Positions 1-64,000 of a DNA stretch of 64,000 nt are shown one piece after another. Numbering within the stretch: position 1 is the first letter of the stretch; the number at the start of each line of letters is the position of its first letter. The translations under genes were made by a program, and so were the position numbers. Source of the DNA: a virus. The stretch is taken from positions 1 to 64,000 of IMG/VR virus record IMGVR_UViG_3300032304_002326; one strand, given 5' to 3'. The notes under the pieces are model-generated. The model was not told the origin of the DNA and searched no databases. It saw only the letters and a list, made by a program, of their open reading frames with translations.

Positions 1-9832: not shown

Positions 9833-10894
9833 ATGACACAATACATTGGAGATAAAGATATTAAAGTAGATTTTAATGATATTCTAATAACACCAGCAAT
9901 TACAACTGATATAAGTAGTAGAAGTGAAGTTACCCCATTTAAAAATAACGGTTTGTTACCATTATTTACAGCACCTATGGATACTGTGGTAGATAGTACT
10001 AATGTTGATTTATTTATGGAACATAAATTAAACATTTGTTTACCTAGAGGTGAAAAAAGAACACAAGATGGTATGTTTGAAGCATATTCACTTGTGCAAT
10101 TTTTTGATGAATTTATATTAAATAGTGTTCTATATACTATTGACGAACCAATTCACGTTTTAATAGATACAGCAAATGGTCACATTTTAGAATTAGTTGA
10201 GGCAACTAGAATTGCAAAGGAAAGGTATGGTGATAATATGATATTAATGGTTGGTAATATTGCTAACCCACATACATATAAAGCTTTATCAAACGCTGGT
10301 GCTGACTACATTAGGTGTGGTATTGGCAATGGTGGGGGCTGTTTGACAACGCAACAATTAGGTATTGGTTATCCAATGGCTTCATTAATTAGAGAGTGTT
10401 ATTTTGCTTCATTAACATTAGAAAAACCAGCTAAAATTGTTGCTGATGGTGGTATGAAAGAATATTCGGATATTATTAAATCATTAGCTTTAGGGGCTGA
10501 TTATGTAATGTTGGGTAGTATATTAAATAAATGCGCTGAGTCATGCGGACAAAGTTTTTTAAAGGGTGAAGGTGGTCCAGTAGCAATTAGTACAGCAGAA
10601 GCTATAAATCACTTTAAAAGAGGTGATTTAGGTGAATCAACAATCATAAAAGAATTCCGTGGAATGTCAACTAAAGAAGTTCAAAAAAAATGGGGTAATG
10701 AAGTATTGAAAACATCTGAAGGTGTTGTTAGATATAGACCAGTTGAATATACTTTAGAACAATGGGTTGATAATTTTGAATCATACCTTCGTTCAGCTAT
10801 GAGTTATGTAAACGCTAGAACATTAGAAGAATTTATTAACAACTCAGAATTTATTAATATAACAAATAATGCATATAACCGATTTAAAAAATGA
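9833..10894 (+). CDS. IMP dehydrogenase/GMP reductase family protein lacking CBS domains
   Basis: APMDTV, IDTANGH, GNIA, GIGNGGGCLT (catalytic Cys), VADGG, ALGADYVMLGS, FRGMST, SEG, LRSAMSY. Confidence 0.9.
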   Translation: MTQYIGDKDIKVDFNDILITPAITTDISSRSEVTPFKNNGLLPLFTAPMDTVVDSTNVDLFMEHKLNICLPRGEKRTQDGMFEAYSLVQFFDEFILNSVLYTIDEPIHVLIDTANGHILELVEATRIAKERYGDNMILMVGNIANPHTYKALSNAGADYIRCGIGNGGGCLTTQQLGIGYPMASLIRECYFASLTLEKPAKIVADGGMKEYSDIIKSLALGADYVMLGSILNKCAESCGQSFLKGEGGPVAISTAEAINHFKRGDLGESTIIKEFRGMSTKEVQKKWGNEVLKTSEGVVRYRPVEYTLEQWVDNFESYLRSAMSYVNARTLEEFINNSEFINITNNAYNRFKK

Positions 10895-12540
10895 TAAGTA
10901 TTGTATATTGTACTAGAGAAGAGAATAAAAAACATTCAGAACATTTATTAAAGGTATGTGGTAATCCTAAAGTTGAGATTATTGAATACATTAATAAAGG
11001 TGAAAGTTTAACAAAGTTTTATAATAAAGCTTTAAATGAAACTAAACATGATATTGTGGTATTTGTTCACGATGATATAATTGTTGAAACCAAACAATTA
11101 ATTAATAAAATACAACGCATTTTCGATAAAAACCCAGAGTACGGTATAGTTGGTGTTGCTGGTACTAAATATCTATCAGAAACTGGTAGATGGTGGGATA
11201 ACCCAAAAGCGATGTATGGTAAAGTTGCACATACGCACGAAGGTAAAACTTGGTTATCCGAATACAGTGGTGACCAAGATAGACGTTTAGAAGAAACTGT
11301 TATAGTTGATGGGGTATTCTTTGCTGTCCACAAGGGTAGAATTAAAAAACAATTTGATGAATTAGTTGAAGGATTCCATTTTTATGATGTTGATTTTTGT
11401 TTTCAAAATCATTTAGAAGGTGTTAAAGTTGGTGTAACAACTGAAATACGAATTAACCACATGTCAATTGGTATGACCAATGACCAATGGGAAGTTAATA
11501 GACAAAAATTTGCTGAAAAGTATAAAGAAAATTTACCAACTAGAATTAATGAAACATTTGAACATAGAAAGTTAAAAGTTTTAATGGGTTGTTTGAGTTT
11601 TCAGGGATTAACTGGTTCAGAAATATCAACACTTGAAACAGCCAAAGGTTTATCACAAAATGGTTGTGATGTTAGTGTTATATCTTCAAATGTTAGTAAG
11701 AATTTTGAAAACATTTGTAAAAAATATGGTATTAAAACTTACACAATGGATGAACCACCACACTATAAATTAGGTGATGGTAATTGGTATATAAATACAC
11801 CAGAAGGACCACAACCAACTCAACCAAATGTTTTATATAGAGTTAATCAACAAACATTTGATGTAATTCACGCAAATCATAAACCAATCACCGATAGATT
11901 ATTACAATTGTACCCAGAATCTAATTTTGTTAACATTGTTAGGTCTGAAGTAATTGATTTAGAAAATCCAGTAGTTGATGATAAAATTAAAAAATATATT
12001 GCAATTAGACCATCAATAAAGGATTATATTGTGAATAATTTTAATATTCCAGAAAACAATGTTGAAGTTATTTACAACCCATTTGACAAATCAAGATTCA
12101 AACAAATATCACTACCAAGTGGTACTGATAAAAAAGTTACCTTATTTGTTGGTACTATGGATTATTTAAGAGAAAAACCAATTAAAGATTTAATTAATAA
12201 ATGTGGTTCCGAAAATAAGGAGTTGTGGTTAGTTGGTAAAGATACAAATAATTACGCATCTTATTTTGCGAATAATTATGAACATGTAAAATACTTTGAA
12301 CCTACTGATAAAATTGAGGAATTCTATTACAAATGCGATGAAACTGCTGGGATTATGTTAGGTAGAACAACAATAGAAGGGTTCTTATGTGGTAAACCAG
12401 CAATAATATATAATGTAGATAAGTCTGGTGAAATCATTAATAGTAAATATCATACAGTACCAGAAGACTTATCAATTTTTAATTTTGATACGGTTATTAA
12501 TAAAATTAAAGATATTTATATAGAAAGTTTTAATAAATAG
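10891..12540 (+). CDS. Fused GT2-like + GT4-like glycosyltransferase
   Basis: N-terminal VFVHDD, GIVGVAG, VDGVFFAV, FHFYDVDF; C-terminal GT-B half (TGSEI, FVGT, GRTTIEGFLCGKP). Confidence 0.8.
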   Translation: MISIVYCTREENKKHSEHLLKVCGNPKVEIIEYINKGESLTKFYNKALNETKHDIVVFVHDDIIVETKQLINKIQRIFDKNPEYGIVGVAGTKYLSETGRWWDNPKAMYGKVAHTHEGKTWLSEYSGDQDRRLEETVIVDGVFFAVHKGRIKKQFDELVEGFHFYDVDFCFQNHLEGVKVGVTTEIRINHMSIGMTNDQWEVNRQKFAEKYKENLPTRINETFEHRKLKVLMGCLSFQGLTGSEISTLETAKGLSQNGCDVSVISSNVSKNFENICKKYGIKTYTMDEPPHYKLGDGNWYINTPEGPQPTQPNVLYRVNQQTFDVIHANHKPITDRLLQLYPESNFVNIVRSEVIDLENPVVDDKIKKYIAIRPSIKDYIVNNFNIPENNVEVIYNPFDKSRFKQISLPSGTDKKVTLFVGTMDYLREKPIKDLINKCGSENKELWLVGKDTNNYASYFANNYEHVKYFEPTDKIEEFYYKCDETAGIMLGRTTIEGFLCGKPAIIYNVDKSGEIINSKYHTVPEDLSIFNFDTVINKIKDIYIESFNK

Positions 12541-12546
12541 TTTTAA

Positions 12547-13275
12547 ATGAATTATAATATTTTAAATAAAGAATATGTTGGTTGGGACAATCAATTTAAA
12601 TTTGTAATTGATAATTTAAAAAATAATACACCATTTTGTTATGTTAGATTTAATGATGGTGAAATGATGGGTATTGACCGAATAGGTTCAGTAGTTGCTA
12701 GAGGTGACCAAGTTGTTTATGAATCACTACACAATAAATTAAAAGAAGCTATATCATATAAAGCGAAAAATTACTTTATAGGTATTCCATGTAATAATTG
12801 TTACCCATATTATTATAAATTAGCTAATGATATGATTGGTGAATATGATAATATTGTATCAGCTGTAGCATTAACTAATCGTAATTGGTTGAAATTTATA
12901 CAAGAATCGGTTGGTATATTATCTAATAAAGACGTACATTACATAAGTGGTGATGACCAAACTATTGACATTTTAATTAATAATTTTAAATTTAATATTG
13001 TTAACCACATTAAAGTTAATAATAAAAATAGTTGGACCGATTATGACGAACTTAAAAAACATATTTTAAATATTAATGACGGTGATGTTGTTTTAATTAG
13101 TTTAGGACCCACAGCTAGAGTTTTATGTTATGATTTTTTTAAACAAAATAATAAAGCTACTTTTATAGATATTGGTAGTATTTTTGACCCATTTACTAGA
13201 AATGTAAATCATAACTGTCATAAAGGTTGGGAAAATGGGTTTAACATAACAAAAAAATGTGAAATTTGTAATTAA
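12547..13275 (+). CDS. GT-D fold (DUF1792-like) glycosyltransferase
   Basis: YVRFNDGE, LISLGPTARVL, FIDIGSIFD. Confidence 0.75.
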   Translation: MNYNILNKEYVGWDNQFKFVIDNLKNNTPFCYVRFNDGEMMGIDRIGSVVARGDQVVYESLHNKLKEAISYKAKNYFIGIPCNNCYPYYYKLANDMIGEYDNIVSAVALTNRNWLKFIQESVGILSNKDVHYISGDDQTIDILINNFKFNIVNHIKVNNKNSWTDYDELKKHILNINDGDVVLISLGPTARVLCYDFFKQNNKATFIDIGSIFDPFTRNVNHNCHKGWENGFNITKKCEICN

Positions 13276-14006
13276 TGGATTTTAAAGATTTAAAAATAAT
13301 AATACCAACATGTGATAGATATATTCACGCTGTTGAAGGTTTAATGTATACGTTAAACAAATATTTCAATATTGATAATAAGATATTGTTATTAGGATAT
13401 AAAGAACCAGATTTCAAACTATTGGATAATTGGGAATTTATTAGTTTAGGTTCTGATACTGGTGTTAATAATTGGTCAAATGATTTACTTAAGTTTTTCG
13501 AAAACTTTAAAGATGAGTATTTTATAAATATGATTGATGATACATTAATGACTAGAATGGCAGATATTAATAAAATTAATTTAGCTTTTGATTATATGTT
13601 AAAAAATCAAGAAGTTAAAAAAGTATTTTTACATGGTTCATTAACACATAAATCAACATCTAGTATGTTAGGTGGTACAGTTCTAACACCAATTTCAGAA
13701 TTAAATAATCAATTTTATGACGTTAATCAAGTTTCAAACTATAGAAGTAGTCTACAATCTGCAATATGGAATCGTAATTATTTTTTAACAATTTTAAAAC
13801 CAAATCATACACCGTGGGCATTCGAAACCCAACATGTGAAAAATGATGGTGCTAGAATATTGACTACAGTTGAAAATCACCCAATTATGTTTTCACATAT
13901 CTATATAAAGGGTGGTTTATTTAATAAATGGAATGAATCAATTTATGAAGATGGTGGGTTAACTGATGAAGATACTAAAACAATAAAAGAAATGTTAAAA
14001 CTATAA
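13275..14006 (+). CDS. Putative GT-A glycosyltransferase
   Basis: IIIPTCDRY, MIDD, SLQSAIWNR, TPWAFE. Confidence 0.6.
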   Translation: MDFKDLKIIIPTCDRYIHAVEGLMYTLNKYFNIDNKILLLGYKEPDFKLLDNWEFISLGSDTGVNNWSNDLLKFFENFKDEYFINMIDDTLMTRMADINKINLAFDYMLKNQEVKKVFLHGSLTHKSTSSMLGGTVLTPISELNNQFYDVNQVSNYRSSLQSAIWNRNYFLTILKPNHTPWAFETQHVKNDGARILTTVENHPIMFSHIYIKGGLFNKWNESIYEDGGLTDEDTKTIKEMLKL

Positions 14007-14008
14007 AT

Positions 14009-14428
14009 ATGGAATTTATATACTCTAAAATTGAAGAAGGTAAACTATTACATATAATTAATAGGTTAGATGAGATTTTTGGTAGACAAGAAGTTGTACC
14101 AGAAACTAATTATATTCAATGTGCAACATTGAAAATGGAAAAAGGTAAAACATTTAGACCGCATAAACATATTGAAAAACATAGAATATACGATAAACAA
14201 ATAGCCCAAGAAAGTTGGGTTGTTATTAAAGGCTCTGTTAGGTGTAAATTTTACGATGTAGACGACCAATTAATTGCCGAACCTATATTATATCCAGGTG
14301 ATGCTAGTTATACGTTATACGGTGGCCATACATATGAAATATTAGAAGATGATACAATAGTTTATGAATATAAAACTGGACCATATGAAGGTCAAGCATT
14401 AGACAAAACTTTTTTAGATGGTGAATAA
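14009..14428 (+). CDS. Cupin-fold sugar-modifying protein (WbuC-like)
   Basis: RPHKH...QESWVVIKG...GGHTY...EYKTGPY. Confidence 0.75.
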   Translation: MEFIYSKIEEGKLLHIINRLDEIFGRQEVVPETNYIQCATLKMEKGKTFRPHKHIEKHRIYDKQIAQESWVVIKGSVRCKFYDVDDQLIAEPILYPGDASYTLYGGHTYEILEDDTIVYEYKTGPYEGQALDKTFLDGE

Positions 14429-14954
14429 TTTAAAATATAAGTGTTTAGGTGATGATGTATTTATTCATGATTTAGCAATAATAAAACACCCAACATTATC
14501 TATAATTGGTTCACACAATGCTATAGATAATGGTGTAACAATATCCACAGAATTAATCATGGGTGATTATATACATATAGCACCATATGTTGTGGTTATT
14601 GGTGGTAAAAAATCAAAACTAATACTTAATGATTTTTCATTTGTTGCATCTGGAACTAAAATCGTTTGTGGTAGTGAAGATTATACTGGTGTTGGGTTAG
14701 TTGGACCGACAATCCCAGAAGAATACAGAGAATTAACATACAGTACCGTTATATTTGAAAAATATGCTGGATGTGGTGTTAATTGCAGTATAATGCCAGG
14801 TGTTACATTAGCCGAAGGTTCAATCTTAGGTGCAAATTCACTATTAACTAAAGATACTGAACCGTGGACAATATATGTTGGTTCACCAGCAAAACCAGTT
14901 AAAATTAGAGATAAGGAAAAAATAATAGAATATGCTAGTAAACTTAAAAATTAA
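14418..14954 (+). CDS. Hexapeptide-repeat sugar acetyltransferase
   Basis: Left-handed beta-helix repeats; IMPGVTLAEGSILGANSLLTKD...YVGSPAK. Confidence 0.85.
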   Translation: MVNNLKYKCLGDDVFIHDLAIIKHPTLSIIGSHNAIDNGVTISTELIMGDYIHIAPYVVVIGGKKSKLILNDFSFVASGTKIVCGSEDYTGVGLVGPTIPEEYRELTYSTVIFEKYAGCGVNCSIMPGVTLAEGSILGANSLLTKDTEPWTIYVGSPAKPVKIRDKEKIIEYASKLKN

Positions 14955-14960
14955 TAAATT

Positions 14961-15842
14961 ATGATTTATATTACAAATGGTGTAACGCATGATGGTTATG
15001 GTTCTAGAATGCAAAGAACTATATCAGTTATGGGTTTAGTTGAATATCTTAAAAATGATTTAAAATTAGAAGTTGAATATATACACACACCATTATCTTA
15101 TATTTGGGATGGTGAAGATTATAATAAAGGTTACTTGACTCGAAAAGGGATATCAGAATACCCATATAATGATATTACAATTGATGGGTATTTACATAGA
15201 TGTAAATTGTGGGATGATAAATTAAATTTTAAAGGTAAAATTATTAATGATTTTTATTTAAAAAATCATGAATTAAAATATGGGTATAATGAATTAATGT
15301 TAGATATTAAAAATAATAATGCTGACAATAAATTATATGTAATAAAAACATTACATAAGGAATATGATACTAGAAAAATAGATATTAATATTATTAAAAA
15401 ATATAGAGAAGAAATTGTATCTAAATTTTCATTTAATGATAATGTTAAAGATAATAAAAATGTAAAATCAGTAGCAATACATGTGAGAGCTAAAGACGCT
15501 TTAAACCCAAAAAATATTGGACATAGATATTTAGATTATTCTTATTATTCAGATATTATTAATAAATACAAAACCAATGATAAGTATGATTTAAAAATAT
15601 ACACACAAAAATTAGGTTTTGAATCTGATAAATACGCTGGGTGTAATATCATATATGATGATATTGAAAATGATTATGATACATTTTTTAATTTAATATT
15701 TTCCGATTATTTAATAGTTGGGAAATCATCATTTAGTTATACCGCAGCCTTATTAAATAATAATACTGTAATATATCATAACAATGGACACGTAAAAATG
15801 TCACACTGGATAACCAAAGAAGAATTATTAAATTATGAGTGA
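14961..15842 (+). CDS. GT11/fucosyltransferase-like protein
   Basis: DGYGSRMQ, VAIHVRAKD, SDYLIVGKSSFSYTAALL. Confidence 0.65.
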   Translation: MIYITNGVTHDGYGSRMQRTISVMGLVEYLKNDLKLEVEYIHTPLSYIWDGEDYNKGYLTRKGISEYPYNDITIDGYLHRCKLWDDKLNFKGKIINDFYLKNHELKYGYNELMLDIKNNNADNKLYVIKTLHKEYDTRKIDINIIKKYREEIVSKFSFNDNVKDNKNVKSVAIHVRAKDALNPKNIGHRYLDYSYYSDIINKYKTNDKYDLKIYTQKLGFESDKYAGCNIIYDDIENDYDTFFNLIFSDYLIVGKSSFSYTAALLNNNTVIYHNNGHVKMSHWITKEELLNYE

Positions 15843-16593
15843 TAAATATAAATACAACAGTTGGCCTTTAGGTAAAGTACCCAAAGAGTTACAAAGATTA
15901 GAATTAGATGAATTAAAAAATAGGGGTTATGAATTCTCAGACCCAAGAGATGTTGTTGATATCTTTGAAGAAAAAGTTGCAAAATTTTCTGGTAGTAAAT
16001 ATGCAGTTTCGGTAGATTGCTGCTCTCATGGTTTATTTTTATCTTTAAAATATTTAGAGTCAATTGGTGAAACACCTAGTAATACAGACTCAATAAAATT
16101 TAAATTTGGTGAAATAACAATACCAAGTAGGACTTATGTATCAGCACCAATGCAAATAAATCAAGCTGGGTATAATGTTAAATTTGAAAACATTGAATGG
16201 TCAGGATTATATCAACTAAAACCAACCAGAGTTTGGGATGGTGCAGTTAGATGGACAAAAGATATGTATGTTGGTGATAATGCATTACAAGTGGTATCAT
16301 TTCAAATAAAAAAAAGGGTACCAATTGGTAAAGGTGGTATAATTTTAACTGATGATAAAAAAGCATACGAATGGTTAAAATTAGCTAGATATGATGGTAG
16401 AGATATGTCAGTCCCATACACTGATGATAAACATATTTTAATGATGGGTTATCACATGTACATGACACCAGAAGATGCCGCTAGAGGTATTATATTAATG
16501 GATGAAGTTAATAAACACACTGAGGAACATGAAGATTCTGGAGGTTATTTAAATTATACAGACGCATCTAAATTAAAAGTTTTTAATAAGTAA
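15835..16593 (+). CDS. DegT/DnrJ/EryC1/StrS PLP-dependent sugar aminotransferase (short form)
   Basis: FEEKVAKFSGSKYAVSVDCCSHGL, SFQIKK (Schiff-base Lys), GKGGIILTDD. Confidence 0.85.
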   Translation: MSDKYKYNSWPLGKVPKELQRLELDELKNRGYEFSDPRDVVDIFEEKVAKFSGSKYAVSVDCCSHGLFLSLKYLESIGETPSNTDSIKFKFGEITIPSRTYVSAPMQINQAGYNVKFENIEWSGLYQLKPTRVWDGAVRWTKDMYVGDNALQVVSFQIKKRVPIGKGGIILTDDKKAYEWLKLARYDGRDMSVPYTDDKHILMMGYHMYMTPEDAARGIILMDEVNKHTEEHEDSGGYLNYTDASKLKVFNK

Positions 16594-16642
16594 TTAAACT
16601 TTACTTTTAATTAATAATTTTTTAAATTAAATAAAAAAAAAT

Positions 16643-17617
16643 ATGAGTAAAAAAGCATTTATAACAGGTATTGCTGGCCAAGATGGTAGTTATTTAGCAG
16701 AACATTTAGTATCCTTAGGATATGAAGTTCATGGTATAATTAGAAGAAATTCTTTTGTTGAAGGTCAACAAGCTAGATTAAACGAAATTAACACTAAAAT
16801 AAATTTACATTATGGTGATTTATTAGACCAATCATCATTAGAAAGATTATTGTATGACATACAACCAGATGAGATTTATAATTTAGGTGCACAAAGTCAC
16901 GTTAGGATTAGTTTTGATATTCCACAGTTTACTGTTCAAACAAATGCTTTGGGTGTATTAAATATACTTGAAGCATATAAACGAGCATGCCCTAAAGCTA
17001 GATTTTATCAAGCTAGTTCTAGTGAAATGTTTGGTAATAGTGTTGATACTGATGGATTTCAAAGAGAAACAACACCAATGCATCCAGTTAGCCCATATGG
17101 TTGCTCTAAATTATTTGGATATTCTATTGTTAGAAATTATAGAAACGCATATAAACTTCACGCAACAAATGGTATATTATTTAATCATGAATCGCCAAGA
17201 AGGGGTTCAAACTTTGTAACTAATAAAGTTGTTAAAACGGCTGTTGAAATTAAGTTAGGATTAAATGATAAATTGGTTTTGGGTAATATGGATAGTTATA
17301 GAGATTGGGGGCACTCAAAAGATTACGTTAAAGCTATGCATTTAATTATTAACCATGATACACCAAATGATTTTGTTGTATCAACTATGCAAACTCATTC
17401 AGTAAGGGAAATGGTACAATATGTATTCGATAAATTAGATTTAGATGTTAATCAATATGTAAGTCAAGATTCTAAATTTATAAGACCTGAAGAATTGAAA
17501 TATTTAAAAGGTGACTCAACTAAAATTAGAACAATGCTTGGTTGGGAACCAGAGTATACATTTGAAACATTAATGGATGATATGATTAATGGTTGGTTTA
17601 ATATTTTAGATAAATAA
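16643..17617 (+). CDS. gmd: GDP-mannose 4,6-dehydratase
   Basis: ITGIAGQDGSYLAE, YNLGAQSHV, YQASSSE, SPYGCSK, LFNHESPRRG, RDWGH. Confidence 0.95.
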   Translation: MSKKAFITGIAGQDGSYLAEHLVSLGYEVHGIIRRNSFVEGQQARLNEINTKINLHYGDLLDQSSLERLLYDIQPDEIYNLGAQSHVRISFDIPQFTVQTNALGVLNILEAYKRACPKARFYQASSSEMFGNSVDTDGFQRETTPMHPVSPYGCSKLFGYSIVRNYRNAYKLHATNGILFNHESPRRGSNFVTNKVVKTAVEIKLGLNDKLVLGNMDSYRDWGHSKDYVKAMHLIINHDTPNDFVVSTMQTHSVREMVQYVFDKLDLDVNQYVSQDSKFIRPEELKYLKGDSTKIRTMLGWEPEYTFETLMDDMINGWFNILDK

Positions 17618-17661
17618 GTTATGGTTGAGTTTAAACACATTTGACATCCAAAAAAATAAAT

Positions 17662-18459
17662 ATGGAAAAAATATTATTAGCTGGACCTTGGGTTGGTGAA
17701 TTTGGGTGGGAATTATTTTGTTGGCAAGGATACCTTAGAAAATTATCAAAAAATTATGATAAAACAATTGTTATTGGTAGACCTAATCAAAAACTACTTT
17801 ATGAAGATTTTTGTCATGAATATATAGATTTTGATTCAAAAGGTTATAAAACTGATTCATGGATGTGCCATGATTGTGTAATTAACCAAGATTTAATTGG
17901 TAAAATACAACACACTGATTACTTAGATGGTAATTTTGATATAGGGTTTAGGTATGGTCAAAATGGTGCATTTGATATAAAGGGTTTATTTAATAAACAA
18001 GAATTTAAAAAATATGAATCAAACACACTAGATAAATCATATGATATAATATTTCACTGTAGAAATAAGTCAACAGGTTCAGATAGAAATTGGGACAAAA
18101 AACAATGGGTTGAGTTATTTGAGTTATTAAGTGGTAATTTTAAAATAGCATGTATTGGTAACAATGAAGCTTTTCATATTGAGGGTGCTGATGATTTAAG
18201 AAACATATCATTATCTGATTTGGTTTCAGTTATGAATAAATCTAAATTAATTATTGGTCCAAGTAGTGGTCCAATGCACTTAGCTAGTTTATCTGGATTA
18301 AAACATTTGGTTTGGAGTAGTGAACATAATAAATCTAGATATTTAAATATATGGAACCCATTTAAGACTGAAGTTATTTTTTATTCAAAAGAAGGGTGGA
18401 ATCCAAATCCTAATAATATTTATAATATAATATCAAAAGAATTACAATATGTTAAATAA
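17662..18459 (+). CDS. GT9 (heptosyltransferase-like) glycosyltransferase
   Basis: GEFGWEL, RNW, DLR, IIGPSSGPMHLA; ATG 17662 preferred over TTG 17641. Confidence 0.7.
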   Translation: MEKILLAGPWVGEFGWELFCWQGYLRKLSKNYDKTIVIGRPNQKLLYEDFCHEYIDFDSKGYKTDSWMCHDCVINQDLIGKIQHTDYLDGNFDIGFRYGQNGAFDIKGLFNKQEFKKYESNTLDKSYDIIFHCRNKSTGSDRNWDKKQWVELFELLSGNFKIACIGNNEAFHIEGADDLRNISLSDLVSVMNKSKLIIGPSSGPMHLASLSGLKHLVWSSEHNKSRYLNIWNPFKTEVIFYSKEGWNPNPNNIYNIISKELQYVK

Positions 18460-19033
18460 AAATATAAAATCATATGTTATTAACCTAGACAAAAGGACCG
18501 ATAGAATATCTGAATTGAAATTACCATTAGAATGGGAAAGATTTTCAGCAACTGATGGTCAAAAATATGTTGATAATATACCAAAAGAGAGAGGTTGGCG
18601 GGGTTGTTATGATTCACATGTTAGATTGATTGAAAAAACAATAAATGATGATGCTGATTTATTTATTATTTTTGAAGATGACGTTGAAGTTACTGATAAT
18701 TTTATGAATAAATTAGAAACCATTATAAATAACGTACCAGAAAATTGGGAATTACTATTTTTAGGTGGATGGAATGTTGGTGAAAAAATAAAAATTAATG
18801 ATTATGTTGATTTAGCAGAAAAGGTATATTGTATGCATGCATATATGTTTAAACCTGAAACTGCTAAAAAATTATTAAACAAATTTAAAAATAGAGTATA
18901 TAAAATTGATGTACTGTTATGTGAATTATTACCAGAGATAAATGCCTACATATGTAATCCAACACTTGCTTGGCAAAGACCTGGCTTTTCTAATATAGAA
19001 TATAAAGAAACGGATAATATACACTTAAAATAA
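18449..19033 (+). CDS. GT25 glycosyltransferase
   Basis: YVINLDKRTDR, GCYDSH, IFEDD, HAY. Confidence 0.85.
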   Translation: MLNKNIKSYVINLDKRTDRISELKLPLEWERFSATDGQKYVDNIPKERGWRGCYDSHVRLIEKTINDDADLFIIFEDDVEVTDNFMNKLETIINNVPENWELLFLGGWNVGEKIKINDYVDLAEKVYCMHAYMFKPETAKKLLNKFKNRVYKIDVLLCELLPEINAYICNPTLAWQRPGFSNIEYKETDNIHLK

Positions 19034-19074
19034 TGTGTAAAAATATTTGTGGTTAATAATTATAATTTTAAAAT

Positions 19075-20784
19075 ATGGAATTAATAATATGTGGTGTTGC
19101 CACAATAAAAGGTAGGGAAGAAGCATTTAAAGATACAGTGCTATCAATAATTAATCAAGTTGATAAATTAATTGTATATCAAAATGGTTACAAAGAAATT
19201 TTTGATTTTTTAAATAATGAAAAAATAGAAGTTTATAGTTCAGTAGACACTGGTGTTGATATGGGTGATGCTGGTAAATTTTACAAATTATCTGATTACG
19301 CCAATAATTATTATTTATCGATTGATGATGATTTGATTTACCCAACTGATTATGTTTCAAATATTATTGATAATCTTAAAAATTATAATAATTCTGTCAT
19401 TATTACACATCATGGTAGAATATTAAATACAAATGCGGTATCATATTATAAAGATTCAAAACTAAAGTTTAGATGCTTAGATAATGTTGATGGTTATCAA
19501 GCCATTCATTTTCCTGGTACAGGTGTAATGGGTTTTCACACTAGTAAAGTAAGAATAACATTTGATTATTTTAAAATAGCAAATATGTGTGACATATGGG
19601 TTGGATTATACGCTAGAGAAAACAATATACCAATCATAGTTGCACCACATAAAACTGGATGGATAAAACATAGTGATAAATTTAATTTAAATAACACTAT
19701 TTATAGTACTAGTATAAATAATGATGGTATTCAAAATAAATTAATTATTGATTTTAACAAATCACTAATTATAGAACCAACAGTTAATTCATCAATTATA
19801 GAACCAACAGTTAATATTAATAATAATGAAATATGTTTATTAATTCCATCATATAATAGATACGATAAATTAGTAGAAACTTTAACAAACATAAATGAAT
19901 ATGATGAGTTAAATGTAATAGTATATAATGATGGCTCTAATGATGATAGATATTATAATATTGAGAGTAATTTTAAAAATGTTAAAGTATATCATAATAG
20001 TAAAAATAATGGTAAAATTGGTTATAATGATACTGTTAAATTTTTATTAAATAAAGCTATAGAATCTAAATTTAATTGGTTTATATATTACGCTGATGAT
20101 ATGTTATTATGTAAAAATTTTACAACCCATGTAAAAAAATTATTTAATGATAAACAAATTGTAAATATATTTTCATTATCATCAGGTGGGTGGGGTGTTA
20201 ATGGATATATCGATGGATTTTTCACCACATCAAAAAATGGTATTAAAACTATGTATAATTTAATACCAAATAAATTAAAAGATGTTGAAAATAAATCAAC
20301 AGGTGTTTGGTCTAGCGTTACTAAAAAATTTAGTGCAATACATGATGAATTAGGAGGTATTAAACTATGTTGTTTAAACTATACATTATGTCAACATTAT
20401 GGAAATGATGATTCTAAATTACACCCCAAACATAGGTTAATACAACCAATAATTGCTCACAATTTTTACGATGATTTTTATGGTCAAGAAATAAAAATTA
20501 TCAGTACATCTGGTACAGTAGACCAATCAAGTGGTAACATTAAAAAAAAAAGCTCAGAAGGCACATCAAGTGGTAATAAAGTTGTTAAGGAAGAACCAAA
20601 GATTCAAGAAACACCAAAACCAACCAAACCAGTTATTAATACACCAATAGCTACTGAAAAACCAAAAATAAAGAAACAAGAAATACCTGAAAAAATGCAA
20701 AAACCAAAAACAATAAATAAAACACATGGTGACTTGTTTATGGGTAAAGCTATGAAGAAAAAATTAAGATTTGGTAAAAAGTAA
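19075..20784 (+). CDS. Tandem two-domain GT2-like glycosyltransferase with Lys/Pro-rich tail
   Basis: Domain 1 GDAGKF, IDDDLIYP, GTGV; IIEPTVN x2 linker; domain 2 LIPSYNR, YNDGS, YADD. Confidence 0.75.
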   Translation: MELIICGVATIKGREEAFKDTVLSIINQVDKLIVYQNGYKEIFDFLNNEKIEVYSSVDTGVDMGDAGKFYKLSDYANNYYLSIDDDLIYPTDYVSNIIDNLKNYNNSVIITHHGRILNTNAVSYYKDSKLKFRCLDNVDGYQAIHFPGTGVMGFHTSKVRITFDYFKIANMCDIWVGLYARENNIPIIVAPHKTGWIKHSDKFNLNNTIYSTSINNDGIQNKLIIDFNKSLIIEPTVNSSIIEPTVNINNNEICLLIPSYNRYDKLVETLTNINEYDELNVIVYNDGSNDDRYYNIESNFKNVKVYHNSKNNGKIGYNDTVKFLLNKAIESKFNWFIYYADDMLLCKNFTTHVKKLFNDKQIVNIFSLSSGGWGVNGYIDGFFTTSKNGIKTMYNLIPNKLKDVENKSTGVWSSVTKKFSAIHDELGGIKLCCLNYTLCQHYGNDDSKLHPKHRLIQPIIAHNFYDDFYGQEIKIISTSGTVDQSSGNIKKKSSEGTSSGNKVVKEEPKIQETPKPTKPVINTPIATEKPKIKKQEIPEKMQKPKTINKTHGDLFMGKAMKKKLRFGKK

Positions 20785-20830
20785 ATTTACAAAATATAAA
20801 AGTTAAGTATATTATATTAAAAAATAATAA

Positions 20831-20881
20831 ATGGGTAACTGGATTAAAAAACAAATGGTGAAATTACTTAAAAAGTTATAA
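20831..20881 (+). pseudogene. Stranded original 5' end of the 21669..22679 gene
   Basis: MGNWIKKQMVKLLKKL*; tggattaaaaaacaaatg at 20840-20857 recurs exactly at 21675-21692. Confidence 0.75.
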
Positions 20882-20914
20882 CATTATTATATATTTATAA
20901 TAAAAAATAATAGT

Positions 20915-21682
20915 ATGATTGATAGTAAAGAAACTGGTGTTTATAAAATAACTAATTTAAATAATAATAAAGTTTATATTGGTAGTTCTACTTCTGAGCG
21001 AGATGGGTTTAAAGATAGAATAAATACCCACATTAGATTGTTAAATAATAAAAAACACCCAAATAAACATTTACAAAGTTCTTGGGATAAATATAGTTAT
21101 AAATCTTTTAAATTTGAAATTTTAGAAATAATTAAAGGTAAAGATAAAATAATTGAAAGAGAACAATATTATATTGACTTATATGGGGTGATTAACCCAA
21201 ATATTGGTTATAATAAAGCACCAATAGCAAATAGTCAGTTAGGTTTTAAACATTCAGAAGAAAGTAAACGTAAAATGTCTAAAGCTGCTAAAAGTAGGTC
21301 TAAAGAAATTTCAGAAAGAATGAAAAAAATAATGACTGGTAAAAAAATGAGTGATGAAACAAAGGAAAAAATATCAAAAAAAATAAAAGGAATTAAAAGA
21401 AATTATGAGTTTAAAAATAAAATGAGTATTATTGCTAAAAATAGGGTAGTTAGTGATGATACTAAAAATAAAATCAGTAAAACAAAAACGGGTAAAATAT
21501 CTAAAAAAAGGAAAAAAGTTATACAATTAGATTTGTATGGTAATTTAATTAAAATATGGTCTTTTGCTGGTGAAGCTGAAAGTGAATTAAATATAACTAG
21601 AGGTAAAATAAGTGCAGTTTGTTTAAATAATAGAAAAACAGCTGGTGGATTTAAATGGAAATATAAAAATGAAATGGATTAA
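20915..21682 (+). mobile_element. Free-standing GIY-YIG homing endonuclease with NUMOD3/NUMOD1 repeats
   Basis: GVYKITN...VYIGSS...R...H...EREQYYID...GYN; HSEESKRKMS repeats; terminal ISAVCLNNRKTAGGFKWKY. Confidence 0.9.
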
Positions 21683-22679
21683 AAAACAAATGTTAAATCT
21701 AACATTAGCTATAAGTAATGTTGAAAAAAATGCATTAAATCAGGAAGGTATAGATGGCGGTATTGAAACTGGGAAATACCAGAGATTGAACCAAAATTCA
21801 TTGATGGATGCCCTACTTAGGGGGGAGATGAATGATGAGGTTGAAAAATTGCGTTGGAGAATATACAAAACTTCATCAGCTATTAAAAATTATGGAACCA
21901 AAGTGGTTGGTTATACAATTGACGGGCACCCAATAACTAAAATTACTTATGTTGGTGATGAAGAAAGGTTAGCTAAAATTAAAAAAGAACCTTCTGATGA
22001 ATACGAATTAATAATGGTGGTTGATAATACCAACGTTAGTGCTAGTGTTTTCTCATCATTAAATTTAGATATTGATGAATACGATGAACCTATCGACTCA
22101 AAAACAACAAACATAATTAATAAGGATGATGCACCAAAAGGTTTCACTATAGATGTAGATGATGAGATTAATAATGGTAGTAATATTGAGTTAGGTGATG
22201 ATGAAATAAAAACTATTGGGGAAGTTAAAGATAATAAAGTTGAATTAAATCTACCAATAAGTATAACTAGGGAACACAGGCCAAAATTTGAATTAGAAAA
22301 TTACACCAAAAAACTACATGTTAAGGAAATAAATGATAAAGAATTTTTATTAGAGTTTTTCATTTCAAAATACCCAAATCAGTTTGATAAAAAAAGTGAT
22401 TTTTTCTTATCGGATATTAAAAAATTGATATCACAACCAAAAAGATATAACTCAATTATCGATATAAATACAGTATCATTCGTTACCAATAATACAGTTG
22501 GTGTTCCAGACTTTTTAGAATTTGAATACAATGTTAAAAAATTTGACAAAATTGTTGAGTTCAATGAATTTTACGTTGTTAAATTTATTTCAGAAGTAAC
22601 TATTGAAGCTAAAAGTATTATTGATAAGTTCAGAAATGAAGAACTTGACGAAAAATATAAAAACAAAGAAAAAAGATAA
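21669..22679 (+). CDS. Hypothetical protein with start supplied by the endonuclease cassette
   Basis: ATG 21669 (MKWIKKQML) overlaps the end of the GIY-YIG gene. Confidence 0.65.
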   Translation: MKWIKKQMLNLTLAISNVEKNALNQEGIDGGIETGKYQRLNQNSLMDALLRGEMNDEVEKLRWRIYKTSSAIKNYGTKVVGYTIDGHPITKITYVGDEERLAKIKKEPSDEYELIMVVDNTNVSASVFSSLNLDIDEYDEPIDSKTTNIINKDDAPKGFTIDVDDEINNGSNIELGDDEIKTIGEVKDNKVELNLPISITREHRPKFELENYTKKLHVKEINDKEFLLEFFISKYPNQFDKKSDFFLSDIKKLISQPKRYNSIIDINTVSFVTNNTVGVPDFLEFEYNVKKFDKIVEFNEFYVVKFISEVTIEAKSIIDKFRNEELDEKYKNKEKR

Positions 22680-22684
22680 AATAT

Positions 22685-23524
22685 ATGGGGAGGCCGAGAA
22701 AAGTAACTGGTGAAACTTCAGTGCCACAAACTAGAAGTGTAAAACAACCACTAACTAAAGAGCAGTTGTTGCAAAATATTAGATTATCAATTAAGTGTAA
22801 AAATGAGACTCAAAAAAAATTAATACACACAATAAAAAATAATGATGTTACAATATGTACTGGTCCAGCTGGTACTGGTAAAACGTTTTTATCTTGTTAT
22901 GAATCTATTAATCAACTTAAAAATAATAATTTAATTAATAAAATCGTGATAGTTAAATCAGTTACAACATTAAAAAATGAAGAAATAGGATTTTTAAAAG
23001 GTTCATTAGAAGAAAAAATGGAACCATTTGTATATTCATTTATTAAAAATTTTGAAAAAATAATTGGATTAGACTTAACTAATAAATTAAAGGATGAAAA
23101 TATTATTGAAGTGTTACCAATTGCATACATGAGAGGTATAAATATTGATAATGCTGTGGTTATAATAGACGAAGTTCAAAACATATCAATAGATAATATT
23201 AGAACTATATTAACTAGGTTAGGAGAAAATAGTAAAATGATATTATTAGGTGATATTAACCAAATAGATATGAAATATAAAAAAGACAGTGCTCTAGAAT
23301 TTTTAATTAATAATTTTAAAAACACTTCAAATATTGGACTTATTGAATTCAATAATAGTGAAATTATAAGACACCCATTAATTATAAAAATAGAAGAAAT
23401 ATTTAATAATTACGATAAATCAAATACTCAAAATAAAGTTAAAGTTATCAATAATAAACCAGTTATAATTAGAAAAAAAATTAGCTTATTAAAGTTATTA
23501 TTTAATAAAATATTCGGTAGATAA
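22685..23524 (+). CDS. phoH: PhoH-family ATPase
   Basis: GPAGTGKT, GFLKG, AYMRG, IIDEVQN, TRLGENSKMILLGDINQID, RHPL. Confidence 0.92.
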   Translation: MGRPRKVTGETSVPQTRSVKQPLTKEQLLQNIRLSIKCKNETQKKLIHTIKNNDVTICTGPAGTGKTFLSCYESINQLKNNNLINKIVIVKSVTTLKNEEIGFLKGSLEEKMEPFVYSFIKNFEKIIGLDLTNKLKDENIIEVLPIAYMRGINIDNAVVIIDEVQNISIDNIRTILTRLGENSKMILLGDINQIDMKYKKDSALEFLINNFKNTSNIGLIEFNNSEIIRHPLIIKIEEIFNNYDKSNTQNKVKVINNKPVIIRKKISLLKLLFNKIFGR

Positions 23525-24331
23525 ATTTAATAAACCTAATCTATATAATTTTTGATAGGTAGGGTTATCATTTTCCCTAAATTCTTTTTTATTTTTATAT
23601 TTTGATGCTATTTTATATAAGTCTTCAATAGAAATTATATTAGAATATATATCACCAATAATGATATTATTAATATCATCCTTATTTATTTGTTTTTTTA
23701 AAAATTTATTTATAACTGGTAAATTATTAATAATTTGTTCTTTTATATCCAACTCATATTTACGACTATGTTCATTAATAATAATTAGCAATATATTTTT
23801 TTTAAAACATAAATCACACTTAAATGAATTATCATTATGTTGGTGCCAACCCTTACCATTATATTCAAAAGCTATTTTTAAGTCATCAACATAAATATCT
23901 AACTCATATGGTTTAATTATTTTCCTTGTATTGTATAAAACATCAGATTTAAATAATTTAACAATTATATCTTTTAAAATTAATTGTGGTATACTAAATG
24001 ATTTTGAAATCATATGTGAACATATGTCATTCAATATACCTTTTCTTTGTGCTGAAGAATAAGCTGAAGCATCATATTTTTTAAATTCAGACCTAGAGTT
24101 ATATTTTTTAGCAATTTCTGCTAAATTATCATAAGATAAATCACGACCAACTAATTTATTTCGCTTACCAATTAAATATGATTTAAACTCCTTACTTTTT
24201 TTCAAACCTAATCTATTAGCTTTTGATTCAAGTGATTTTTTAGATACATTTAAAATGTTACTTATTTCTAAATTTTCAGTATTTGGGTATAATTTAATAA
24301 GTTCATTAGTTAATTTTATAGACCAACTCAT
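23498..24331 (-). mobile_element. Free-standing Vsr/DUF559-like PD-(D/E)xK endonuclease, convergent on phoH
   Basis: ELDIYVDDLKIAFEYNGKGWH; repeated IAxKYxxxxEF helical units; own TATTTAT motif (24345-24351); 27-nt 3' overlap with phoH. Confidence 0.75.
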
Positions 24332-24437
24332 ATATTCTTTAAATATAAATATCCAATATACTCAAAAAAGGTAAAAATATTTTTATTTAAACTTTATTTA
24401 TTTATTTATTTTATTATCATTAAATAAAAATAAATAG

Positions 24438-25049
24438 ATGGCACGCATAGGTATTAGTATTAACGAAGTTTTAAGGGATACGTTATCCCAAATGGATTAT
24501 ACTTACAGTAAGTATATATCAGGTGAGGAATCTAAAATTACAAAAGATGAAATTACATCATTTAATTTAGAAGACCATTTTACGTTCCAATCGAAAAAAG
24601 ATTTAAACAGATTCTTATATGATGAGGCTAGTTTAGAAATCTTTGGACATGCGGACCAAATGATTGAAAATTTAATGACTAAATTTAATATGTTCTTAGT
24701 CGACATTGAGGAAGAAGAAGAGCATACAATCGAATTAGTTAGTAGAGAATACTTAAAAAGTATTCCATCAACATTATTCTTCCTATCAAAATTAGGTTGT
24801 AGAGCAGCAAATATTAGATTTGTTAAACAATATGATGAAGAATGGGGTGATGTTGATGTATTAATTACAGCAAACCCAATATCACTAAAAAACAAACCAA
24901 GCGATAAGATTTCGGTAAAAATAAATGCACCTTACAACAGTGATTGTCAAGGTGATTTTGAATTGGATTCAATTTTAGATTTTATCGAAGATGAAGCTTT
25001 AAGAACTAAAATTTTAAACACAAAAATAACAACACAAGAACAATTATAA
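24438..25049 (+). CDS. HAD-fold 5'(3')-nucleotidase-like protein (degenerate motif I)
   Basis: RIGISINEVLRD start; KINAPYN end. Confidence 0.55.
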   Translation: MARIGISINEVLRDTLSQMDYTYSKYISGEESKITKDEITSFNLEDHFTFQSKKDLNRFLYDEASLEIFGHADQMIENLMTKFNMFLVDIEEEEEHTIELVSREYLKSIPSTLFFLSKLGCRAANIRFVKQYDEEWGDVDVLITANPISLKNKPSDKISVKINAPYNSDCQGDFELDSILDFIEDEALRTKILNTKITTQEQL

Positions 25050-25050
25050 A

Positions 25051-25413
25051 ATGGAAGATATTATATTAGAATTTGGTGGCGTAGCTTATTATTTAGATTT
25101 TGATGGGATACAAAATATATTAAAATCCGATGAGGATTTAGAATCTGGTGAAGTAATTGAAACTGACACCAAAACAACCAATATTAATGGTGGGGTTGAA
25201 AAAGTTGAAATAACCACAAGACAATACCATAAAGGTAGAGAAATCGATATATCAAAATATGAAACATATAGAACTTTACTTGAAATATTACTAACACTAC
25301 AAGATGATGGTGATGATTCATTAGGTACTGAAAGAGCACTTAGTAGCGCACCATTACCATTTAAAATAGCATTTAATACTTTAGTAAAATACGGTGTACT
25401 AAAGGAATTATAA
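25051..25413 (+). CDS. Hypothetical protein
   Basis: 120-aa ORF in operon. Confidence 0.6.
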   Translation: MEDIILEFGGVAYYLDFDGIQNILKSDEDLESGEVIETDTKTTNINGGVEKVEITTRQYHKGREIDISKYETYRTLLEILLTLQDDGDDSLGTERALSSAPLPFKIAFNTLVKYGVLKEL

Positions 25414-25434
25414 TAACAAATAAAAAAAACAGAT

Positions 25435-26571
25435 ATGTCAGAAAACGTAAACAAAGTAAATGAAGAACAAGTTAATGCTGTAATTGAAAAATTGGAATCT
25501 AAAGATTTCGGCATTTATTTTTTCACATTAGACACAAAGGGTAATCCAGTAGCTGGTATTGCAAACATTTATGAACATGTAAAAGTTTTAAACCAATTAG
25601 GGTATAGAGCTTATATTTTACATGAGAAAAATGATTATAAAAAATTCGGTGACGAAGATGAAAACGGATTAGGTGATTGGTTAGGTGAAGAATATGCTAA
25701 TTTACCACACATGTCAATTGAATCTGGTGCATTAAATGTTGGTCCACAAGACTTTTTAATTATACCAGAAGCATTCTCAAGTGTAATGCAACAAAAAGAA
25801 GTTAGGTCTTTACCATGTAAAAAAATTGTATTCTCACAAAGTCATGAATACATTTTTGAATTATTACCATTAGGTAGAAGATGGACCGATTTTGGATTCA
25901 ACGATGTTATTACAACATCAAAAAAACAAGGTGAATACCTTAAAACATTATTCCCAAGTATTAAAACACATGTTGTACCAGTTGCAATCTCAAGTTACTT
26001 CAAAGCGTCAAACAAACCTAAGTTACCAATCGTAACTATTCACACTAGAAATCAAAGTGACGTTTCTAAAATTACAAAAGCATTTTATTTACAATACCCA
26101 ATCTACAAATGGTTAACATTTAAAGAATTAAGAGGTTTGTCTAAAGTACAATTTGCTGATGAACTATCTAAATCTTGTTTAGCTATTTGGGTTGACGATG
26201 TTGCTGGATTTGGTACATTCCCATTAGAAGCTATTGAGTGTGACACCCCAGTAATTGGTAAAATACCTAATATGGTTCCAGAATGGATGGAAGAATTAGA
26301 TTCAGATGGTAATTCAATTATCAAATACAATGGGTTATGGACTAATAGTACATTAAATATTCCAGAATTAATCTCAACATATATGAAAGTTTGGTTAGAG
26401 GATTCAGTTCCACAAGAACTTTTAGATGGTATGGCTGAAACAAAAGGTGTTTACAGTGAGGAAAATCAATCTAAAAAAATAGAAGAAGTTTATAGTTCAC
26501 TAGTTCAATCTAGAACTGATGAATTTAAAAACATAATCGATTCATTAAAAACTGAATCAACAATTAAATAA
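25435..26571 (+). CDS. GT-B glycosyltransferase
   Basis: GIANIYEHV, IIPE, GFGTFPLEAIECDTPVIG. Confidence 0.75.
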   Translation: MSENVNKVNEEQVNAVIEKLESKDFGIYFFTLDTKGNPVAGIANIYEHVKVLNQLGYRAYILHEKNDYKKFGDEDENGLGDWLGEEYANLPHMSIESGALNVGPQDFLIIPEAFSSVMQQKEVRSLPCKKIVFSQSHEYIFELLPLGRRWTDFGFNDVITTSKKQGEYLKTLFPSIKTHVVPVAISSYFKASNKPKLPIVTIHTRNQSDVSKITKAFYLQYPIYKWLTFKELRGLSKVQFADELSKSCLAIWVDDVAGFGTFPLEAIECDTPVIGKIPNMVPEWMEELDSDGNSIIKYNGLWTNSTLNIPELISTYMKVWLEDSVPQELLDGMAETKGVYSEENQSKKIEEVYSSLVQSRTDEFKNIIDSLKTESTIK

Positions 26572-26581
26572 TTTTTAAATT

Positions 26582-26629
26582 ATGAATAATATAACAGTAA
26601 TTATACCAAGATTTTTAGTTAGTGAATAG
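26582..26629 (+). pseudogene. Stranded original 5' end of the GT2 gene 27519..28310
   Basis: MNNITVIIPRFLVSE*; gtaattatacca at 26597-26608 recurs at 27543-27554 (ISVIIP). Confidence 0.7.
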
Positions 26630-26667
26630 TTTTACATTAGATTTACCATATTTATAAATAAAAATTT

Positions 26668-27510
26668 ATGATAATATATAAAACAACAAATTTAATTAAT
26701 GGTAAAATTTATATAGGTAAAGATGTTAAAAATAACCCAAATTATTATGGTTCTGGTAAAATATTAAAACAAGCTATAAAAAAATATGGTAAAGAAAATT
26801 TTAAAAAAGAAATATTACTTGAGTGTTTTAATAAAAAAGAATTAGAATTGGAGGAAATTAAACACATAACCAAATATTCATCAAATAACCCTAAAATCGG
26901 ATATAATGTAACTAATGGTGGGTCTGGTGGTGTAACAAAAAGAATAAAAATATACCAGTATAATAAAAATGGTGAATTTATAAAAGAATGGGAGAGTAGT
27001 GAAGTTGCATCTAGAGAATTAAATATTGATTCAAGTGCTATTAGAAAAGTTTGTAAAGGTATTTTAAAAAGTTGTGGTGGATTTATTTGGTTAGAATATA
27101 AAAAAAATAATGTAATCTATAAAACAAATAAAGAAAAAAATATATTACAATATGATATGTGTGGTAATTTCATAAAAGAATGGGTATCAATTAAAGATGC
27201 TGAAAATTATTTAAAAATAAAACCATATAGTGGTAATATTGGTTCAGTTTTAGATAAACCAAATAGGTCATCACATGGTTATATTTGGTTAACAAAATGT
27301 GATAAAATAAAAAATAAAATAAAACAATATGAACATAACTTATCAAGAAAGGTGAACCAATTAAATGATACGCATGATATTATTAAAACCTGGGAATCAA
27401 TTACTGATATATGTAAAAATTTAAAAATAAAACAAAGTACATTAATAAAATACCTTAAATTAGATAAAAAATTAGGTGGTTATTATTGGGAATATAATAA
27501 TAAAAAATAA
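26668..27510 (+). mobile_element. Free-standing GIY-YIG (Seg-like) endonuclease with three NUMOD1-like repeats
   Basis: IIYKTTNLINGKIYIGK...YYGSG...GYN; three QYxxxGxFIKEWxS...GYxW-type repeats. Confidence 0.9.
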
Positions 27511-27518
27511 TAAATAAA

Positions 27519-28310
27519 ATGAAAAAAAGAAATTTAATAAGTGTAATTATACCATTACACGAAGTACAAGAAGGAACCAATGGATTATATAAAAATGCAA
27601 TTCAAAGTGTTATTGACCAAGTTGTAAAACCATCAAATGTGTTAGTTGTAACACCAATAGGTAGTGAAGCAACTAAATTTGCAAATGACTTTGATTATGG
27701 TACTATAAAAGATTTAGTTAAAGTGATTGAAAATGATGGTAAAACGGATTTTGCATCACAAATTAATTATGGTGTTTCAAAATGTGAAACAACGTGGTTT
27801 AGTATTTTAGAATTTGATGATGAATATTCTAAAATTTGGTTTAAAAATGTGGAAACATATATTGAAGCTTATTCAGATGTTGATATTTTTATGCCTATCA
27901 TAGTTGACGTTGATGAATTTGGTTCATTTATAGGGTTTACAAATGAAGCAGTTTGGGCCAATAGTTTTTCAGAAGAACTAGGTCTTTTAGATAAAGATGC
28001 ATTACTTTCTTACCAAAACTTTAATATCGATGGTATTGTAATGAAAAAAGATATCTATGAATCATACGGTGGGTTTAAATCAAACATGCAGTTAACATTT
28101 ATTTATGAATTCTTATTAAGAATGACATATAAATCTGCTAAAGTTATGACAATCCCTAAATTTGGTTATAAACACGTAAACCAAAGAGTTGGTTCATTAT
28201 TCCATAGTTATAAATTAAATATGAATCCAGTTGAAGCGAACTGGTGGTTAAATAAAGCTAAATCTGAGTTCTACCATGAGCATGACAGAGAATTGAGCTA
28301 TGCTGAATAA
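27519..28310 (+). CDS. GT2 glycosyltransferase
   Basis: ISVIIP, INYGV, LEFDD. Confidence 0.75.
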   Translation: MKKRNLISVIIPLHEVQEGTNGLYKNAIQSVIDQVVKPSNVLVVTPIGSEATKFANDFDYGTIKDLVKVIENDGKTDFASQINYGVSKCETTWFSILEFDDEYSKIWFKNVETYIEAYSDVDIFMPIIVDVDEFGSFIGFTNEAVWANSFSEELGLLDKDALLSYQNFNIDGIVMKKDIYESYGGFKSNMQLTFIYEFLLRMTYKSAKVMTIPKFGYKHVNQRVGSLFHSYKLNMNPVEANWWLNKAKSEFYHEHDRELSYAE

Positions 28311-28320
28311 AATTTAAATA

Positions 28321-29070
28321 ATGGGCACACAACGAGGACGAAAAAGAACAAATGATTTATATTTCGGTCCAGACGAAGAGGCTGCTGTTATTAGATTTTT
28401 AGAATGTAATGATGATATAGAAAGGAATGCAATCTACAATGAATGGTTAAGAGGACCATTTGATAAAATGATTGAATCGATAATCAGAAGGTATAAATTA
28501 TATAGAAAAGGGTTTTCGTTTGAGGATTTACACTCAGACACCCTATCCTTCTTGATAACAAAAGCAGATAAATTTGAAAAAGATTCTGGCAAGAAAGCAT
28601 ATTCTTACTATGGAACAATTTGTAAACACTACATACTTGGGTTACTAATCAAAGATGATAGTAATGTAAAACAACTATATTCGTATGAAGATTTAAGTCA
28701 AGATTATTTTGACGATAGAGATGATTTACAATATGAGATTGATGATAAAGATTTTACTTTAGATAAATTTATAGTTAAATTAACGAGTGGTATTAAACTT
28801 GAAATTGATAACAATGAAACGTTACCAATTAAAAAAAGATTGAATGATAATGAAATAAAGGTTGGTTACGCACTTATCGATATTTTAGAAAATTGGGAAC
28901 AAACACTAGATGTAATGAATGGTGGGTCAAAATTCAATAAAAATTCAGTTTTGGAAACCATGCGAAATTACACCAATTTATCAACAAAAGACATAAGGTC
29001 GTCAATGAAAAGGTATAAAGATATATATTCTATATTAAAAATAGATGGGTTAGATAACGGATTTGAATAA
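28321..29070 (+). CDS. Phage sigma factor (T4 gp55-like)
   Basis: DKF...KKAYSYYGTICKHY, resembling sigma region 2 of gp55-like proteins. Confidence 0.65.
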   Translation: MGTQRGRKRTNDLYFGPDEEAAVIRFLECNDDIERNAIYNEWLRGPFDKMIESIIRRYKLYRKGFSFEDLHSDTLSFLITKADKFEKDSGKKAYSYYGTICKHYILGLLIKDDSNVKQLYSYEDLSQDYFDDRDDLQYEIDDKDFTLDKFIVKLTSGIKLEIDNNETLPIKKRLNDNEIKVGYALIDILENWEQTLDVMNGGSKFNKNSVLETMRNYTNLSTKDIRSSMKRYKDIYSILKIDGLDNGFE

Positions 29071-29083
29071 AAATCCGTTTTTT
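29054..29083 (+). terminator. Intrinsic terminator overlapping the sigma stop codon
   Basis: aacggattt-gaata-aaaatccgtt followed by a T run. Confidence 0.5.
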
Positions 29084-29124
29084 ACGTATTTATAGTATAT
29101 AACAATAACTAAAATAATTCATGT

Positions 29125-29508
29125 ATGGCTAGGAAAAAGAAACAAGAAGTCAAAATAAATAGTGTTGACAGTCTTGAAGGATTATGTCAGGAAGCATATA
29201 ATGATGCATGTGCGCAAATAAATGATGCACAAAGAACAATAAACGAAATGGTTAATTCAGCAAATCCAGAAGATGTTGATGATTTAACCAAAATAGCTAA
29301 AGGTAAAGTCGATGCATTAAAGATTAAAGATTCAGCAATTAAAATAAAACTTGAAATTGCTAAATTACAAAATGATATTATTAAAAACAATGGTGATGCT
29401 GATGCGGCCATTAAAGATAGAAGCAATGGTACAGCATCATTAGATGATTTTTCTAAAGTTAGAGAAATGATTAAAAATGGTCAAAATAATAATCCAGAAA
29501 ACGAATAA
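29125..29508 (+). CDS. Hypothetical coiled-coil protein
   Basis: 127-aa ORF after TATTTAT at 29087. Confidence 0.6.
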   Translation: MARKKKQEVKINSVDSLEGLCQEAYNDACAQINDAQRTINEMVNSANPEDVDDLTKIAKGKVDALKIKDSAIKIKLEIAKLQNDIIKNNGDADAAIKDRSNGTASLDDFSKVREMIKNGQNNNPENE

Positions 29509-29511
29509 GAT

Positions 29512-31095
29512 ATGTCAGTATACGACCAAAAGAAAAAAGTAATGGGTAATATTGCAGCATTGAATACAATAACTGAAGGTTTACCGAAATTTAAACGAAC
29601 TGATTCATTTTCAAGTATGAATAATGATGGTAATTCAACTAATTTTCTATTGGATTTAACTCAAGCTTTAATTGGTTATCAAGAATTAAAAGAAAATATT
29701 GTAGATATATTAACTAGAAAATTACCAGAAATTGAATCTGAAATTAAGAAAAAATTAAAATTAGAATTAAAAGAATATACTAGTTGTGGTGTTAACCCAA
29801 ATATCCCATCATGGTTTAAAAGTACTGGTGTTGGTGTTACATTAAAATTATCTAATATTGATTTTTTTCAAATAACAAAAACCGACCCAAAATCAGCATT
29901 TGGTTTTTTAATTTATAATGATTTTCAGTCTGGCACAAATAGCACTGATTTTAATACGTTTCTATATTCAAATATTGAACAAAATAAATCAGACTACACA
30001 CCAAACGGTGGTACACCAAGTCCATGGGGTACATCAACAGTTGGTACCAACATACTAGATTTAAAATTTAGTCCAGTTGGGAGTCCAACAATTGTACCAG
30101 TATCAACATTAGGTACACCTATTGGTAATCCAATTGGGTTACCACCTAGTGGTTTTTTAACGGTACCAAATAATAATATAATTAAAATAACTACTAACCC
30201 AGCATTCGATAATAAAACTTTATCTGAATTCAATGAAAAATTTATAGATAGTATTTATTTATTCGGTGACCCAAATAATTATGATGGTACCAAAATATTA
30301 AATGCAATTATTGATAATTTATTTGGGACTATGTCAGTTGAATTTGGTAAAACTAAGGAACAACTAAAAAAAGAGGCTGAAATAAATGAAGTATTAAAGT
30401 GTATTTTAAATTCAGATGAAAACGATTTTATTGATGATAATTATTTTGAATTCGATAACGAACAATTGAGTAAAATAGAAACAGATGTAAATAATAAAAG
30501 ATTAGGTATTAAGGTACTTGAAACATGTGGTAATTTAGTTGCAAATATACCGATTAGTGAACTTATAGATGCTAGTAATGCATTTACAGCAGCAACAGCA
30601 AATCAATTAAGTCCATTAAGTGTTGATGAATTAAAATCACAAGCAATTAGTAAAGCTATTGATAATATAGCAGCGGCTCAAGCATCAAATGCTGCCACAA
30701 TTGATATACCAACAGTTAAATATAATTTTATATTAGATTTAATAAAATCATTTACACAATCGGTAATAACTATAATTTTATCACCTAGATTAATTACTCT
30801 ATTTGCTGTTAATTTTAAAATAATATATGGTCAGTTATCAGAATATGATGGTGCTATTGATTTTATGAAGAAAAATAAAAATCTAATTATTAGTATATCT
30901 AAAACTGTGCTTGAAATAATAATTAAAATGTTAATAACTTTAGTTTTAAAATATATTAGTAAAAAACTAGCTAAAAAAATAGCAGATGATAAAAAAGAAA
31001 AAAGTGAAAATTACAATAAAGTAATGCTTAGTTTATTAGGTGTTACCCCAGATATAATAACACAAATCCAAAATATAAATTATTTTGGTGCTTAA
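29512..31095 (+). CDS. Putative virion structural protein
   Basis: 527-aa ORF in the late operon before baseplate-like genes. Confidence 0.5.
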   Translation: MSVYDQKKKVMGNIAALNTITEGLPKFKRTDSFSSMNNDGNSTNFLLDLTQALIGYQELKENIVDILTRKLPEIESEIKKKLKLELKEYTSCGVNPNIPSWFKSTGVGVTLKLSNIDFFQITKTDPKSAFGFLIYNDFQSGTNSTDFNTFLYSNIEQNKSDYTPNGGTPSPWGTSTVGTNILDLKFSPVGSPTIVPVSTLGTPIGNPIGLPPSGFLTVPNNNIIKITTNPAFDNKTLSEFNEKFIDSIYLFGDPNNYDGTKILNAIIDNLFGTMSVEFGKTKEQLKKEAEINEVLKCILNSDENDFIDDNYFEFDNEQLSKIETDVNNKRLGIKVLETCGNLVANIPISELIDASNAFTAATANQLSPLSVDELKSQAISKAIDNIAAAQASNAATIDIPTVKYNFILDLIKSFTQSVITIILSPRLITLFAVNFKIIYGQLSEYDGAIDFMKKNKNLIISISKTVLEIIIKMLITLVLKYISKKLAKKIADDKKEKSENYNKVMLSLLGVTPDIITQIQNINYFGA

Positions 31096-31107
31096 AATAT
31101 AAAAATT

Positions 31108-31533
31108 ATGGCAGAATGTAAATCAACCCAAAAAAGTTTACCAGTATCACAATCAGGTTTAAACTCAATTTCAAAAGTACTTAAAATAATATTAGGTGCA
31201 TTTAATTTACCACAAAAACCAGCTCCAAAAATTCCACCACTTTTATTATTAATTGGTGCTGAATTAAGGCCAGGCATGAGTGGTAGACAATTAGCTGCAA
31301 ATACAATATCTAAATTAGAGTCAGAAGCTGGAATACCCATGGGTGATATATTTGCTGATGGTCCAAACGCAATGGCGGCAGCTAAGTTAATAGAAAGTAA
31401 CGAAACAGTTACACACATAAAAACTAATGCTAAATCAAGTACTGTAATTAAACCAGGGTCCATCCAAGTAACAGTTGTTGGTGGTATAGGTTCAAACACA
31501 TCGCTAACACAAACTTCAGGAATCGTAATATGA
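31108..31533 (+). CDS. Hypothetical virion protein
   Basis: 141-aa ORF in operon. Confidence 0.55.
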   Translation: MAECKSTQKSLPVSQSGLNSISKVLKIILGAFNLPQKPAPKIPPLLLLIGAELRPGMSGRQLAANTISKLESEAGIPMGDIFADGPNAMAAAKLIESNETVTHIKTNAKSSTVIKPGSIQVTVVGGIGSNTSLTQTSGIVI

Positions 31534-31712
31534 AAACAGATTGGGAAGATAAAAGCAACAATGAAATATTGTTAGAAATTAAACAACTTCAGCTAGACCA
31601 CGAATCTTTAAAAATTAAAATTGCTAGGGAGTTTGATAAGTTAGTTGAAATTGAACAACTTTTTGATGAAGCTCAAAAAGTTATAAAAAAAAGGTTAATT
31701 GGTAATAAATAA
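31530..31712 (+). CDS. Small coiled-coil hypothetical protein
   Basis: 60 aa; start and stop overlap both neighbours. Confidence 0.55.
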   Translation: MKTDWEDKSNNEILLEIKQLQLDHESLKIKIAREFDKLVEIEQLFDEAQKVIKKRLIGNK

Positions 31713-32773
31713 TGGGTATTGACAATAAATTTGCAACGGGTCAAGCTAGTAGTGCTAATGGTACTGGTGTTGTTTTTAAAAATTTTCAATTAGCAGAAGT
31801 TGTTACAGTTGGTACGGTACCAGTTACACAAACAAATGATGCGATTAAAAATAAGGACTTAATATTTAATGCGGACCCATATATTATAAGATGTAGGATT
31901 ATCGGTAGTAACTATGATAATATTTTTTCAAATGATGCATTATTACCAAATTGCTTTCCACTTATACCTAAAATGGTGTCACCGATACCAAAAGTTGGTG
32001 AATATGTGTTGGTATTTATGTTTGGGCCCGATGAAAAATATGGTGATAGGTTTTATATTGGACCAATCATATCAAATCCAACTGCATATAACAAGCAAAC
32101 ATTAATTAATGGTGCAACTGATGGGTTATCTGTTGGTATTTATACACCTGAAAGGGATTTATCTAAAATCGAATCAATAAAAGGTATTTATGCTGACTAT
32201 GATTCAAATAATACATATAGTTTAAATGGTAGGGATAATGCTGATATAGTATTCAAACCTAGTGAAGTATTAATTAGAGCTGGTAAATTTATTGAAAATA
32301 AACCAAAAGAGTTTAATAATGTTAATCCAGCTTATATACAGGTTAAAAATGGATTTAATTATACAGACCAAGTAAATAATGCTATTGTTGCTATAACTGG
32401 TGCTGGTAAACAAAGTAAGCCTCAAAAAATAAGTGTTAATAACATTGTTGCTGATAAAATTAATTTATTAACCTACAACGGTAGTCCAAATTTTAATTTA
32501 ACCGAAAGAGATTTATTAAATAGTACAACACCATATATAACTGATGATGAAATGAATACAATACTATCTACAGCGCATCCATTAGTATTTGGTGATGTAT
32601 TATTAGAATATTTAAAAGCATTAAGAGCTGCGTTTGATTCACATGTGCACAATAAATTCGGAGCTGCACCACCAACTGACAATATAACATTAGGTAATTC
32701 AGTTGCAGAATTTAAAAAACTAGCACCAAAACTTGAAACAACTATGTTATCTAAAAATATAAGAATTAACTGA
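31712..32773 (+). CDS. Baseplate hub/spike protein (gp5/VgrG OB-fold-like)
   Basis: PKVGEYVLVF...RFYIGP OB-fold motif; C-terminal GDVL...HVH spike-tip-like motif. Confidence 0.6.
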   Translation: MGIDNKFATGQASSANGTGVVFKNFQLAEVVTVGTVPVTQTNDAIKNKDLIFNADPYIIRCRIIGSNYDNIFSNDALLPNCFPLIPKMVSPIPKVGEYVLVFMFGPDEKYGDRFYIGPIISNPTAYNKQTLINGATDGLSVGIYTPERDLSKIESIKGIYADYDSNNTYSLNGRDNADIVFKPSEVLIRAGKFIENKPKEFNNVNPAYIQVKNGFNYTDQVNNAIVAITGAGKQSKPQKISVNNIVADKINLLTYNGSPNFNLTERDLLNSTTPYITDDEMNTILSTAHPLVFGDVLLEYLKALRAAFDSHVHNKFGAAPPTDNITLGNSVAEFKKLAPKLETTMLSKNIRIN

Positions 32774-32803
32774 TAATTCCAGATATTTATTAATAAAAAA
32801 CAA

Positions 32804-34246
32804 ATGGTAGTTAGAACATATTTTGATAGGAATAATACAATTATATTAAATGATTATACCAACACTGGTAGAAATCCAATCACTGAATTATATTATGGTG
32901 GTGATTTAGTTGATAAATCATACACTAGATTTTTATTTCATTTTGATGAAACTAGATTAAGAGAATTATATAGTGGTGGTACATTCCCAAATATAGGTCT
33001 AATGACACACACACTTAGAATGACTAATACTGGTGCATTTGATTTAAATTTACTTGGTCACGATACGTGTGATGGTAAACCTAGAGCCTCATCATTTGAT
33101 TTAATAGTTTTTAAATTACCACAACAATGGGATGAAGGTGTTGGTTATGATTATAACATTGAAATACCATTAAGAGAACCTAGTTACCAAGATACTAGCG
33201 GTATTAACCCAATGGTATATTCAACATGTCCATCAAACTGGTTTCAGGCTCAAACAAACTTACCTTGGAATACTGGTTCAGGTGTTTACTCTGGTTCAAC
33301 ATTACCAACTATATTTGGTACACAACATTTTGAACAAGGTAATGAAAATATTGAAATAGATATTACCAATATAGTTAATTCATACATAACTGGTGAAACT
33401 AATTATGGTTTAGGTATAGCATTTCCACCTAGTTACGAACAAATGTTTATGGATGAATTTCAATATGTTGGATTTTTCACTAGACACACACAAACTTTTT
33501 ATGAACCATATGTAGAAACAACATATTCTTGCCATATTAAAGATGATAGAACTGATTTTTATTTAGATAAATTAAATAAATTATATCTGTATGTAAATTT
33601 AGGTGGTAACCCAACTAACTTAGATAAATTACCAACAGTTACGGTTTATGATAATTGTGGTGAAATAATATCAGCTTATACACAAAATGATGTTGTTCAT
33701 TGTACTAAAGGTGTTTACTATATTGATTTACTAGCTAATACTAATTCAAATAATCAACCAGGTGTAATGATAAATGACGTTTGGGGTAATATTAAGATAA
33801 AAGGTGTAAGTAGACCTGATATCGAATTATCAACTGAATTAAAAGATTCATTTGGTTATTATAATATTGGTGACGCTGATGATTTACCTAAAAAAGTTGG
33901 TTTTAATATTTCTGGTATAAATCACAATGAAAAAATAAAAAGAGGTGATATCAGAAAAGTGTTGGTTAGTACAAGGATACCATATACAGTAAATCAAACT
34001 CAAAAAATTGATAGATTACTTTATCGTCTATATGTTAAAGAAGGTAAAAATGAATATACAGTAATTGATTACCAACCATTAGAAATGACACCAAATACCA
34101 ACTATTTCTTATTGGATACACAAAGTTTAATACCTAATACTTATTATTTAGATGTTAAATATGAATCAAATTTAGAGGTATCAACAAATAAAGAAGTGTT
34201 AAAATTTGATATAGTATCTCAAGTTGAATTAAGAATATCACAATAA
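32804..34246 (+). CDS. Virion structural protein (DNRLRE-like N-terminal domain)
   Basis: TRFLFHFD, WDEGVG, IEIDITNIV, NYGLGI, FFTRHT...P. Confidence 0.55.
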   Translation: MVVRTYFDRNNTIILNDYTNTGRNPITELYYGGDLVDKSYTRFLFHFDETRLRELYSGGTFPNIGLMTHTLRMTNTGAFDLNLLGHDTCDGKPRASSFDLIVFKLPQQWDEGVGYDYNIEIPLREPSYQDTSGINPMVYSTCPSNWFQAQTNLPWNTGSGVYSGSTLPTIFGTQHFEQGNENIEIDITNIVNSYITGETNYGLGIAFPPSYEQMFMDEFQYVGFFTRHTQTFYEPYVETTYSCHIKDDRTDFYLDKLNKLYLYVNLGGNPTNLDKLPTVTVYDNCGEIISAYTQNDVVHCTKGVYYIDLLANTNSNNQPGVMINDVWGNIKIKGVSRPDIELSTELKDSFGYYNIGDADDLPKKVGFNISGINHNEKIKRGDIRKVLVSTRIPYTVNQTQKIDRLLYRLYVKEGKNEYTVIDYQPLEMTPNTNYFLLDTQSLIPNTYYLDVKYESNLEVSTNKEVLKFDIVSQVELRISQ

Positions 34247-34530
34247 TGAAAGATTTTATAAAACATAAACTAAGGGAAAATTTATCAAACCCAATATGTA
34301 ATATAATGACAGTTAGTACTTATGAAGAAGGTATTGAACTTTTAAATAAACATATTGGAACGCCAAAAGAAAACCCAGAAGCTTGGGCTCAAATTTCTAA
34401 ACCACTTAAAATGTGGGAAGATATTACAATACAAATTCGAAAAGAATTGAAAACTGGTGCAACTGGCGATTCTGAAGTTGATGAATCAGATACTTGGTGG
34501 TCAGCAATCACTAGTAGGTTTTGTAGATAA
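34246..34530 (+). CDS. Small protein with capsid-targeting-like N-terminus
   Basis: MKDFIKHKLRE|NL. Confidence 0.55.
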   Translation: MKDFIKHKLRENLSNPICNIMTVSTYEEGIELLNKHIGTPKENPEAWAQISKPLKMWEDITIQIRKELKTGATGDSEVDESDTWWSAITSRFCR

Positions 34531-34578
34531 TTTTTAAATACATCTTTACAAATTTATATTTTTTACTATATAATATAG

Positions 34579-34602
34579 TGGGGATTATTAATCCCCATTT
34601 TT
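34579..34602. terminator. Terminator between convergent genes
   Basis: tggggatt-att-aatcccca followed by a T run. Confidence 0.65.
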
Positions 34603-34624
34603 ATTTTAAAAATATAGGATTATT

Positions 34625-37036
34625 TTATCTACTTACCTCTTCCCAATCTATTGAAGCATATGCTCCTAAATTTCCACCAGTTGCATCTACAGCCATTTCA
34701 ATTACTATTTCAAAAGCTGTCCCCGTAAAACTATTTCTTTCAAGTTGACTAGCAAATAATGCTTCTTTTAATATATTAATACTAGGAGAACCTTGATTAG
34801 ATGAATTTATATACCCTTGTGCTAATATTCTACCTCCTGAAACAGAAGCTCCCGTAAGATTATATTCAACAGATGAATCAACTCCAGCAGAAACCCACGC
34901 ACCTCCTGTGATAATAGCCCCATTTACAACTCTCCATGCATAGTTTTTACCATTACCTATCCCTAATAAAGATACTGCTGTAGTTATAATTATAGCATCT
35001 AATGCAGTAGCCTTAACCCTAATCCCCACCATTGGATAATACGTTCCAGCTACAGCAAATGTTTTAGGTGTTGTGATAGGTGTCCCAACCGCTAGTTGAG
35101 CACCCCTAAGTTCATAACCACCTTCAGATAATGCAGTAGAACACACTTGCTTTAAAGTACTTGGTATAGCTGTTACCCCTGTATTAGTAATCTCATACCT
35201 CAAAGGTAAAGATGCTGTGGTAATATAAGTAGATGTTATTAAATTAGCGTGATTAAATCTATGACAAAGAATAAAATTACCGTCTATAACAAAACCTAAT
35301 CTAACGGTCCCTTCTCCTAACCACTCAATATCCATAAATAATATCTGAGCTTTTGTAATATCTAATACTAAACCAGAAGGCCCAGTACCATCCATTTTAT
35401 CAACATTCCACGCCGATTGATTTACTACAGATTCAGTAACTACACCAGTAACCAAACTTCTTTCTACAAAACTTAAAGTAGAGTTGTTAAGTTGTAAGTA
35501 AAGCCCATTATCACTACCAAAGTAACCTACTCTTTGTCTAAGATTAGTTTGAGCTGGAGCCATTACAAATGTATTATATATTAGTAATGACTTACCTGGT
35601 TGGTATGATATTACTTTAAATGTTTCTCTAAGAACTTGTGAGCCACTTGTTGTATTTACATTTAAATTTACCAATCCTTCATTTGCACTAAATACTGCTG
35701 CACCCCCACTTGCTGTAGAAGTAGCCCATAACCCATTGTCTTTATATCTATGTGAAGAATCAAATAAAGTTAATGGATTTGAAACCCTTAATCTACCAAA
35801 TGCATCACCCAACATTGGATTATTAGTTAATATTGATTGATTAGATACAGTAACAGTACCATCTACAGTAATTGAATTACCACCATCTTGTATATTTACA
35901 GCAGCTGCACCAGCACCATTCTGAACTGTTATACTTTCTAATGCAGATAATGTTGCAGCATCTAATGCGACTGTACTATTAGTGACATCAACTTTATCCG
36001 TTGCAAATACTAAATTTCTAATATCTAAATCAGTAGCATCAACTGTGATTGAATTACCACCATCTTGAATATTAACAGCTGAAGCTCCAGAAGTATTTCC
36101 AATAGTTGCATTTAAATTAGACGCTGTAGGTTGAATAATTGTGAAATTACCAGTACCAGCATTTGCAGTAACAGTACCATCTACAGTAATTGAATTACCA
36201 CCATCTTGAATATTAACAGCTGATGAACCAGCACCATTCTGAACCGTTATATTTTCTAATGCAGTAAGTGTTGTAGCATCTAAAGCAATAGTACTATTGC
36301 TAACGTCAACCTTATCTGTTGCAAATACTAAATCTCTAATATCTAAATTATTAGCATCTACAGTTATACTATTACCACCATCTTGAATATTAACAGCTGA
36401 AGCACCAGCACCATTCTGAACCGTTATATTTTCTAATGCAGTAAGTGTTGCAGTACTTAAACTTACCGTACCATCCACAGTAATCGAACCACCAGCGTCA
36501 TCTATTGAAATAACATTACCACCATCTTGAATATTAACAGCGGAACCACCACCAGTATTATTAATCGTAACATCACCAATATCAGTACCATTAACTAATT
36601 TATTATTAATATTAGTTAATATTGTTTGAGTATTGGTTACAGCAGTTAGTACTAATTTTTGAGTATCTTCTAAATTTATATCAGTTGTATTTGAAACTAT
36701 TAAACTTAAAAAAGTATTTGGATTGATATATGATAACGGTGGTGTGGGTATTGATGGTGTGTTAGAATTTGGTAAATAATAAGTAGGTGGGTTAAATGCA
36801 CCAGTTGAACTATTCCATACTCTAACCTCTAAATAAGTAACATCTAAATTATCAACAACCAATTTAGTTTCATAATCACTTTGTTGCTGAACTGCTGACA
36901 ATATTGATAAAGAAGTTAACTCAGTTGCTAAATAAGCACCATTTGAATTTACCGAAATAATTTGGTCACTAGGTAAAACAACTGGGTCACTTTCAGCCAT
37001 CGTTTTTTGACCTTTTGTATTTGGAAATTGATTCAT
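34625..37036 (-). CDS. Repeat-rich virion-surface/fibre-like protein
   Basis: Five AVNIQDGGN(S)ITVD-type repeats, with ALENITVQNGAG and LDIRxLVFATDKVDV units; C-terminal DAFGRLRVSNPLTLFDS domain. Confidence 0.6.
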   Translation of the reverse strand: MNQFPNTKGQKTMAESDPVVLPSDQIISVNSNGAYLATELTSLSILSAVQQQSDYETKLVVDNLDVTYLEVRVWNSSTGAFNPPTYYLPNSNTPSIPTPPLSYINPNTFLSLIVSNTTDINLEDTQKLVLTAVTNTQTILTNINNKLVNGTDIGDVTINNTGGGSAVNIQDGGNVISIDDAGGSITVDGTVSLSTATLTALENITVQNGAGASAVNIQDGGNSITVDANNLDIRDLVFATDKVDVSNSTIALDATTLTALENITVQNGAGSSAVNIQDGGNSITVDGTVTANAGTGNFTIIQPTASNLNATIGNTSGASAVNIQDGGNSITVDATDLDIRNLVFATDKVDVTNSTVALDAATLSALESITVQNGAGAAAVNIQDGGNSITVDGTVTVSNQSILTNNPMLGDAFGRLRVSNPLTLFDSSHRYKDNGLWATSTASGGAAVFSANEGLVNLNVNTTSGSQVLRETFKVISYQPGKSLLIYNTFVMAPAQTNLRQRVGYFGSDNGLYLQLNNSTLSFVERSLVTGVVTESVVNQSAWNVDKMDGTGPSGLVLDITKAQILFMDIEWLGEGTVRLGFVIDGNFILCHRFNHANLITSTYITTASLPLRYEITNTGVTAIPSTLKQVCSTALSEGGYELRGAQLAVGTPITTPKTFAVAGTYYPMVGIRVKATALDAIIITTAVSLLGIGNGKNYAWRVVNGAIITGGAWVSAGVDSSVEYNLTGASVSGGRILAQGYINSSNQGSPSINILKEALFASQLERNSFTGTAFEIVIEMAVDATGGNLGAYASIDWEEVSR

Positions 37037-37150
37037 ATAATATTTATATATAAATATTTAATTATTTGAAAAAGAATAGATATTTTAATTTTAATATTAT
37101 TTAATTTAAATACATCTTTACAAATTTATATTTTTAATTATATTTATTAT

Positions 37151-37215
37151 TATAGTTAACTCCGTATTGGTTTCGAGTCAAATTTGACTTTAGAGTTGTT
37201 TAGGCAACAAAGAAA
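37151..37215 (+). promoter_or_regulatory. Structured 5' UTR whose first 12 nt are complementary to the 3' UTR
   Basis: tatagttaactc (37151-37162) vs gagttaactata (39265-39276); local hairpins agtcaa/ttgact and ttgtt/aacaa. Confidence 0.5.
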
Positions 37216-37252
37216 TTGGTACATTAATAACAAAAATTAAAAAGTTAAAAAA

Positions 37253-38065
37253 ATGAAAATTAGTTTAAACAATGAGGTTTCTACACCTCAAGCATTTATT
37301 GCTGTTAATAAAAGTAGAATTAAACAATATGATAAGTCTGGTGACACACCAACTTACTACCTACAAAAAGGTCAAGAATTCCAATTAGAATTATTTAATC
37401 CAACCAATGGAACCATTTTAGCTAAGATTTTCTTAAATGGAAATGCTATATCACAAGGTGGACTCGTTTTAAGACCAGGAGAGCGCATTTTTCTAGATAG
37501 ATATATCGATGTAGCCAAAAAGTTTTTATTCGACACCTACGAGGTTGAAAATACGTCTGAGGTTAAAAAAGCTATTGAAGACAATGGTGATTTTAAAGTT
37601 GAATTTTACAGAGAGTTCGTATTTAATAACTATGGTGGTTATTTAAACTTAAATAATAATACCACAGTAACCACATATAATACAAATTTAACTAATTATA
37701 GTGATGTAAATACATATGATATTAGATGTAATTCTTTAAATGATTTTAATTCATCATTTACAAACACATCAATTAATCAAAATACAACACCAGAAGGTCC
37801 AAACCGAAGACAATTAAAATCAAAAAAAACAAAATCAATTGAAACTGGTAGAGTTGAACAAGGTTCATCATCTAATCAAAAATTACAAACAGTAAATAAG
37901 AATTGGGAATACTCCCCATTTCATACTATTGAATATAAAATGTTACCATTATCACAAAAGATAAACACAATTGAAGATATTAATATAAAAAGATATTGCA
38001 CCAATTGTGGTTCCAAATTAAAAGTAGAGTTTAAATATTGTCCATTATGTGCAACTAAAATTTAA
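37253..38065 (+). CDS. Hypothetical protein with C-terminal double zinc ribbon (replaced C-terminus)
   Basis: Ends YCTNCGSKLKVEFKYCPLCATKI. Confidence 0.7.
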   Translation: MKISLNNEVSTPQAFIAVNKSRIKQYDKSGDTPTYYLQKGQEFQLELFNPTNGTILAKIFLNGNAISQGGLVLRPGERIFLDRYIDVAKKFLFDTYEVENTSEVKKAIEDNGDFKVEFYREFVFNNYGGYLNLNNNTTVTTYNTNLTNYSDVNTYDIRCNSLNDFNSSFTNTSINQNTTPEGPNRRQLKSKKTKSIETGRVEQGSSSNQKLQTVNKNWEYSPFHTIEYKMLPLSQKINTIEDINIKRYCTNCGSKLKVEFKYCPLCATKI

Positions 38066-39135
38066 TTTAAAAATTGGTTCCATGATTCCCAACCATTATA
38101 TTTATAAACATAATCTGGTCTTTTAGGAATATATGATGGTAGATTTTTAGTTAACGTTCTCCAAATAGATTCCGATTTAATATCACAATTTTTATTAACC
38201 CATTCCTTACTATCTTTATAAGATAAAAAATGGGTTATTTTTTTCTTCCCAATATATTTAATATTTTTTGGTAAATCATTACCAAAAAAATCATTATATG
38301 AAATCCATTCATTTTTATAAACATTAATTGGGTTTCTAGGTAAACCTAAATTTTTATTTTCTAAATACCAATTTGTGTATTCTGATTTAGTTGTTAATTT
38401 TAAATCTTTAATTATTAATTTAGCTTCAGAATAATTTATTAATTTAATTTTATTTTTTTTTATTATTAATTTTTTTTTATTAATTTTTGGTTTAGTATTT
38501 AAAAAAGAATACCAAGATTCCCAACCTTTACCTTTATAATATTGAGCTGGATTATATGGCATTTTATTTTTTCTAAAAATACGATATTCTTCTATATTTT
38601 TAATTTTCTCTTTAATAACTATTTCTTTTAATTCATTGTAACTTAAAAAACTATTATTATTAAAAAAATCAGTCCAGTTCTTCCAATCTCTATTTTTATA
38701 TACTGAATCTGGTCTTTTAGGAAAACATTCGGGTAATTCACCTAATTTTATCCATTTACGCCATTTTTTTTCTGAATTAATGTTAGGTATATTATTTAAC
38801 ACCCATTCTTTCATTTCTACTAATGTTGATTCATATTTAGAATAACTACTACCTTCACCACCTTTACTTAAATTAGTTAAATTAGGTATTTGCCCTATCC
38901 AATATTTTTCTCGTTCTACCCAATTATCTTCATTACATTCTTCTATAATATGTATTTTTAATTCTTCATTATTATTTAAAACTTTACGAATCCAATTATT
39001 CTTATGTGTTATTATACCTCGTTTAGCTTCACAAATGTGGTCATTTTTCCTAATTATTGGTCTATATGATTTACCAATATATCTTATTATATTATCATAC
39101 CCTGATAATCCATAAATATAAATTTTATCACTCAT
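38062..39135 (-). mobile_element. GIY-YIG endonuclease with PxxPxxxYKxxGWxSW repeats
   Basis: IYIYGL...IRYIGKS...R...H...EREKYWI...LTN; four repeats. Start taken at ATG 39135; TATTTAT at 39148-39154. Confidence 0.8.
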
Positions 39136-39192
39136 GATGTTTTTATTATAAATATACAAAAATTTATAAAAATCACATTTTAGATAAAACTT

Positions 39193-39252
39193 TGTGGTTC
39201 TAAATTAGGTAAGGGTGATAAATTTTGTGCTAACTGCGGCACAAAAGCTTAA
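39193..39252 (+). pseudogene. Stranded original 3' end of 37253..38065
   Basis: CGSKLGKGDKFCANCGTKA*, same length and Cys spacing as the in-gene CGSKLKVEFKYCPLCATKI* (38006-38065). Confidence 0.85.
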
Positions 39253-39277
39253 ATAAAAATAACTGAGTTAACTATAT

Positions 39278-39302
39278 AAGGGGAGTTTTTACTCCCTTTT
39301 TT
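39278..39302 (+). terminator. Intrinsic terminator
   Basis: aaggggagt-tttt-actccctt followed by a T run. Confidence 0.75.
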
Positions 39303-39377
39303 ATTTAAATAAGTTTTTTTATTAAAAAAAAATTGTTATTTTAAATATTATTTGTATATTTGTAAAAAAATAAAAAT

Positions 39378-39551
39378 ATGGAAAATACTAACATGTTATC
39401 TAGCAATAGTGCTATTGCTTCTGAAGTAATCAAATTGGAAAAGAAATATCCTAATAATATGGATTTAGGTTTTGCAATTAGAAAATTGTTACTTGAAAAT
39501 CGTGAAAAATACGATTTATTATTAAAAAGTATTGAAAACAAAAAAGGCTAG
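39378..39551 (+). CDS. Small hypothetical protein (57 aa)
   Basis: MENTNML...KYPNNMDLGFAIRKLL...KKG*; preceded by TATATTTG at 39355. Confidence 0.55.
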   Translation: MENTNMLSSNSAIASEVIKLEKKYPNNMDLGFAIRKLLLENREKYDLLLKSIENKKG

Positions 39552-39568
39552 ATAAACTCTAGCCTTTT
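39539..39568. terminator. Bidirectional terminator (capsid terminator, downstream copy)
   Basis: aaaaggctaga-taaac-tctagcctttt; near-identical copy at ~40464-40493. Confidence 0.8.
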
Positions 39569-39586
39569 ATATGAATTAGATTTTTA

Positions 39587-39655
39587 TTATCTTAATTCGT
39601 TAATGTTAAATGTTGGAACACCATCAACTTTTACGTGACCGTAGAATCTGTTGTT
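39587..39655 (-). pseudogene. Stranded copy of the last 22 codons of the major capsid gene
   Basis: NNRFYGHVKVDGVPTFNINELR*, protein-identical to 40512-40580 with 12 synonymous differences. Confidence 0.92.
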
Positions 39656-39666
39656 AAAACTTGCTT

Positions 39667-40440
39667 TTATAATAATTTATACATAAAAATATCATCTTCA
39701 TCATCTGTTGTTCTATATTTAGAAAAACCATACTTACTGTAAATTTGATAAAGTATATCTGAGTCTATTTCCGAATCATCATCAACCCTCAAAAATAATG
39801 ATTTATATCCTTTATTTTTGCCGAAATCATATAACCAATTCATAGTTTCTGTCATATAATTTTTACCTCTAAATTCTGGCAAAATTTTAATGTCAACAAT
39901 AGCTAAAGGATTTGGTAAATTAACATCAATCCAATAATATTCTTTCCTCGCTGGCGATAATATTATATAACCCACTTTTTCACCATTAACAATAATATCA
40001 TTATATTCATCAGTTGATGGGTTTTCTATATTTATTGATTCATTTAATGAATCAGAACCAGTTCCTTTATATATTAATTCAATTGAATTTGGTGGGATAT
40101 TTTCAAAAGTGATTATTCGTTTATCTTCTAAATCAAAATTAGGGTCAATATACCATTTGTTTTTAAGTTTGGTCGTATCTATTTTGTATATATCATCATC
40201 ATAGGTTGAATCCCACCAATCTTTTTTATTATCACTATTAACCGCAAATATGACTTTACCTTCAATAGGTGTATTAGATAACCAAGTTTCACTCTTTCCC
40301 TTTGGAATTAAACCTTCTTTTGATATGACATCCCTAAAATACGAATTTGATGTATGATACACATACTTATTTGGGATTATTTCTTTTAATTTACGATTAT
40401 TTAACGATTCTCTCAGTAACTTTTGTATTAATGTTTTCAT
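39667..40440 (-). CDS. Two-domain protein: Tpt1/KptA-like ADP-ribosyltransferase fold + GNAT acetyltransferase, with capsid-targeting-like leader
   Basis: MKTLIQKLLRE|S; YVYHTS...ISKEGLIP...ENIPPNSI; linker SLNE|S; IKILPEFRGKNY...YSKYGF. Confidence 0.65.
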   Translation of the reverse strand: MKTLIQKLLRESLNNRKLKEIIPNKYVYHTSNSYFRDVISKEGLIPKGKSETWLSNTPIEGKVIFAVNSDNKKDWWDSTYDDDIYKIDTTKLKNKWYIDPNFDLEDKRIITFENIPPNSIELIYKGTGSDSLNESINIENPSTDEYNDIIVNGEKVGYIILSPARKEYYWIDVNLPNPLAIVDIKILPEFRGKNYMTETMNWLYDFGKNKGYKSLFLRVDDDSEIDSDILYQIYSKYGFSKYRTTDDEDDIFMYKLL

Positions 40441-40463
40441 ACCTATAAATATCTATATAAAAC

Positions 40464-40493
40464 AAAAAAGGCTAGATTAACTTCTAGCCTTTT
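40464..40493 (-). terminator. Terminator of the major capsid gene (upstream copy)
   Basis: aaaaggctaga-ttaact-tctagcctttt. Confidence 0.8.
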
Positions 40494-40511
40494 ATATGAA
40501 TTAGATTTTTA

Positions 40512-42299
40512 TTATCTTAATTCGTTGATATTGAATGTAGGTACACCGTCCACTTTTACATGACCATAGAACCTATTATTCACAACTTTCTTCGCATATC
40601 TAGTCATGATACCTTTAACTGGTGCGAAGTTGAATGGATTGTACATTGTAGGTGTAAGTTGCATTGGCACGTATGGTGCGTAGATGTAACCTGTATCTAA
40701 CAATGATTTTCCTTTATGACCGATAATCGCTGAGTAGAAAGGTGCATATGGGTCACGGTACACTTGGTAACGTCCGCTTAATGAACCGATTCTTTCAATA
40801 CCCATGTTGTATTGGTCTTGCTCTGGGTTAGCATCACTTACGTGGAAGTATTCTAAATCATCCATGATTGCAGATATTTCAGAAGATACTACGATAAAGT
40901 TAGCACCACCTCTAAGAGTTGATTTGTGAATTTGAGCTGAAATTTGGTTAATTCTAGTAATGAAAGTTTGATTCCACTCTTTTTGTGTATATGGTGATGC
41001 AGCAGAAGAAGCTTTTCTCCATCCGTTGTAATCCCATCTTAATTGCCATGCAGCAGCTTTTCTTAAGTCTCTTAAGATTTCACGGTCAATTTCAGCAGCA
41101 ACTTGCTCAGAAAGCATTGCAGTTAATTCAGCTTCAGCATCGATGTTGTGGAATGCACTAACGTCTTGCGCTAACTCTGGAGACCATGTAGCTCTTAATT
41201 TTCTTTCTTCTACAGAAACAACAACTTCATCCAATTTGAATGATACTTCACCCATTTCAGTTTCTAACTCTAATGAATCGTAACGACCCCAAGCGATAAA
41301 GAAATCAGCAGCAGTTTCAGTTGTACCAGTAGTACCAATATAACCATCATAAGTTGATGTAGTACCAACTACTGGGTGTGTTAAATCCATTTCAACATAA
41401 AGAAAACCTTTAGCATCACAGATATCTTTATAATCTACGATACCTCTACCATATTTTTGAGTTACTAATCTAAAAGGAACTTGAGAACCTTGAGCGATAA
41501 TTACATTACCATCTGAGTCTAATAAATCTACGTTAGAAACAATGTTTAAAGATGCTAAGAAAGCTTCTGAATCCATTTCATTTCCGTCTGGACCTGTTAA
41601 TCTACCAGCATTAACTGAAGAGAAACCAGAGATAGCCATAATAGCGTTTCTTAAAGTTCCGTCAGTTGCTAATGGTAAAGCACCAAAGTTAGCAGCAACA
41701 GTAAATTGACCATTAGTACCTAATGTTTGTAAAGCACCAAAACCAGCAACGATATTTAATGTACCTTTAGAATTATCAAATAATCCGTCATTGTAGAAAA
41801 TATCATATAAGTTTTTACCTTCAAATGGAGTCATAACACAGTTACCTAATGTACTAACACATGATGGTAATTGGTCACCCATTGAAGTGTGTGCAGAATA
41901 TACAGAGTTTTCACTACCGTAAATATAATCGTTAGTTCCAGGATTTCCTAAACCGTCAACTCTAGATGATGTAACTGGTACGAAGAAGAACAATTTACCG
42001 ATTGGCATGTTCATAGCTTGTACAGATACTACATCATTAGCTAATAATTTAGAGAATACTCTTCTTACGATTGGGAAAACTACAGTTTCAAAAGAACCTG
42101 ATGACGTAGAGTCAGTAGCTTCTGTTAAAATTGAAGATGCTTGGTTTTCATATAACTGAGCAACGTTTTCTTTAACGTGGCCTTTAAGACCTTCTAAGAA
42201 TCCTAATGATTCCCATTTTGATTGGGTTTGTCTACGGATTTCCTTCATGTGGTTTAATCCGATGTTCCCAACTTGTCCTGAATTTAAAAATTGTGACAT
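40512..42299 (-). CDS. Major capsid protein (T4 gp23-like)
   Basis: PIVRRVF, VSVQAMNMPIG, RKLRATWSPELAQDVSAFHNIDAEAELTAMLSEQVAAEIDREI, GYIYAPYVP, GIMTRY. Confidence 0.95.
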   Translation of the reverse strand: MSQFLNSGQVGNIGLNHMKEIRRQTQSKWESLGFLEGLKGHVKENVAQLYENQASSILTEATDSTSSGSFETVVFPIVRRVFSKLLANDVVSVQAMNMPIGKLFFFVPVTSSRVDGLGNPGTNDYIYGSENSVYSAHTSMGDQLPSCVSTLGNCVMTPFEGKNLYDIFYNDGLFDNSKGTLNIVAGFGALQTLGTNGQFTVAANFGALPLATDGTLRNAIMAISGFSSVNAGRLTGPDGNEMDSEAFLASLNIVSNVDLLDSDGNVIIAQGSQVPFRLVTQKYGRGIVDYKDICDAKGFLYVEMDLTHPVVGTTSTYDGYIGTTGTTETAADFFIAWGRYDSLELETEMGEVSFKLDEVVVSVEERKLRATWSPELAQDVSAFHNIDAEAELTAMLSEQVAAEIDREILRDLRKAAAWQLRWDYNGWRKASSAASPYTQKEWNQTFITRINQISAQIHKSTLRGGANFIVVSSEISAIMDDLEYFHVSDANPEQDQYNMGIERIGSLSGRYQVYRDPYAPFYSAIIGHKGKSLLDTGYIYAPYVPMQLTPTMYNPFNFAPVKGIMTRYAKKVVNNRFYGHVKVDGVPTFNINELR

Positions 42300-42328
42300 A
42301 ATTTTTTATTTTTTTTGTTTTGTTATTA

Positions 42329-43717
42329 TTATCTTTTTTCGACTCTACTCATTAAGTCTTTTATTCTTTGAGTTTCTTTGTCGATGTATGCGGTAGACTC
42401 ATTTAATTGTTTTGACACACCGCTTGAAACGTCTTTATTTAATTTTCTATCGATTGATTCATTCATTGGTTTTCTAGAAGACAATTCATTAACAATCGTT
42501 TTGTATAACTTTTTTGATTCTTTAAGAGTTGAAACTTCTTCGTCAAATCTTTTTAAGATTGACTGTTTCTCATCTTTAGTTGTAGTTTGTTCCATAAATA
42601 ACTTAGTTACATAAGTTAAGTTAGAGTTAAACACAACTGTTTCTGCTAACATAGTTCTAAATGTTTTAAGAGCTTCTTTGTATTCTTCATTTCTACCTCT
42701 TAAATCTCTAGCTTCCGCTAACAATGTATTATATTTGTTTGCAACCTCATTGATTGTCATTGTTGGTTTTTTAGACTCGTTTTGTAACTTAGCATTTGTG
42801 TGTGATGTTGCAACTTTAGCAACTTTACCACCAACATATCTAGTTTCATCAACCATTTCTTCTTCTTCTTCAGTTTTCTTAACACCTGACATACCTTTAG
42901 GTAAATCAGTTGGTTGTGTTTCAGCGTATTCTTCCAAATCACCTTCAGACATAACCATGTCACCTTCAGCGTGAGCATATTTTACAGCATCATCATCGAA
43001 TCCACCATCTAAATTATCACCAGCCCAGTTATCTTTACTTGCATTACCAAGTGGGGCTTTTTTACCATCAATGTTTTCCATTTCTTCAAGTGCAATTTCA
43101 TACATAACCTCGTCAACTTCTTCTTCTTCACCACCAAATTCATTAGCACCAAATTCATCAGCACCAAATTCATCAGTACTAATTTCAGAACTATCAAGTT
43201 CAGATGTACCACCATTAGTTTTAATGATAAATTTTCCTGGTTCATTTACTGATAATTTAATATCACCAGTTTCATCGTCAACAACAACTTCGATTTCGCT
43301 ATCACCAGTTAACTCTTTGTAAACCTTGATAACGTCATCATCGGACGCTTGAGTCATATCTCTTACTTCTGTGTCTCCTCCAAGCGGTTCAGCGCTCATT
43401 CCCATATCGTCACCACCATTTAGGTCGTCACCTTCTTCTGAGTCATCAGATGTAAATTTAGAATCGTCAGCAACTTCTTCTGAGTCATCAGCTGCATCAT
43501 CAACAACTTCATCATCAACTGTTACATCAACATCTTCTGTTTCTTCATCAGCATCTTCTTCAACATAACCTTCTTCCAAAGATTCTTTCACTAGTCCGTC
43601 AATTTCTTCAATAGCTACACTACGAAGTATTTCTTTTGTGTTGGCGTTAAGTGCCTCTTGGATTCTCTTTGCATCCAAAAGAGCGCTTTCAATAATTGAT
43701 TTATTTTTTTCTGCCAT
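42329..43717 (-). CDS. Prohead core/scaffold protein (gp22-like)
   Basis: Very acidic with a coiled-coil C-terminus; lies between protease and capsid genes; many LxE sites. Confidence 0.75.
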   Translation of the reverse strand: MAEKNKSIIESALLDAKRIQEALNANTKEILRSVAIEEIDGLVKESLEEGYVEEDADEETEDVDVTVDDEVVDDAADDSEEVADDSKFTSDDSEEGDDLNGGDDMGMSAEPLGGDTEVRDMTQASDDDVIKVYKELTGDSEIEVVVDDETGDIKLSVNEPGKFIIKTNGGTSELDSSEISTDEFGADEFGANEFGGEEEEVDEVMYEIALEEMENIDGKKAPLGNASKDNWAGDNLDGGFDDDAVKYAHAEGDMVMSEGDLEEYAETQPTDLPKGMSGVKKTEEEEEMVDETRYVGGKVAKVATSHTNAKLQNESKKPTMTINEVANKYNTLLAEARDLRGRNEEYKEALKTFRTMLAETVVFNSNLTYVTKLFMEQTTTKDEKQSILKRFDEEVSTLKESKKLYKTIVNELSSRKPMNESIDRKLNKDVSSGVSKQLNESTAYIDKETQRIKDLMSRVEKR

Positions 43718-43824
43718 TTTTTAATGTTTTTTAAAATATTATTAAAGGGAAATACCCCTTACTTGTTTATAAATATGTTTATTTTATCAAAAAGCTAAAT
43801 TTTTAAAAAAAAATTGTTTTTTAA

Positions 43825-44526
43825 TTAATCTAATAAAAATTTATCTAAACCATCGATTAATGTATTTTTTTTATTTTCTACTGATTCAACAAATGGTCTA
43901 GCTTCCATTTTATCTTTAAACATCCATGAACCAGGTGTGCTAGGTGCGGTTACAACATCCCAACAAATAATTTCAAAATCCTCTTGAACTATGTGGTCAT
44001 CACCAACTTCCCTTAATGAACCAACACCTCTAGATGATACACCAATCATAATATTATTTCTTAAAAGATTGGCAACTTCATCACCTTTAGTTGATACAAT
44101 TCCATAATTAATATATCCTGGAGTCATTAATATTTCCATTTTACCCATTAATGTTTTACCTTCCCACCAAGTTTCAATTATATTGTGTGATACTCTATCA
44201 CCAGCAATAATTGAAGACTCTGGGTGGTCTAATTCACCAATAGCTCTTCTTTCTCTAATTAATTCTTGATATCTATCAACTTCTCTTTTTAAAATAGATT
44301 CTGGGTATATTCTACCATTTCTATTTTTTACACCATATTTCTGTAAGACTACATAAACCACTAATGGTTCGTGAACTGATGGATGTATACCAGATTCTAA
44401 TTTTTTCATCTCAGTTACGAATGGTTTATTTCTTTTATCATCTGGTGAAATATAACCAGCATCAGATTCAATCATAATCATTCTTTCACCAGTAATATTG
44501 GTTTTATTTATCTTGTAATCACTCAT
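43825..44526 (-). CDS. Prohead maturation protease (T4 gp21-like)
   Basis: KNRNGRIYP, GELDHP, VSH, GVSSRGVGS, DVVTAPS. Confidence 0.93.
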   Translation of the reverse strand: MSDYKINKTNITGERMIMIESDAGYISPDDKRNKPFVTEMKKLESGIHPSVHEPLVVYVVLQKYGVKNRNGRIYPESILKREVDRYQELIRERRAIGELDHPESSIIAGDRVSHNIIETWWEGKTLMGKMEILMTPGYINYGIVSTKGDEVANLLRNNIMIGVSSRGVGSLREVGDDHIVQEDFEIICWDVVTAPSTPGSWMFKDKMEARPFVESVENKKNTLIDGLDKFLLD

Positions 44527-44527
44527 A

Positions 44528-44788
44528 TCAATTAATTTTTACCCATTTATAATTATAGTATGTCCTATTTTCTTTGTTACAAACATTAGATATACTACTT
44601 TGTTTTATTTTTAAAGTATTACTGTATTTAGATTTTCTAATATGTTCTTTAAACCTTACATCAATATTATTTGATTTACCAATATATCTAACTAAATTGG
44701 TTAATGGGTCAACTAACATATAAATGTAAACTACATTTAATTTATTTTCCACACTTTGACCAGCCTTTAATATTTTAATATCTGACAT
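44528..44788 (-). pseudogene. Internally deleted GIY-YIG endonuclease fused to the probable original protease N-terminus
   Basis: MSDIKILKAGQS (cf. protease MSDYKINK), then VYIYMLVDP...RYIGKS...RFKEH joined directly to a NUMOD1 end (ISNVCNKENRTYYNYKW); the catalytic Glu region is missing. Confidence 0.7.
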
Positions 44789-44823
44789 ATTGTTTTTTTA
44801 TTAATAAATATATCATATAAAAC

Positions 44824-44848
44824 AAAAAACCCCGAACTAATTCGGGGC
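44824..44848 (-). terminator. Intrinsic terminator
   Basis: ccccgaa-ctaa-ttcgggg with A run (T run on minus strand). Confidence 0.7.
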
Positions 44849-44852
44849 TTAC

Positions 44853-45296
44853 TTATTTTTTACTTTTATGAAATTCAAAGTGTGATGAATTGTCAAATAC
44901 CTTTAATATTATATCTCCAGTTATTTCTTTAATGCAATCCTTTATTTTTTTATCTTGTATTTTAAAATTATTAAGTTTGAATAATGTAATCTCACAATTC
45001 ATATAACTCTTTTTATCAAAAGATATTCCAGAGTTTCGCATATCTAAATCAACTATTGTTCTATTGATATCAAATAATGTACTATCCAAGTTATCAAATA
45101 GTGTTGTTTTAATTTGTTTATTCATTTTTCTGATAATATCAGAATAGTTAATATCTCCATCAACAATTGGTTTACCCCATGCTGATATTGTTAAGTACAT
45201 TGATTTTGGATTTTTATTGTCTATTGTTCCAGTAACAATTTTATAATTCTTAAATAAATCTAATTTCATTTGTTTTCCCGTTTTAAGCATACCCAT
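44853..45296 (-). CDS. Hypothetical protein (head module)
   Basis: 147-aa ORF. Confidence 0.6.
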   Translation of the reverse strand: MGMLKTGKQMKLDLFKNYKIVTGTIDNKNPKSMYLTISAWGKPIVDGDINYSDIIRKMNKQIKTTLFDNLDSTLFDINRTIVDLDMRNSGISFDKKSYMNCEITLFKLNNFKIQDKKIKDCIKEITGDIILKVFDNSSHFEFHKSKK

Positions 45297-45333
45297 ATTT
45301 TTTATTTAAGTATACTCAAAATATTTCAATTAG

Positions 45334-45729
45334 TCAAGACCTATTAACTCTACCGATGAACACTAAACCATTAATTTCTGGGAAATATTTACCCTTCCAA
45401 GTTACCTTAAGATTCTTACCATCTTTCTTAATTAATTCTGATGTAAATGAATCAAATTTATTATCATTTTTTTTAATTCTATCAACATTATTTAAGACTT
45501 TATTTAAATCATATTTAGGTATAATATTTTCCCAACCTAAACCAATACAGTGTTGTTCACTAAATCCAGTAACTAACTCCCAGTCACCATTAGCGGCAAC
45601 AAATTTATCAGTTATACTAGATTCAATAAATCGAATAACATAATCATTATGTTTTTCTGACAATCTATCAACCATCTCAAGTTGTTTTAGTTCTAATTTG
45701 GCGATAGTAAGTTGTAATGTAGTAGTCAT
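45334..45729 (-). CDS. Stand-alone PAS-domain protein
   Basis: FVAANGDWELVTGFSEQHCIGLGWENIIP...IKKDGKNLKVTW...LVFIGR. Confidence 0.7.
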   Translation of the reverse strand: MTTTLQLTIAKLELKQLEMVDRLSEKHNDYVIRFIESSITDKFVAANGDWELVTGFSEQHCIGLGWENIIPKYDLNKVLNNVDRIKKNDNKFDSFTSELIKKDGKNLKVTWKGKYFPEINGLVFIGRVNRS

Positions 45730-45741
45730 AACATTATTATT

Positions 45742-46050
45742 TTATTTATTATTGTTATTAGAACAGTTATTAGATAATTCAGCTATTTTATCATTAATAT
45801 GATTAATGATTGTTTCAATAACTTCTTTATTATTTTCCTCGTTTGTCTTAATAACATCTTGCAAACCTTTAGATGCGTCATTCAATAAGGGTAACATTTC
45901 TTTTAGTTCTTTAATTCTATTTTCTTGTTCAATCTCTAATTTATTAATAATACCTTTTTTTTCGTTTTGTATACTTTGCAACCAAAGCCACATCACGTAA
46001 AAAGTAACGCCAGCACTACCAAATATCTGAACCAATGAATTCATTTCCAT
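45742..46050 (-). CDS. Single-TM, coiled-coil protein (holin-like)
   Basis: LVQIFGSAGVTFYVMWLWL then a charged coiled coil. Confidence 0.5.
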   Translation of the reverse strand: MEMNSLVQIFGSAGVTFYVMWLWLQSIQNEKKGIINKLEIEQENRIKELKEMLPLLNDASKGLQDVIKTNEENNKEVIETIINHINDKIAELSNNCSNNNNK

Positions 46051-46051
46051 A

Positions 46052-46828
46052 TTAATTATCCGTTAAAGTATTTTTTAATTCTAAAACTTTTGAGACATCA
46101 TTTAAAAATGTTTCTACATTGTATTCTTTTTCTAATAATGTTTCTTTTGTTGCTAATAACTTTTCTTTAATATTACCAGATGATTCTGAAAGTCTTTTGT
46201 TAATTAAATCTAAACATTCTCTAACGCTTTTTTTATATAAACCCTCTTGCTCAGTACCATTAGAACCAATAACAACTGAAATTAATTCTTTTTCTGATTC
46301 ATTTAATTCAGAATATTCTTCATTGAATTTATTAACAGCTATTTCAGATAATACACTATTCGGTAATCCATAACCACCATCAATAGATTCCACTTTTTTA
46401 TTGTTTAATATGTAATCAACGATTTCATTCTTAGCCTCAACAATCACATCAATTGTTCTTGTTGATTTTTTAGTTAAAATTAATGTATTAATATTTTCAT
46501 ATAATTTGGATTTTAATCCATTATCATATGACAAACTCTCGTTAATAATAGGTCCAGCTAATTTTTCATTAGCTTCTTTAATTTCTTTTTTTGTGAATTT
46601 ATCTAATAGTGATATACACTCATTAACATATTCAATAGCTTTAAATTTATCAGACTCAATTTTATTCTCAATATTATAATAAACATCGAATTGAGTTTTT
46701 AAAACCGCACTCTCTTTTACTGTCTTAATATACTTCTTAAATGCAACTTTTTCTTTGCTACTATTTTTAGAAATGCCCTCAGCTAATAGGGTGTTGTATG
46801 TATATTTTATCTTACCAAAATTATCCAT
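46052..46828 (-). CDS. Hypothetical head-module protein
   Basis: 258-aa helical ORF directly downstream of portal. Confidence 0.6.
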   Translation of the reverse strand: MDNFGKIKYTYNTLLAEGISKNSSKEKVAFKKYIKTVKESAVLKTQFDVYYNIENKIESDKFKAIEYVNECISLLDKFTKKEIKEANEKLAGPIINESLSYDNGLKSKLYENINTLILTKKSTRTIDVIVEAKNEIVDYILNNKKVESIDGGYGLPNSVLSEIAVNKFNEEYSELNESEKELISVVIGSNGTEQEGLYKKSVRECLDLINKRLSESSGNIKEKLLATKETLLEKEYNVETFLNDVSKVLELKNTLTDN

Positions 46829-46870
46829 AGTATTTTTTAATATAAATATAATAAATTAGGTCAAAAAGTC

Positions 46871-48916
46871 TTATTCATCCAACATTCTATCAATGTCTTT
46901 GATAACACTATTAATATCCTCATTTATTTTTAAACTTTTATCATAAACTTTAACTCTCTCATTTAATACAATATCATCTTCTTTACTAATTGAACCAACT
47001 AAGTTGTTAAAAAGTTTATCACTCGGTTTTTTATTTTTAGGTTTAACCTTACCTTTATCATCACGCTCAATTAGTAAATTACCTTTTCTTTTTCTAGATT
47101 CAGCCATTGGTTCTGGGGCTTCAGCAGCAGCCTCAGGTGCAGCAGCTTCACCACCTTCAGGTGCGGCCTCACCACCCACCTCTTCTGGAGTAGCTTCACC
47201 ACCAGCTTCTTCTGGTGCCTCACCACCTTCTTCACCACCAAAGTCTAAACCACCGCCGCCGAAGCCACCGCCGCCTCCACCACCAGTTGGTCCACCACCT
47301 TCATCAGCACCTTCTTCACCACCCTCAGCACCAGACATTGCGGCATCCATATCACCATATATTGAATCAACTTTATCAAACGTACCAGTATGTTTAATAA
47401 CCTGACCAGTATTCTCAAGTTCAGCTGCTGCTGCTTTTTCAATTCTTTGTTCAAGTAAATCTTGTTTGATTTCATCATCACTCCAACCAAGTATTTCTCT
47501 ATGTGCTCTAGTCATAGACATTGGTGCAAACCCATTACCAGCATCAGATACAGCATCTTTATATAATGTCATCTTCATCTGTAATTGCTCAATTTTAAGT
47601 ATTTCAGCTTGTGTTGATGGATTGTTAAGTGTTAGTGTAAAATTATCTAAATCATCTTCAAACCCTAAAAGGTATAAATGGATAATTGCAATTTTATTTA
47701 ATTCAGCCAACATAGCTTGTTGGATTCTATTTATTGTTCTAGAAAATCTAACATCTTGTAATGATAAATTTTTACCTTCACCTTGAGCTTCATCGTAATT
47801 TAAGAATTGTTTAGGAACCCTTAGTGCGGTAAATAATTTTCTTTGTAGATATTGTATATCAGCAATTTGGTCTAAGTTAGAAGCACCAGCTAATGTATCA
47901 ATAGGATTCGGAGCATTTTCATCTCTTACTGGAATAAAATAATCCTGGTCATTCGATAATGTATTATATCTTAAATCCACTTGACCAGTTTGTGGGTCAA
48001 CAATTGGTGTTCTTTTAAATCTATTGGCAATCTCATCAACGTATGCTGGTACATCTTCCTCGTCAATATTACCAACAAATATTTTATATACTCTCCTTTC
48101 TGGTGCTCTAGTTACACGATAAACTAACATAGCATCTTCAGATAATTGTAATTGTTTCCAAATTCTTCTAGCTTTTTCAAGCATTGAAGTACCATAAGGT
48201 AATCTTCTATCATCACCAAGTAATCTAAAATGTGCAATTTGCCAAGAATTAAACTCAACATCTCTACCTCTCCAGAAGAATTTAACTTTACCAGTAGTTT
48301 CCTTAACATCTTCAACATTAATTCTATTTCTACCACTAATTAAAGTATCAATAATATCACCTTCACGTCTTTCAATCTCAAAGTTTGGTAATTGTCTACC
48401 ACCAGTAATCCCATGTTTATCATCGATATTTAATAATACAAAGTTATCACCGTATTTACATGTATTTCTAGTCCACATAGGTAAAGAAACGTGAATATCT
48501 AACCTATTAAAAAATAAATCTTCTAAAACACCTTTAATTCTATTACTATCAGAATATACATTTAATATTTTACCTTTATCATTTGTTGTTGTAGCTTCTT
48601 CCATCATTACATCTAATGCAGCTGCAATTTCTGGGTAAAACTCCATACTCTCAAAATCAGTATATGAACCAATCCTAGTTGTTTCATAATGTATTGATTG
48701 TTGAAATAATTCACCATCAACTTTTCTCCAAACATTTCTTAAATATTTGTTTTGTTGATTTTGCAATTTAACAGAATCAAATTCTTCTTTAGATTGTGTC
48801 TTTATTAATACATCATTATTTATTGAATACTTATTAGACTGTTGCTGAGGTTGTTGTTTAATACCATCTGGCCCAAGTATGACGTTCAATCTTTGAAATA
48901 TAGTTCTTTTTGCCAT
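46871..48916 (-). CDS. Portal protein (T4 gp20-like)
   Basis: YPEIAAALD, YGTSMLEKARRIWKQL, EDAMLVYRVTRAPERRVY, DYFIP, IDTLAG, LFTALRVP; acidic Gly-rich tail. Confidence 0.95.
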   Translation of the reverse strand: MAKRTIFQRLNVILGPDGIKQQPQQQSNKYSINNDVLIKTQSKEEFDSVKLQNQQNKYLRNVWRKVDGELFQQSIHYETTRIGSYTDFESMEFYPEIAAALDVMMEEATTTNDKGKILNVYSDSNRIKGVLEDLFFNRLDIHVSLPMWTRNTCKYGDNFVLLNIDDKHGITGGRQLPNFEIERREGDIIDTLISGRNRINVEDVKETTGKVKFFWRGRDVEFNSWQIAHFRLLGDDRRLPYGTSMLEKARRIWKQLQLSEDAMLVYRVTRAPERRVYKIFVGNIDEEDVPAYVDEIANRFKRTPIVDPQTGQVDLRYNTLSNDQDYFIPVRDENAPNPIDTLAGASNLDQIADIQYLQRKLFTALRVPKQFLNYDEAQGEGKNLSLQDVRFSRTINRIQQAMLAELNKIAIIHLYLLGFEDDLDNFTLTLNNPSTQAEILKIEQLQMKMTLYKDAVSDAGNGFAPMSMTRAHREILGWSDDEIKQDLLEQRIEKAAAAELENTGQVIKHTGTFDKVDSIYGDMDAAMSGAEGGEEGADEGGGPTGGGGGGGFGGGGLDFGGEEGGEAPEEAGGEATPEEVGGEAAPEGGEAAAPEAAAEAPEPMAESRKRKGNLLIERDDKGKVKPKNKKPSDKLFNNLVGSISKEDDIVLNERVKVYDKSLKINEDINSVIKDIDRMLDE

Positions 48917-48966
48917 AATTAATTTATTTTATATAATTATAATGAAATAAGATTAAAATTAAATGC

Positions 48967-49236
48967 TTATTGCACATAATCACACTCCACATAAGCTAAA
49001 TGTTCCATTACACCATTTACAACTAGTAAATTATATACGTATCCAGTTATATTATCATAACCTTGTGAACCTTTTTTAGCATTACAGAATGGTTTTGGTA
49101 TACCACCTTTAGCCAGGTTACCCCCAGATTGTTTATCTATTGATGTATCAACACAAAATCGATAAATCTGAGTTGGGTTTTTCCCAAAATTAGTATTTCT
49201 AGTAAAACATCTTTTGTTAATTCTATCTTTACCCAT
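48967..49236 (-). CDS. Small hypothetical protein
   Basis: 89-aa ORF between terminase and portal. Confidence 0.5.
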   Translation of the reverse strand: MGKDRINKRCFTRNTNFGKNPTQIYRFCVDTSIDKQSGGNLAKGGIPKPFCNAKKGSQGYDNITGYVYNLLVVNGVMEHLAYVECDYVQ

Positions 49237-49245
49237 TACGTTTAT

Positions 49246-51000
49246 TTATTTTAATCCGCTAAACAACCATAAAAATTCACCTTTTGGGTCTTGCATATTT
49301 TTAGCAATACTTGAGTTAAAGTTTGGTTTCCCAGTTGTTTGTTTATTTCTTTTATTTTTTGGTACAAAACCAGTACTATAAACTTCATCAGTTGTTTTAT
49401 TTGAAGTTCCAACTTGCCAAGATGATAATATTGCTTTTGTTTGTTTCTCTAATTTTTTTAATTTTTTAAATGAAGATTCCAATATCCATAATGCCATACC
49501 CAATGATATTAAACAATCATCATTGTAACCTTCCATATGGTCAGGTCTACCATTTTTATAGATAAAAGTTTTCATTTCATTAATTACACGTTTAGATTTA
49601 ATCTTTATAGTATTAGTTCTAACTGCAATTTCTAAATGAGATATTAGTTGCAACCTAACACCATTAATGTTAAATCCAGCAACCTTTTTACCATTTTCAG
49701 TTTTAACTGAATCATAGTGCAAGTTTGGGTATTTAATTTCAACTAGTTTTGATGTTGTAGTATTACCAACACCAACATTATCAACTACTAGATATGCTGA
49801 ATATTTTGTGCCATAAACATTAAGTATTTCAGCAAAAGTATCTGGTGGTATTTTACCTTGAAATTCAACAACTTGTTCCATTGTTGTAAAATCAATAATT
49901 TGAAAACAAGAAAAATCGGCACCATCCCCACGAGCAACATCCGCTGCCAATATGTATTGGTGGTCTTCTTCTGGTTCATTCCAAATCCAAACTAAACCAC
50001 TATTCCCATCATAATAAGTGTCATCGATAAATTTTGGTTTCACAACATTTTGGGTATCATGCATATTGATATATTCATCATCAATTACATTACCCCCAGA
50101 ACCAAGGAATGATACATCTAACTCTTGAGAAATTCGCTTTTTATCGTTATTCATACCCTTACACATATCCCTATACCAAGTTGAAGTTGGTTTATAACCT
50201 TTTTTTACCATATCATCAAAAGATTCTAGTGTAAATTCAAATTCAGTTACGATTTCATCACCCTTTAACCATTGTAAATCTTTATTATATCTAGGGTCTT
50301 GATACCATTTTAACTCAATTACATTATAATCATTATCACCTTTTTCAGATTGTTCATATGTTTTATAATATAATGGGTCATAACCATTCGGTGTTGAAAT
50401 TAATATAGCACCACCCCCAGTACCTAAAGATGTAATGGCAGCAGAATATAATTCAGCACCATTTACAATAAAGGCCGCCTCATCAAAAATAAGTAATGTT
50501 GGGGTATATCCACGAAGTGCATCCGTTGATGTTGCCACAGCGATGATTTTACTACCATTTGGTAACTCAATCTCAATTTGTGAATCCTTAATGAATATTG
50601 ATTTTTTTTCTTTTTCTTGAGTACCATAATAATCTGGCCCCCAAACCCATCTTGGTAATTGTGAACAATAATCCTTAATACCTTTAGCAAACTTTTTAGC
50701 CAAGTTTAACTTATTGGCAATAACAATTATTGTTTCTGGGTTTTTTGAATCAGCAAATGCACATTTAACTGCACTGTATGCTTGTGTAGTTGTTGATATA
50801 CCAGCTTGCCTTGGTTTTGTTACTAAATTGAAACGGTGACGTTGATAACAATCAACAATATATTTTTGTCTAACAAATAAATTAAATGGTACAAACCCTT
50901 CTTGAGTTTTATCAAATGTTGATAAATAGCTTTCTATTGCGTACTTTGGGTCAATCACACATTTTGCATATTCATTTAATATTTCACTACTTGTTAACAT
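49246..51000 (-). CDS. Terminase large subunit (T4 gp17-like)
   Basis: KPRQAGIST, LIFDEAAF, ISTPNG, ADVARGDGADFS, YNDDCLISL. Confidence 0.95.
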   Translation of the reverse strand: MLTSSEILNEYAKCVIDPKYAIESYLSTFDKTQEGFVPFNLFVRQKYIVDCYQRHRFNLVTKPRQAGISTTTQAYSAVKCAFADSKNPETIIVIANKLNLAKKFAKGIKDYCSQLPRWVWGPDYYGTQEKEKKSIFIKDSQIEIELPNGSKIIAVATSTDALRGYTPTLLIFDEAAFIVNGAELYSAAITSLGTGGGAILISTPNGYDPLYYKTYEQSEKGDNDYNVIELKWYQDPRYNKDLQWLKGDEIVTEFEFTLESFDDMVKKGYKPTSTWYRDMCKGMNNDKKRISQELDVSFLGSGGNVIDDEYINMHDTQNVVKPKFIDDTYYDGNSGLVWIWNEPEEDHQYILAADVARGDGADFSCFQIIDFTTMEQVVEFQGKIPPDTFAEILNVYGTKYSAYLVVDNVGVGNTTTSKLVEIKYPNLHYDSVKTENGKKVAGFNINGVRLQLISHLEIAVRTNTIKIKSKRVINEMKTFIYKNGRPDHMEGYNDDCLISLGMALWILESSFKKLKKLEKQTKAILSSWQVGTSNKTTDEVYSTGFVPKNKRNKQTTGKPNFNSSIAKNMQDPKGEFLWLFSGLK

Positions 51001-51069
51001 AGTTTTTTATTAATAAATATGTGAAAAGGTACAAAAACAAAAAAGGTGACTTTCGCCACCCCTTTTAAG

Positions 51070-52242
51070 TTAGAATAAATCTTCTATCTCAAATAAATCA
51101 TCACCCATCGATTCATTATATTCATCTTCCTTTATTTCTCGTTTTATTTCCTTCAATAGTTCACCAATCAGTTCTTTACCTCTTTTAGTTCCACCCATAA
51201 TTTCTTTCATTGTGTGTGCATATTCTTTAGGTTCCAATTGAGATATATCTGAATATATATGGTGTTTTAAATTAAAATCTTCTGCTGGTATCATAGAACA
51301 GAATCTACCCCATATTGCTGGACCGATTCTCATGTCCCAAGGTTCAGCTTGTACAAAATCTGATTTATTAATAACGTACTCAGCAATATTCTCTTTAGTT
51401 GGTAAACCATTTGCTGATAATATTTCCATACAACCCTTAACTAACTCATGTAATAATACTGGGAAAACCATTGCTTTTGCAGTTAATGTAGTTGGTTTCT
51501 TTTTTTCTTTTGAACCAAATTCAACTTCACATTTACCAGCATTTTGAGATGCATCTAATTCAGGTGTTACATAATACATGTAATCAGCCGCAGTCATCAT
51601 TTTTTTATAATTATTAATTAACTTAGGATTCATTTCAGTTAATTCTTTGTCAGCTAAATGGTACATATGATTTACTTTTTTAGCTGCACCTTGATTCATT
51701 GCATTTGCAAATCTCCTTTTATACACACTATCATTCGCATATTCCATTTCATTATGGTCATCGAATTCTGTAATTGTATCTGATGGTGGTGTCATATTAG
51801 TATTTTCGGAGTCAATATACGGTGTCAATTCAACATCGATAATCACATTATCTGGTATATCAAATTCTTCCTTAATCATTTTAACAGCCAATTCTTGTAG
51901 TGATTTTCTATGGGCACTTTCAAGTTCCATAGTACCCTTAACTAATGGCATCATTTCCATCATTAAGGACATTGTATCAATTTCATCAACATTAAATGCT
52001 TTCTTAACTTCATTAACAACTTCTTTAAAACGCTCAGAAACAACTTGTGTTGCAAAATTTCTCTCATTGCCAACTGGGAAACAAGGTGAATCTCCTAAAG
52101 ATGTTTTATTATTTAATAAATCCTCTTCAAGTTTCGGATGCATTCTTTCCTTTAAATCTTCTGGGTAAATAAGACTTTCAGCTAGTAAATTTCTTCTTGA
52201 CATACCCAATGCGTGTTGTATTGTACTTTTATAGTTACTCAT
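51070..52242 (-). CDS. Hypothetical protein (head module)
   Basis: 390-aa ORF; FPVLLHELVKG HExxK motif. Confidence 0.6.
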   Translation of the reverse strand: MSNYKSTIQHALGMSRRNLLAESLIYPEDLKERMHPKLEEDLLNNKTSLGDSPCFPVGNERNFATQVVSERFKEVVNEVKKAFNVDEIDTMSLMMEMMPLVKGTMELESAHRKSLQELAVKMIKEEFDIPDNVIIDVELTPYIDSENTNMTPPSDTITEFDDHNEMEYANDSVYKRRFANAMNQGAAKKVNHMYHLADKELTEMNPKLINNYKKMMTAADYMYYVTPELDASQNAGKCEVEFGSKEKKKPTTLTAKAMVFPVLLHELVKGCMEILSANGLPTKENIAEYVINKSDFVQAEPWDMRIGPAIWGRFCSMIPAEDFNLKHHIYSDISQLEPKEYAHTMKEIMGGTKRGKELIGELLKEIKREIKEDEYNESMGDDLFEIEDLF

Positions 52243-52670
52243 TATTTTAAATCTTTAACTTTAATTGTTTTTATAACTTTTCTTTTTCTTTTAATTGATT
52301 CTTCAAGACTATTTAAATCATTTAAAAACTTTTGCTGTTCTTCATAATCATCAGCACCAACCTCAATATCTTGACCAGTTGGAATATCACCAAAATCTTC
52401 ACCACCAGGGTAATCATTTTCACTTAACTTTAAAAATGCACTCATTTCCCCATCTCTAATATCTTTATTTATTTTACCAACTTCTTTATTTAACTTATCA
52501 ACCGCTATTTTAGATTTTTCAATATCTTCAGGTTTTGGTAAATTAACTTTATTGTTATTATTTTGCGTACTTGTAGTATTACTAGTATTTGTTGATGTAG
52601 TATTACTAGTATTTGTGTTAGCCGTTGCATTAGCCACAGCTTCAAGTATTGTACTTTTCTTAATTCTCAT
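52242..52670 (-). CDS. Hypothetical, probable internal head protein
   Basis: MRIKKSTILE|A leader; NTSNTTST x2; several LxE sites. Confidence 0.55.
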   Translation of the reverse strand: MRIKKSTILEAVANATANTNTSNTTSTNTSNTTSTQNNNNKVNLPKPEDIEKSKIAVDKLNKEVGKINKDIRDGEMSAFLKLSENDYPGGEDFGDIPTGQDIEVGADDYEEQQKFLNDLNSLEESIKRKRKVIKTIKVKDLK

Positions 52671-52671
52671 A

Positions 52672-53070
52672 TCATTTAAGTTTTTTATCTTTGTTATATT
52701 CTAAAACTAAATCACGTTCATATAGTTTATCATTAACTTCATTAATATCCAAACCAAATGAAAACCAAAGTCTAGTTTCTGGGTATTCATCATAACCATC
52801 AATATCTTCCCAACCTAAAGCAACTATACCATCAACAGCATCCCAAACAGCAAATGTATCACTATCTTGAACTAAATTAAATTTAATATCAGTAGTTAAT
52901 TTACCAACTTGTTTAACAAATTCAGAATTAGGTGCTTCTGGTCTACCAGATGCTGGAACAGCATCCCAATCCTCACCATCAATACCTTCTATTGTATTCG
53001 AGAAAAGGAACTCATAAATGTGGTACCCTTCCCAATCTTTACCAACTTTATTAATATAAATTAATTTCAT
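52672..53070 (-). CDS. Hypothetical protein
   Basis: 132-aa ORF. Confidence 0.6.
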   Translation of the reverse strand: MKLIYINKVGKDWEGYHIYEFLFSNTIEGIDGEDWDAVPASGRPEAPNSEFVKQVGKLTTDIKFNLVQDSDTFAVWDAVDGIVALGWEDIDGYDEYPETRLWFSFGLDINEVNDKLYERDLVLEYNKDKKLK

Positions 53071-53075
53071 TTATT

Positions 53076-55187
53076 TTACATTTTAGGTTTTGGGCTTTTA
53101 ACTGGTTCAGCTTCCCAAATTCTTTCTCTTCTTCTAGAAGGTTTAACTGGTGTTTCAGGTAAAACAACTGGTTCTTTAACTGGATTATCAGGAATAGTAA
53201 TAGGTCCAAGTGTATTTGTATCTTCCATTTCTCTTAATTTTTGAATTATAGGATTATTATTTGCAAATATACTACTATTTTTTGAATTATCAAAAGATTC
53301 ATTATTTTTTTTACCCCATTTTTCACCTTTACCTTTTGTACCACATGCTGATGGTGTTGGTCTACATGCTGGATAAGCTCTATCTTCACCTTCTTTTCTT
53401 CCACAAGGTTTACATTTTTTTCTACCAGTTTCTGAGTCTTTTCTACATGTATTACAGTCAACCCAACCTTGTGATTTACCTTCACCACCCTGTCTTTCAA
53501 ACCAACCATGTAACCCTTTTTCTTTTTCTTTTGAAAAATCTGTTTTTTTAGCTTCAGAAACATCAATATTTTCATCAGTTTTATTTCCCCAATTTTTAGC
53601 ACCAACTTTTCTACATTTTACTAACGCACCTGATGCATAGGCACTTGGCCAAACGTCATATCTACTTTTTACTTTATGGTAACAAGCGTCTTTTTTCTTT
53701 TTTTTTTCACCTTCAGCAACCATTTTAGATACTGGAGTTCTAGACCACATTTTACATGACCAATATTTTGGTGTAGTTCTATCTTTTGCTTGAGAACATT
53801 TATGTCTTGCTCTAAATGATTTTCTTCTTTTTGGGTCATCTCTTTTTATTTCCATATTAGGGTCACCAAAATTAACCTTAACAACATTTCCTTTTTTGTT
53901 TTTAACGTAAACTTTGAATTTTTTAACATCACCCTTAGTTGGTTTACCCAATTTAACAGTTTTACCCTTATATTCAGCTTCATTAATACCACTACCAATA
54001 AATAATTGTGCAATATCACTTTCTGGTGATTCAACCGAACCGTGAACATCTTCATATCCAGTTTCAGTTTCACCATCATAACCCATCTGTCCAGTTAAAA
54101 AATGATAAACTTCTTCAATATCATCTTTGGCAGTTGCTGCTAAATTTGAAATCCATTCACCATGATTTGAAATCTCACCATCAACCATACTAACATCCAT
54201 ATTTAATATTTCATGTGTTGCATGTTGTAATGTTTTTAAATTTTGAAAAAACATGTAATTATTTGATTCAGATTCTTCAGTCATTCTTTCTTTACCTTCA
54301 AAATAATGATATATATGTTCAACATCATTAGTTGATGTTGCAACATGGTCTAAAGCCCAACCATGGCCATCACTTAATATACTATTAATTTGATTTGAAT
54401 CCATTTCTAATAACTCACAAGCATCTTCGTACATTGAATATATGTCATTAAAAAACATTTCATTTCTAATACCTTGTTCATGGTTATCATGATTTTCATA
54501 AACTTCAATATCATCACCGAATTGACCATCACTTAATAAATCATCAGATTCCCACATTTGATTTTCAGCCCCTGGTGCAAACCCTGGGTCAGATGCAAAT
54601 TTTGGGTCTGGTTCATACAACTTATCATTTTCAGCTAATTCACCATCAGAATCCATATCTAATTCAGTATTATCTGATTTTGGTTCTTCTTCATCACTAG
54701 AAGAATCAGTATCTACGTTAACGTCAACGTTAACATCTTTACCTTTATCACCAGAATTTTTAATTTTTTTAATTATATCTTTTTGGTCTTCTTCATCCAT
54801 TTCACCAGTGTGTGTTGCTGAAATAACTGAATTAATTGCGAATTTTTCCAAATCAAAATCAGGTTGACCTTTATCTTCACTATATTTTCTAAGTGTAGTT
54901 CCTAATTTACCAGCAAGTTGCTGTATGTATTTTTCTGGGTCCTCATCTTCATCAGCTTCAACACCAGCATCAAAAGGAGTATCATTAAATGGTTTATCAC
55001 CTGATGGCTCAGCTTCAGGAGCCTCAGCATCACCACCCATATCTAAATCAATATTTTCACCACCAGTTTCGGTAGGTGTAGAAACATCTAAAGCTGGCGT
55101 ACTAGGTGCAGCCAGCTTTATTTTATATTTTACTTCTTCTTCTAGATTGTATCCATCCTCTTCATCAGCGAAAAGACCAGTAGACAT
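53076..55187 (-). CDS. Modular acidic/basic protein, probable processed internal head polyprotein
   Basis: Acidic N-half with two related NxMFFxxL...HVAT..DD/VE.VYH.F modules; three basic Cys-containing modules separated by xxE sites; frame is open upstream into the A10 run at 55214-55223. Confidence 0.6.
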   Translation of the reverse strand: MSTGLFADEEDGYNLEEEVKYKIKLAAPSTPALDVSTPTETGGENIDLDMGGDAEAPEAEPSGDKPFNDTPFDAGVEADEDEDPEKYIQQLAGKLGTTLRKYSEDKGQPDFDLEKFAINSVISATHTGEMDEEDQKDIIKKIKNSGDKGKDVNVDVNVDTDSSSDEEEPKSDNTELDMDSDGELAENDKLYEPDPKFASDPGFAPGAENQMWESDDLLSDGQFGDDIEVYENHDNHEQGIRNEMFFNDIYSMYEDACELLEMDSNQINSILSDGHGWALDHVATSTNDVEHIYHYFEGKERMTEESESNNYMFFQNLKTLQHATHEILNMDVSMVDGEISNHGEWISNLAATAKDDIEEVYHFLTGQMGYDGETETGYEDVHGSVESPESDIAQLFIGSGINEAEYKGKTVKLGKPTKGDVKKFKVYVKNKKGNVVKVNFGDPNMEIKRDDPKRRKSFRARHKCSQAKDRTTPKYWSCKMWSRTPVSKMVAEGEKKKKKDACYHKVKSRYDVWPSAYASGALVKCRKVGAKNWGNKTDENIDVSEAKKTDFSKEKEKGLHGWFERQGGEGKSQGWVDCNTCRKDSETGRKKCKPCGRKEGEDRAYPACRPTPSACGTKGKGEKWGKKNNESFDNSKNSSIFANNNPIIQKLREMEDTNTLGPITIPDNPVKEPVVLPETPVKPSRRRERIWEAEPVKSPKPKM

Positions 55188-55207
55188 TCCATCTAATTTA
55201 GTTTCAA

Positions 55208-55978
55208 TTAATCTTTTTTTTTTAAAGTGTTTAACAACGCCGTTTTTTCAGATTCAGTTAATGAATTTAATAAGTCATTTACCTTATCATTAACATCTTC
55301 ACCAATAATTGAATCCATTTTTTCCATTGCTCTTTTGATACTAAACCCTTTTTTAGATTCAGTAACTTGATTAGCATCTGTTTCTTCATGTGATGGTGCT
55401 TCTGGCATTTCTTCATCACCAGTAATCATTTCATCAATAGCCATTTCGTTTTCAGATAATTTAACTTTTTCAAACTCACTATCAACGTTTTTGTCAGCAA
55501 CATTGTCACCAAATTGACTTTCATCTTTACCTTCTTTAGAATCATAAGTTAATTTTTCACCAGCTTTATCTAAAATATCTTTAGATGCTTCATTTTCAGA
55601 TAATAAATTATCATTTGAAAATGTATTAAAATTACCTTCTTTACCATAAGCCTCATTTAAACTCATGAATTTTAAGTTTAATTGTTTGATAGCTTTAGCG
55701 TATGTAGGATAAGCTTCAGATGTCTTGTTCATTAAACCACCAATATAATTGAAATCTTCAGTTACAATATTTGATTGCTTATTAGTTACTTTGATAAAGT
55801 AATTATGACCTTCTCTAACTATACCATAAACCTTACCATCAGGTCCTAATTTAGTTAACTCAACAACAGAATTTTTAACATCTTCATTTAATGAAGTTGC
55901 CCCCATTAATTCTCTCATTCTATTAAGTTTTTCATTTCCTTTTAACCCTGTAGGTTTAACTATAAATTGATTCTTCAT
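55208..55978 (-). CDS. Hypothetical head-module protein ending at a slippery A10 run
   Basis: Ends TTA AAA AAA AAA GAT TAA; many LxE sites. Confidence 0.6.
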   Translation of the reverse strand: MKNQFIVKPTGLKGNEKLNRMRELMGATSLNEDVKNSVVELTKLGPDGKVYGIVREGHNYFIKVTNKQSNIVTEDFNYIGGLMNKTSEAYPTYAKAIKQLNLKFMSLNEAYGKEGNFNTFSNDNLLSENEASKDILDKAGEKLTYDSKEGKDESQFGDNVADKNVDSEFEKVKLSENEMAIDEMITGDEEMPEAPSHEETDANQVTESKKGFSIKRAMEKMDSIIGEDVNDKVNDLLNSLTESEKTALLNTLKKKD

Positions 55979-56004
55979 TTTATATTATTTTTTTCTTTTT
56001 TATA

Positions 56005-56262
56005 TTATAAACTAATTGACCCTAAATTAGGGCTACCAAAGTATACATCAGATTTATTACCAAGTAAATAAACCGTATCATTAGTCGCAGCACTAATGCT
56101 ATCAATTTTAATATTTAAAATTGAAGTTGCCACTAAATTAACATTAACACCATTAATTATTGCTGCTGTATTAGCAAATGTGTAAACTGATGAATATGTT
56201 TCATCAGTAAAATTAGCGTCTTGCCATGCCCTAATTATTGAAAACGTATCTCTACTAATCAT
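56005..56262 (-). CDS. Small hypothetical virion protein
   Basis: 85-aa ORF after TATTTAT (56282-56288). Confidence 0.55.
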   Translation of the reverse strand: MISRDTFSIIRAWQDANFTDETYSSVYTFANTAAIINGVNVNLVATSILNIKIDSISAATNDTVYLLGNKSDVYFGSPNLGSISL

Positions 56263-56322
56263 ATTTTTAGCTATTTTATTAATAAATATGAAGAAATAAT
56301 AAAAAAGATACTTTTACCAAAT

Positions 56323-56352
56323 AAAAATGGGACCTAACTAAGTCCCATTTAT
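56323..56352 (-). terminator. Intrinsic terminator
   Basis: aaatgggac-ctaactaa-gtcccattt. Confidence 0.7.
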
Positions 56353-56366
56353 TTTTTTTTATAATT

Positions 56367-57191
56367 TTAATTTATCCGTTTTAAAACATCAGTTAATCTC
56401 GTATACATTTCAATAGCAACTGGTGCTGAAAGTAAAGATATTAAGAAGTTATTTATGTAAGAGTATACAATAATTACAGCACCAATTGTAATGTTCGGTG
56501 TAGTAAGTACTAATAATATTATGGCTATGAATAAAAATATATTTTTTATAATTCCAATAGTAAACCAATTCTTACCTTGTATTGTAGAATTATATATAGT
56601 TAATTGCCCTAGACGCTTAAAAAATGATACCGAATAATCATACCCACGTTCTATTGAATTAGCTTTATTTTCATTGTGGTCATTTCTAACCCTAATACAT
56701 TGTTGTATTTTTTTATAATAAAGCATAGCTGCTAAAATAATTAAAACCATAGCAATTGTTACTAAAACACCAACCTTCCAATTTTCTGAATAAATGAATC
56801 CTATTGACCCTAGTATAGTTACTATAGTCCCTATGTAATAATGCACATAACCTTCAAGTACACCAACTATTTCATATGCCATATCCGTTCTTGCAATTTT
56901 AGTCGATGCATCAAGATTTTTGTTTTTAAGTAATTTAAATACAATCCCATTGTAAATTTTAGTATATACTTTAGTGTCATATACCATTCTTTTATAATTA
57001 AAAAATACAGATAAAAAATATGAAAGACCTAATAACACTAACCAATGCCAGGTACCCAACATCAATCCATCAATACTTTTACCTAGAAGAAATGGTGTTG
57101 CAAGTATCGATAACTCAGTAAACAACATAAAAAAATAAATCCATAACAATTCACATTTGTGTTGTTTGAATATTTCATAAATTTTATTCAT
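56367..57191 (-). CDS. ABC-exporter-type six-transmembrane domain protein without ATPase
   Basis: Six hydrophobic segments; ATPFLLGKSIDG, YDTKVYTKIY, ITIGAVIIVYSY. Confidence 0.65.
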   Translation of the reverse strand: MNKIYEIFKQHKCELLWIYFFMLFTELSILATPFLLGKSIDGLMLGTWHWLVLLGLSYFLSVFFNYKRMVYDTKVYTKIYNGIVFKLLKNKNLDASTKIARTDMAYEIVGVLEGYVHYYIGTIVTILGSIGFIYSENWKVGVLVTIAMVLIILAAMLYYKKIQQCIRVRNDHNENKANSIERGYDYSVSFFKRLGQLTIYNSTIQGKNWFTIGIIKNIFLFIAIILLVLTTPNITIGAVIIVYSYINNFLISLLSAPVAIEMYTRLTDVLKRIN

Positions 57192-57615
57192 TTGTTGGAT
57201 TAAAGTAATTATTAATTTTAGTAATTAAATTATTTAATTTTGATTCTTTAAATTCACCGTCAACATTAAATTCATAAGTGATTGATTCCATATCATCGAT
57301 AATCGATTGTTGTTTCAATATCAATTCTTCTTTTTTAAGTTTATTGATTTCTTCTTCAATAACTTTAGCATCAACAGTTTCACCTTTTTCAAATGAATAT
57401 GGTTTTATGTGTGAATTTAAAATTGCACCTTGACTTTCAGCAGTTTCAAATCTTAAATAATCGGATGCTGATACATCCAAATAGGTATATTGTACACCAC
57501 GTTTAAATGTAATTGTTAATCTTTTACTTTCTTTATCATACTTTGATGATAAAATGTTTGATGAATCATACGTTGACTCAATCAAATTTTCTTTTTGTGT
57601 TCTTTTTAATAACAT
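57184..57615 (-). CDS. KTSC-domain protein
   Basis: SSNILSSKYD...LTITFKRGVQYTYLDV...AESQGAILNSHIK. Confidence 0.8.
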   Translation of the reverse strand: MLLKRTQKENLIESTYDSSNILSSKYDKESKRLTITFKRGVQYTYLDVSASDYLRFETAESQGAILNSHIKPYSFEKGETVDAKVIEEEINKLKKEELILKQQSIIDDMESITYEFNVDGEFKESKLNNLITKINNYFNPTNE

Positions 57616-57625
57616 AATTTATTTT

Positions 57626-57823
57626 TTATTGTTCCCTTATATAAAAGGTTATTGATTTTAATAGTTTTGAATAATCACCCTTATCATAATCACCAGATTC
57701 ACCAATCTCCAAATATGGATTTGATTCAAAATTTTCTTGTTTAATATTGTCACCATATTTTTCTCGAATCATTTCCATAATTTCTTCGAACGGTATTTCA
57801 ATCTCTCTAACTATTTTAGCCAT
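57626..57823 (-). CDS. Small hypothetical protein
   Basis: 65-aa ORF in operon. Confidence 0.5.
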   Translation of the reverse strand: MAKIVREIEIPFEEIMEMIREKYGDNIKQENFESNPYLEIGESGDYDKGDYSKLLKSITFYIREQ

Positions 57824-57824
57824 T

Positions 57825-58028
57825 TTATTTTGTTTTATATGATTTTATTTCTGATAAATTAAAAACTGTATTAATTGATGATTCATCATTCCCGTAATTT
57901 TTTTTTTCAATAATAATTAAGTAATTACCTGTTAGTAAAATACTTGCATTTTCAAACTTAACATTAATAATTGAATTAGTTTCTTTTTTTAATATTTCTA
58001 TTGTTTTGAAAATTGGTAAATTGACCAT
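57825..58028 (-). CDS. Small hypothetical protein
   Basis: 67-aa ORF; TATATTTG upstream on minus strand. Confidence 0.5.
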   Translation of the reverse strand: MVNLPIFKTIEILKKETNSIINVKFENASILLTGNYLIIIEKKNYGNDESSINTVFNLSEIKSYKTK

Positions 58029-58139
58029 AATATATTTTTTATTATTTACTTGAAGGCAAATATAGTGATATTTATTTAAAAAAACAACAGTTGTTTTTTA
58101 TAAAAAAAATAAGTAATTTTACTAAAAACATTTTGCTAT

Positions 58140-64000: not shown

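Follow-up and report, generated by a model that had tools for sequence, protein, structure and literature searches.

Nuclease genes between duplicated gene ends in an uncultured freshwater T4-like phage

Nuclease cassettes placed at the starts or ends of phage genes very probably carry a substitute for the gene end that they displace, with the native end left stranded alongside. This layout was found for five nuclease genes of an uncultured freshwater T4-like phage, the source being a 78.6-kb metagenome assembly (G+C 25–30%) of which a 64-kb part (the window) was analysed. All five cassettes lie inside 24 kb, and by family the nucleases are four GIY-YIG enzymes and one Vsr-like enzyme, the latter at a PhoH gene. 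In agreement with a preliminary description of this DNA, cassettes were found at both kinds of gene end, the 5' end being replaced at loci 1, 2 and 5 and the 3' end at locus 3 and the PhoH locus. Because the cassette brings a substitute end, the host reading frame stays intact without RNA or protein splicing; the claim that no intron is needed likewise held, as Rfam gave 0 matches in the window, and HNH and LAGLIDADG domains were absent from the record. The five duplicated gene ends described earlier (loci 1–5) were all present and the PhoH locus was found in addition, but a suspected sixth case at 6.2 kb (window 6172–6400) was not confirmed: an endonuclease C-terminal remnant lies there beside a frameshifted glycosyltransferase start, and no stranded duplicate was seen at this locus.

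Stranded native ends and empty alleles

A check set beforehand concerned which of the two ends is joined to the gene body in empty alleles, those of relatives lacking the insert; at loci 1, 2, 3, 5 and PhoH this was the stranded terminus and not the in-use one. In-use ends differ from empty-allele ends, bearing out the claim that the cassettes alter protein termini. The clearest comparison was with L157, a lake-metagenome contig near-isogenic in the flanks, which showed 97–99% identity to the window across most of 20670–29554, lacked all three inserts located there (loci 1, 2 and PhoH) and had the end that is stranded in the window contiguous with the gene body at each of the three junctions. 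Presence or absence of the insert is thus polymorphic at exact junctions, the stranded ends being native and the in-use ends foreign. The features at these loci and at locus 3 are:

20831..20862 (+), locus 1: stranded native 5' end, 32 nt, start MGNWIKKQM
20915..21682 (+), locus 1: GIY-YIG homing endonuclease with NUMOD3 motifs, 255 aa (Pfam, PHROG)
21669..21900 (+), locus 1: substitute foreign 5' part, ~75 codons (identity profile against L157)
22685..23524 (+), PhoH locus: PhoH gene (Pfam PhoH 8.9e-59), its last ~40 codons (from ~23400) being the substitute 3' end (identity profiles)
23498..24331 (−), PhoH locus: antisense 277-aa ORF of a large endonuclease-like family (PHROG, relatives)
24362..24405 (+), PhoH locus: decayed stranded native PhoH 3' end, ..KKVKIFLF.. 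(alignment to L157 and L158)
26582..26608 (+), locus 2: stranded native 5' end of a glycosyltransferase gene, 9 codons, MNNITVIIP (empty allele)
26668..27510 (+), locus 2: GIY-YIG (SegE-like) endonuclease with NUMOD1 repeats (Pfam, PHROG)
27519..27554 (+), locus 2: substitute 5' end, 12 codons, MKKRNLISVIIP, missing from the empty allele
38021..38065 (+), locus 3: substitute 3' end, ..KVEFKYCPLCATKI and stop, of the zinc-ribbon gene 37253–38065
38062..39159 (−), locus 3: antisense GIY-YIG endonuclease (alignment, motifs)
39193..39305 (+), locus 3: stranded native 3' end, 3'UTR and terminator (relatives' ends)

At locus 2 the junctions could be read directly: the empty allele in L082 and L157 contains the identical 27 nt followed immediately by the glycosyltransferase gene body, with flanks 96–98% identical, and the entire insert comprises 946 bp (26609–27554) with a short exact repeat of 12 nt at the junction. 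The in-use gene spans 27519–28310, homology to L082 resuming at 27537–27555, and the nuclease matched Pfam NUMOD1 (1.7e-13), SegE_GIY-YIG (1.3e-5) and phrog_314 (3.2e-24). At locus 1, the 5' end of a 336-aa gene, the native upstream flank (97% identical to L157) is contiguous with the stranded start, which continues to 20881 as a mini-ORF of 16 codons. The nuclease (Pfam GIY-YIG 1.2e-11, NUMOD3 4.4e-9; phrog_314, 'homing endonuclease', 1.3e-33) is not present in L157 and L158, whose empty alleles lead from MSNWIKKQM(V).. directly into the gene body; the P0008 protein starts with MGNWIKKQMV. Agreement between empty alleles and stranded ends was exact at the predicted junctions of loci 1 and 2. 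The in-use gene of locus 1 (21669–22679) starts with MKWIKKQM, and the two copies, which have an exact 18-nt repeat in common, are too similar over their first 27 nt to discriminate (30/32 versus 27/32 matches to L158); the substitute part is ~75% identical to L157 and the remainder 97–99%. The duplicated start is present, but the replaced tract amounts to ~75 codons and not 8. The same first 75 residues occur in P0020, a protein only 71% identical overall, and the junction is seen again in protein clusters P0001 (13 members) and P0020.

The PhoH locus (22685–24405) has the same design. The C-terminus reads ..RKLKIF[LF]KRTFK in the empty alleles of L157 and L158 versus ..RKKISLLKLLFNKIFGR in the window, each followed by a stop, and the gene is also mosaic relative to L157 from ~22868. 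The antisense ORF, which shares 27 nt with the PhoH 3' end, is not present in L157, L158 and L082; it matched phrog_3339 ('homing endonuclease', 1e-10) and phrog_559 (4.3e-7), and two of its 238 relatives are labelled very-short-patch-repair endonuclease by JGI. The stranded piece aligns with the last codons and 3'UTR of the L157/L158 gene, the match being weak and carrying a deletion.

For locus 3 the comparison was with 17 more distant relatives, whose C-termini, UTR motif and terminator fit the stranded end and not the in-use end. The latter reads ..CGSKLKVEFKYCPLCATKI with the stop at 38065 and is unlike the C-terminus of any of them. The stranded end, CGSKLGKGDKFCANCGTKA (19 codons and stop, 39193–39252), matches the relatives' CGAKLGKGHKFCxxCGTKA followed by a stop, the shared GAGTTAAC motif and the terminator, and over the last 60 nt it surpassed the in-use end against relatives (e.g. 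50 versus 37 matches to L003). The nuclease had no Pfam or PHROG match; it aligns with GIY-YIG genes of L015, L017 and L033, contains IYIYG..RYIGKS motifs and three internal repeat modules (families D5 and D10), and likely starts with the ATG at 39135 (MSDKIYIYGL..). In L011 and L012 the zinc-ribbon gene has the same design at its 5' end.

One substitute protease start in four lineages

Locus 5 lies at the 5' end of the prohead protease gene:

44528..44788 (−): decayed GIY-YIG ORF, 86 aa, with an internal deletion of ~200 aa (Pfam GIY-YIG 4.6e-6)
44467–44526 (−): substitute 5' end, the first ~20 protease codons, MSDYKINKTNITGERMIMIE
43825..44526 (−): prohead protease gene (Pfam Peptidase_S77 1.9e-24)

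The remnant, corresponding to residues 6–59 and 262–290 of its L033 homologue, starts with MSDIKILK and the protease gene directly downstream with MSDYKINK. In L037, L005, L001 and L002, which lack the nuclease gene, the protease begins MSDIKI[IL]KPGQSG.., and the stranded 36 nt have 31/36 matches to L037, the in-use start 23/36. The duplicated start claimed earlier was confirmed, with a correction: at the DNA level the resemblance of the two starts is weak, and the duplication is real only because the first 12 codons of the remnant (44753–44788) are the stranded native protease start, fused in frame.

In the capsid tree, the protease alleles with the nuclease gene (window, L015, L017/L049 and L033) fell into different clades, scattered among relatives without it. 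In all four lineages the nuclease ORF opens with the protease start native to the respective clade: the first 18 residues of the L017 nuclease recur unchanged as the protease start of L013, L003 and L022, the nuclease start of L033 resembles the protease start of its sister L035, and that of the window resembles L037, L005 and L001. The stranded start serves as the start codon and first 12–18 residues of the nuclease. The protease itself has the same foreign 'YKINKTN..' ('KINK') type start in all four, one substitute end having been carried with the nuclease across lineages. As L045 and L058 have the substitute-type start without the nuclease gene, it could be a natural allele and not only a part of the cassette. 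Among the affected genes are those for the prohead protease (T4 gp21 homologue) and the capsid protein (T4 gp23 homologue); judging from T4, both would be essential.

The capsid locus and the proposed origin of the cassettes

At locus 4, two copies of ~133 nt each flank an ORF at the 3' end of the capsid gene (40512–42299, −; Pfam Gp23 4.5e-71):

40459..40592 (−): copy A, in-use capsid 3' end, UTR and terminator
39667..40440 (−): cargo, 257 aa, RNA 2'-phosphotransferase/ART-like N-domain and GNAT domain
39535..39666 (−): copy B, stranded capsid 3' end (~24 codons), UTR and terminator

In copy B the frame is broken upstream of the stranded capsid codons. The ART-GNAT protein (Pfam Acetyltransf_1 5.8e-7; phrog_5470 2.2e-4; phrog_3810 1.7e-5) begins MKTLIQKLLRES, resembling the T4 capsid-targeting tag; its gene was found beside the capsid gene in no relative examined, and the ART-like N-domain alone is a separate gene in L195–L198. 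Over 69 coding nt the copies differ by 12 synonymous and 0 non-synonymous changes, and differences in the UTR and terminator are confined to the hairpin loop. Third-position identity to relatives was 0.648 for both copy B and the capsid body and 0.519 for copy A, and copy B was the nearer one in 27/37 cases. Both copies have a rare K in HVKVDG (found in 2/120 of the closest capsid proteins) and a UTR/terminator that differs from every relative examined, yet they differ at 12/23 third positions, so that the history suggested by these sequences is inconsistent. Pfam and PHROG detected no nuclease gene within this insert or within a fibre-like insert, and the capsid locus may represent a cassette whose nuclease was lost or never present. 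The proposal that such cassettes can carry non-nuclease cargo gains from the same geometry and the native behaviour of copy B, and loses from the missing nuclease and the inconsistent history.

In the mechanism that we propose, copies of free-standing homing endonuclease genes would have entered phage genes at five places, in each case within a few dozen bases of the gene's start or end. The cassette would consist of the nuclease gene, a foreign copy of the displaced gene end and usually a late-promoter-like motif ([CT]ATATTTAT, found 20–25 nt upstream of three nuclease starts and likewise upstream of the scaffold and protease genes), the native end remaining as a short stranded piece beyond the nuclease gene. 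In a co-infecting relative, the nuclease would cut the empty allele close to the insertion point, and double-strand-break repair would copy the cassette, using as arms the stranded end with the outer flank, and the gene body; flanking sequence would be co-converted over variable lengths (at locus 1, ~75 codons). The occupied allele is predicted to be immune because its target is both split and recoded. We infer this homing step, including cleavage site and immunity, from analogy, and we also infer the origin of the first cassette.

Alternatively, each insert could have come without any foreign gene end, through illegitimate recombination or an event resembling transposition, duplicating a few bases of its target, after which the in-use copy diverged in situ. 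The exact junction repeats at loci 1 (18 nt) and 2 (12 nt) and, at locus 4, the nearly identical UTR/terminators and the rare K of both copies would fit such an event; we consider it very unlikely, given the low identity (~75%) of the in-use end within 97–99% surroundings at locus 1, in-use peptides that differ at loci 2, 3 and PhoH, one substitute protease start found with the nuclease in four separate clades, and the presence of the 75 substitute residues in P0020, against another genetic background. For the two cargo-type inserts only, nuclease-independent shuffling through repeated terminator or promoter modules is a somewhat less improbable, though still unlikely, origin. Arbiol and colleagues (2010) reportedly described promoter-stem-loop cassettes of T4-type phages and proposed gene shuffling by recombination of regulatory modules. 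Both inserts are devoid of a nuclease gene, the repeat at locus 4 contains the whole terminator, and the fibre-like gene (34625–37036), with a 39-nt promoter-like repeat (95% identical) on either side, separates two genes that are direct neighbours in L009, L019 and L033. Against shuffling, the locus 4 repeat reaches ~78 nt into the capsid coding sequence with 12/12 coding differences synonymous, a pattern like that of the nuclease cassettes, and copy B behaves as the native capsid end.

Chimeric joins of different strains by the assembler, or fortuitous resemblance in AT-rich DNA, are the least probable explanation and can practically be set aside, even though the record is a metagenome assembly of low G+C and chance matches of short K/N/I-rich peptides do occur (a score of 38 was reached in 30/5816 reversed-peptide tests). 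The same architecture is present in assemblies of other samples (L017/L049, L033, L015, L011/L012, L211, L222, L214, L223 and L266) and the locus 1 junction in clusters P0001 and P0020, and 95% of sampled words of 37000–45000 were found in one sequencing run. Reversed-peptide controls together with the empty alleles exclude a chance origin of the duplicated ends. When gene ends were scanned against flanking DNA in the window and 199 loci, 39 hits scored at least 45, compared with 1 in the reversed-peptide controls, many of these hits being tandem paralogues with similar N-termini and not stranded ends; loci 1, 3 and 4 scored 40, 42 and 98, respectively.

The cassette reading also extended beyond this record. 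Among 80 independent GIY-YIG loci, 12 flank tests versus 3 controls scored at least 30 and 6 versus 0 at least 35, with examples of the design in L211, L222, L214, L223, L266 and L261. The wider scan for duplicated termini suggested earlier thus recovered the design in ~10–15% of these loci, roughly one in eight. Consequently, the view of it as the dominant mode of invasion applies to the nuclease genes of this record but not elsewhere; the sixth nuclease gene of the window lies in a split-intein 'fractured' ClpC gene (58140–62635), and at the two cultured-phage loci tested (Yersinia fHe-Yen9-01 and Rhizobium RHph_I1_18) no duplicate was present.

Comparison with known nuclease systems

The layout is so far known from fungal mitochondria and not from phages, and no phage case of an end-replacing nuclease cassette was found in the literature searched. 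Bonocora and colleagues (2011) are said to have described a T4 mobA/gene 60 cassette with a 50-nt translational bypass. As in the cassettes here, a nuclease is accompanied there by accessory sequence that preserves the function of the invaded gene and abolishes the target site, but the accessory is a ribosomal hop element in a split gene and not a replacement gene end.

Mobile endonuclease ORFs (mORFs) of fungal mitochondria make 'gene hybrids' of atp6, atp9, cox2 and nad3 in Glomus (PMC3630166) and, as related there, of atp6 in Allomyces macrogynus (PMC3630166, citing Paquin et al. 1994). Like the phage cassettes, they combine an endonuclease ORF near a gene end with a foreign in-phase substitute terminus, keep the native terminus beyond the ORF, closer to relatives than the inserted one, and need no intron or intein (PMC3630166). 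The mORFs are organellar and affect C-terminal ends only (PMC3630166), whereas the present cassettes, known from sequence alone, are in a phage and affect 5' and 3' ends; moreover, the nuclease here can be antisense, is translated from the start codon of the host gene at the protease locus, and five cassettes lie within 24 kb.

Intronless homing is established for the free-standing Seg and Mob endonucleases of T4-type phages (review PMC2988022; SegB PMC2330249; mobE PMC2790892), and the string 'duplicat' has zero occurrences in the text of that review (PMC2988022). Common to these and the present cassettes are free-standing GIY-YIG genes in T4-like phages, presence or absence among relatives and flanking co-conversion; unlike the cassettes, the described Seg/Mob genes are intergenic or divide a gene so that it yields two polypeptides (mobE/nrdA, mobA/gene 60). 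Nucleases have been shown to mark boundaries of genetic exchange (PMC10448857), as was likewise the case here between the window and L157. In 'fractured genes', a free-standing endonuclease gene lies between split-intein gene halves (PMC2677866), so that, as in the cassettes, a nuclease gene inside an essential gene is tolerated without an intron; rescue there is by protein trans-splicing of two polypeptides (PMC2677866), whereas the genes invaded here remain single uninterrupted ORFs from which the native end has been discarded.

Gene ends duplicated around separate nuclease ORFs

Direct reading of the DNA verified all five duplicated gene ends reported in the preliminary description, each with an in-use end that now serves the gene and a stranded end left beyond an inserted ORF, and phoH was found to be an additional locus. 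The features are as follows:

20831 onwards: 16-codon mini-ORF (MGNWIKKQM), stranded start of locus 1
20915–21682: GIY-YIG/NUMOD3 nuclease gene, locus 1
21669 onwards: in-use 336-aa gene (MKWIKKQM), locus 1
23498–24331, antisense: 277-aa ORF, PhoH locus
about 24362–24405: decayed native PhoH end beyond the 277-aa ORF
26582 onwards: MNNITVIIP, stranded start of the glycosyltransferase gene, locus 2
26668–27510: GIY-YIG/NUMOD1 nuclease gene, locus 2
27519: in-use start of the glycosyltransferase gene, MKKRNLISVIIP, locus 2
38065: in-use end of the zinc-ribbon gene, ..CGSKLKVEFKYCPLCATKI*, locus 3
38062–39159, antisense: GIY-YIG gene, locus 3
39193–39252: frameless stranded end, CGSKLGKGDKFCANCGTKA*, then a terminator, locus 3
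39535–39666 (-): copy B, stranded capsid 3' end, locus 4
39667–40440: ORF between copies A and B, locus 4
40459–40592 (-): copy A, in-use capsid 3' end, locus 4 (each copy ~133 nt, comprising capsid 3' end, UTR and terminator)
44528–44788: 86-aa GIY-YIG remnant (starts MSDIKILK) directly upstream of the prohead protease gene (starts MSDYKINK), locus 5

At loci 1, 2, 3, 5 and PhoH, the substitute terminus is in phase with the gene and the native terminus is kept beyond the nuclease ORF, and the in-use ORFs of the end-replaced genes are full length compared with their homologues. Both 5' and 3' gene ends were found to be used, in agreement with the earlier claim. The 78.6-kb IMG/VR virus record whose first 64 kb form the window (CheckV completeness ~23%; G+C of the window 25–33%) carries a T4-type major capsid protein (Pfam Gp23, 4.5e-71), a gp21-type prohead protease (Peptidase_S77), a portal protein and PhoH, the closest IMG/VR capsids being at most 78% identical. 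Stretches near-identical to the window are present in lake and freshwater metagenomes, which together with the T4-type gene set identifies an uncultured freshwater T4-like phage. Between 17 and 95% of the words of 37000–45000 occur in 20 freshwater/lake sequencing runs.

Pfam GIY-YIG or SegE_GIY-YIG matches were obtained for the nuclease ORFs of loci 1, 2 and 5; the locus 3 gene, without a profile match, aligns with GIY-YIG genes and has their motifs. The DNA-binding modules comprise NUMOD3 at locus 1, NUMOD1 and an I-HmuI NUMOD-like module at locus 2, and three internal repeat modules of unassigned fold at locus 3. The 277-aa ORF matches PHROG 'homing endonuclease' families; its own family counts at least 238 proteins, and JGI names two of these very-short-patch-repair endonuclease. 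It gave no match to PDB sequences and is not significantly similar to the split-intein nuclease (60030–61202). HNH or LAGLIDADG domains were absent from the record. In line with the claim that no intron or intein is needed, Rfam returned no match, group I and group II introns included, in the 64-kb window at gathering thresholds and the host ORFs were continuous; none of the nucleases lies within an in-frame intein of its host protein, the ORFs being separate and two of them antisense, and intein blocks occur in ClpC only (58140–62635). This ClpC-like ATPase gene is split between GPTGVGK and C by a split intein, with a separate 390-aa Vsr-like endonuclease gene (60030–61202) between the halves, the known layout of 'fractured genes' (PMC2677866). 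Among related contigs, split tblastn matches revealed inserts of ~1.1–1.4 kb at recurrent positions of portal genes (L010, L012, L023, L028, L029, L035, L036) and after residue ~99 of protease genes (L011/L012, L022/L023, L026–L029); these are probably introns or inteins, indicating that several kinds of element invade one gene set.

Gene termini from the window and from 199 loci were also compared with flanking DNA in a scan with reversed-peptide controls. At a score of ≥45, 39 matches were obtained versus one in the controls, many being tandem paralogues with no stranded end; scan counts aside, the decisive support for end replacement is other than statistical. The 6.2-kb locus, proposed as a sixth case, was not confirmed, as no stranded duplicate was seen there. 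At 6172–6400, an endonuclease C-terminal remnant (..GYNCIVIWETDY..) follows a terminator, and a glycosyltransferase start (MTPDSRKKTKVLVVPSDRSGVG*) needs a frame change to join the body from 6388 on. The 63-nt repeat D9 (44766/50975, 6209 nt apart) turned out to be a common promoter-like region.

Empty alleles and the origin of the two ends

Relatives without the inserts have the stranded end contiguous with the gene body, as predicted, for example L157 at locus 2 and L157 and L158 at locus 1. L157, a lake-metagenome contig of which L082 is the IMG/VR fragment, is 97–99% identical to the window over most of 20670–29554 and lacks three inserts; L157, L158 and L082 define presence/absence at the exact junctions of loci 1, 2 and PhoH. 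The empty allele of locus 2 (L157/L082) contains the 27 stranded bases (27/27 nt identical) followed directly by the glycosyltransferase body; the insert is exactly 26609–27554 and supplies 12 codons along with a new start. At locus 1, L157 and L158 read MSNWIKKQ.. on into the gene body, and the match of the stranded copy extends over 32 nt in a flank that is 97% identical. The nucleotide match at this locus is weakly discriminating (stranded 30/32 versus in-use 27/32), and the flank is contiguous. The in-use gene is ~75% identical to L157 in the first ~230 nt and 97–99% beyond, a step indicating that the cassette brought ~75 foreign codons. P0020, a related protein from another assembly, is 71% identical overall, yet has the same first 75 residues, including the read-through from the nuclease 3' end; another, P0008, starts MGNWIKKQMV. 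Closer relatives of the 336-aa gene were sought in IMG/VR, where only L082 turned up. The 277-aa ORF is absent from L157 and L158, in which PhoH ends ..RKLKIF[LF]KRTFK*, an end that differs from that of the window PhoH. The phoH gene is a three-way mosaic, resembling L157 (98%) to ~22868, L158 (~95%) to ~23400 and thereafter neither.

All 17 relatives with the zinc-ribbon gene of locus 3 end CG[AS]KLGKG[HD][KR]FC..CGTKA*, followed by the motif GAGTTAAC and a terminator, which is the stranded type, and none of their C-termini resembles the in-use end. Over 60 nt, the stranded end showed up to 50 matches to relatives versus 37 for the in-use end. No relatives of the locus 3 nuclease were found in IMG/VR.

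Locus 5 is the most informative. The protease locus is without insert in most of 80 relatives, and the protease starts of relatives lacking the homing endonuclease gene (HEG) are MSDIKI[IL]KPGQSGFGYLIEQDAGY or MDINYKDFRILKRGESGWGGLIEHDAGY. The same site holds full-length nuclease genes in L015, L017/L049 and L033, and each nuclease ORF opens with its own clade's native protease start before running into the GIY-YIG motif: the first 18 residues of the L017 nuclease recur unchanged at the protease start of L013, L003 and L022, and the nuclease start of L033 resembles its sister L035, that of the window L037, L005 and L001, and that of L015 L002. All four HEG-bearing alleles share one other protease start type (..YKINKTN..G..M.LIE) and are scattered among HEG-less relatives on the capsid tree, indicating that the stranded end follows the host, whereas the substitute end goes with the nuclease. 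At the nucleotide level, the stranded end matches relatives at 31/36 positions versus 23/36 for the in-use end. The position of the nuclease would also allow its translation from the promoter and start codon that belong to the protease gene. The nuclease of the window is an internal-deletion remnant joined to 12 stranded codons only, with a stop codon preceding the protease start. A 'KINK' substitute-type protease start with neither nuclease gene nor stranded piece was seen in L045 (3687) and L058 (7315), which could represent precise cassette loss or source lineages of the substitute end.

Two other explanations were considered. The low DNA identity between the two ends of locus 5 and their differing Ser codons would fit a chance similarity, a reading rejected on account of the protease starts of the relatives. 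A Campbell-type insertion, in which the stranded copy would derive from the donor, was discarded as an explanation of loci 1, 2, 3 and 5, since the stranded ends there run on into native flanks. The end-replacement interpretation is supported, with caveats on locus 4, the 'sixth' locus and the word 'dominant'.

The capsid locus and its cargo

The ORF at locus 4 encodes an RNA 2'-phosphotransferase/ART-like N-terminal domain and a GNAT domain, with no nuclease domain. Its N-terminus resembles the T4 capsid-targeting tag (MKTYQEFIAE), and the tag family itself is visible in L195–L198. A shared tag (MK..I[KQ]KLLRE.. or MK.....YEEF[LI]NE) opens many unrelated late genes (39667–40440 and 34246–34530 in the window; L195–L198, L010, L019, L033 and L035), and its distribution suggests that the tagged late genes form a set of packaged, injected proteins that would include the ART-GNAT protein.

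Within 69 coding nt, 12 third positions distinguish copy A from copy B with zero amino-acid changes, and differences in the UTR and terminator are confined to the hairpin loop. Third-position identity to the 26 nearest relatives was equal for the capsid body and copy B (0.648 each) and lower for copy A (0.519), and copy B was the nearer copy in 27 of 37 relatives; having the third-position identity of the capsid body, copy B behaves as the native end. On the other hand, both copies encode a K found in 2 of the 120 closest capsid proteins, and their common UTR/terminator is different in every relative examined. The rare K and the common UTR/terminator count against copy B being native, and no single simple history could be reconstructed for locus 4. 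The claim that non-nuclease cargo is carried in the same way gains some support from the native behaviour of copy B, and is weakened by the missing nuclease and by the conflict of K and UTR/terminator. An exact-pattern search of IMG/VR for the B-type capsid end gave no match. The last ~480 nt of the capsid gene (40512–40925 region) are 81–88% identical in nucleotides to the same 26 relatives (among L001–L037), whose whole capsid proteins are only 68–78% identical; over a stretch of 69 nt, copy B has 96% identity to L009 and L013.

Homing model, known systems and generality

The sequences show presence or absence of the cassettes at exact junctions, stranded ends that are native, in-use ends that are foreign, and the joint travel of nuclease and substitute end. 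By analogy with established homing biology (PMC2988022), the nuclease would cut the empty allele near the junction, and repair would copy the cassette, finding homology in the stranded end with its flank on one side and in the gene body on the other; the occupied allele would be immune because its target site is split and recoded. In keeping with the pattern reported for ICP1 phages (PMC10448857), the identity shifts of the window relative to L157 fall at nuclease genes.

Among described systems, the mitochondrial mORF 'gene hybrid' comes closest: a foreign inserted C-terminus is followed by an endonuclease ORF, beyond which the native C*-terminus is kept and is nearer to relatives (PMC3630166). 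Likewise, the stranded terminus is nearer to relatives than the inserted one at loci 2, 3, 4 and 5, and weakly so at locus 1; unlike the mORFs, these cassettes reside in a T4-like phage (gp23, gp21 and portal genes) and work alike outside the organellar group. Free-standing nucleases of T4 have been described as intergenic or gene-splitting. In a review of T4 mobile elements (PMC2988022) and in the ICP1 paper (PMC10448857), duplication and remnant terms retrieved no description of duplicated gene ends, and no phage case of an end-replacing nuclease was found in the full-text literature searched, a coverage outside which most subscription journals lie. The novelty lies in the joint occurrence of both gene ends in use, sense and antisense nucleases, in-frame use of a host start codon, five loci within 24 kb and near-isogenic empty alleles.

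Introns and inteins are thus joined by end replacement as a third means by which selfish nucleases can sit harmlessly inside essential phage genes. It accounts for short orphan mini-ORFs, odd N-terminal endonuclease extensions and the abrupt mosaic boundaries of phage genomes, each of them a feature that misleads gene callers and phylogenies. Beyond hitch-hiking, homing can alter the terminal residues encoded by capsid-assembly and other genes, making selfish elements a source of variation in conserved proteins, and from the capsid locus there is a hint that useful cargo may be delivered with this geometry too. Five loci with matching empty alleles in one record provide an easy basis for designing cleavage and homing experiments.

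Generality was assessed with flank tests and controls on 80 independent IMG/VR loci centred on GIY-YIG genes. Scores of ≥30 were obtained in 12 flank tests versus 3 controls and scores of ≥35 in 6 versus 0. One target gene (..PITRINKFFSEEDF) was invaded in at least six contigs of this sample, and 3'-end cases were found in L266 and L261/L263; in L011 and L012 it is the zinc-ribbon gene whose 5' end has the same design. The GIY-YIG loci of two cultured phages (Yersinia fHe-Yen9-01 and Rhizobium RHph_I1_18) showed no duplicated ends and hold typical intergenic Seg-like genes, the Aeromonas Aes012 locus, which sits among tRNA genes, being left out of this test. The claim that end replacement is the dominant mode of invasion thus holds for five of the six nuclease genes of the record, and is limited by the sixth, the ClpC split-intein nuclease, and by these two phages. 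That such cassettes drive phage evolution in general, in a role not described before, rewriting 10–75 terminal residues of essential virion and replication proteins, taking the host promoter and start codon and moving cargo such as the capsid-tagged ART-GNAT effector into essential-gene ends, strikes us as a tentative and rather unlikely proposition.

The motif [CT]ATATTTAT lies 20–25 nt upstream of three nuclease starts and likewise upstream of late structural genes, a placement that suggests late expression of the nucleases; it is not enriched overall (22 versus ~18 expected), its positions alone being suggestive. A 39-nt, 95% identical promoter-like direct repeat (TTTACA..N17..TATAAT-like; 34533–34571 and 37105–37143) flanks an 803-aa virion structural gene (34625–37036 (-), phrog_1645), which separates the plus-strand genes 34246–34530 and 37253–38065 that are neighbours in L009, L019 and L033; from its arrangement, the 803-aa gene resembles an insert that carries no nuclease and whose regulatory target was duplicated. 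No Rfam match was obtained for the ~100-nt leader of the zinc-ribbon gene (37150–37252; GTTAACTC.GTATTGG..TTTAGAGTTG..GGCAACAAAG..), which is conserved in nucleotides in L009, L019 and L033 though the proteins are only ~55% identical, and which may be a structured 5'UTR.

Follow-up and report, generated by a model that had tools for sequence, protein, structure and literature searches.

Organization of the capsid gene locus

We analyzed a window of 64,000 nucleotides (positions 1 to 64,000 of IMG/VR record IMGVR_UViG_3300032304_002326) from an uncultured giant T4-like phage. The source record is an assembled metagenome contig of 78.6 kb, equivalent to 23% of a complete genome. Twenty sequencing runs are listed for this record, the best of which contains 77% of the sampled words. 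The features discussed below (Table 1) surround the gene for the major capsid protein, which scores above the cut-off of the Gp23 family (Pfam PF07068, E = 4.5e-71, 240.7 bits) and is assigned to the major head protein in PHROG.

Table 1. Features of the capsid gene end and its surroundings in the window
Feature	Position	Strand	Remarks
Zinc-ribbon protein gene	37253..38065	+	Conserved; convergent with capsid gene
GIY-YIG endonuclease gene, 357 aa	38062..39135	-	Free-standing; repeated C-terminal DNA-binding modules
Stranded native 3' end of zinc-ribbon gene	39189..39306	+	..CGSKLGKGDKFCANCGTKA*, then UTR and terminator (39278-39299)
Small gene, 57 aa	39378..39551	+	Convergent with capsid gene; its native downstream neighbor; ends inside shared hairpin
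Stranded native repeat copy	39535..39666	-	Decayed KKVV (11 nt), 22-codon tail, TAATAA, UTR, terminator (hairpin 39542-39568)
Cargo gene, 257 aa	39667..40440	-	Leader MKTLIQKLLRE; Tpt1/KptA-like ADP-ribosyltransferase lobe (residues 17-124); GNAT acetyltransferase (132-257)
Promoter-like TATTTAT motif	40441..40458	-	Just 5' of cargo start; sequence seen, function inferred
In-use repeat copy	40459..40592	-	KKVV codons, 22-codon tail, TAATAA, UTR, terminator (hairpin 40466-40493)
Major capsid protein gene (T4 Gp23 family), 595 aa	40512..42299	-	Last 22 codons form the in-use tail
Recoded patch of in-use tail, 55 nt	40527..40581	-	12-13 silent changes relative to native type

Both copies of the repeat encode NNRFYGHVKVDGVPTFNINELR followed by TAATAA, and the 22 codons specify the same amino acids throughout. 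The match between the copies is strong (z of ∼20 versus shuffled queries; nhmmer E = 3e-16). The two copies differ in 12 of the first 18 codons, in every case silently, and also at the third position of the Val codon just before them. Beyond codon 18, the ∼75 nt that comprise the remaining codons, the two stop codons, the UTR, and the terminator hairpin differ by one 1-nt indel and one mismatch, with no exact run longer than 43 nt. Both hairpins are classed as intrinsic terminators, and the stranded one at present terminates the cargo transcript as well as the convergent small gene. The stranded copy probably starts 11 nt further upstream than its tail, as judged from a decayed KKVV stretch (one substitution and one deleted base) that directly follows the cargo stop codon. 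The KKVV codons are altered in both window copies. No third copy of the repeat was found in the 78.6-kb record.

An initial annotation, made from the letters of the window, had reported that the last 22 codons, double stop, 3' UTR, and terminator occur twice, and that 12 of 18 codons are recoded while the noncoding part is nearly identical. Our alignment and repeat search bear out both observations. At the level of sequence, the duplication of this gene end around the 257-aa gene can be regarded as confirmed.

The gene between the two copies

The sole open reading frame between the copies encodes an ADP-ribosyltransferase (ART) lobe joined to a GNAT acetyltransferase, and neither Pfam nor a fold search found a nuclease fold in it. 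The same two domains had been named initially, and the fold agrees with that assignment, the C-terminal lobe being the sole part of the ART that is present. This lobe matches 9ld3_A (Z = 10.6, rmsd 2.3, 88 aligned, 24% identity), and the PHROG match is to RNA 2'-phosphotransferase (E = 2e-4). The GNAT part reaches 30.2 bits against PF00583 (cut-off 20.7), and its fold was recovered with Foldseek (E = 1e-5) and VIA (Z = 11.7, rmsd 3.1, 118 aligned).

More than 170 homologs share this ART–GNAT fusion. Among viral contigs, the only homologs are stand-alone N-domains, none of which adjoins a capsid gene, and there are none in five long related records or in 50,697 phage records. The cargo protein itself is recorded on two contigs that are possibly not independent. 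Its leader contains L-x-E, and similar leaders occur in unrelated genes found at this place in relatives (e.g., MKTLIKKLLRE in L022 and L023). This leader is like the T4 capsid-targeting sequence, and the cargo is a putative packaged protein. The TATTTAT layout is likewise found 3' of the capsid terminator in many relatives. Within the window, TATTTAT-plus-ATG motifs are too sparse to be called a promoter class.

The stranded copy is the native gene end

Two relatives, L088 and L089, each from another metagenome, have an empty site and capsid genes that are ∼95% identical in DNA to that of the window. Their single tail equals the stranded copy at 51 of 54 positions, versus 43–45 of 54 for the in-use copy. 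In both relatives, the terminator is followed directly by the same small antisense gene that lies 3' of the stranded copy. The 57-aa protein is identical in L089, where it has the same place behind the single capsid tail. Because the tails of these empty-site relatives are of the stranded type, the stranded copy is the native end, and the in-use end is derived or imported. The UTR and terminator depart from this pattern in that the two window copies resemble each other more than either resembles L088 or L089.

Codon usage in the capsid body favors the stranded over the in-use copy by 10.35 nats. The body contains AGG 0 times versus 18 for AGA, GTG twice versus 22 for GTT, and CAT once versus seven for CAC, and the in-use patch is among the lowest 0.5% of the 18-codon windows of the gene. 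Two claims of the initial annotation, that the in-use end was imported and that the stranded copy better fits the codon bias of the capsid gene, are thus upheld, the first by the tails and the shared small gene of L088 and L089.

The recoded patch differs from L088 at 12 of 55 positions, all of them silent, against a background of 3.7%. The 12 silent codon changes are accompanied by no amino-acid change, whereas all 69 relatives with at least 10 nt differences carry two or more amino-acid replacements, and no relative exceeds 11 silent changes. When compared with family codon frequencies, the patch has P = 0.011. Other dense patches of difference in the capsid gene are loops in which the amino acids change. 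The patch starts within 0–12 nt of the point at which the stranded copy starts. This variant is carried by none of 78 relatives (76 plus L088 and L089) and has no match in the viral contig collection. A donor-type allele, with a recoded tail and no duplication, was likewise not found in relatives or viral contigs. None of the same 78 relatives has a second capsid tail, and the duplication is so far unique to the window contig.

Several other readings were set aside. The capsid tail is not a conserved nucleotide element, since its silent-site conservation is ordinary (0.53 versus a gene mean of 0.58). The native breakpoint has a 12-nt palindrome containing GTTAAC that neither window copy retains, which we take as no more than a hint. 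An explanation by host restriction at GTTAAC was rejected because this site is not avoided in the genome (22 seen versus 21.8 expected). Short NNRFY-like strings 3' of the terminator in L029, L018, and L007 were considered as old remnants, but they lack significance and coincide with promoter-like TTGAC motifs.

The slot behind the capsid gene in relatives

The slot that follows the capsid terminator is hypervariable, with 19 unrelated gene families in 59 loci and an interval of 1.4–4.1 kb between the capsid and zinc-ribbon genes. A gene of a homing-endonuclease type (HTH-nuclease) comes first after the capsid gene in 22 of 74 relatives. This assignment is based on PHROG matches (endonuclease VII, E = 1e-12 to 1e-14; homing endonuclease, E = 1.6e-83 and 4.3e-56) and on the motif H-x-D-H..N-L-Q-P-L-W..N. 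There is no Pfam or PDB sequence match for these proteins, and a fold search matched the N-terminal HTH only. One of these 22 relatives has a slot nuclease of the GIY-YIG type above the Pfam cut-off. No homolog of the HTH-nucleases was found in the 78.6-kb record, which covers 23% of the genome.

Nuclease-bearing relatives have tails that are less native-like than their bodies (tail minus body of −0.062 versus +0.044; Mann–Whitney p = 3e-5), a modest difference among loci that are not phylogenetically independent. A survey of what lies downstream from the capsid gene in relatives had been suggested initially. This survey yields a variable slot that often holds a nuclease gene, but the proposed recurrence of a breakpoint at VV/NNRFY was not supported in the relatives sampled.

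A neighboring gene end is also replaced

The nearest nuclease gene is the GIY-YIG gene, which lies outside the capsid repeat, ∼400 nt beyond the stranded copy. Its product falls below the threshold of PF01541 (E = 0.0013, 19.4 bits; cut-off 22.6). However, PF01541 matches 11 of the 17 full-length homologs, and the catalytic residues Y8, Y19, R29, H33, E76, and N88 are invariant among homologs. The gene is absent from L088 and L089, where the zinc-ribbon gene continues straight into its native end. In the window, the last 14 codons of the zinc-ribbon gene (38021-38065) are a diverged replacement brought with the GIY-YIG cassette, and the stranded zinc-ribbon end has counterparts in L089 and 17 relatives, where matching sequence forms the in-use end and UTR of the homologous gene. 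As judged from these comparisons, the GIY-YIG cassette has put a new end on the zinc-ribbon gene, just as happened at the capsid gene, and left the native end, UTR, and terminator stranded.

Three further GIY-YIG cassettes or remnants with native termini left stranded are present in the window, at 20936, 26668, and 44606. The first two are absent from L089 and have stranded native N-termini, junction repeats of 12–17 nt, and a more diverged in-use flank. The remnant at 44606 is in a stretch that has no counterpart in L088. The GIY-YIG cassettes of this genome have the same architecture as the capsid-end cassette.

A possible origin by homing-type repair

The duplicated capsid end may have been left by a one-sided, homing-type repair of a double-strand break made by a nuclease, an explanation to which we assign about an even chance. 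The product would be a terminus-replacing cassette like the WHO elements and mORFs discussed below, although its payload is not a nuclease and would rely on one supplied in trans; we are evenly divided on this part as well. The cut and its position, the donor, and mobilization in trans are what we infer. A phage with the native tail would have been cut at or next to the ..KKVV/NNRFY.. codons. Its capsid-side end would then have invaded the genome of a co-infecting relative, whose tail was already re-spelled, and hence uncut, and which carried the ART–GNAT gene in the usual slot. Synthesis would have copied the re-spelled tail, UTR, terminator, promoter, and cargo, and the new strand would have been joined without homology to the other broken end, which would have retained the native tail as the stranded copy. 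If this explanation is true, then the proximity of the patch start to the start of the stranded copy is expected, since one break would have set both.

Such a cassette would consist of a resistant replacement end, a payload, and a displaced native end that serves as the right-hand homology arm. Because the payload is not a nuclease, the cassette could not cut by itself and would spread as a passenger only, when a nuclease supplied in trans cuts a naive genome. Candidates for this nuclease are the nearby GIY-YIG gene and the HTH-nuclease genes behind the capsid gene of relatives. It is plausible that the recoding confers immunity to a nuclease, given the GIY-YIG cassette next door, the three additional cassettes or remnants, and the nuclease-bearing slots of relatives. 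The proposal that recoding suppresses deletion is weak, because the ∼75 nt of near-identity, including the 43-nt exact run, remains between the copies.

Homing-type repair has to contend with the lack of a nuclease gene between the copies and with the lack of a second tail in all 78 relatives. Because the UTRs and terminators of the two copies are closer to each other than to those of L088 and L089, the donor would have been a very close relative, or the copies would have been homogenized later. Either of these is an extra assumption for homing-type repair. Furthermore, the native tail is still in the genome and could be cut by a nuclease that recognizes only the 22-codon tail, so the site would have to extend into the KKVV codons.

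Ordinary phage recombination could have shuffled the cassette without any nuclease, pairing on the left through the conserved tail–UTR–terminator–promoter–leader module and joining illegitimately on the right, with the silent patch being a short gene-conversion tract from an unsampled relative. The hypervariable slot, the range of intervals between the capsid and zinc-ribbon genes, the leader that the cargo has in common with several unrelated slot genes, and the presence of other mosaic patches in the capsid gene relative to L088 are all consistent with shuffling. We nevertheless consider it rather unlikely. It gives no reason for the shared starting point of the patch and the stranded copy, for a patch of silent changes only that departs further from the native spelling than any sampled relative, or for the same end-replacing layout next door with a GIY-YIG gene. 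The repeat also has just two copies in the record, unlike dispersed regulatory repeats.

A different order of events, in which a local duplication came first and silent changes were then selected since they shorten the direct repeat and protect the cargo from recombinational deletion, strikes us as improbable. Recoding does reduce the near-identical repeat from ∼130 to ∼75 nt, and the two terminators are sister sequences. However, 12 clustered silent changes cannot accrue stepwise while the remaining gene stays ∼96% identical to relatives, the 75 nt that are left would still permit deletion, and the in-use copy took on poorly adapted codons in a highly expressed gene. The least credible alternative is an assembly artifact, in which two co-occurring strains were threaded through the shared repeat. 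Strain variants do exist (L088 and L089), the record is an incomplete metagenome contig, and no second contig with the cargo–tail junction was found in the viral contig collection. We regard such a chimera as very improbable because the cargo stop codon is followed within 11 nt by a truncated native tail without a capsid body, a junction that strain switching inside the repeat cannot make. In addition, the short exact runs and the differing terminators allow assemblers with larger k to resolve the copies, and the cargo protein is present on two contigs, although these are perhaps not independent.

Implications

If homing-type repair is correct, then a more general possibility arises, which we put forward tentatively and with some doubt. 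Terminus-replacing homing cassettes in phages could carry non-nuclease payloads, in which case the re-spelled capsid end would confer immunity and provide the left arm, the right arm being the displaced native end. In this manner, packaged and injected effectors such as the ART–GNAT protein might be driven through a population by nucleases encoded elsewhere. Essential phage genes would then be docking sites for elements that bring their own re-spelled gene end, and the part that provides immunity and homology would be separable from the nuclease and able to carry useful cargo. Three subjects that are mostly handled separately would be connected, namely homing endonucleases, the rapid exchange of capsid-packaged effector genes in T4-like phages, and mosaic patches in core genes. 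The same process would provide a gene-drive-like route by which genes for host takeover or anti-defense spread among giant T4-like phages. As a practical marker, a stranded native end beside a silently recoded in-use end would point to the likely cut site of an unknown nuclease.

Comparison with known systems

The layout has the footprint typical of selfish DNA-cutting elements, except that the passenger is not a nuclease. In PeSL-type modular shuffling of T4-type phages, the same promoter/stem-loop repeat flanks many genes in the genome. In contrast, the repeat in the window is confined to two sites in the 78.6-kb record, and part of it is coding sequence.

Free-standing homing endonucleases of T4-like phages (segD, SegG, SegF, and MobE) resemble the situation described here in that a GIY-YIG gene lies just beyond the capsid gene and is present or absent among close relatives (PMC2988022; PMC2790892). 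In T4, segD is located between genes 23 and 24 (PMC2988022), and MobE mobilizes the defunct I-TevIII in trans (PMC2790892). Neighboring DNA that has no working nuclease can be carried by gene conversion (PMC2988022; PMC2790892). However, classical intronless homing places its insert between genes without duplicating a gene end, and cleavage, co-conversion, and mobilization in trans are putative in the window. The HEG islands of ICP1-like and other phages (Barth et al. 2023, PMC10448857) provide another parallel, since their nuclease genes are clustered beside essential genes, capsid genes among them, and transfer cargo from phage to phage. The 38.0–40.6-kb block of the window similarly combines cargo with one nuclease gene, and a replaced gene end lies on either side. 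In HEG islands as described, by contrast, at least two HEGs flank the cargo, and there are no gene termini that are duplicated and recoded (PMC10448857).

With regard to the payload, the short amphipathic leader of the cargo ends in L-R-E, like the 10-residue T4 targeting sequence of internal proteins and Alt that is cut by the prohead protease (PMC9026906). Alt is a packaged and injected ADP-ribosyltransferase, and genes of this kind are poorly conserved and exchangeable among T4-like phages (PMC9026906). The cargo has no sequence homology to these proteins that we could find, and its packaging is putative; the likeness bears on the nature of the payload rather than on how it arrived.

A literature search found no published account of such a duplicated and recoded gene-end layout in phages. 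The layout is documented for the WHO elements of yeast (PMC7282813) and for fungal mitochondria (PMC3630166). At FBA1, an essential conserved gene, WHO elements put a cleavage-resistant version in place of the 3' end, while the old end persists as a homology arm; alleles that are empty and sensitive are found alongside occupied ones (Coughlan et al. 2020, PMC7282813). They differ from the window in carrying their own nuclease gene between the two ends, where the window has the ART–GNAT payload and any nuclease would act in trans. Moreover, the replacement in the window covers only 22–26 codons and leaves the protein sequence as it was, and it is located in a phage genome instead of a yeast chromosome.

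Mitochondrial mORFs bring a foreign C-terminus and leave the native one downstream (PMC3630166). In the hybrids known from Allomyces macrogynus (atp6) and Glomus (atp6, atp9, cox2, and nad3), the foreign C-terminus is in frame with the gene core, the displaced native C-terminus is nearly identical to that of a sister species, and the inserted copy has diverged far more in DNA than in protein (PMC3630166). The mORFs encode LAGLIDADG or GIY-YIG endonucleases, whereas no site-specific nuclease gene lies between the capsid ends, and each window copy brings its own UTR and terminator. In common with both WHO elements and mORFs, the in-use 3' end in the window differs from the native allele (12–13 silent changes in 55 nt), the native 3' fragment that was displaced persists downstream from the insert (51 of 54 positions shared with L088 and L089), and empty alleles of the sensitive type are present in these two related genomes.

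The duplicated end of the capsid gene

The virus record (IMG/VR) comprises 78.6 kb, with an estimated completeness of 23%. Because its major capsid protein is of the T4 Gp23 type, one complete relative measures 345 kb, and capsid identity to the nearest cultured phages is ≤42%, we consider it to represent an uncultured giant T4-like phage. An acidic scaffold-like gene precedes the capsid gene, and sequencing runs matching the phage are mainly freshwater and lake metagenomes.

The capsid tail is present twice. One copy ends the working gene (in-use copy), and the other lies beyond a gene for a 257-aa ART-GNAT protein, the cargo (stranded copy). In each, 22 codons (NNRFY...NELR) are followed by a double stop and a UTR, and then by a hairpin that scores positive as an intrinsic terminator. 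Of the first 18 codons, 12 are spelled differently in the two copies, every change being silent; the third base of the preceding Val codon differs as well. From codon 19 to the terminator end, the copies are distinguished by one 1-nt indel and one mismatch, and their longest common exact run is 43 nt. Codon usage in the capsid body favors the stranded over the in-use copy by 10.35 nats, and the in-use patch ranks in the lowest 0.5% of the gene's 18-codon windows for codon-usage fit. Right after the cargo stop codon lies a decayed KKVV stretch of 11 nt that, from its sequence, seems to belong to the stranded copy as well. These results confirm the initial annotation as to the duplication, the silent differences beside near-identical noncoding sequence, and the better fit of the stranded copy to capsid codon bias.

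Features of the window at the two replaced gene ends, and GIY-YIG genes
Feature	Position	Strand	Basis or remark
Major capsid protein gene	40512-42299	minus	PF07068, E 4.5e-71
In-use tail copy	40459-40592	minus	alignment/repeat search
Cargo gene	39667-40440	minus	
Stranded tail copy	39535-39666	minus	alignment/repeat search
Zinc-ribbon gene	37253-38065		convergent with capsid gene
GIY-YIG gene, 357 aa	38062-39135		between both zinc-ribbon ends
Stranded native zinc-ribbon end, UTR, and terminator	39189-39306		
GIY-YIG gene	20936 (region 20856-21651)		absent from L089
GIY-YIG gene	26668 (region 26608-27537)		absent from L089
GIY-YIG remnant	44606 (region 44573-44731)		stretch without counterpart in L088

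The native copy and the recoded patch

Two close relatives from other metagenomes, L088 and L089, were retrieved with the shared UTR and with sequence immediately 5' of the patch as queries, respectively. Their capsid genes are ∼95% identical in DNA to that of the window. Each has a single tail, matching the stranded copy at 51/54 and the in-use copy at 43–45/54, and past the terminator both run into an antisense gene for 57 aa, the same one that lies behind the stranded copy. Therefore, the stranded copy is the original end, and the cargo together with the re-spelled end is an insertion, which bears out the earlier suggestion that the in-use end was imported. The relatives did not arise from the window type by deletion, since recombination in the shared 75 nt would retain the recoded patch, which is absent there. 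At the breakpoint they have a perfect palindrome of 12 nt (GTTGTTAACAAC), lost in both window copies (40575-40586 and 39650-39660). Genome-wide avoidance of GTTAAC was not found.

The patch differs from L088 by 12 differences in 55 nt, against a background of 3.7%. Two further dense difference patches occur in the capsid gene, and both alter amino acids in variable loops. Among 78 relatives, tails with at least 10 nt differences from the native spelling all carry at least two amino acid changes, and silent codon changes number at most 11 in any relative, compared with 12, and no amino acid change, in the in-use copy. Given family codon frequencies, the probability of at least 12 changed codons out of 18 is 0.011. 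The in-use spelling is absent from all relatives compared (closest match 45/54), and an exact search of viral_contigs with the first 23 nt of the patch gave no match. Silent-site conservation of the tail across the capsid family is ordinary, so a hidden nucleotide element need not be invoked.

L088 and L089 also carry a gene for a 213-aa, secreted-looking DNA/RNA non-specific endonuclease (PF01223, E 1.3e-26; L089 563-1204 and the collinear L088 stretch) between the 57-aa gene and the zinc-ribbon terminator, which is missing from the window (39297-39306). An in-frame TAA interrupts the L088 capsid frame where differences cluster, ∼330 nt into the gene (..PQT-stop-SRVD..); assembly error and genuine defect are both possible. 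The window (compared over 34683-36799) has an 803-aa repeat-rich (AVNIQDGGNSITVD) fiber-like protein. In L089 (2419-2575) this is shrunk to a 50-aa ORF joining its N- and C-terminal pieces, ∼2.1 kb having been deleted or inserted between the two.

GIY-YIG cassettes

In relatives, the conserved zinc-ribbon gene ends in ..CGAKLGKGHKFC..CGTKA, and the UTR and terminator behind this end are conserved as well. The in-use gene of the window has another 14-residue tail, whose codons have diverged with the Cys pairs kept. The 357-aa GIY-YIG protein encoded between the two ends scores just under the Pfam cut-off itself; PF01541 is matched by 11 of 17 full-length homologs, and there is no variation at the Tyr, Tyr, Arg, His, Glu, and Asn positions. 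L088 and L089 lack this gene, and their zinc-ribbon gene reads straight into the native end. The insert (within 38006-39306) is flanked by a 15–16-nt junction repeat (TGTGGTTCYAAATTA). This comparison indicates that a GIY-YIG cassette replaced the end of the zinc-ribbon gene, in the layout seen at the capsid tail. The cassettes at 20936 and 26668 each have a stranded native N-terminus and a 12–17-nt junction repeat, with greater divergence of the in-use flank, and identity to L089 shifts from ∼98% to 85–90% across these insertions.

The cargo protein

The C-terminal domain of the cargo is a GNAT (Pfam above cut-off; Foldseek E 1e-5; VIA Z 11.7). The ADP-ribosyltransferase lobe of Tpt1/KptA-type 9ld3_A can be superposed on the N-terminal domain (Z 10.6, rmsd 2.3, 88 residues, 24% identity), which also has a weak PHROG match to RNA 2'-phosphotransferase. 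Fold comparison revealed no nuclease fold in the protein and agrees with the earlier assignment as a non-nuclease ART-GNAT fusion. More than 170 metagenome proteins share this fusion, with 55–81% identity.

The cargo begins with MKTLIQKLLRE (40402-40440). Near-identical starts (MKTLIKKLLRE, MKKLIKKLIRE, MKKIIKKLLRE) are found in unrelated genes behind the capsid gene of relatives, and leaders of the type (I/L)-K-K-L-L-R-E occur at this position in L016, L019, L022, L023, L032, L046, and L060. The leader resembles the T4 capsid targeting sequence and the prohead-protease L-x-E site. In T4, the targeting sequence is cleaved by the prohead protease, and Alt, an ADP-ribosyltransferase, is packaged and injected (PMC9026906). 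By analogy, we infer that the cargo might be packaged into the capsid.

Stand-alone homologs of the N-terminal domain (L083 2820-6992; L085 4600-6280) reside in arrays of small genes with near-identical leaders (e.g., MTQFKKYDEFLNES, MKYIKLFEQFINES); these homologs do not adjoin a capsid gene.

Genes downstream of the capsid gene in relatives

The position behind the capsid terminator (slot) was surveyed in 74 loci whose sequence extends at least 400 nt past the capsid gene. All 74 keep the tail–UTR–terminator layout, and in 59 a same-strand gene, belonging to one of 19 families, starts within 260 nt. The largest group (22/74) encodes an N-terminal helix–turn–helix domain plus nuclease modules directly behind the capsid gene. 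Short forms (∼226–230 aa; L007, L018, L020, L029, L035, L042, L044, L063, L076, L078, and L079) have an endonuclease VII/HNH-like motif, H-x-D-H..N-L-Q-P-L-W..N, and match PHROG endonuclease VII (E 1e-12 to 1e-14). Long forms occur in L008, L014, L033, L036, and L051. Proteins of 530–571 aa carry a GNAT domain together with a Ros/MucR zinc finger and match REase_MTES_1575 below threshold; L008, the one scanned against PHROGs, matches homing endonuclease (E 1.6e-83). The third kind is one protein with GIY-YIG above cut-off plus GNAT. Fold searches confirmed the helix–turn–helix part alone. At these loci, capsid tails are less native-like than gene bodies predict (p 3e-5, a value that ignores shared ancestry). 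Several long forms, with a REase-like or GIY-YIG module joined to GNAT, are unusual nuclease–acetyltransferase fusions.

What recurs behind the terminator is thus a slot of highly variable content. A recurrent breakpoint was not found: a second capsid tail was absent from all 76 loci searched and from both L088 and L089, and the duplication is unique to the window in this sample.

A proposed origin

The simplest account of these facts would be a break followed by one-sided copying repair. A native-type genome would have been broken at or beside the boundary of the KKVV and NN codons. Its capsid-side end would have been repaired by copying a close relative with a re-spelled, uncut tail and cargo in the slot, and the copied strand joined without homology to the other end. 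Under this proposal, the patch and the stranded copy start at nearly the same place because a single break was repaired by copying; the stranded copy is native because the other broken end kept its own tail; a layout like that of the GIY-YIG cassettes of the same genome is accounted for; and the payload need not be a nuclease because copying could stop before any donor nuclease gene.

One weak point is that the UTR–terminator copies resemble each other more than either resembles those of L088 and L089; as sister sequences, they require a very close donor or later homogenization. Two others are that a donor-type allele with the recoded tail was not found among relatives or in viral_contigs, and that the event stands alone in the sample. 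The duplication would also result from ordinary cassette shuffling with illegitimate joining on the right, but this leaves both the coincident boundaries and the purely silent, extreme patch unexplained. Selection against deletion may help to maintain the patch but cannot create it, and 75 nt of near-identity persists despite recoding. An assembly chimera is unlikely, since strand-switching inside the repeat cannot produce the junction seen here, with a truncated native tail ≤11 nt after the cargo stop.

Once formed by copying repair, the structure would combine a resistant replacement end with a payload and with the old end serving as right arm, which are the parts for WHO-type homing. A nuclease encoded elsewhere could cut a naive co-infecting genome, whereupon the cargo would be copied across, much as MobE mobilizes the defunct I-TevIII (PMC2790892). 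With a replaced gene end on either side and one GIY-YIG gene inside, the entire 38.0–40.6 kb block could travel as a single island (compare PMC10448857).

Comparison with known systems

The literature searched yielded no phage in which a duplicated, recoded capsid end had been described. The genomic position echoes that of T4 segD, between genes 23 and 24 (PMC2988022). The same architecture is seen in WHO elements (PMC7282813), which use a resistant replacement end and the old end as right arm, and in mitochondrial mORF gene hybrids (PMC3630166). Unlike both, the window cassette lacks a nuclease between its ends, one of their defining features, and it is therefore classed as a variant working like these systems rather than as a member.
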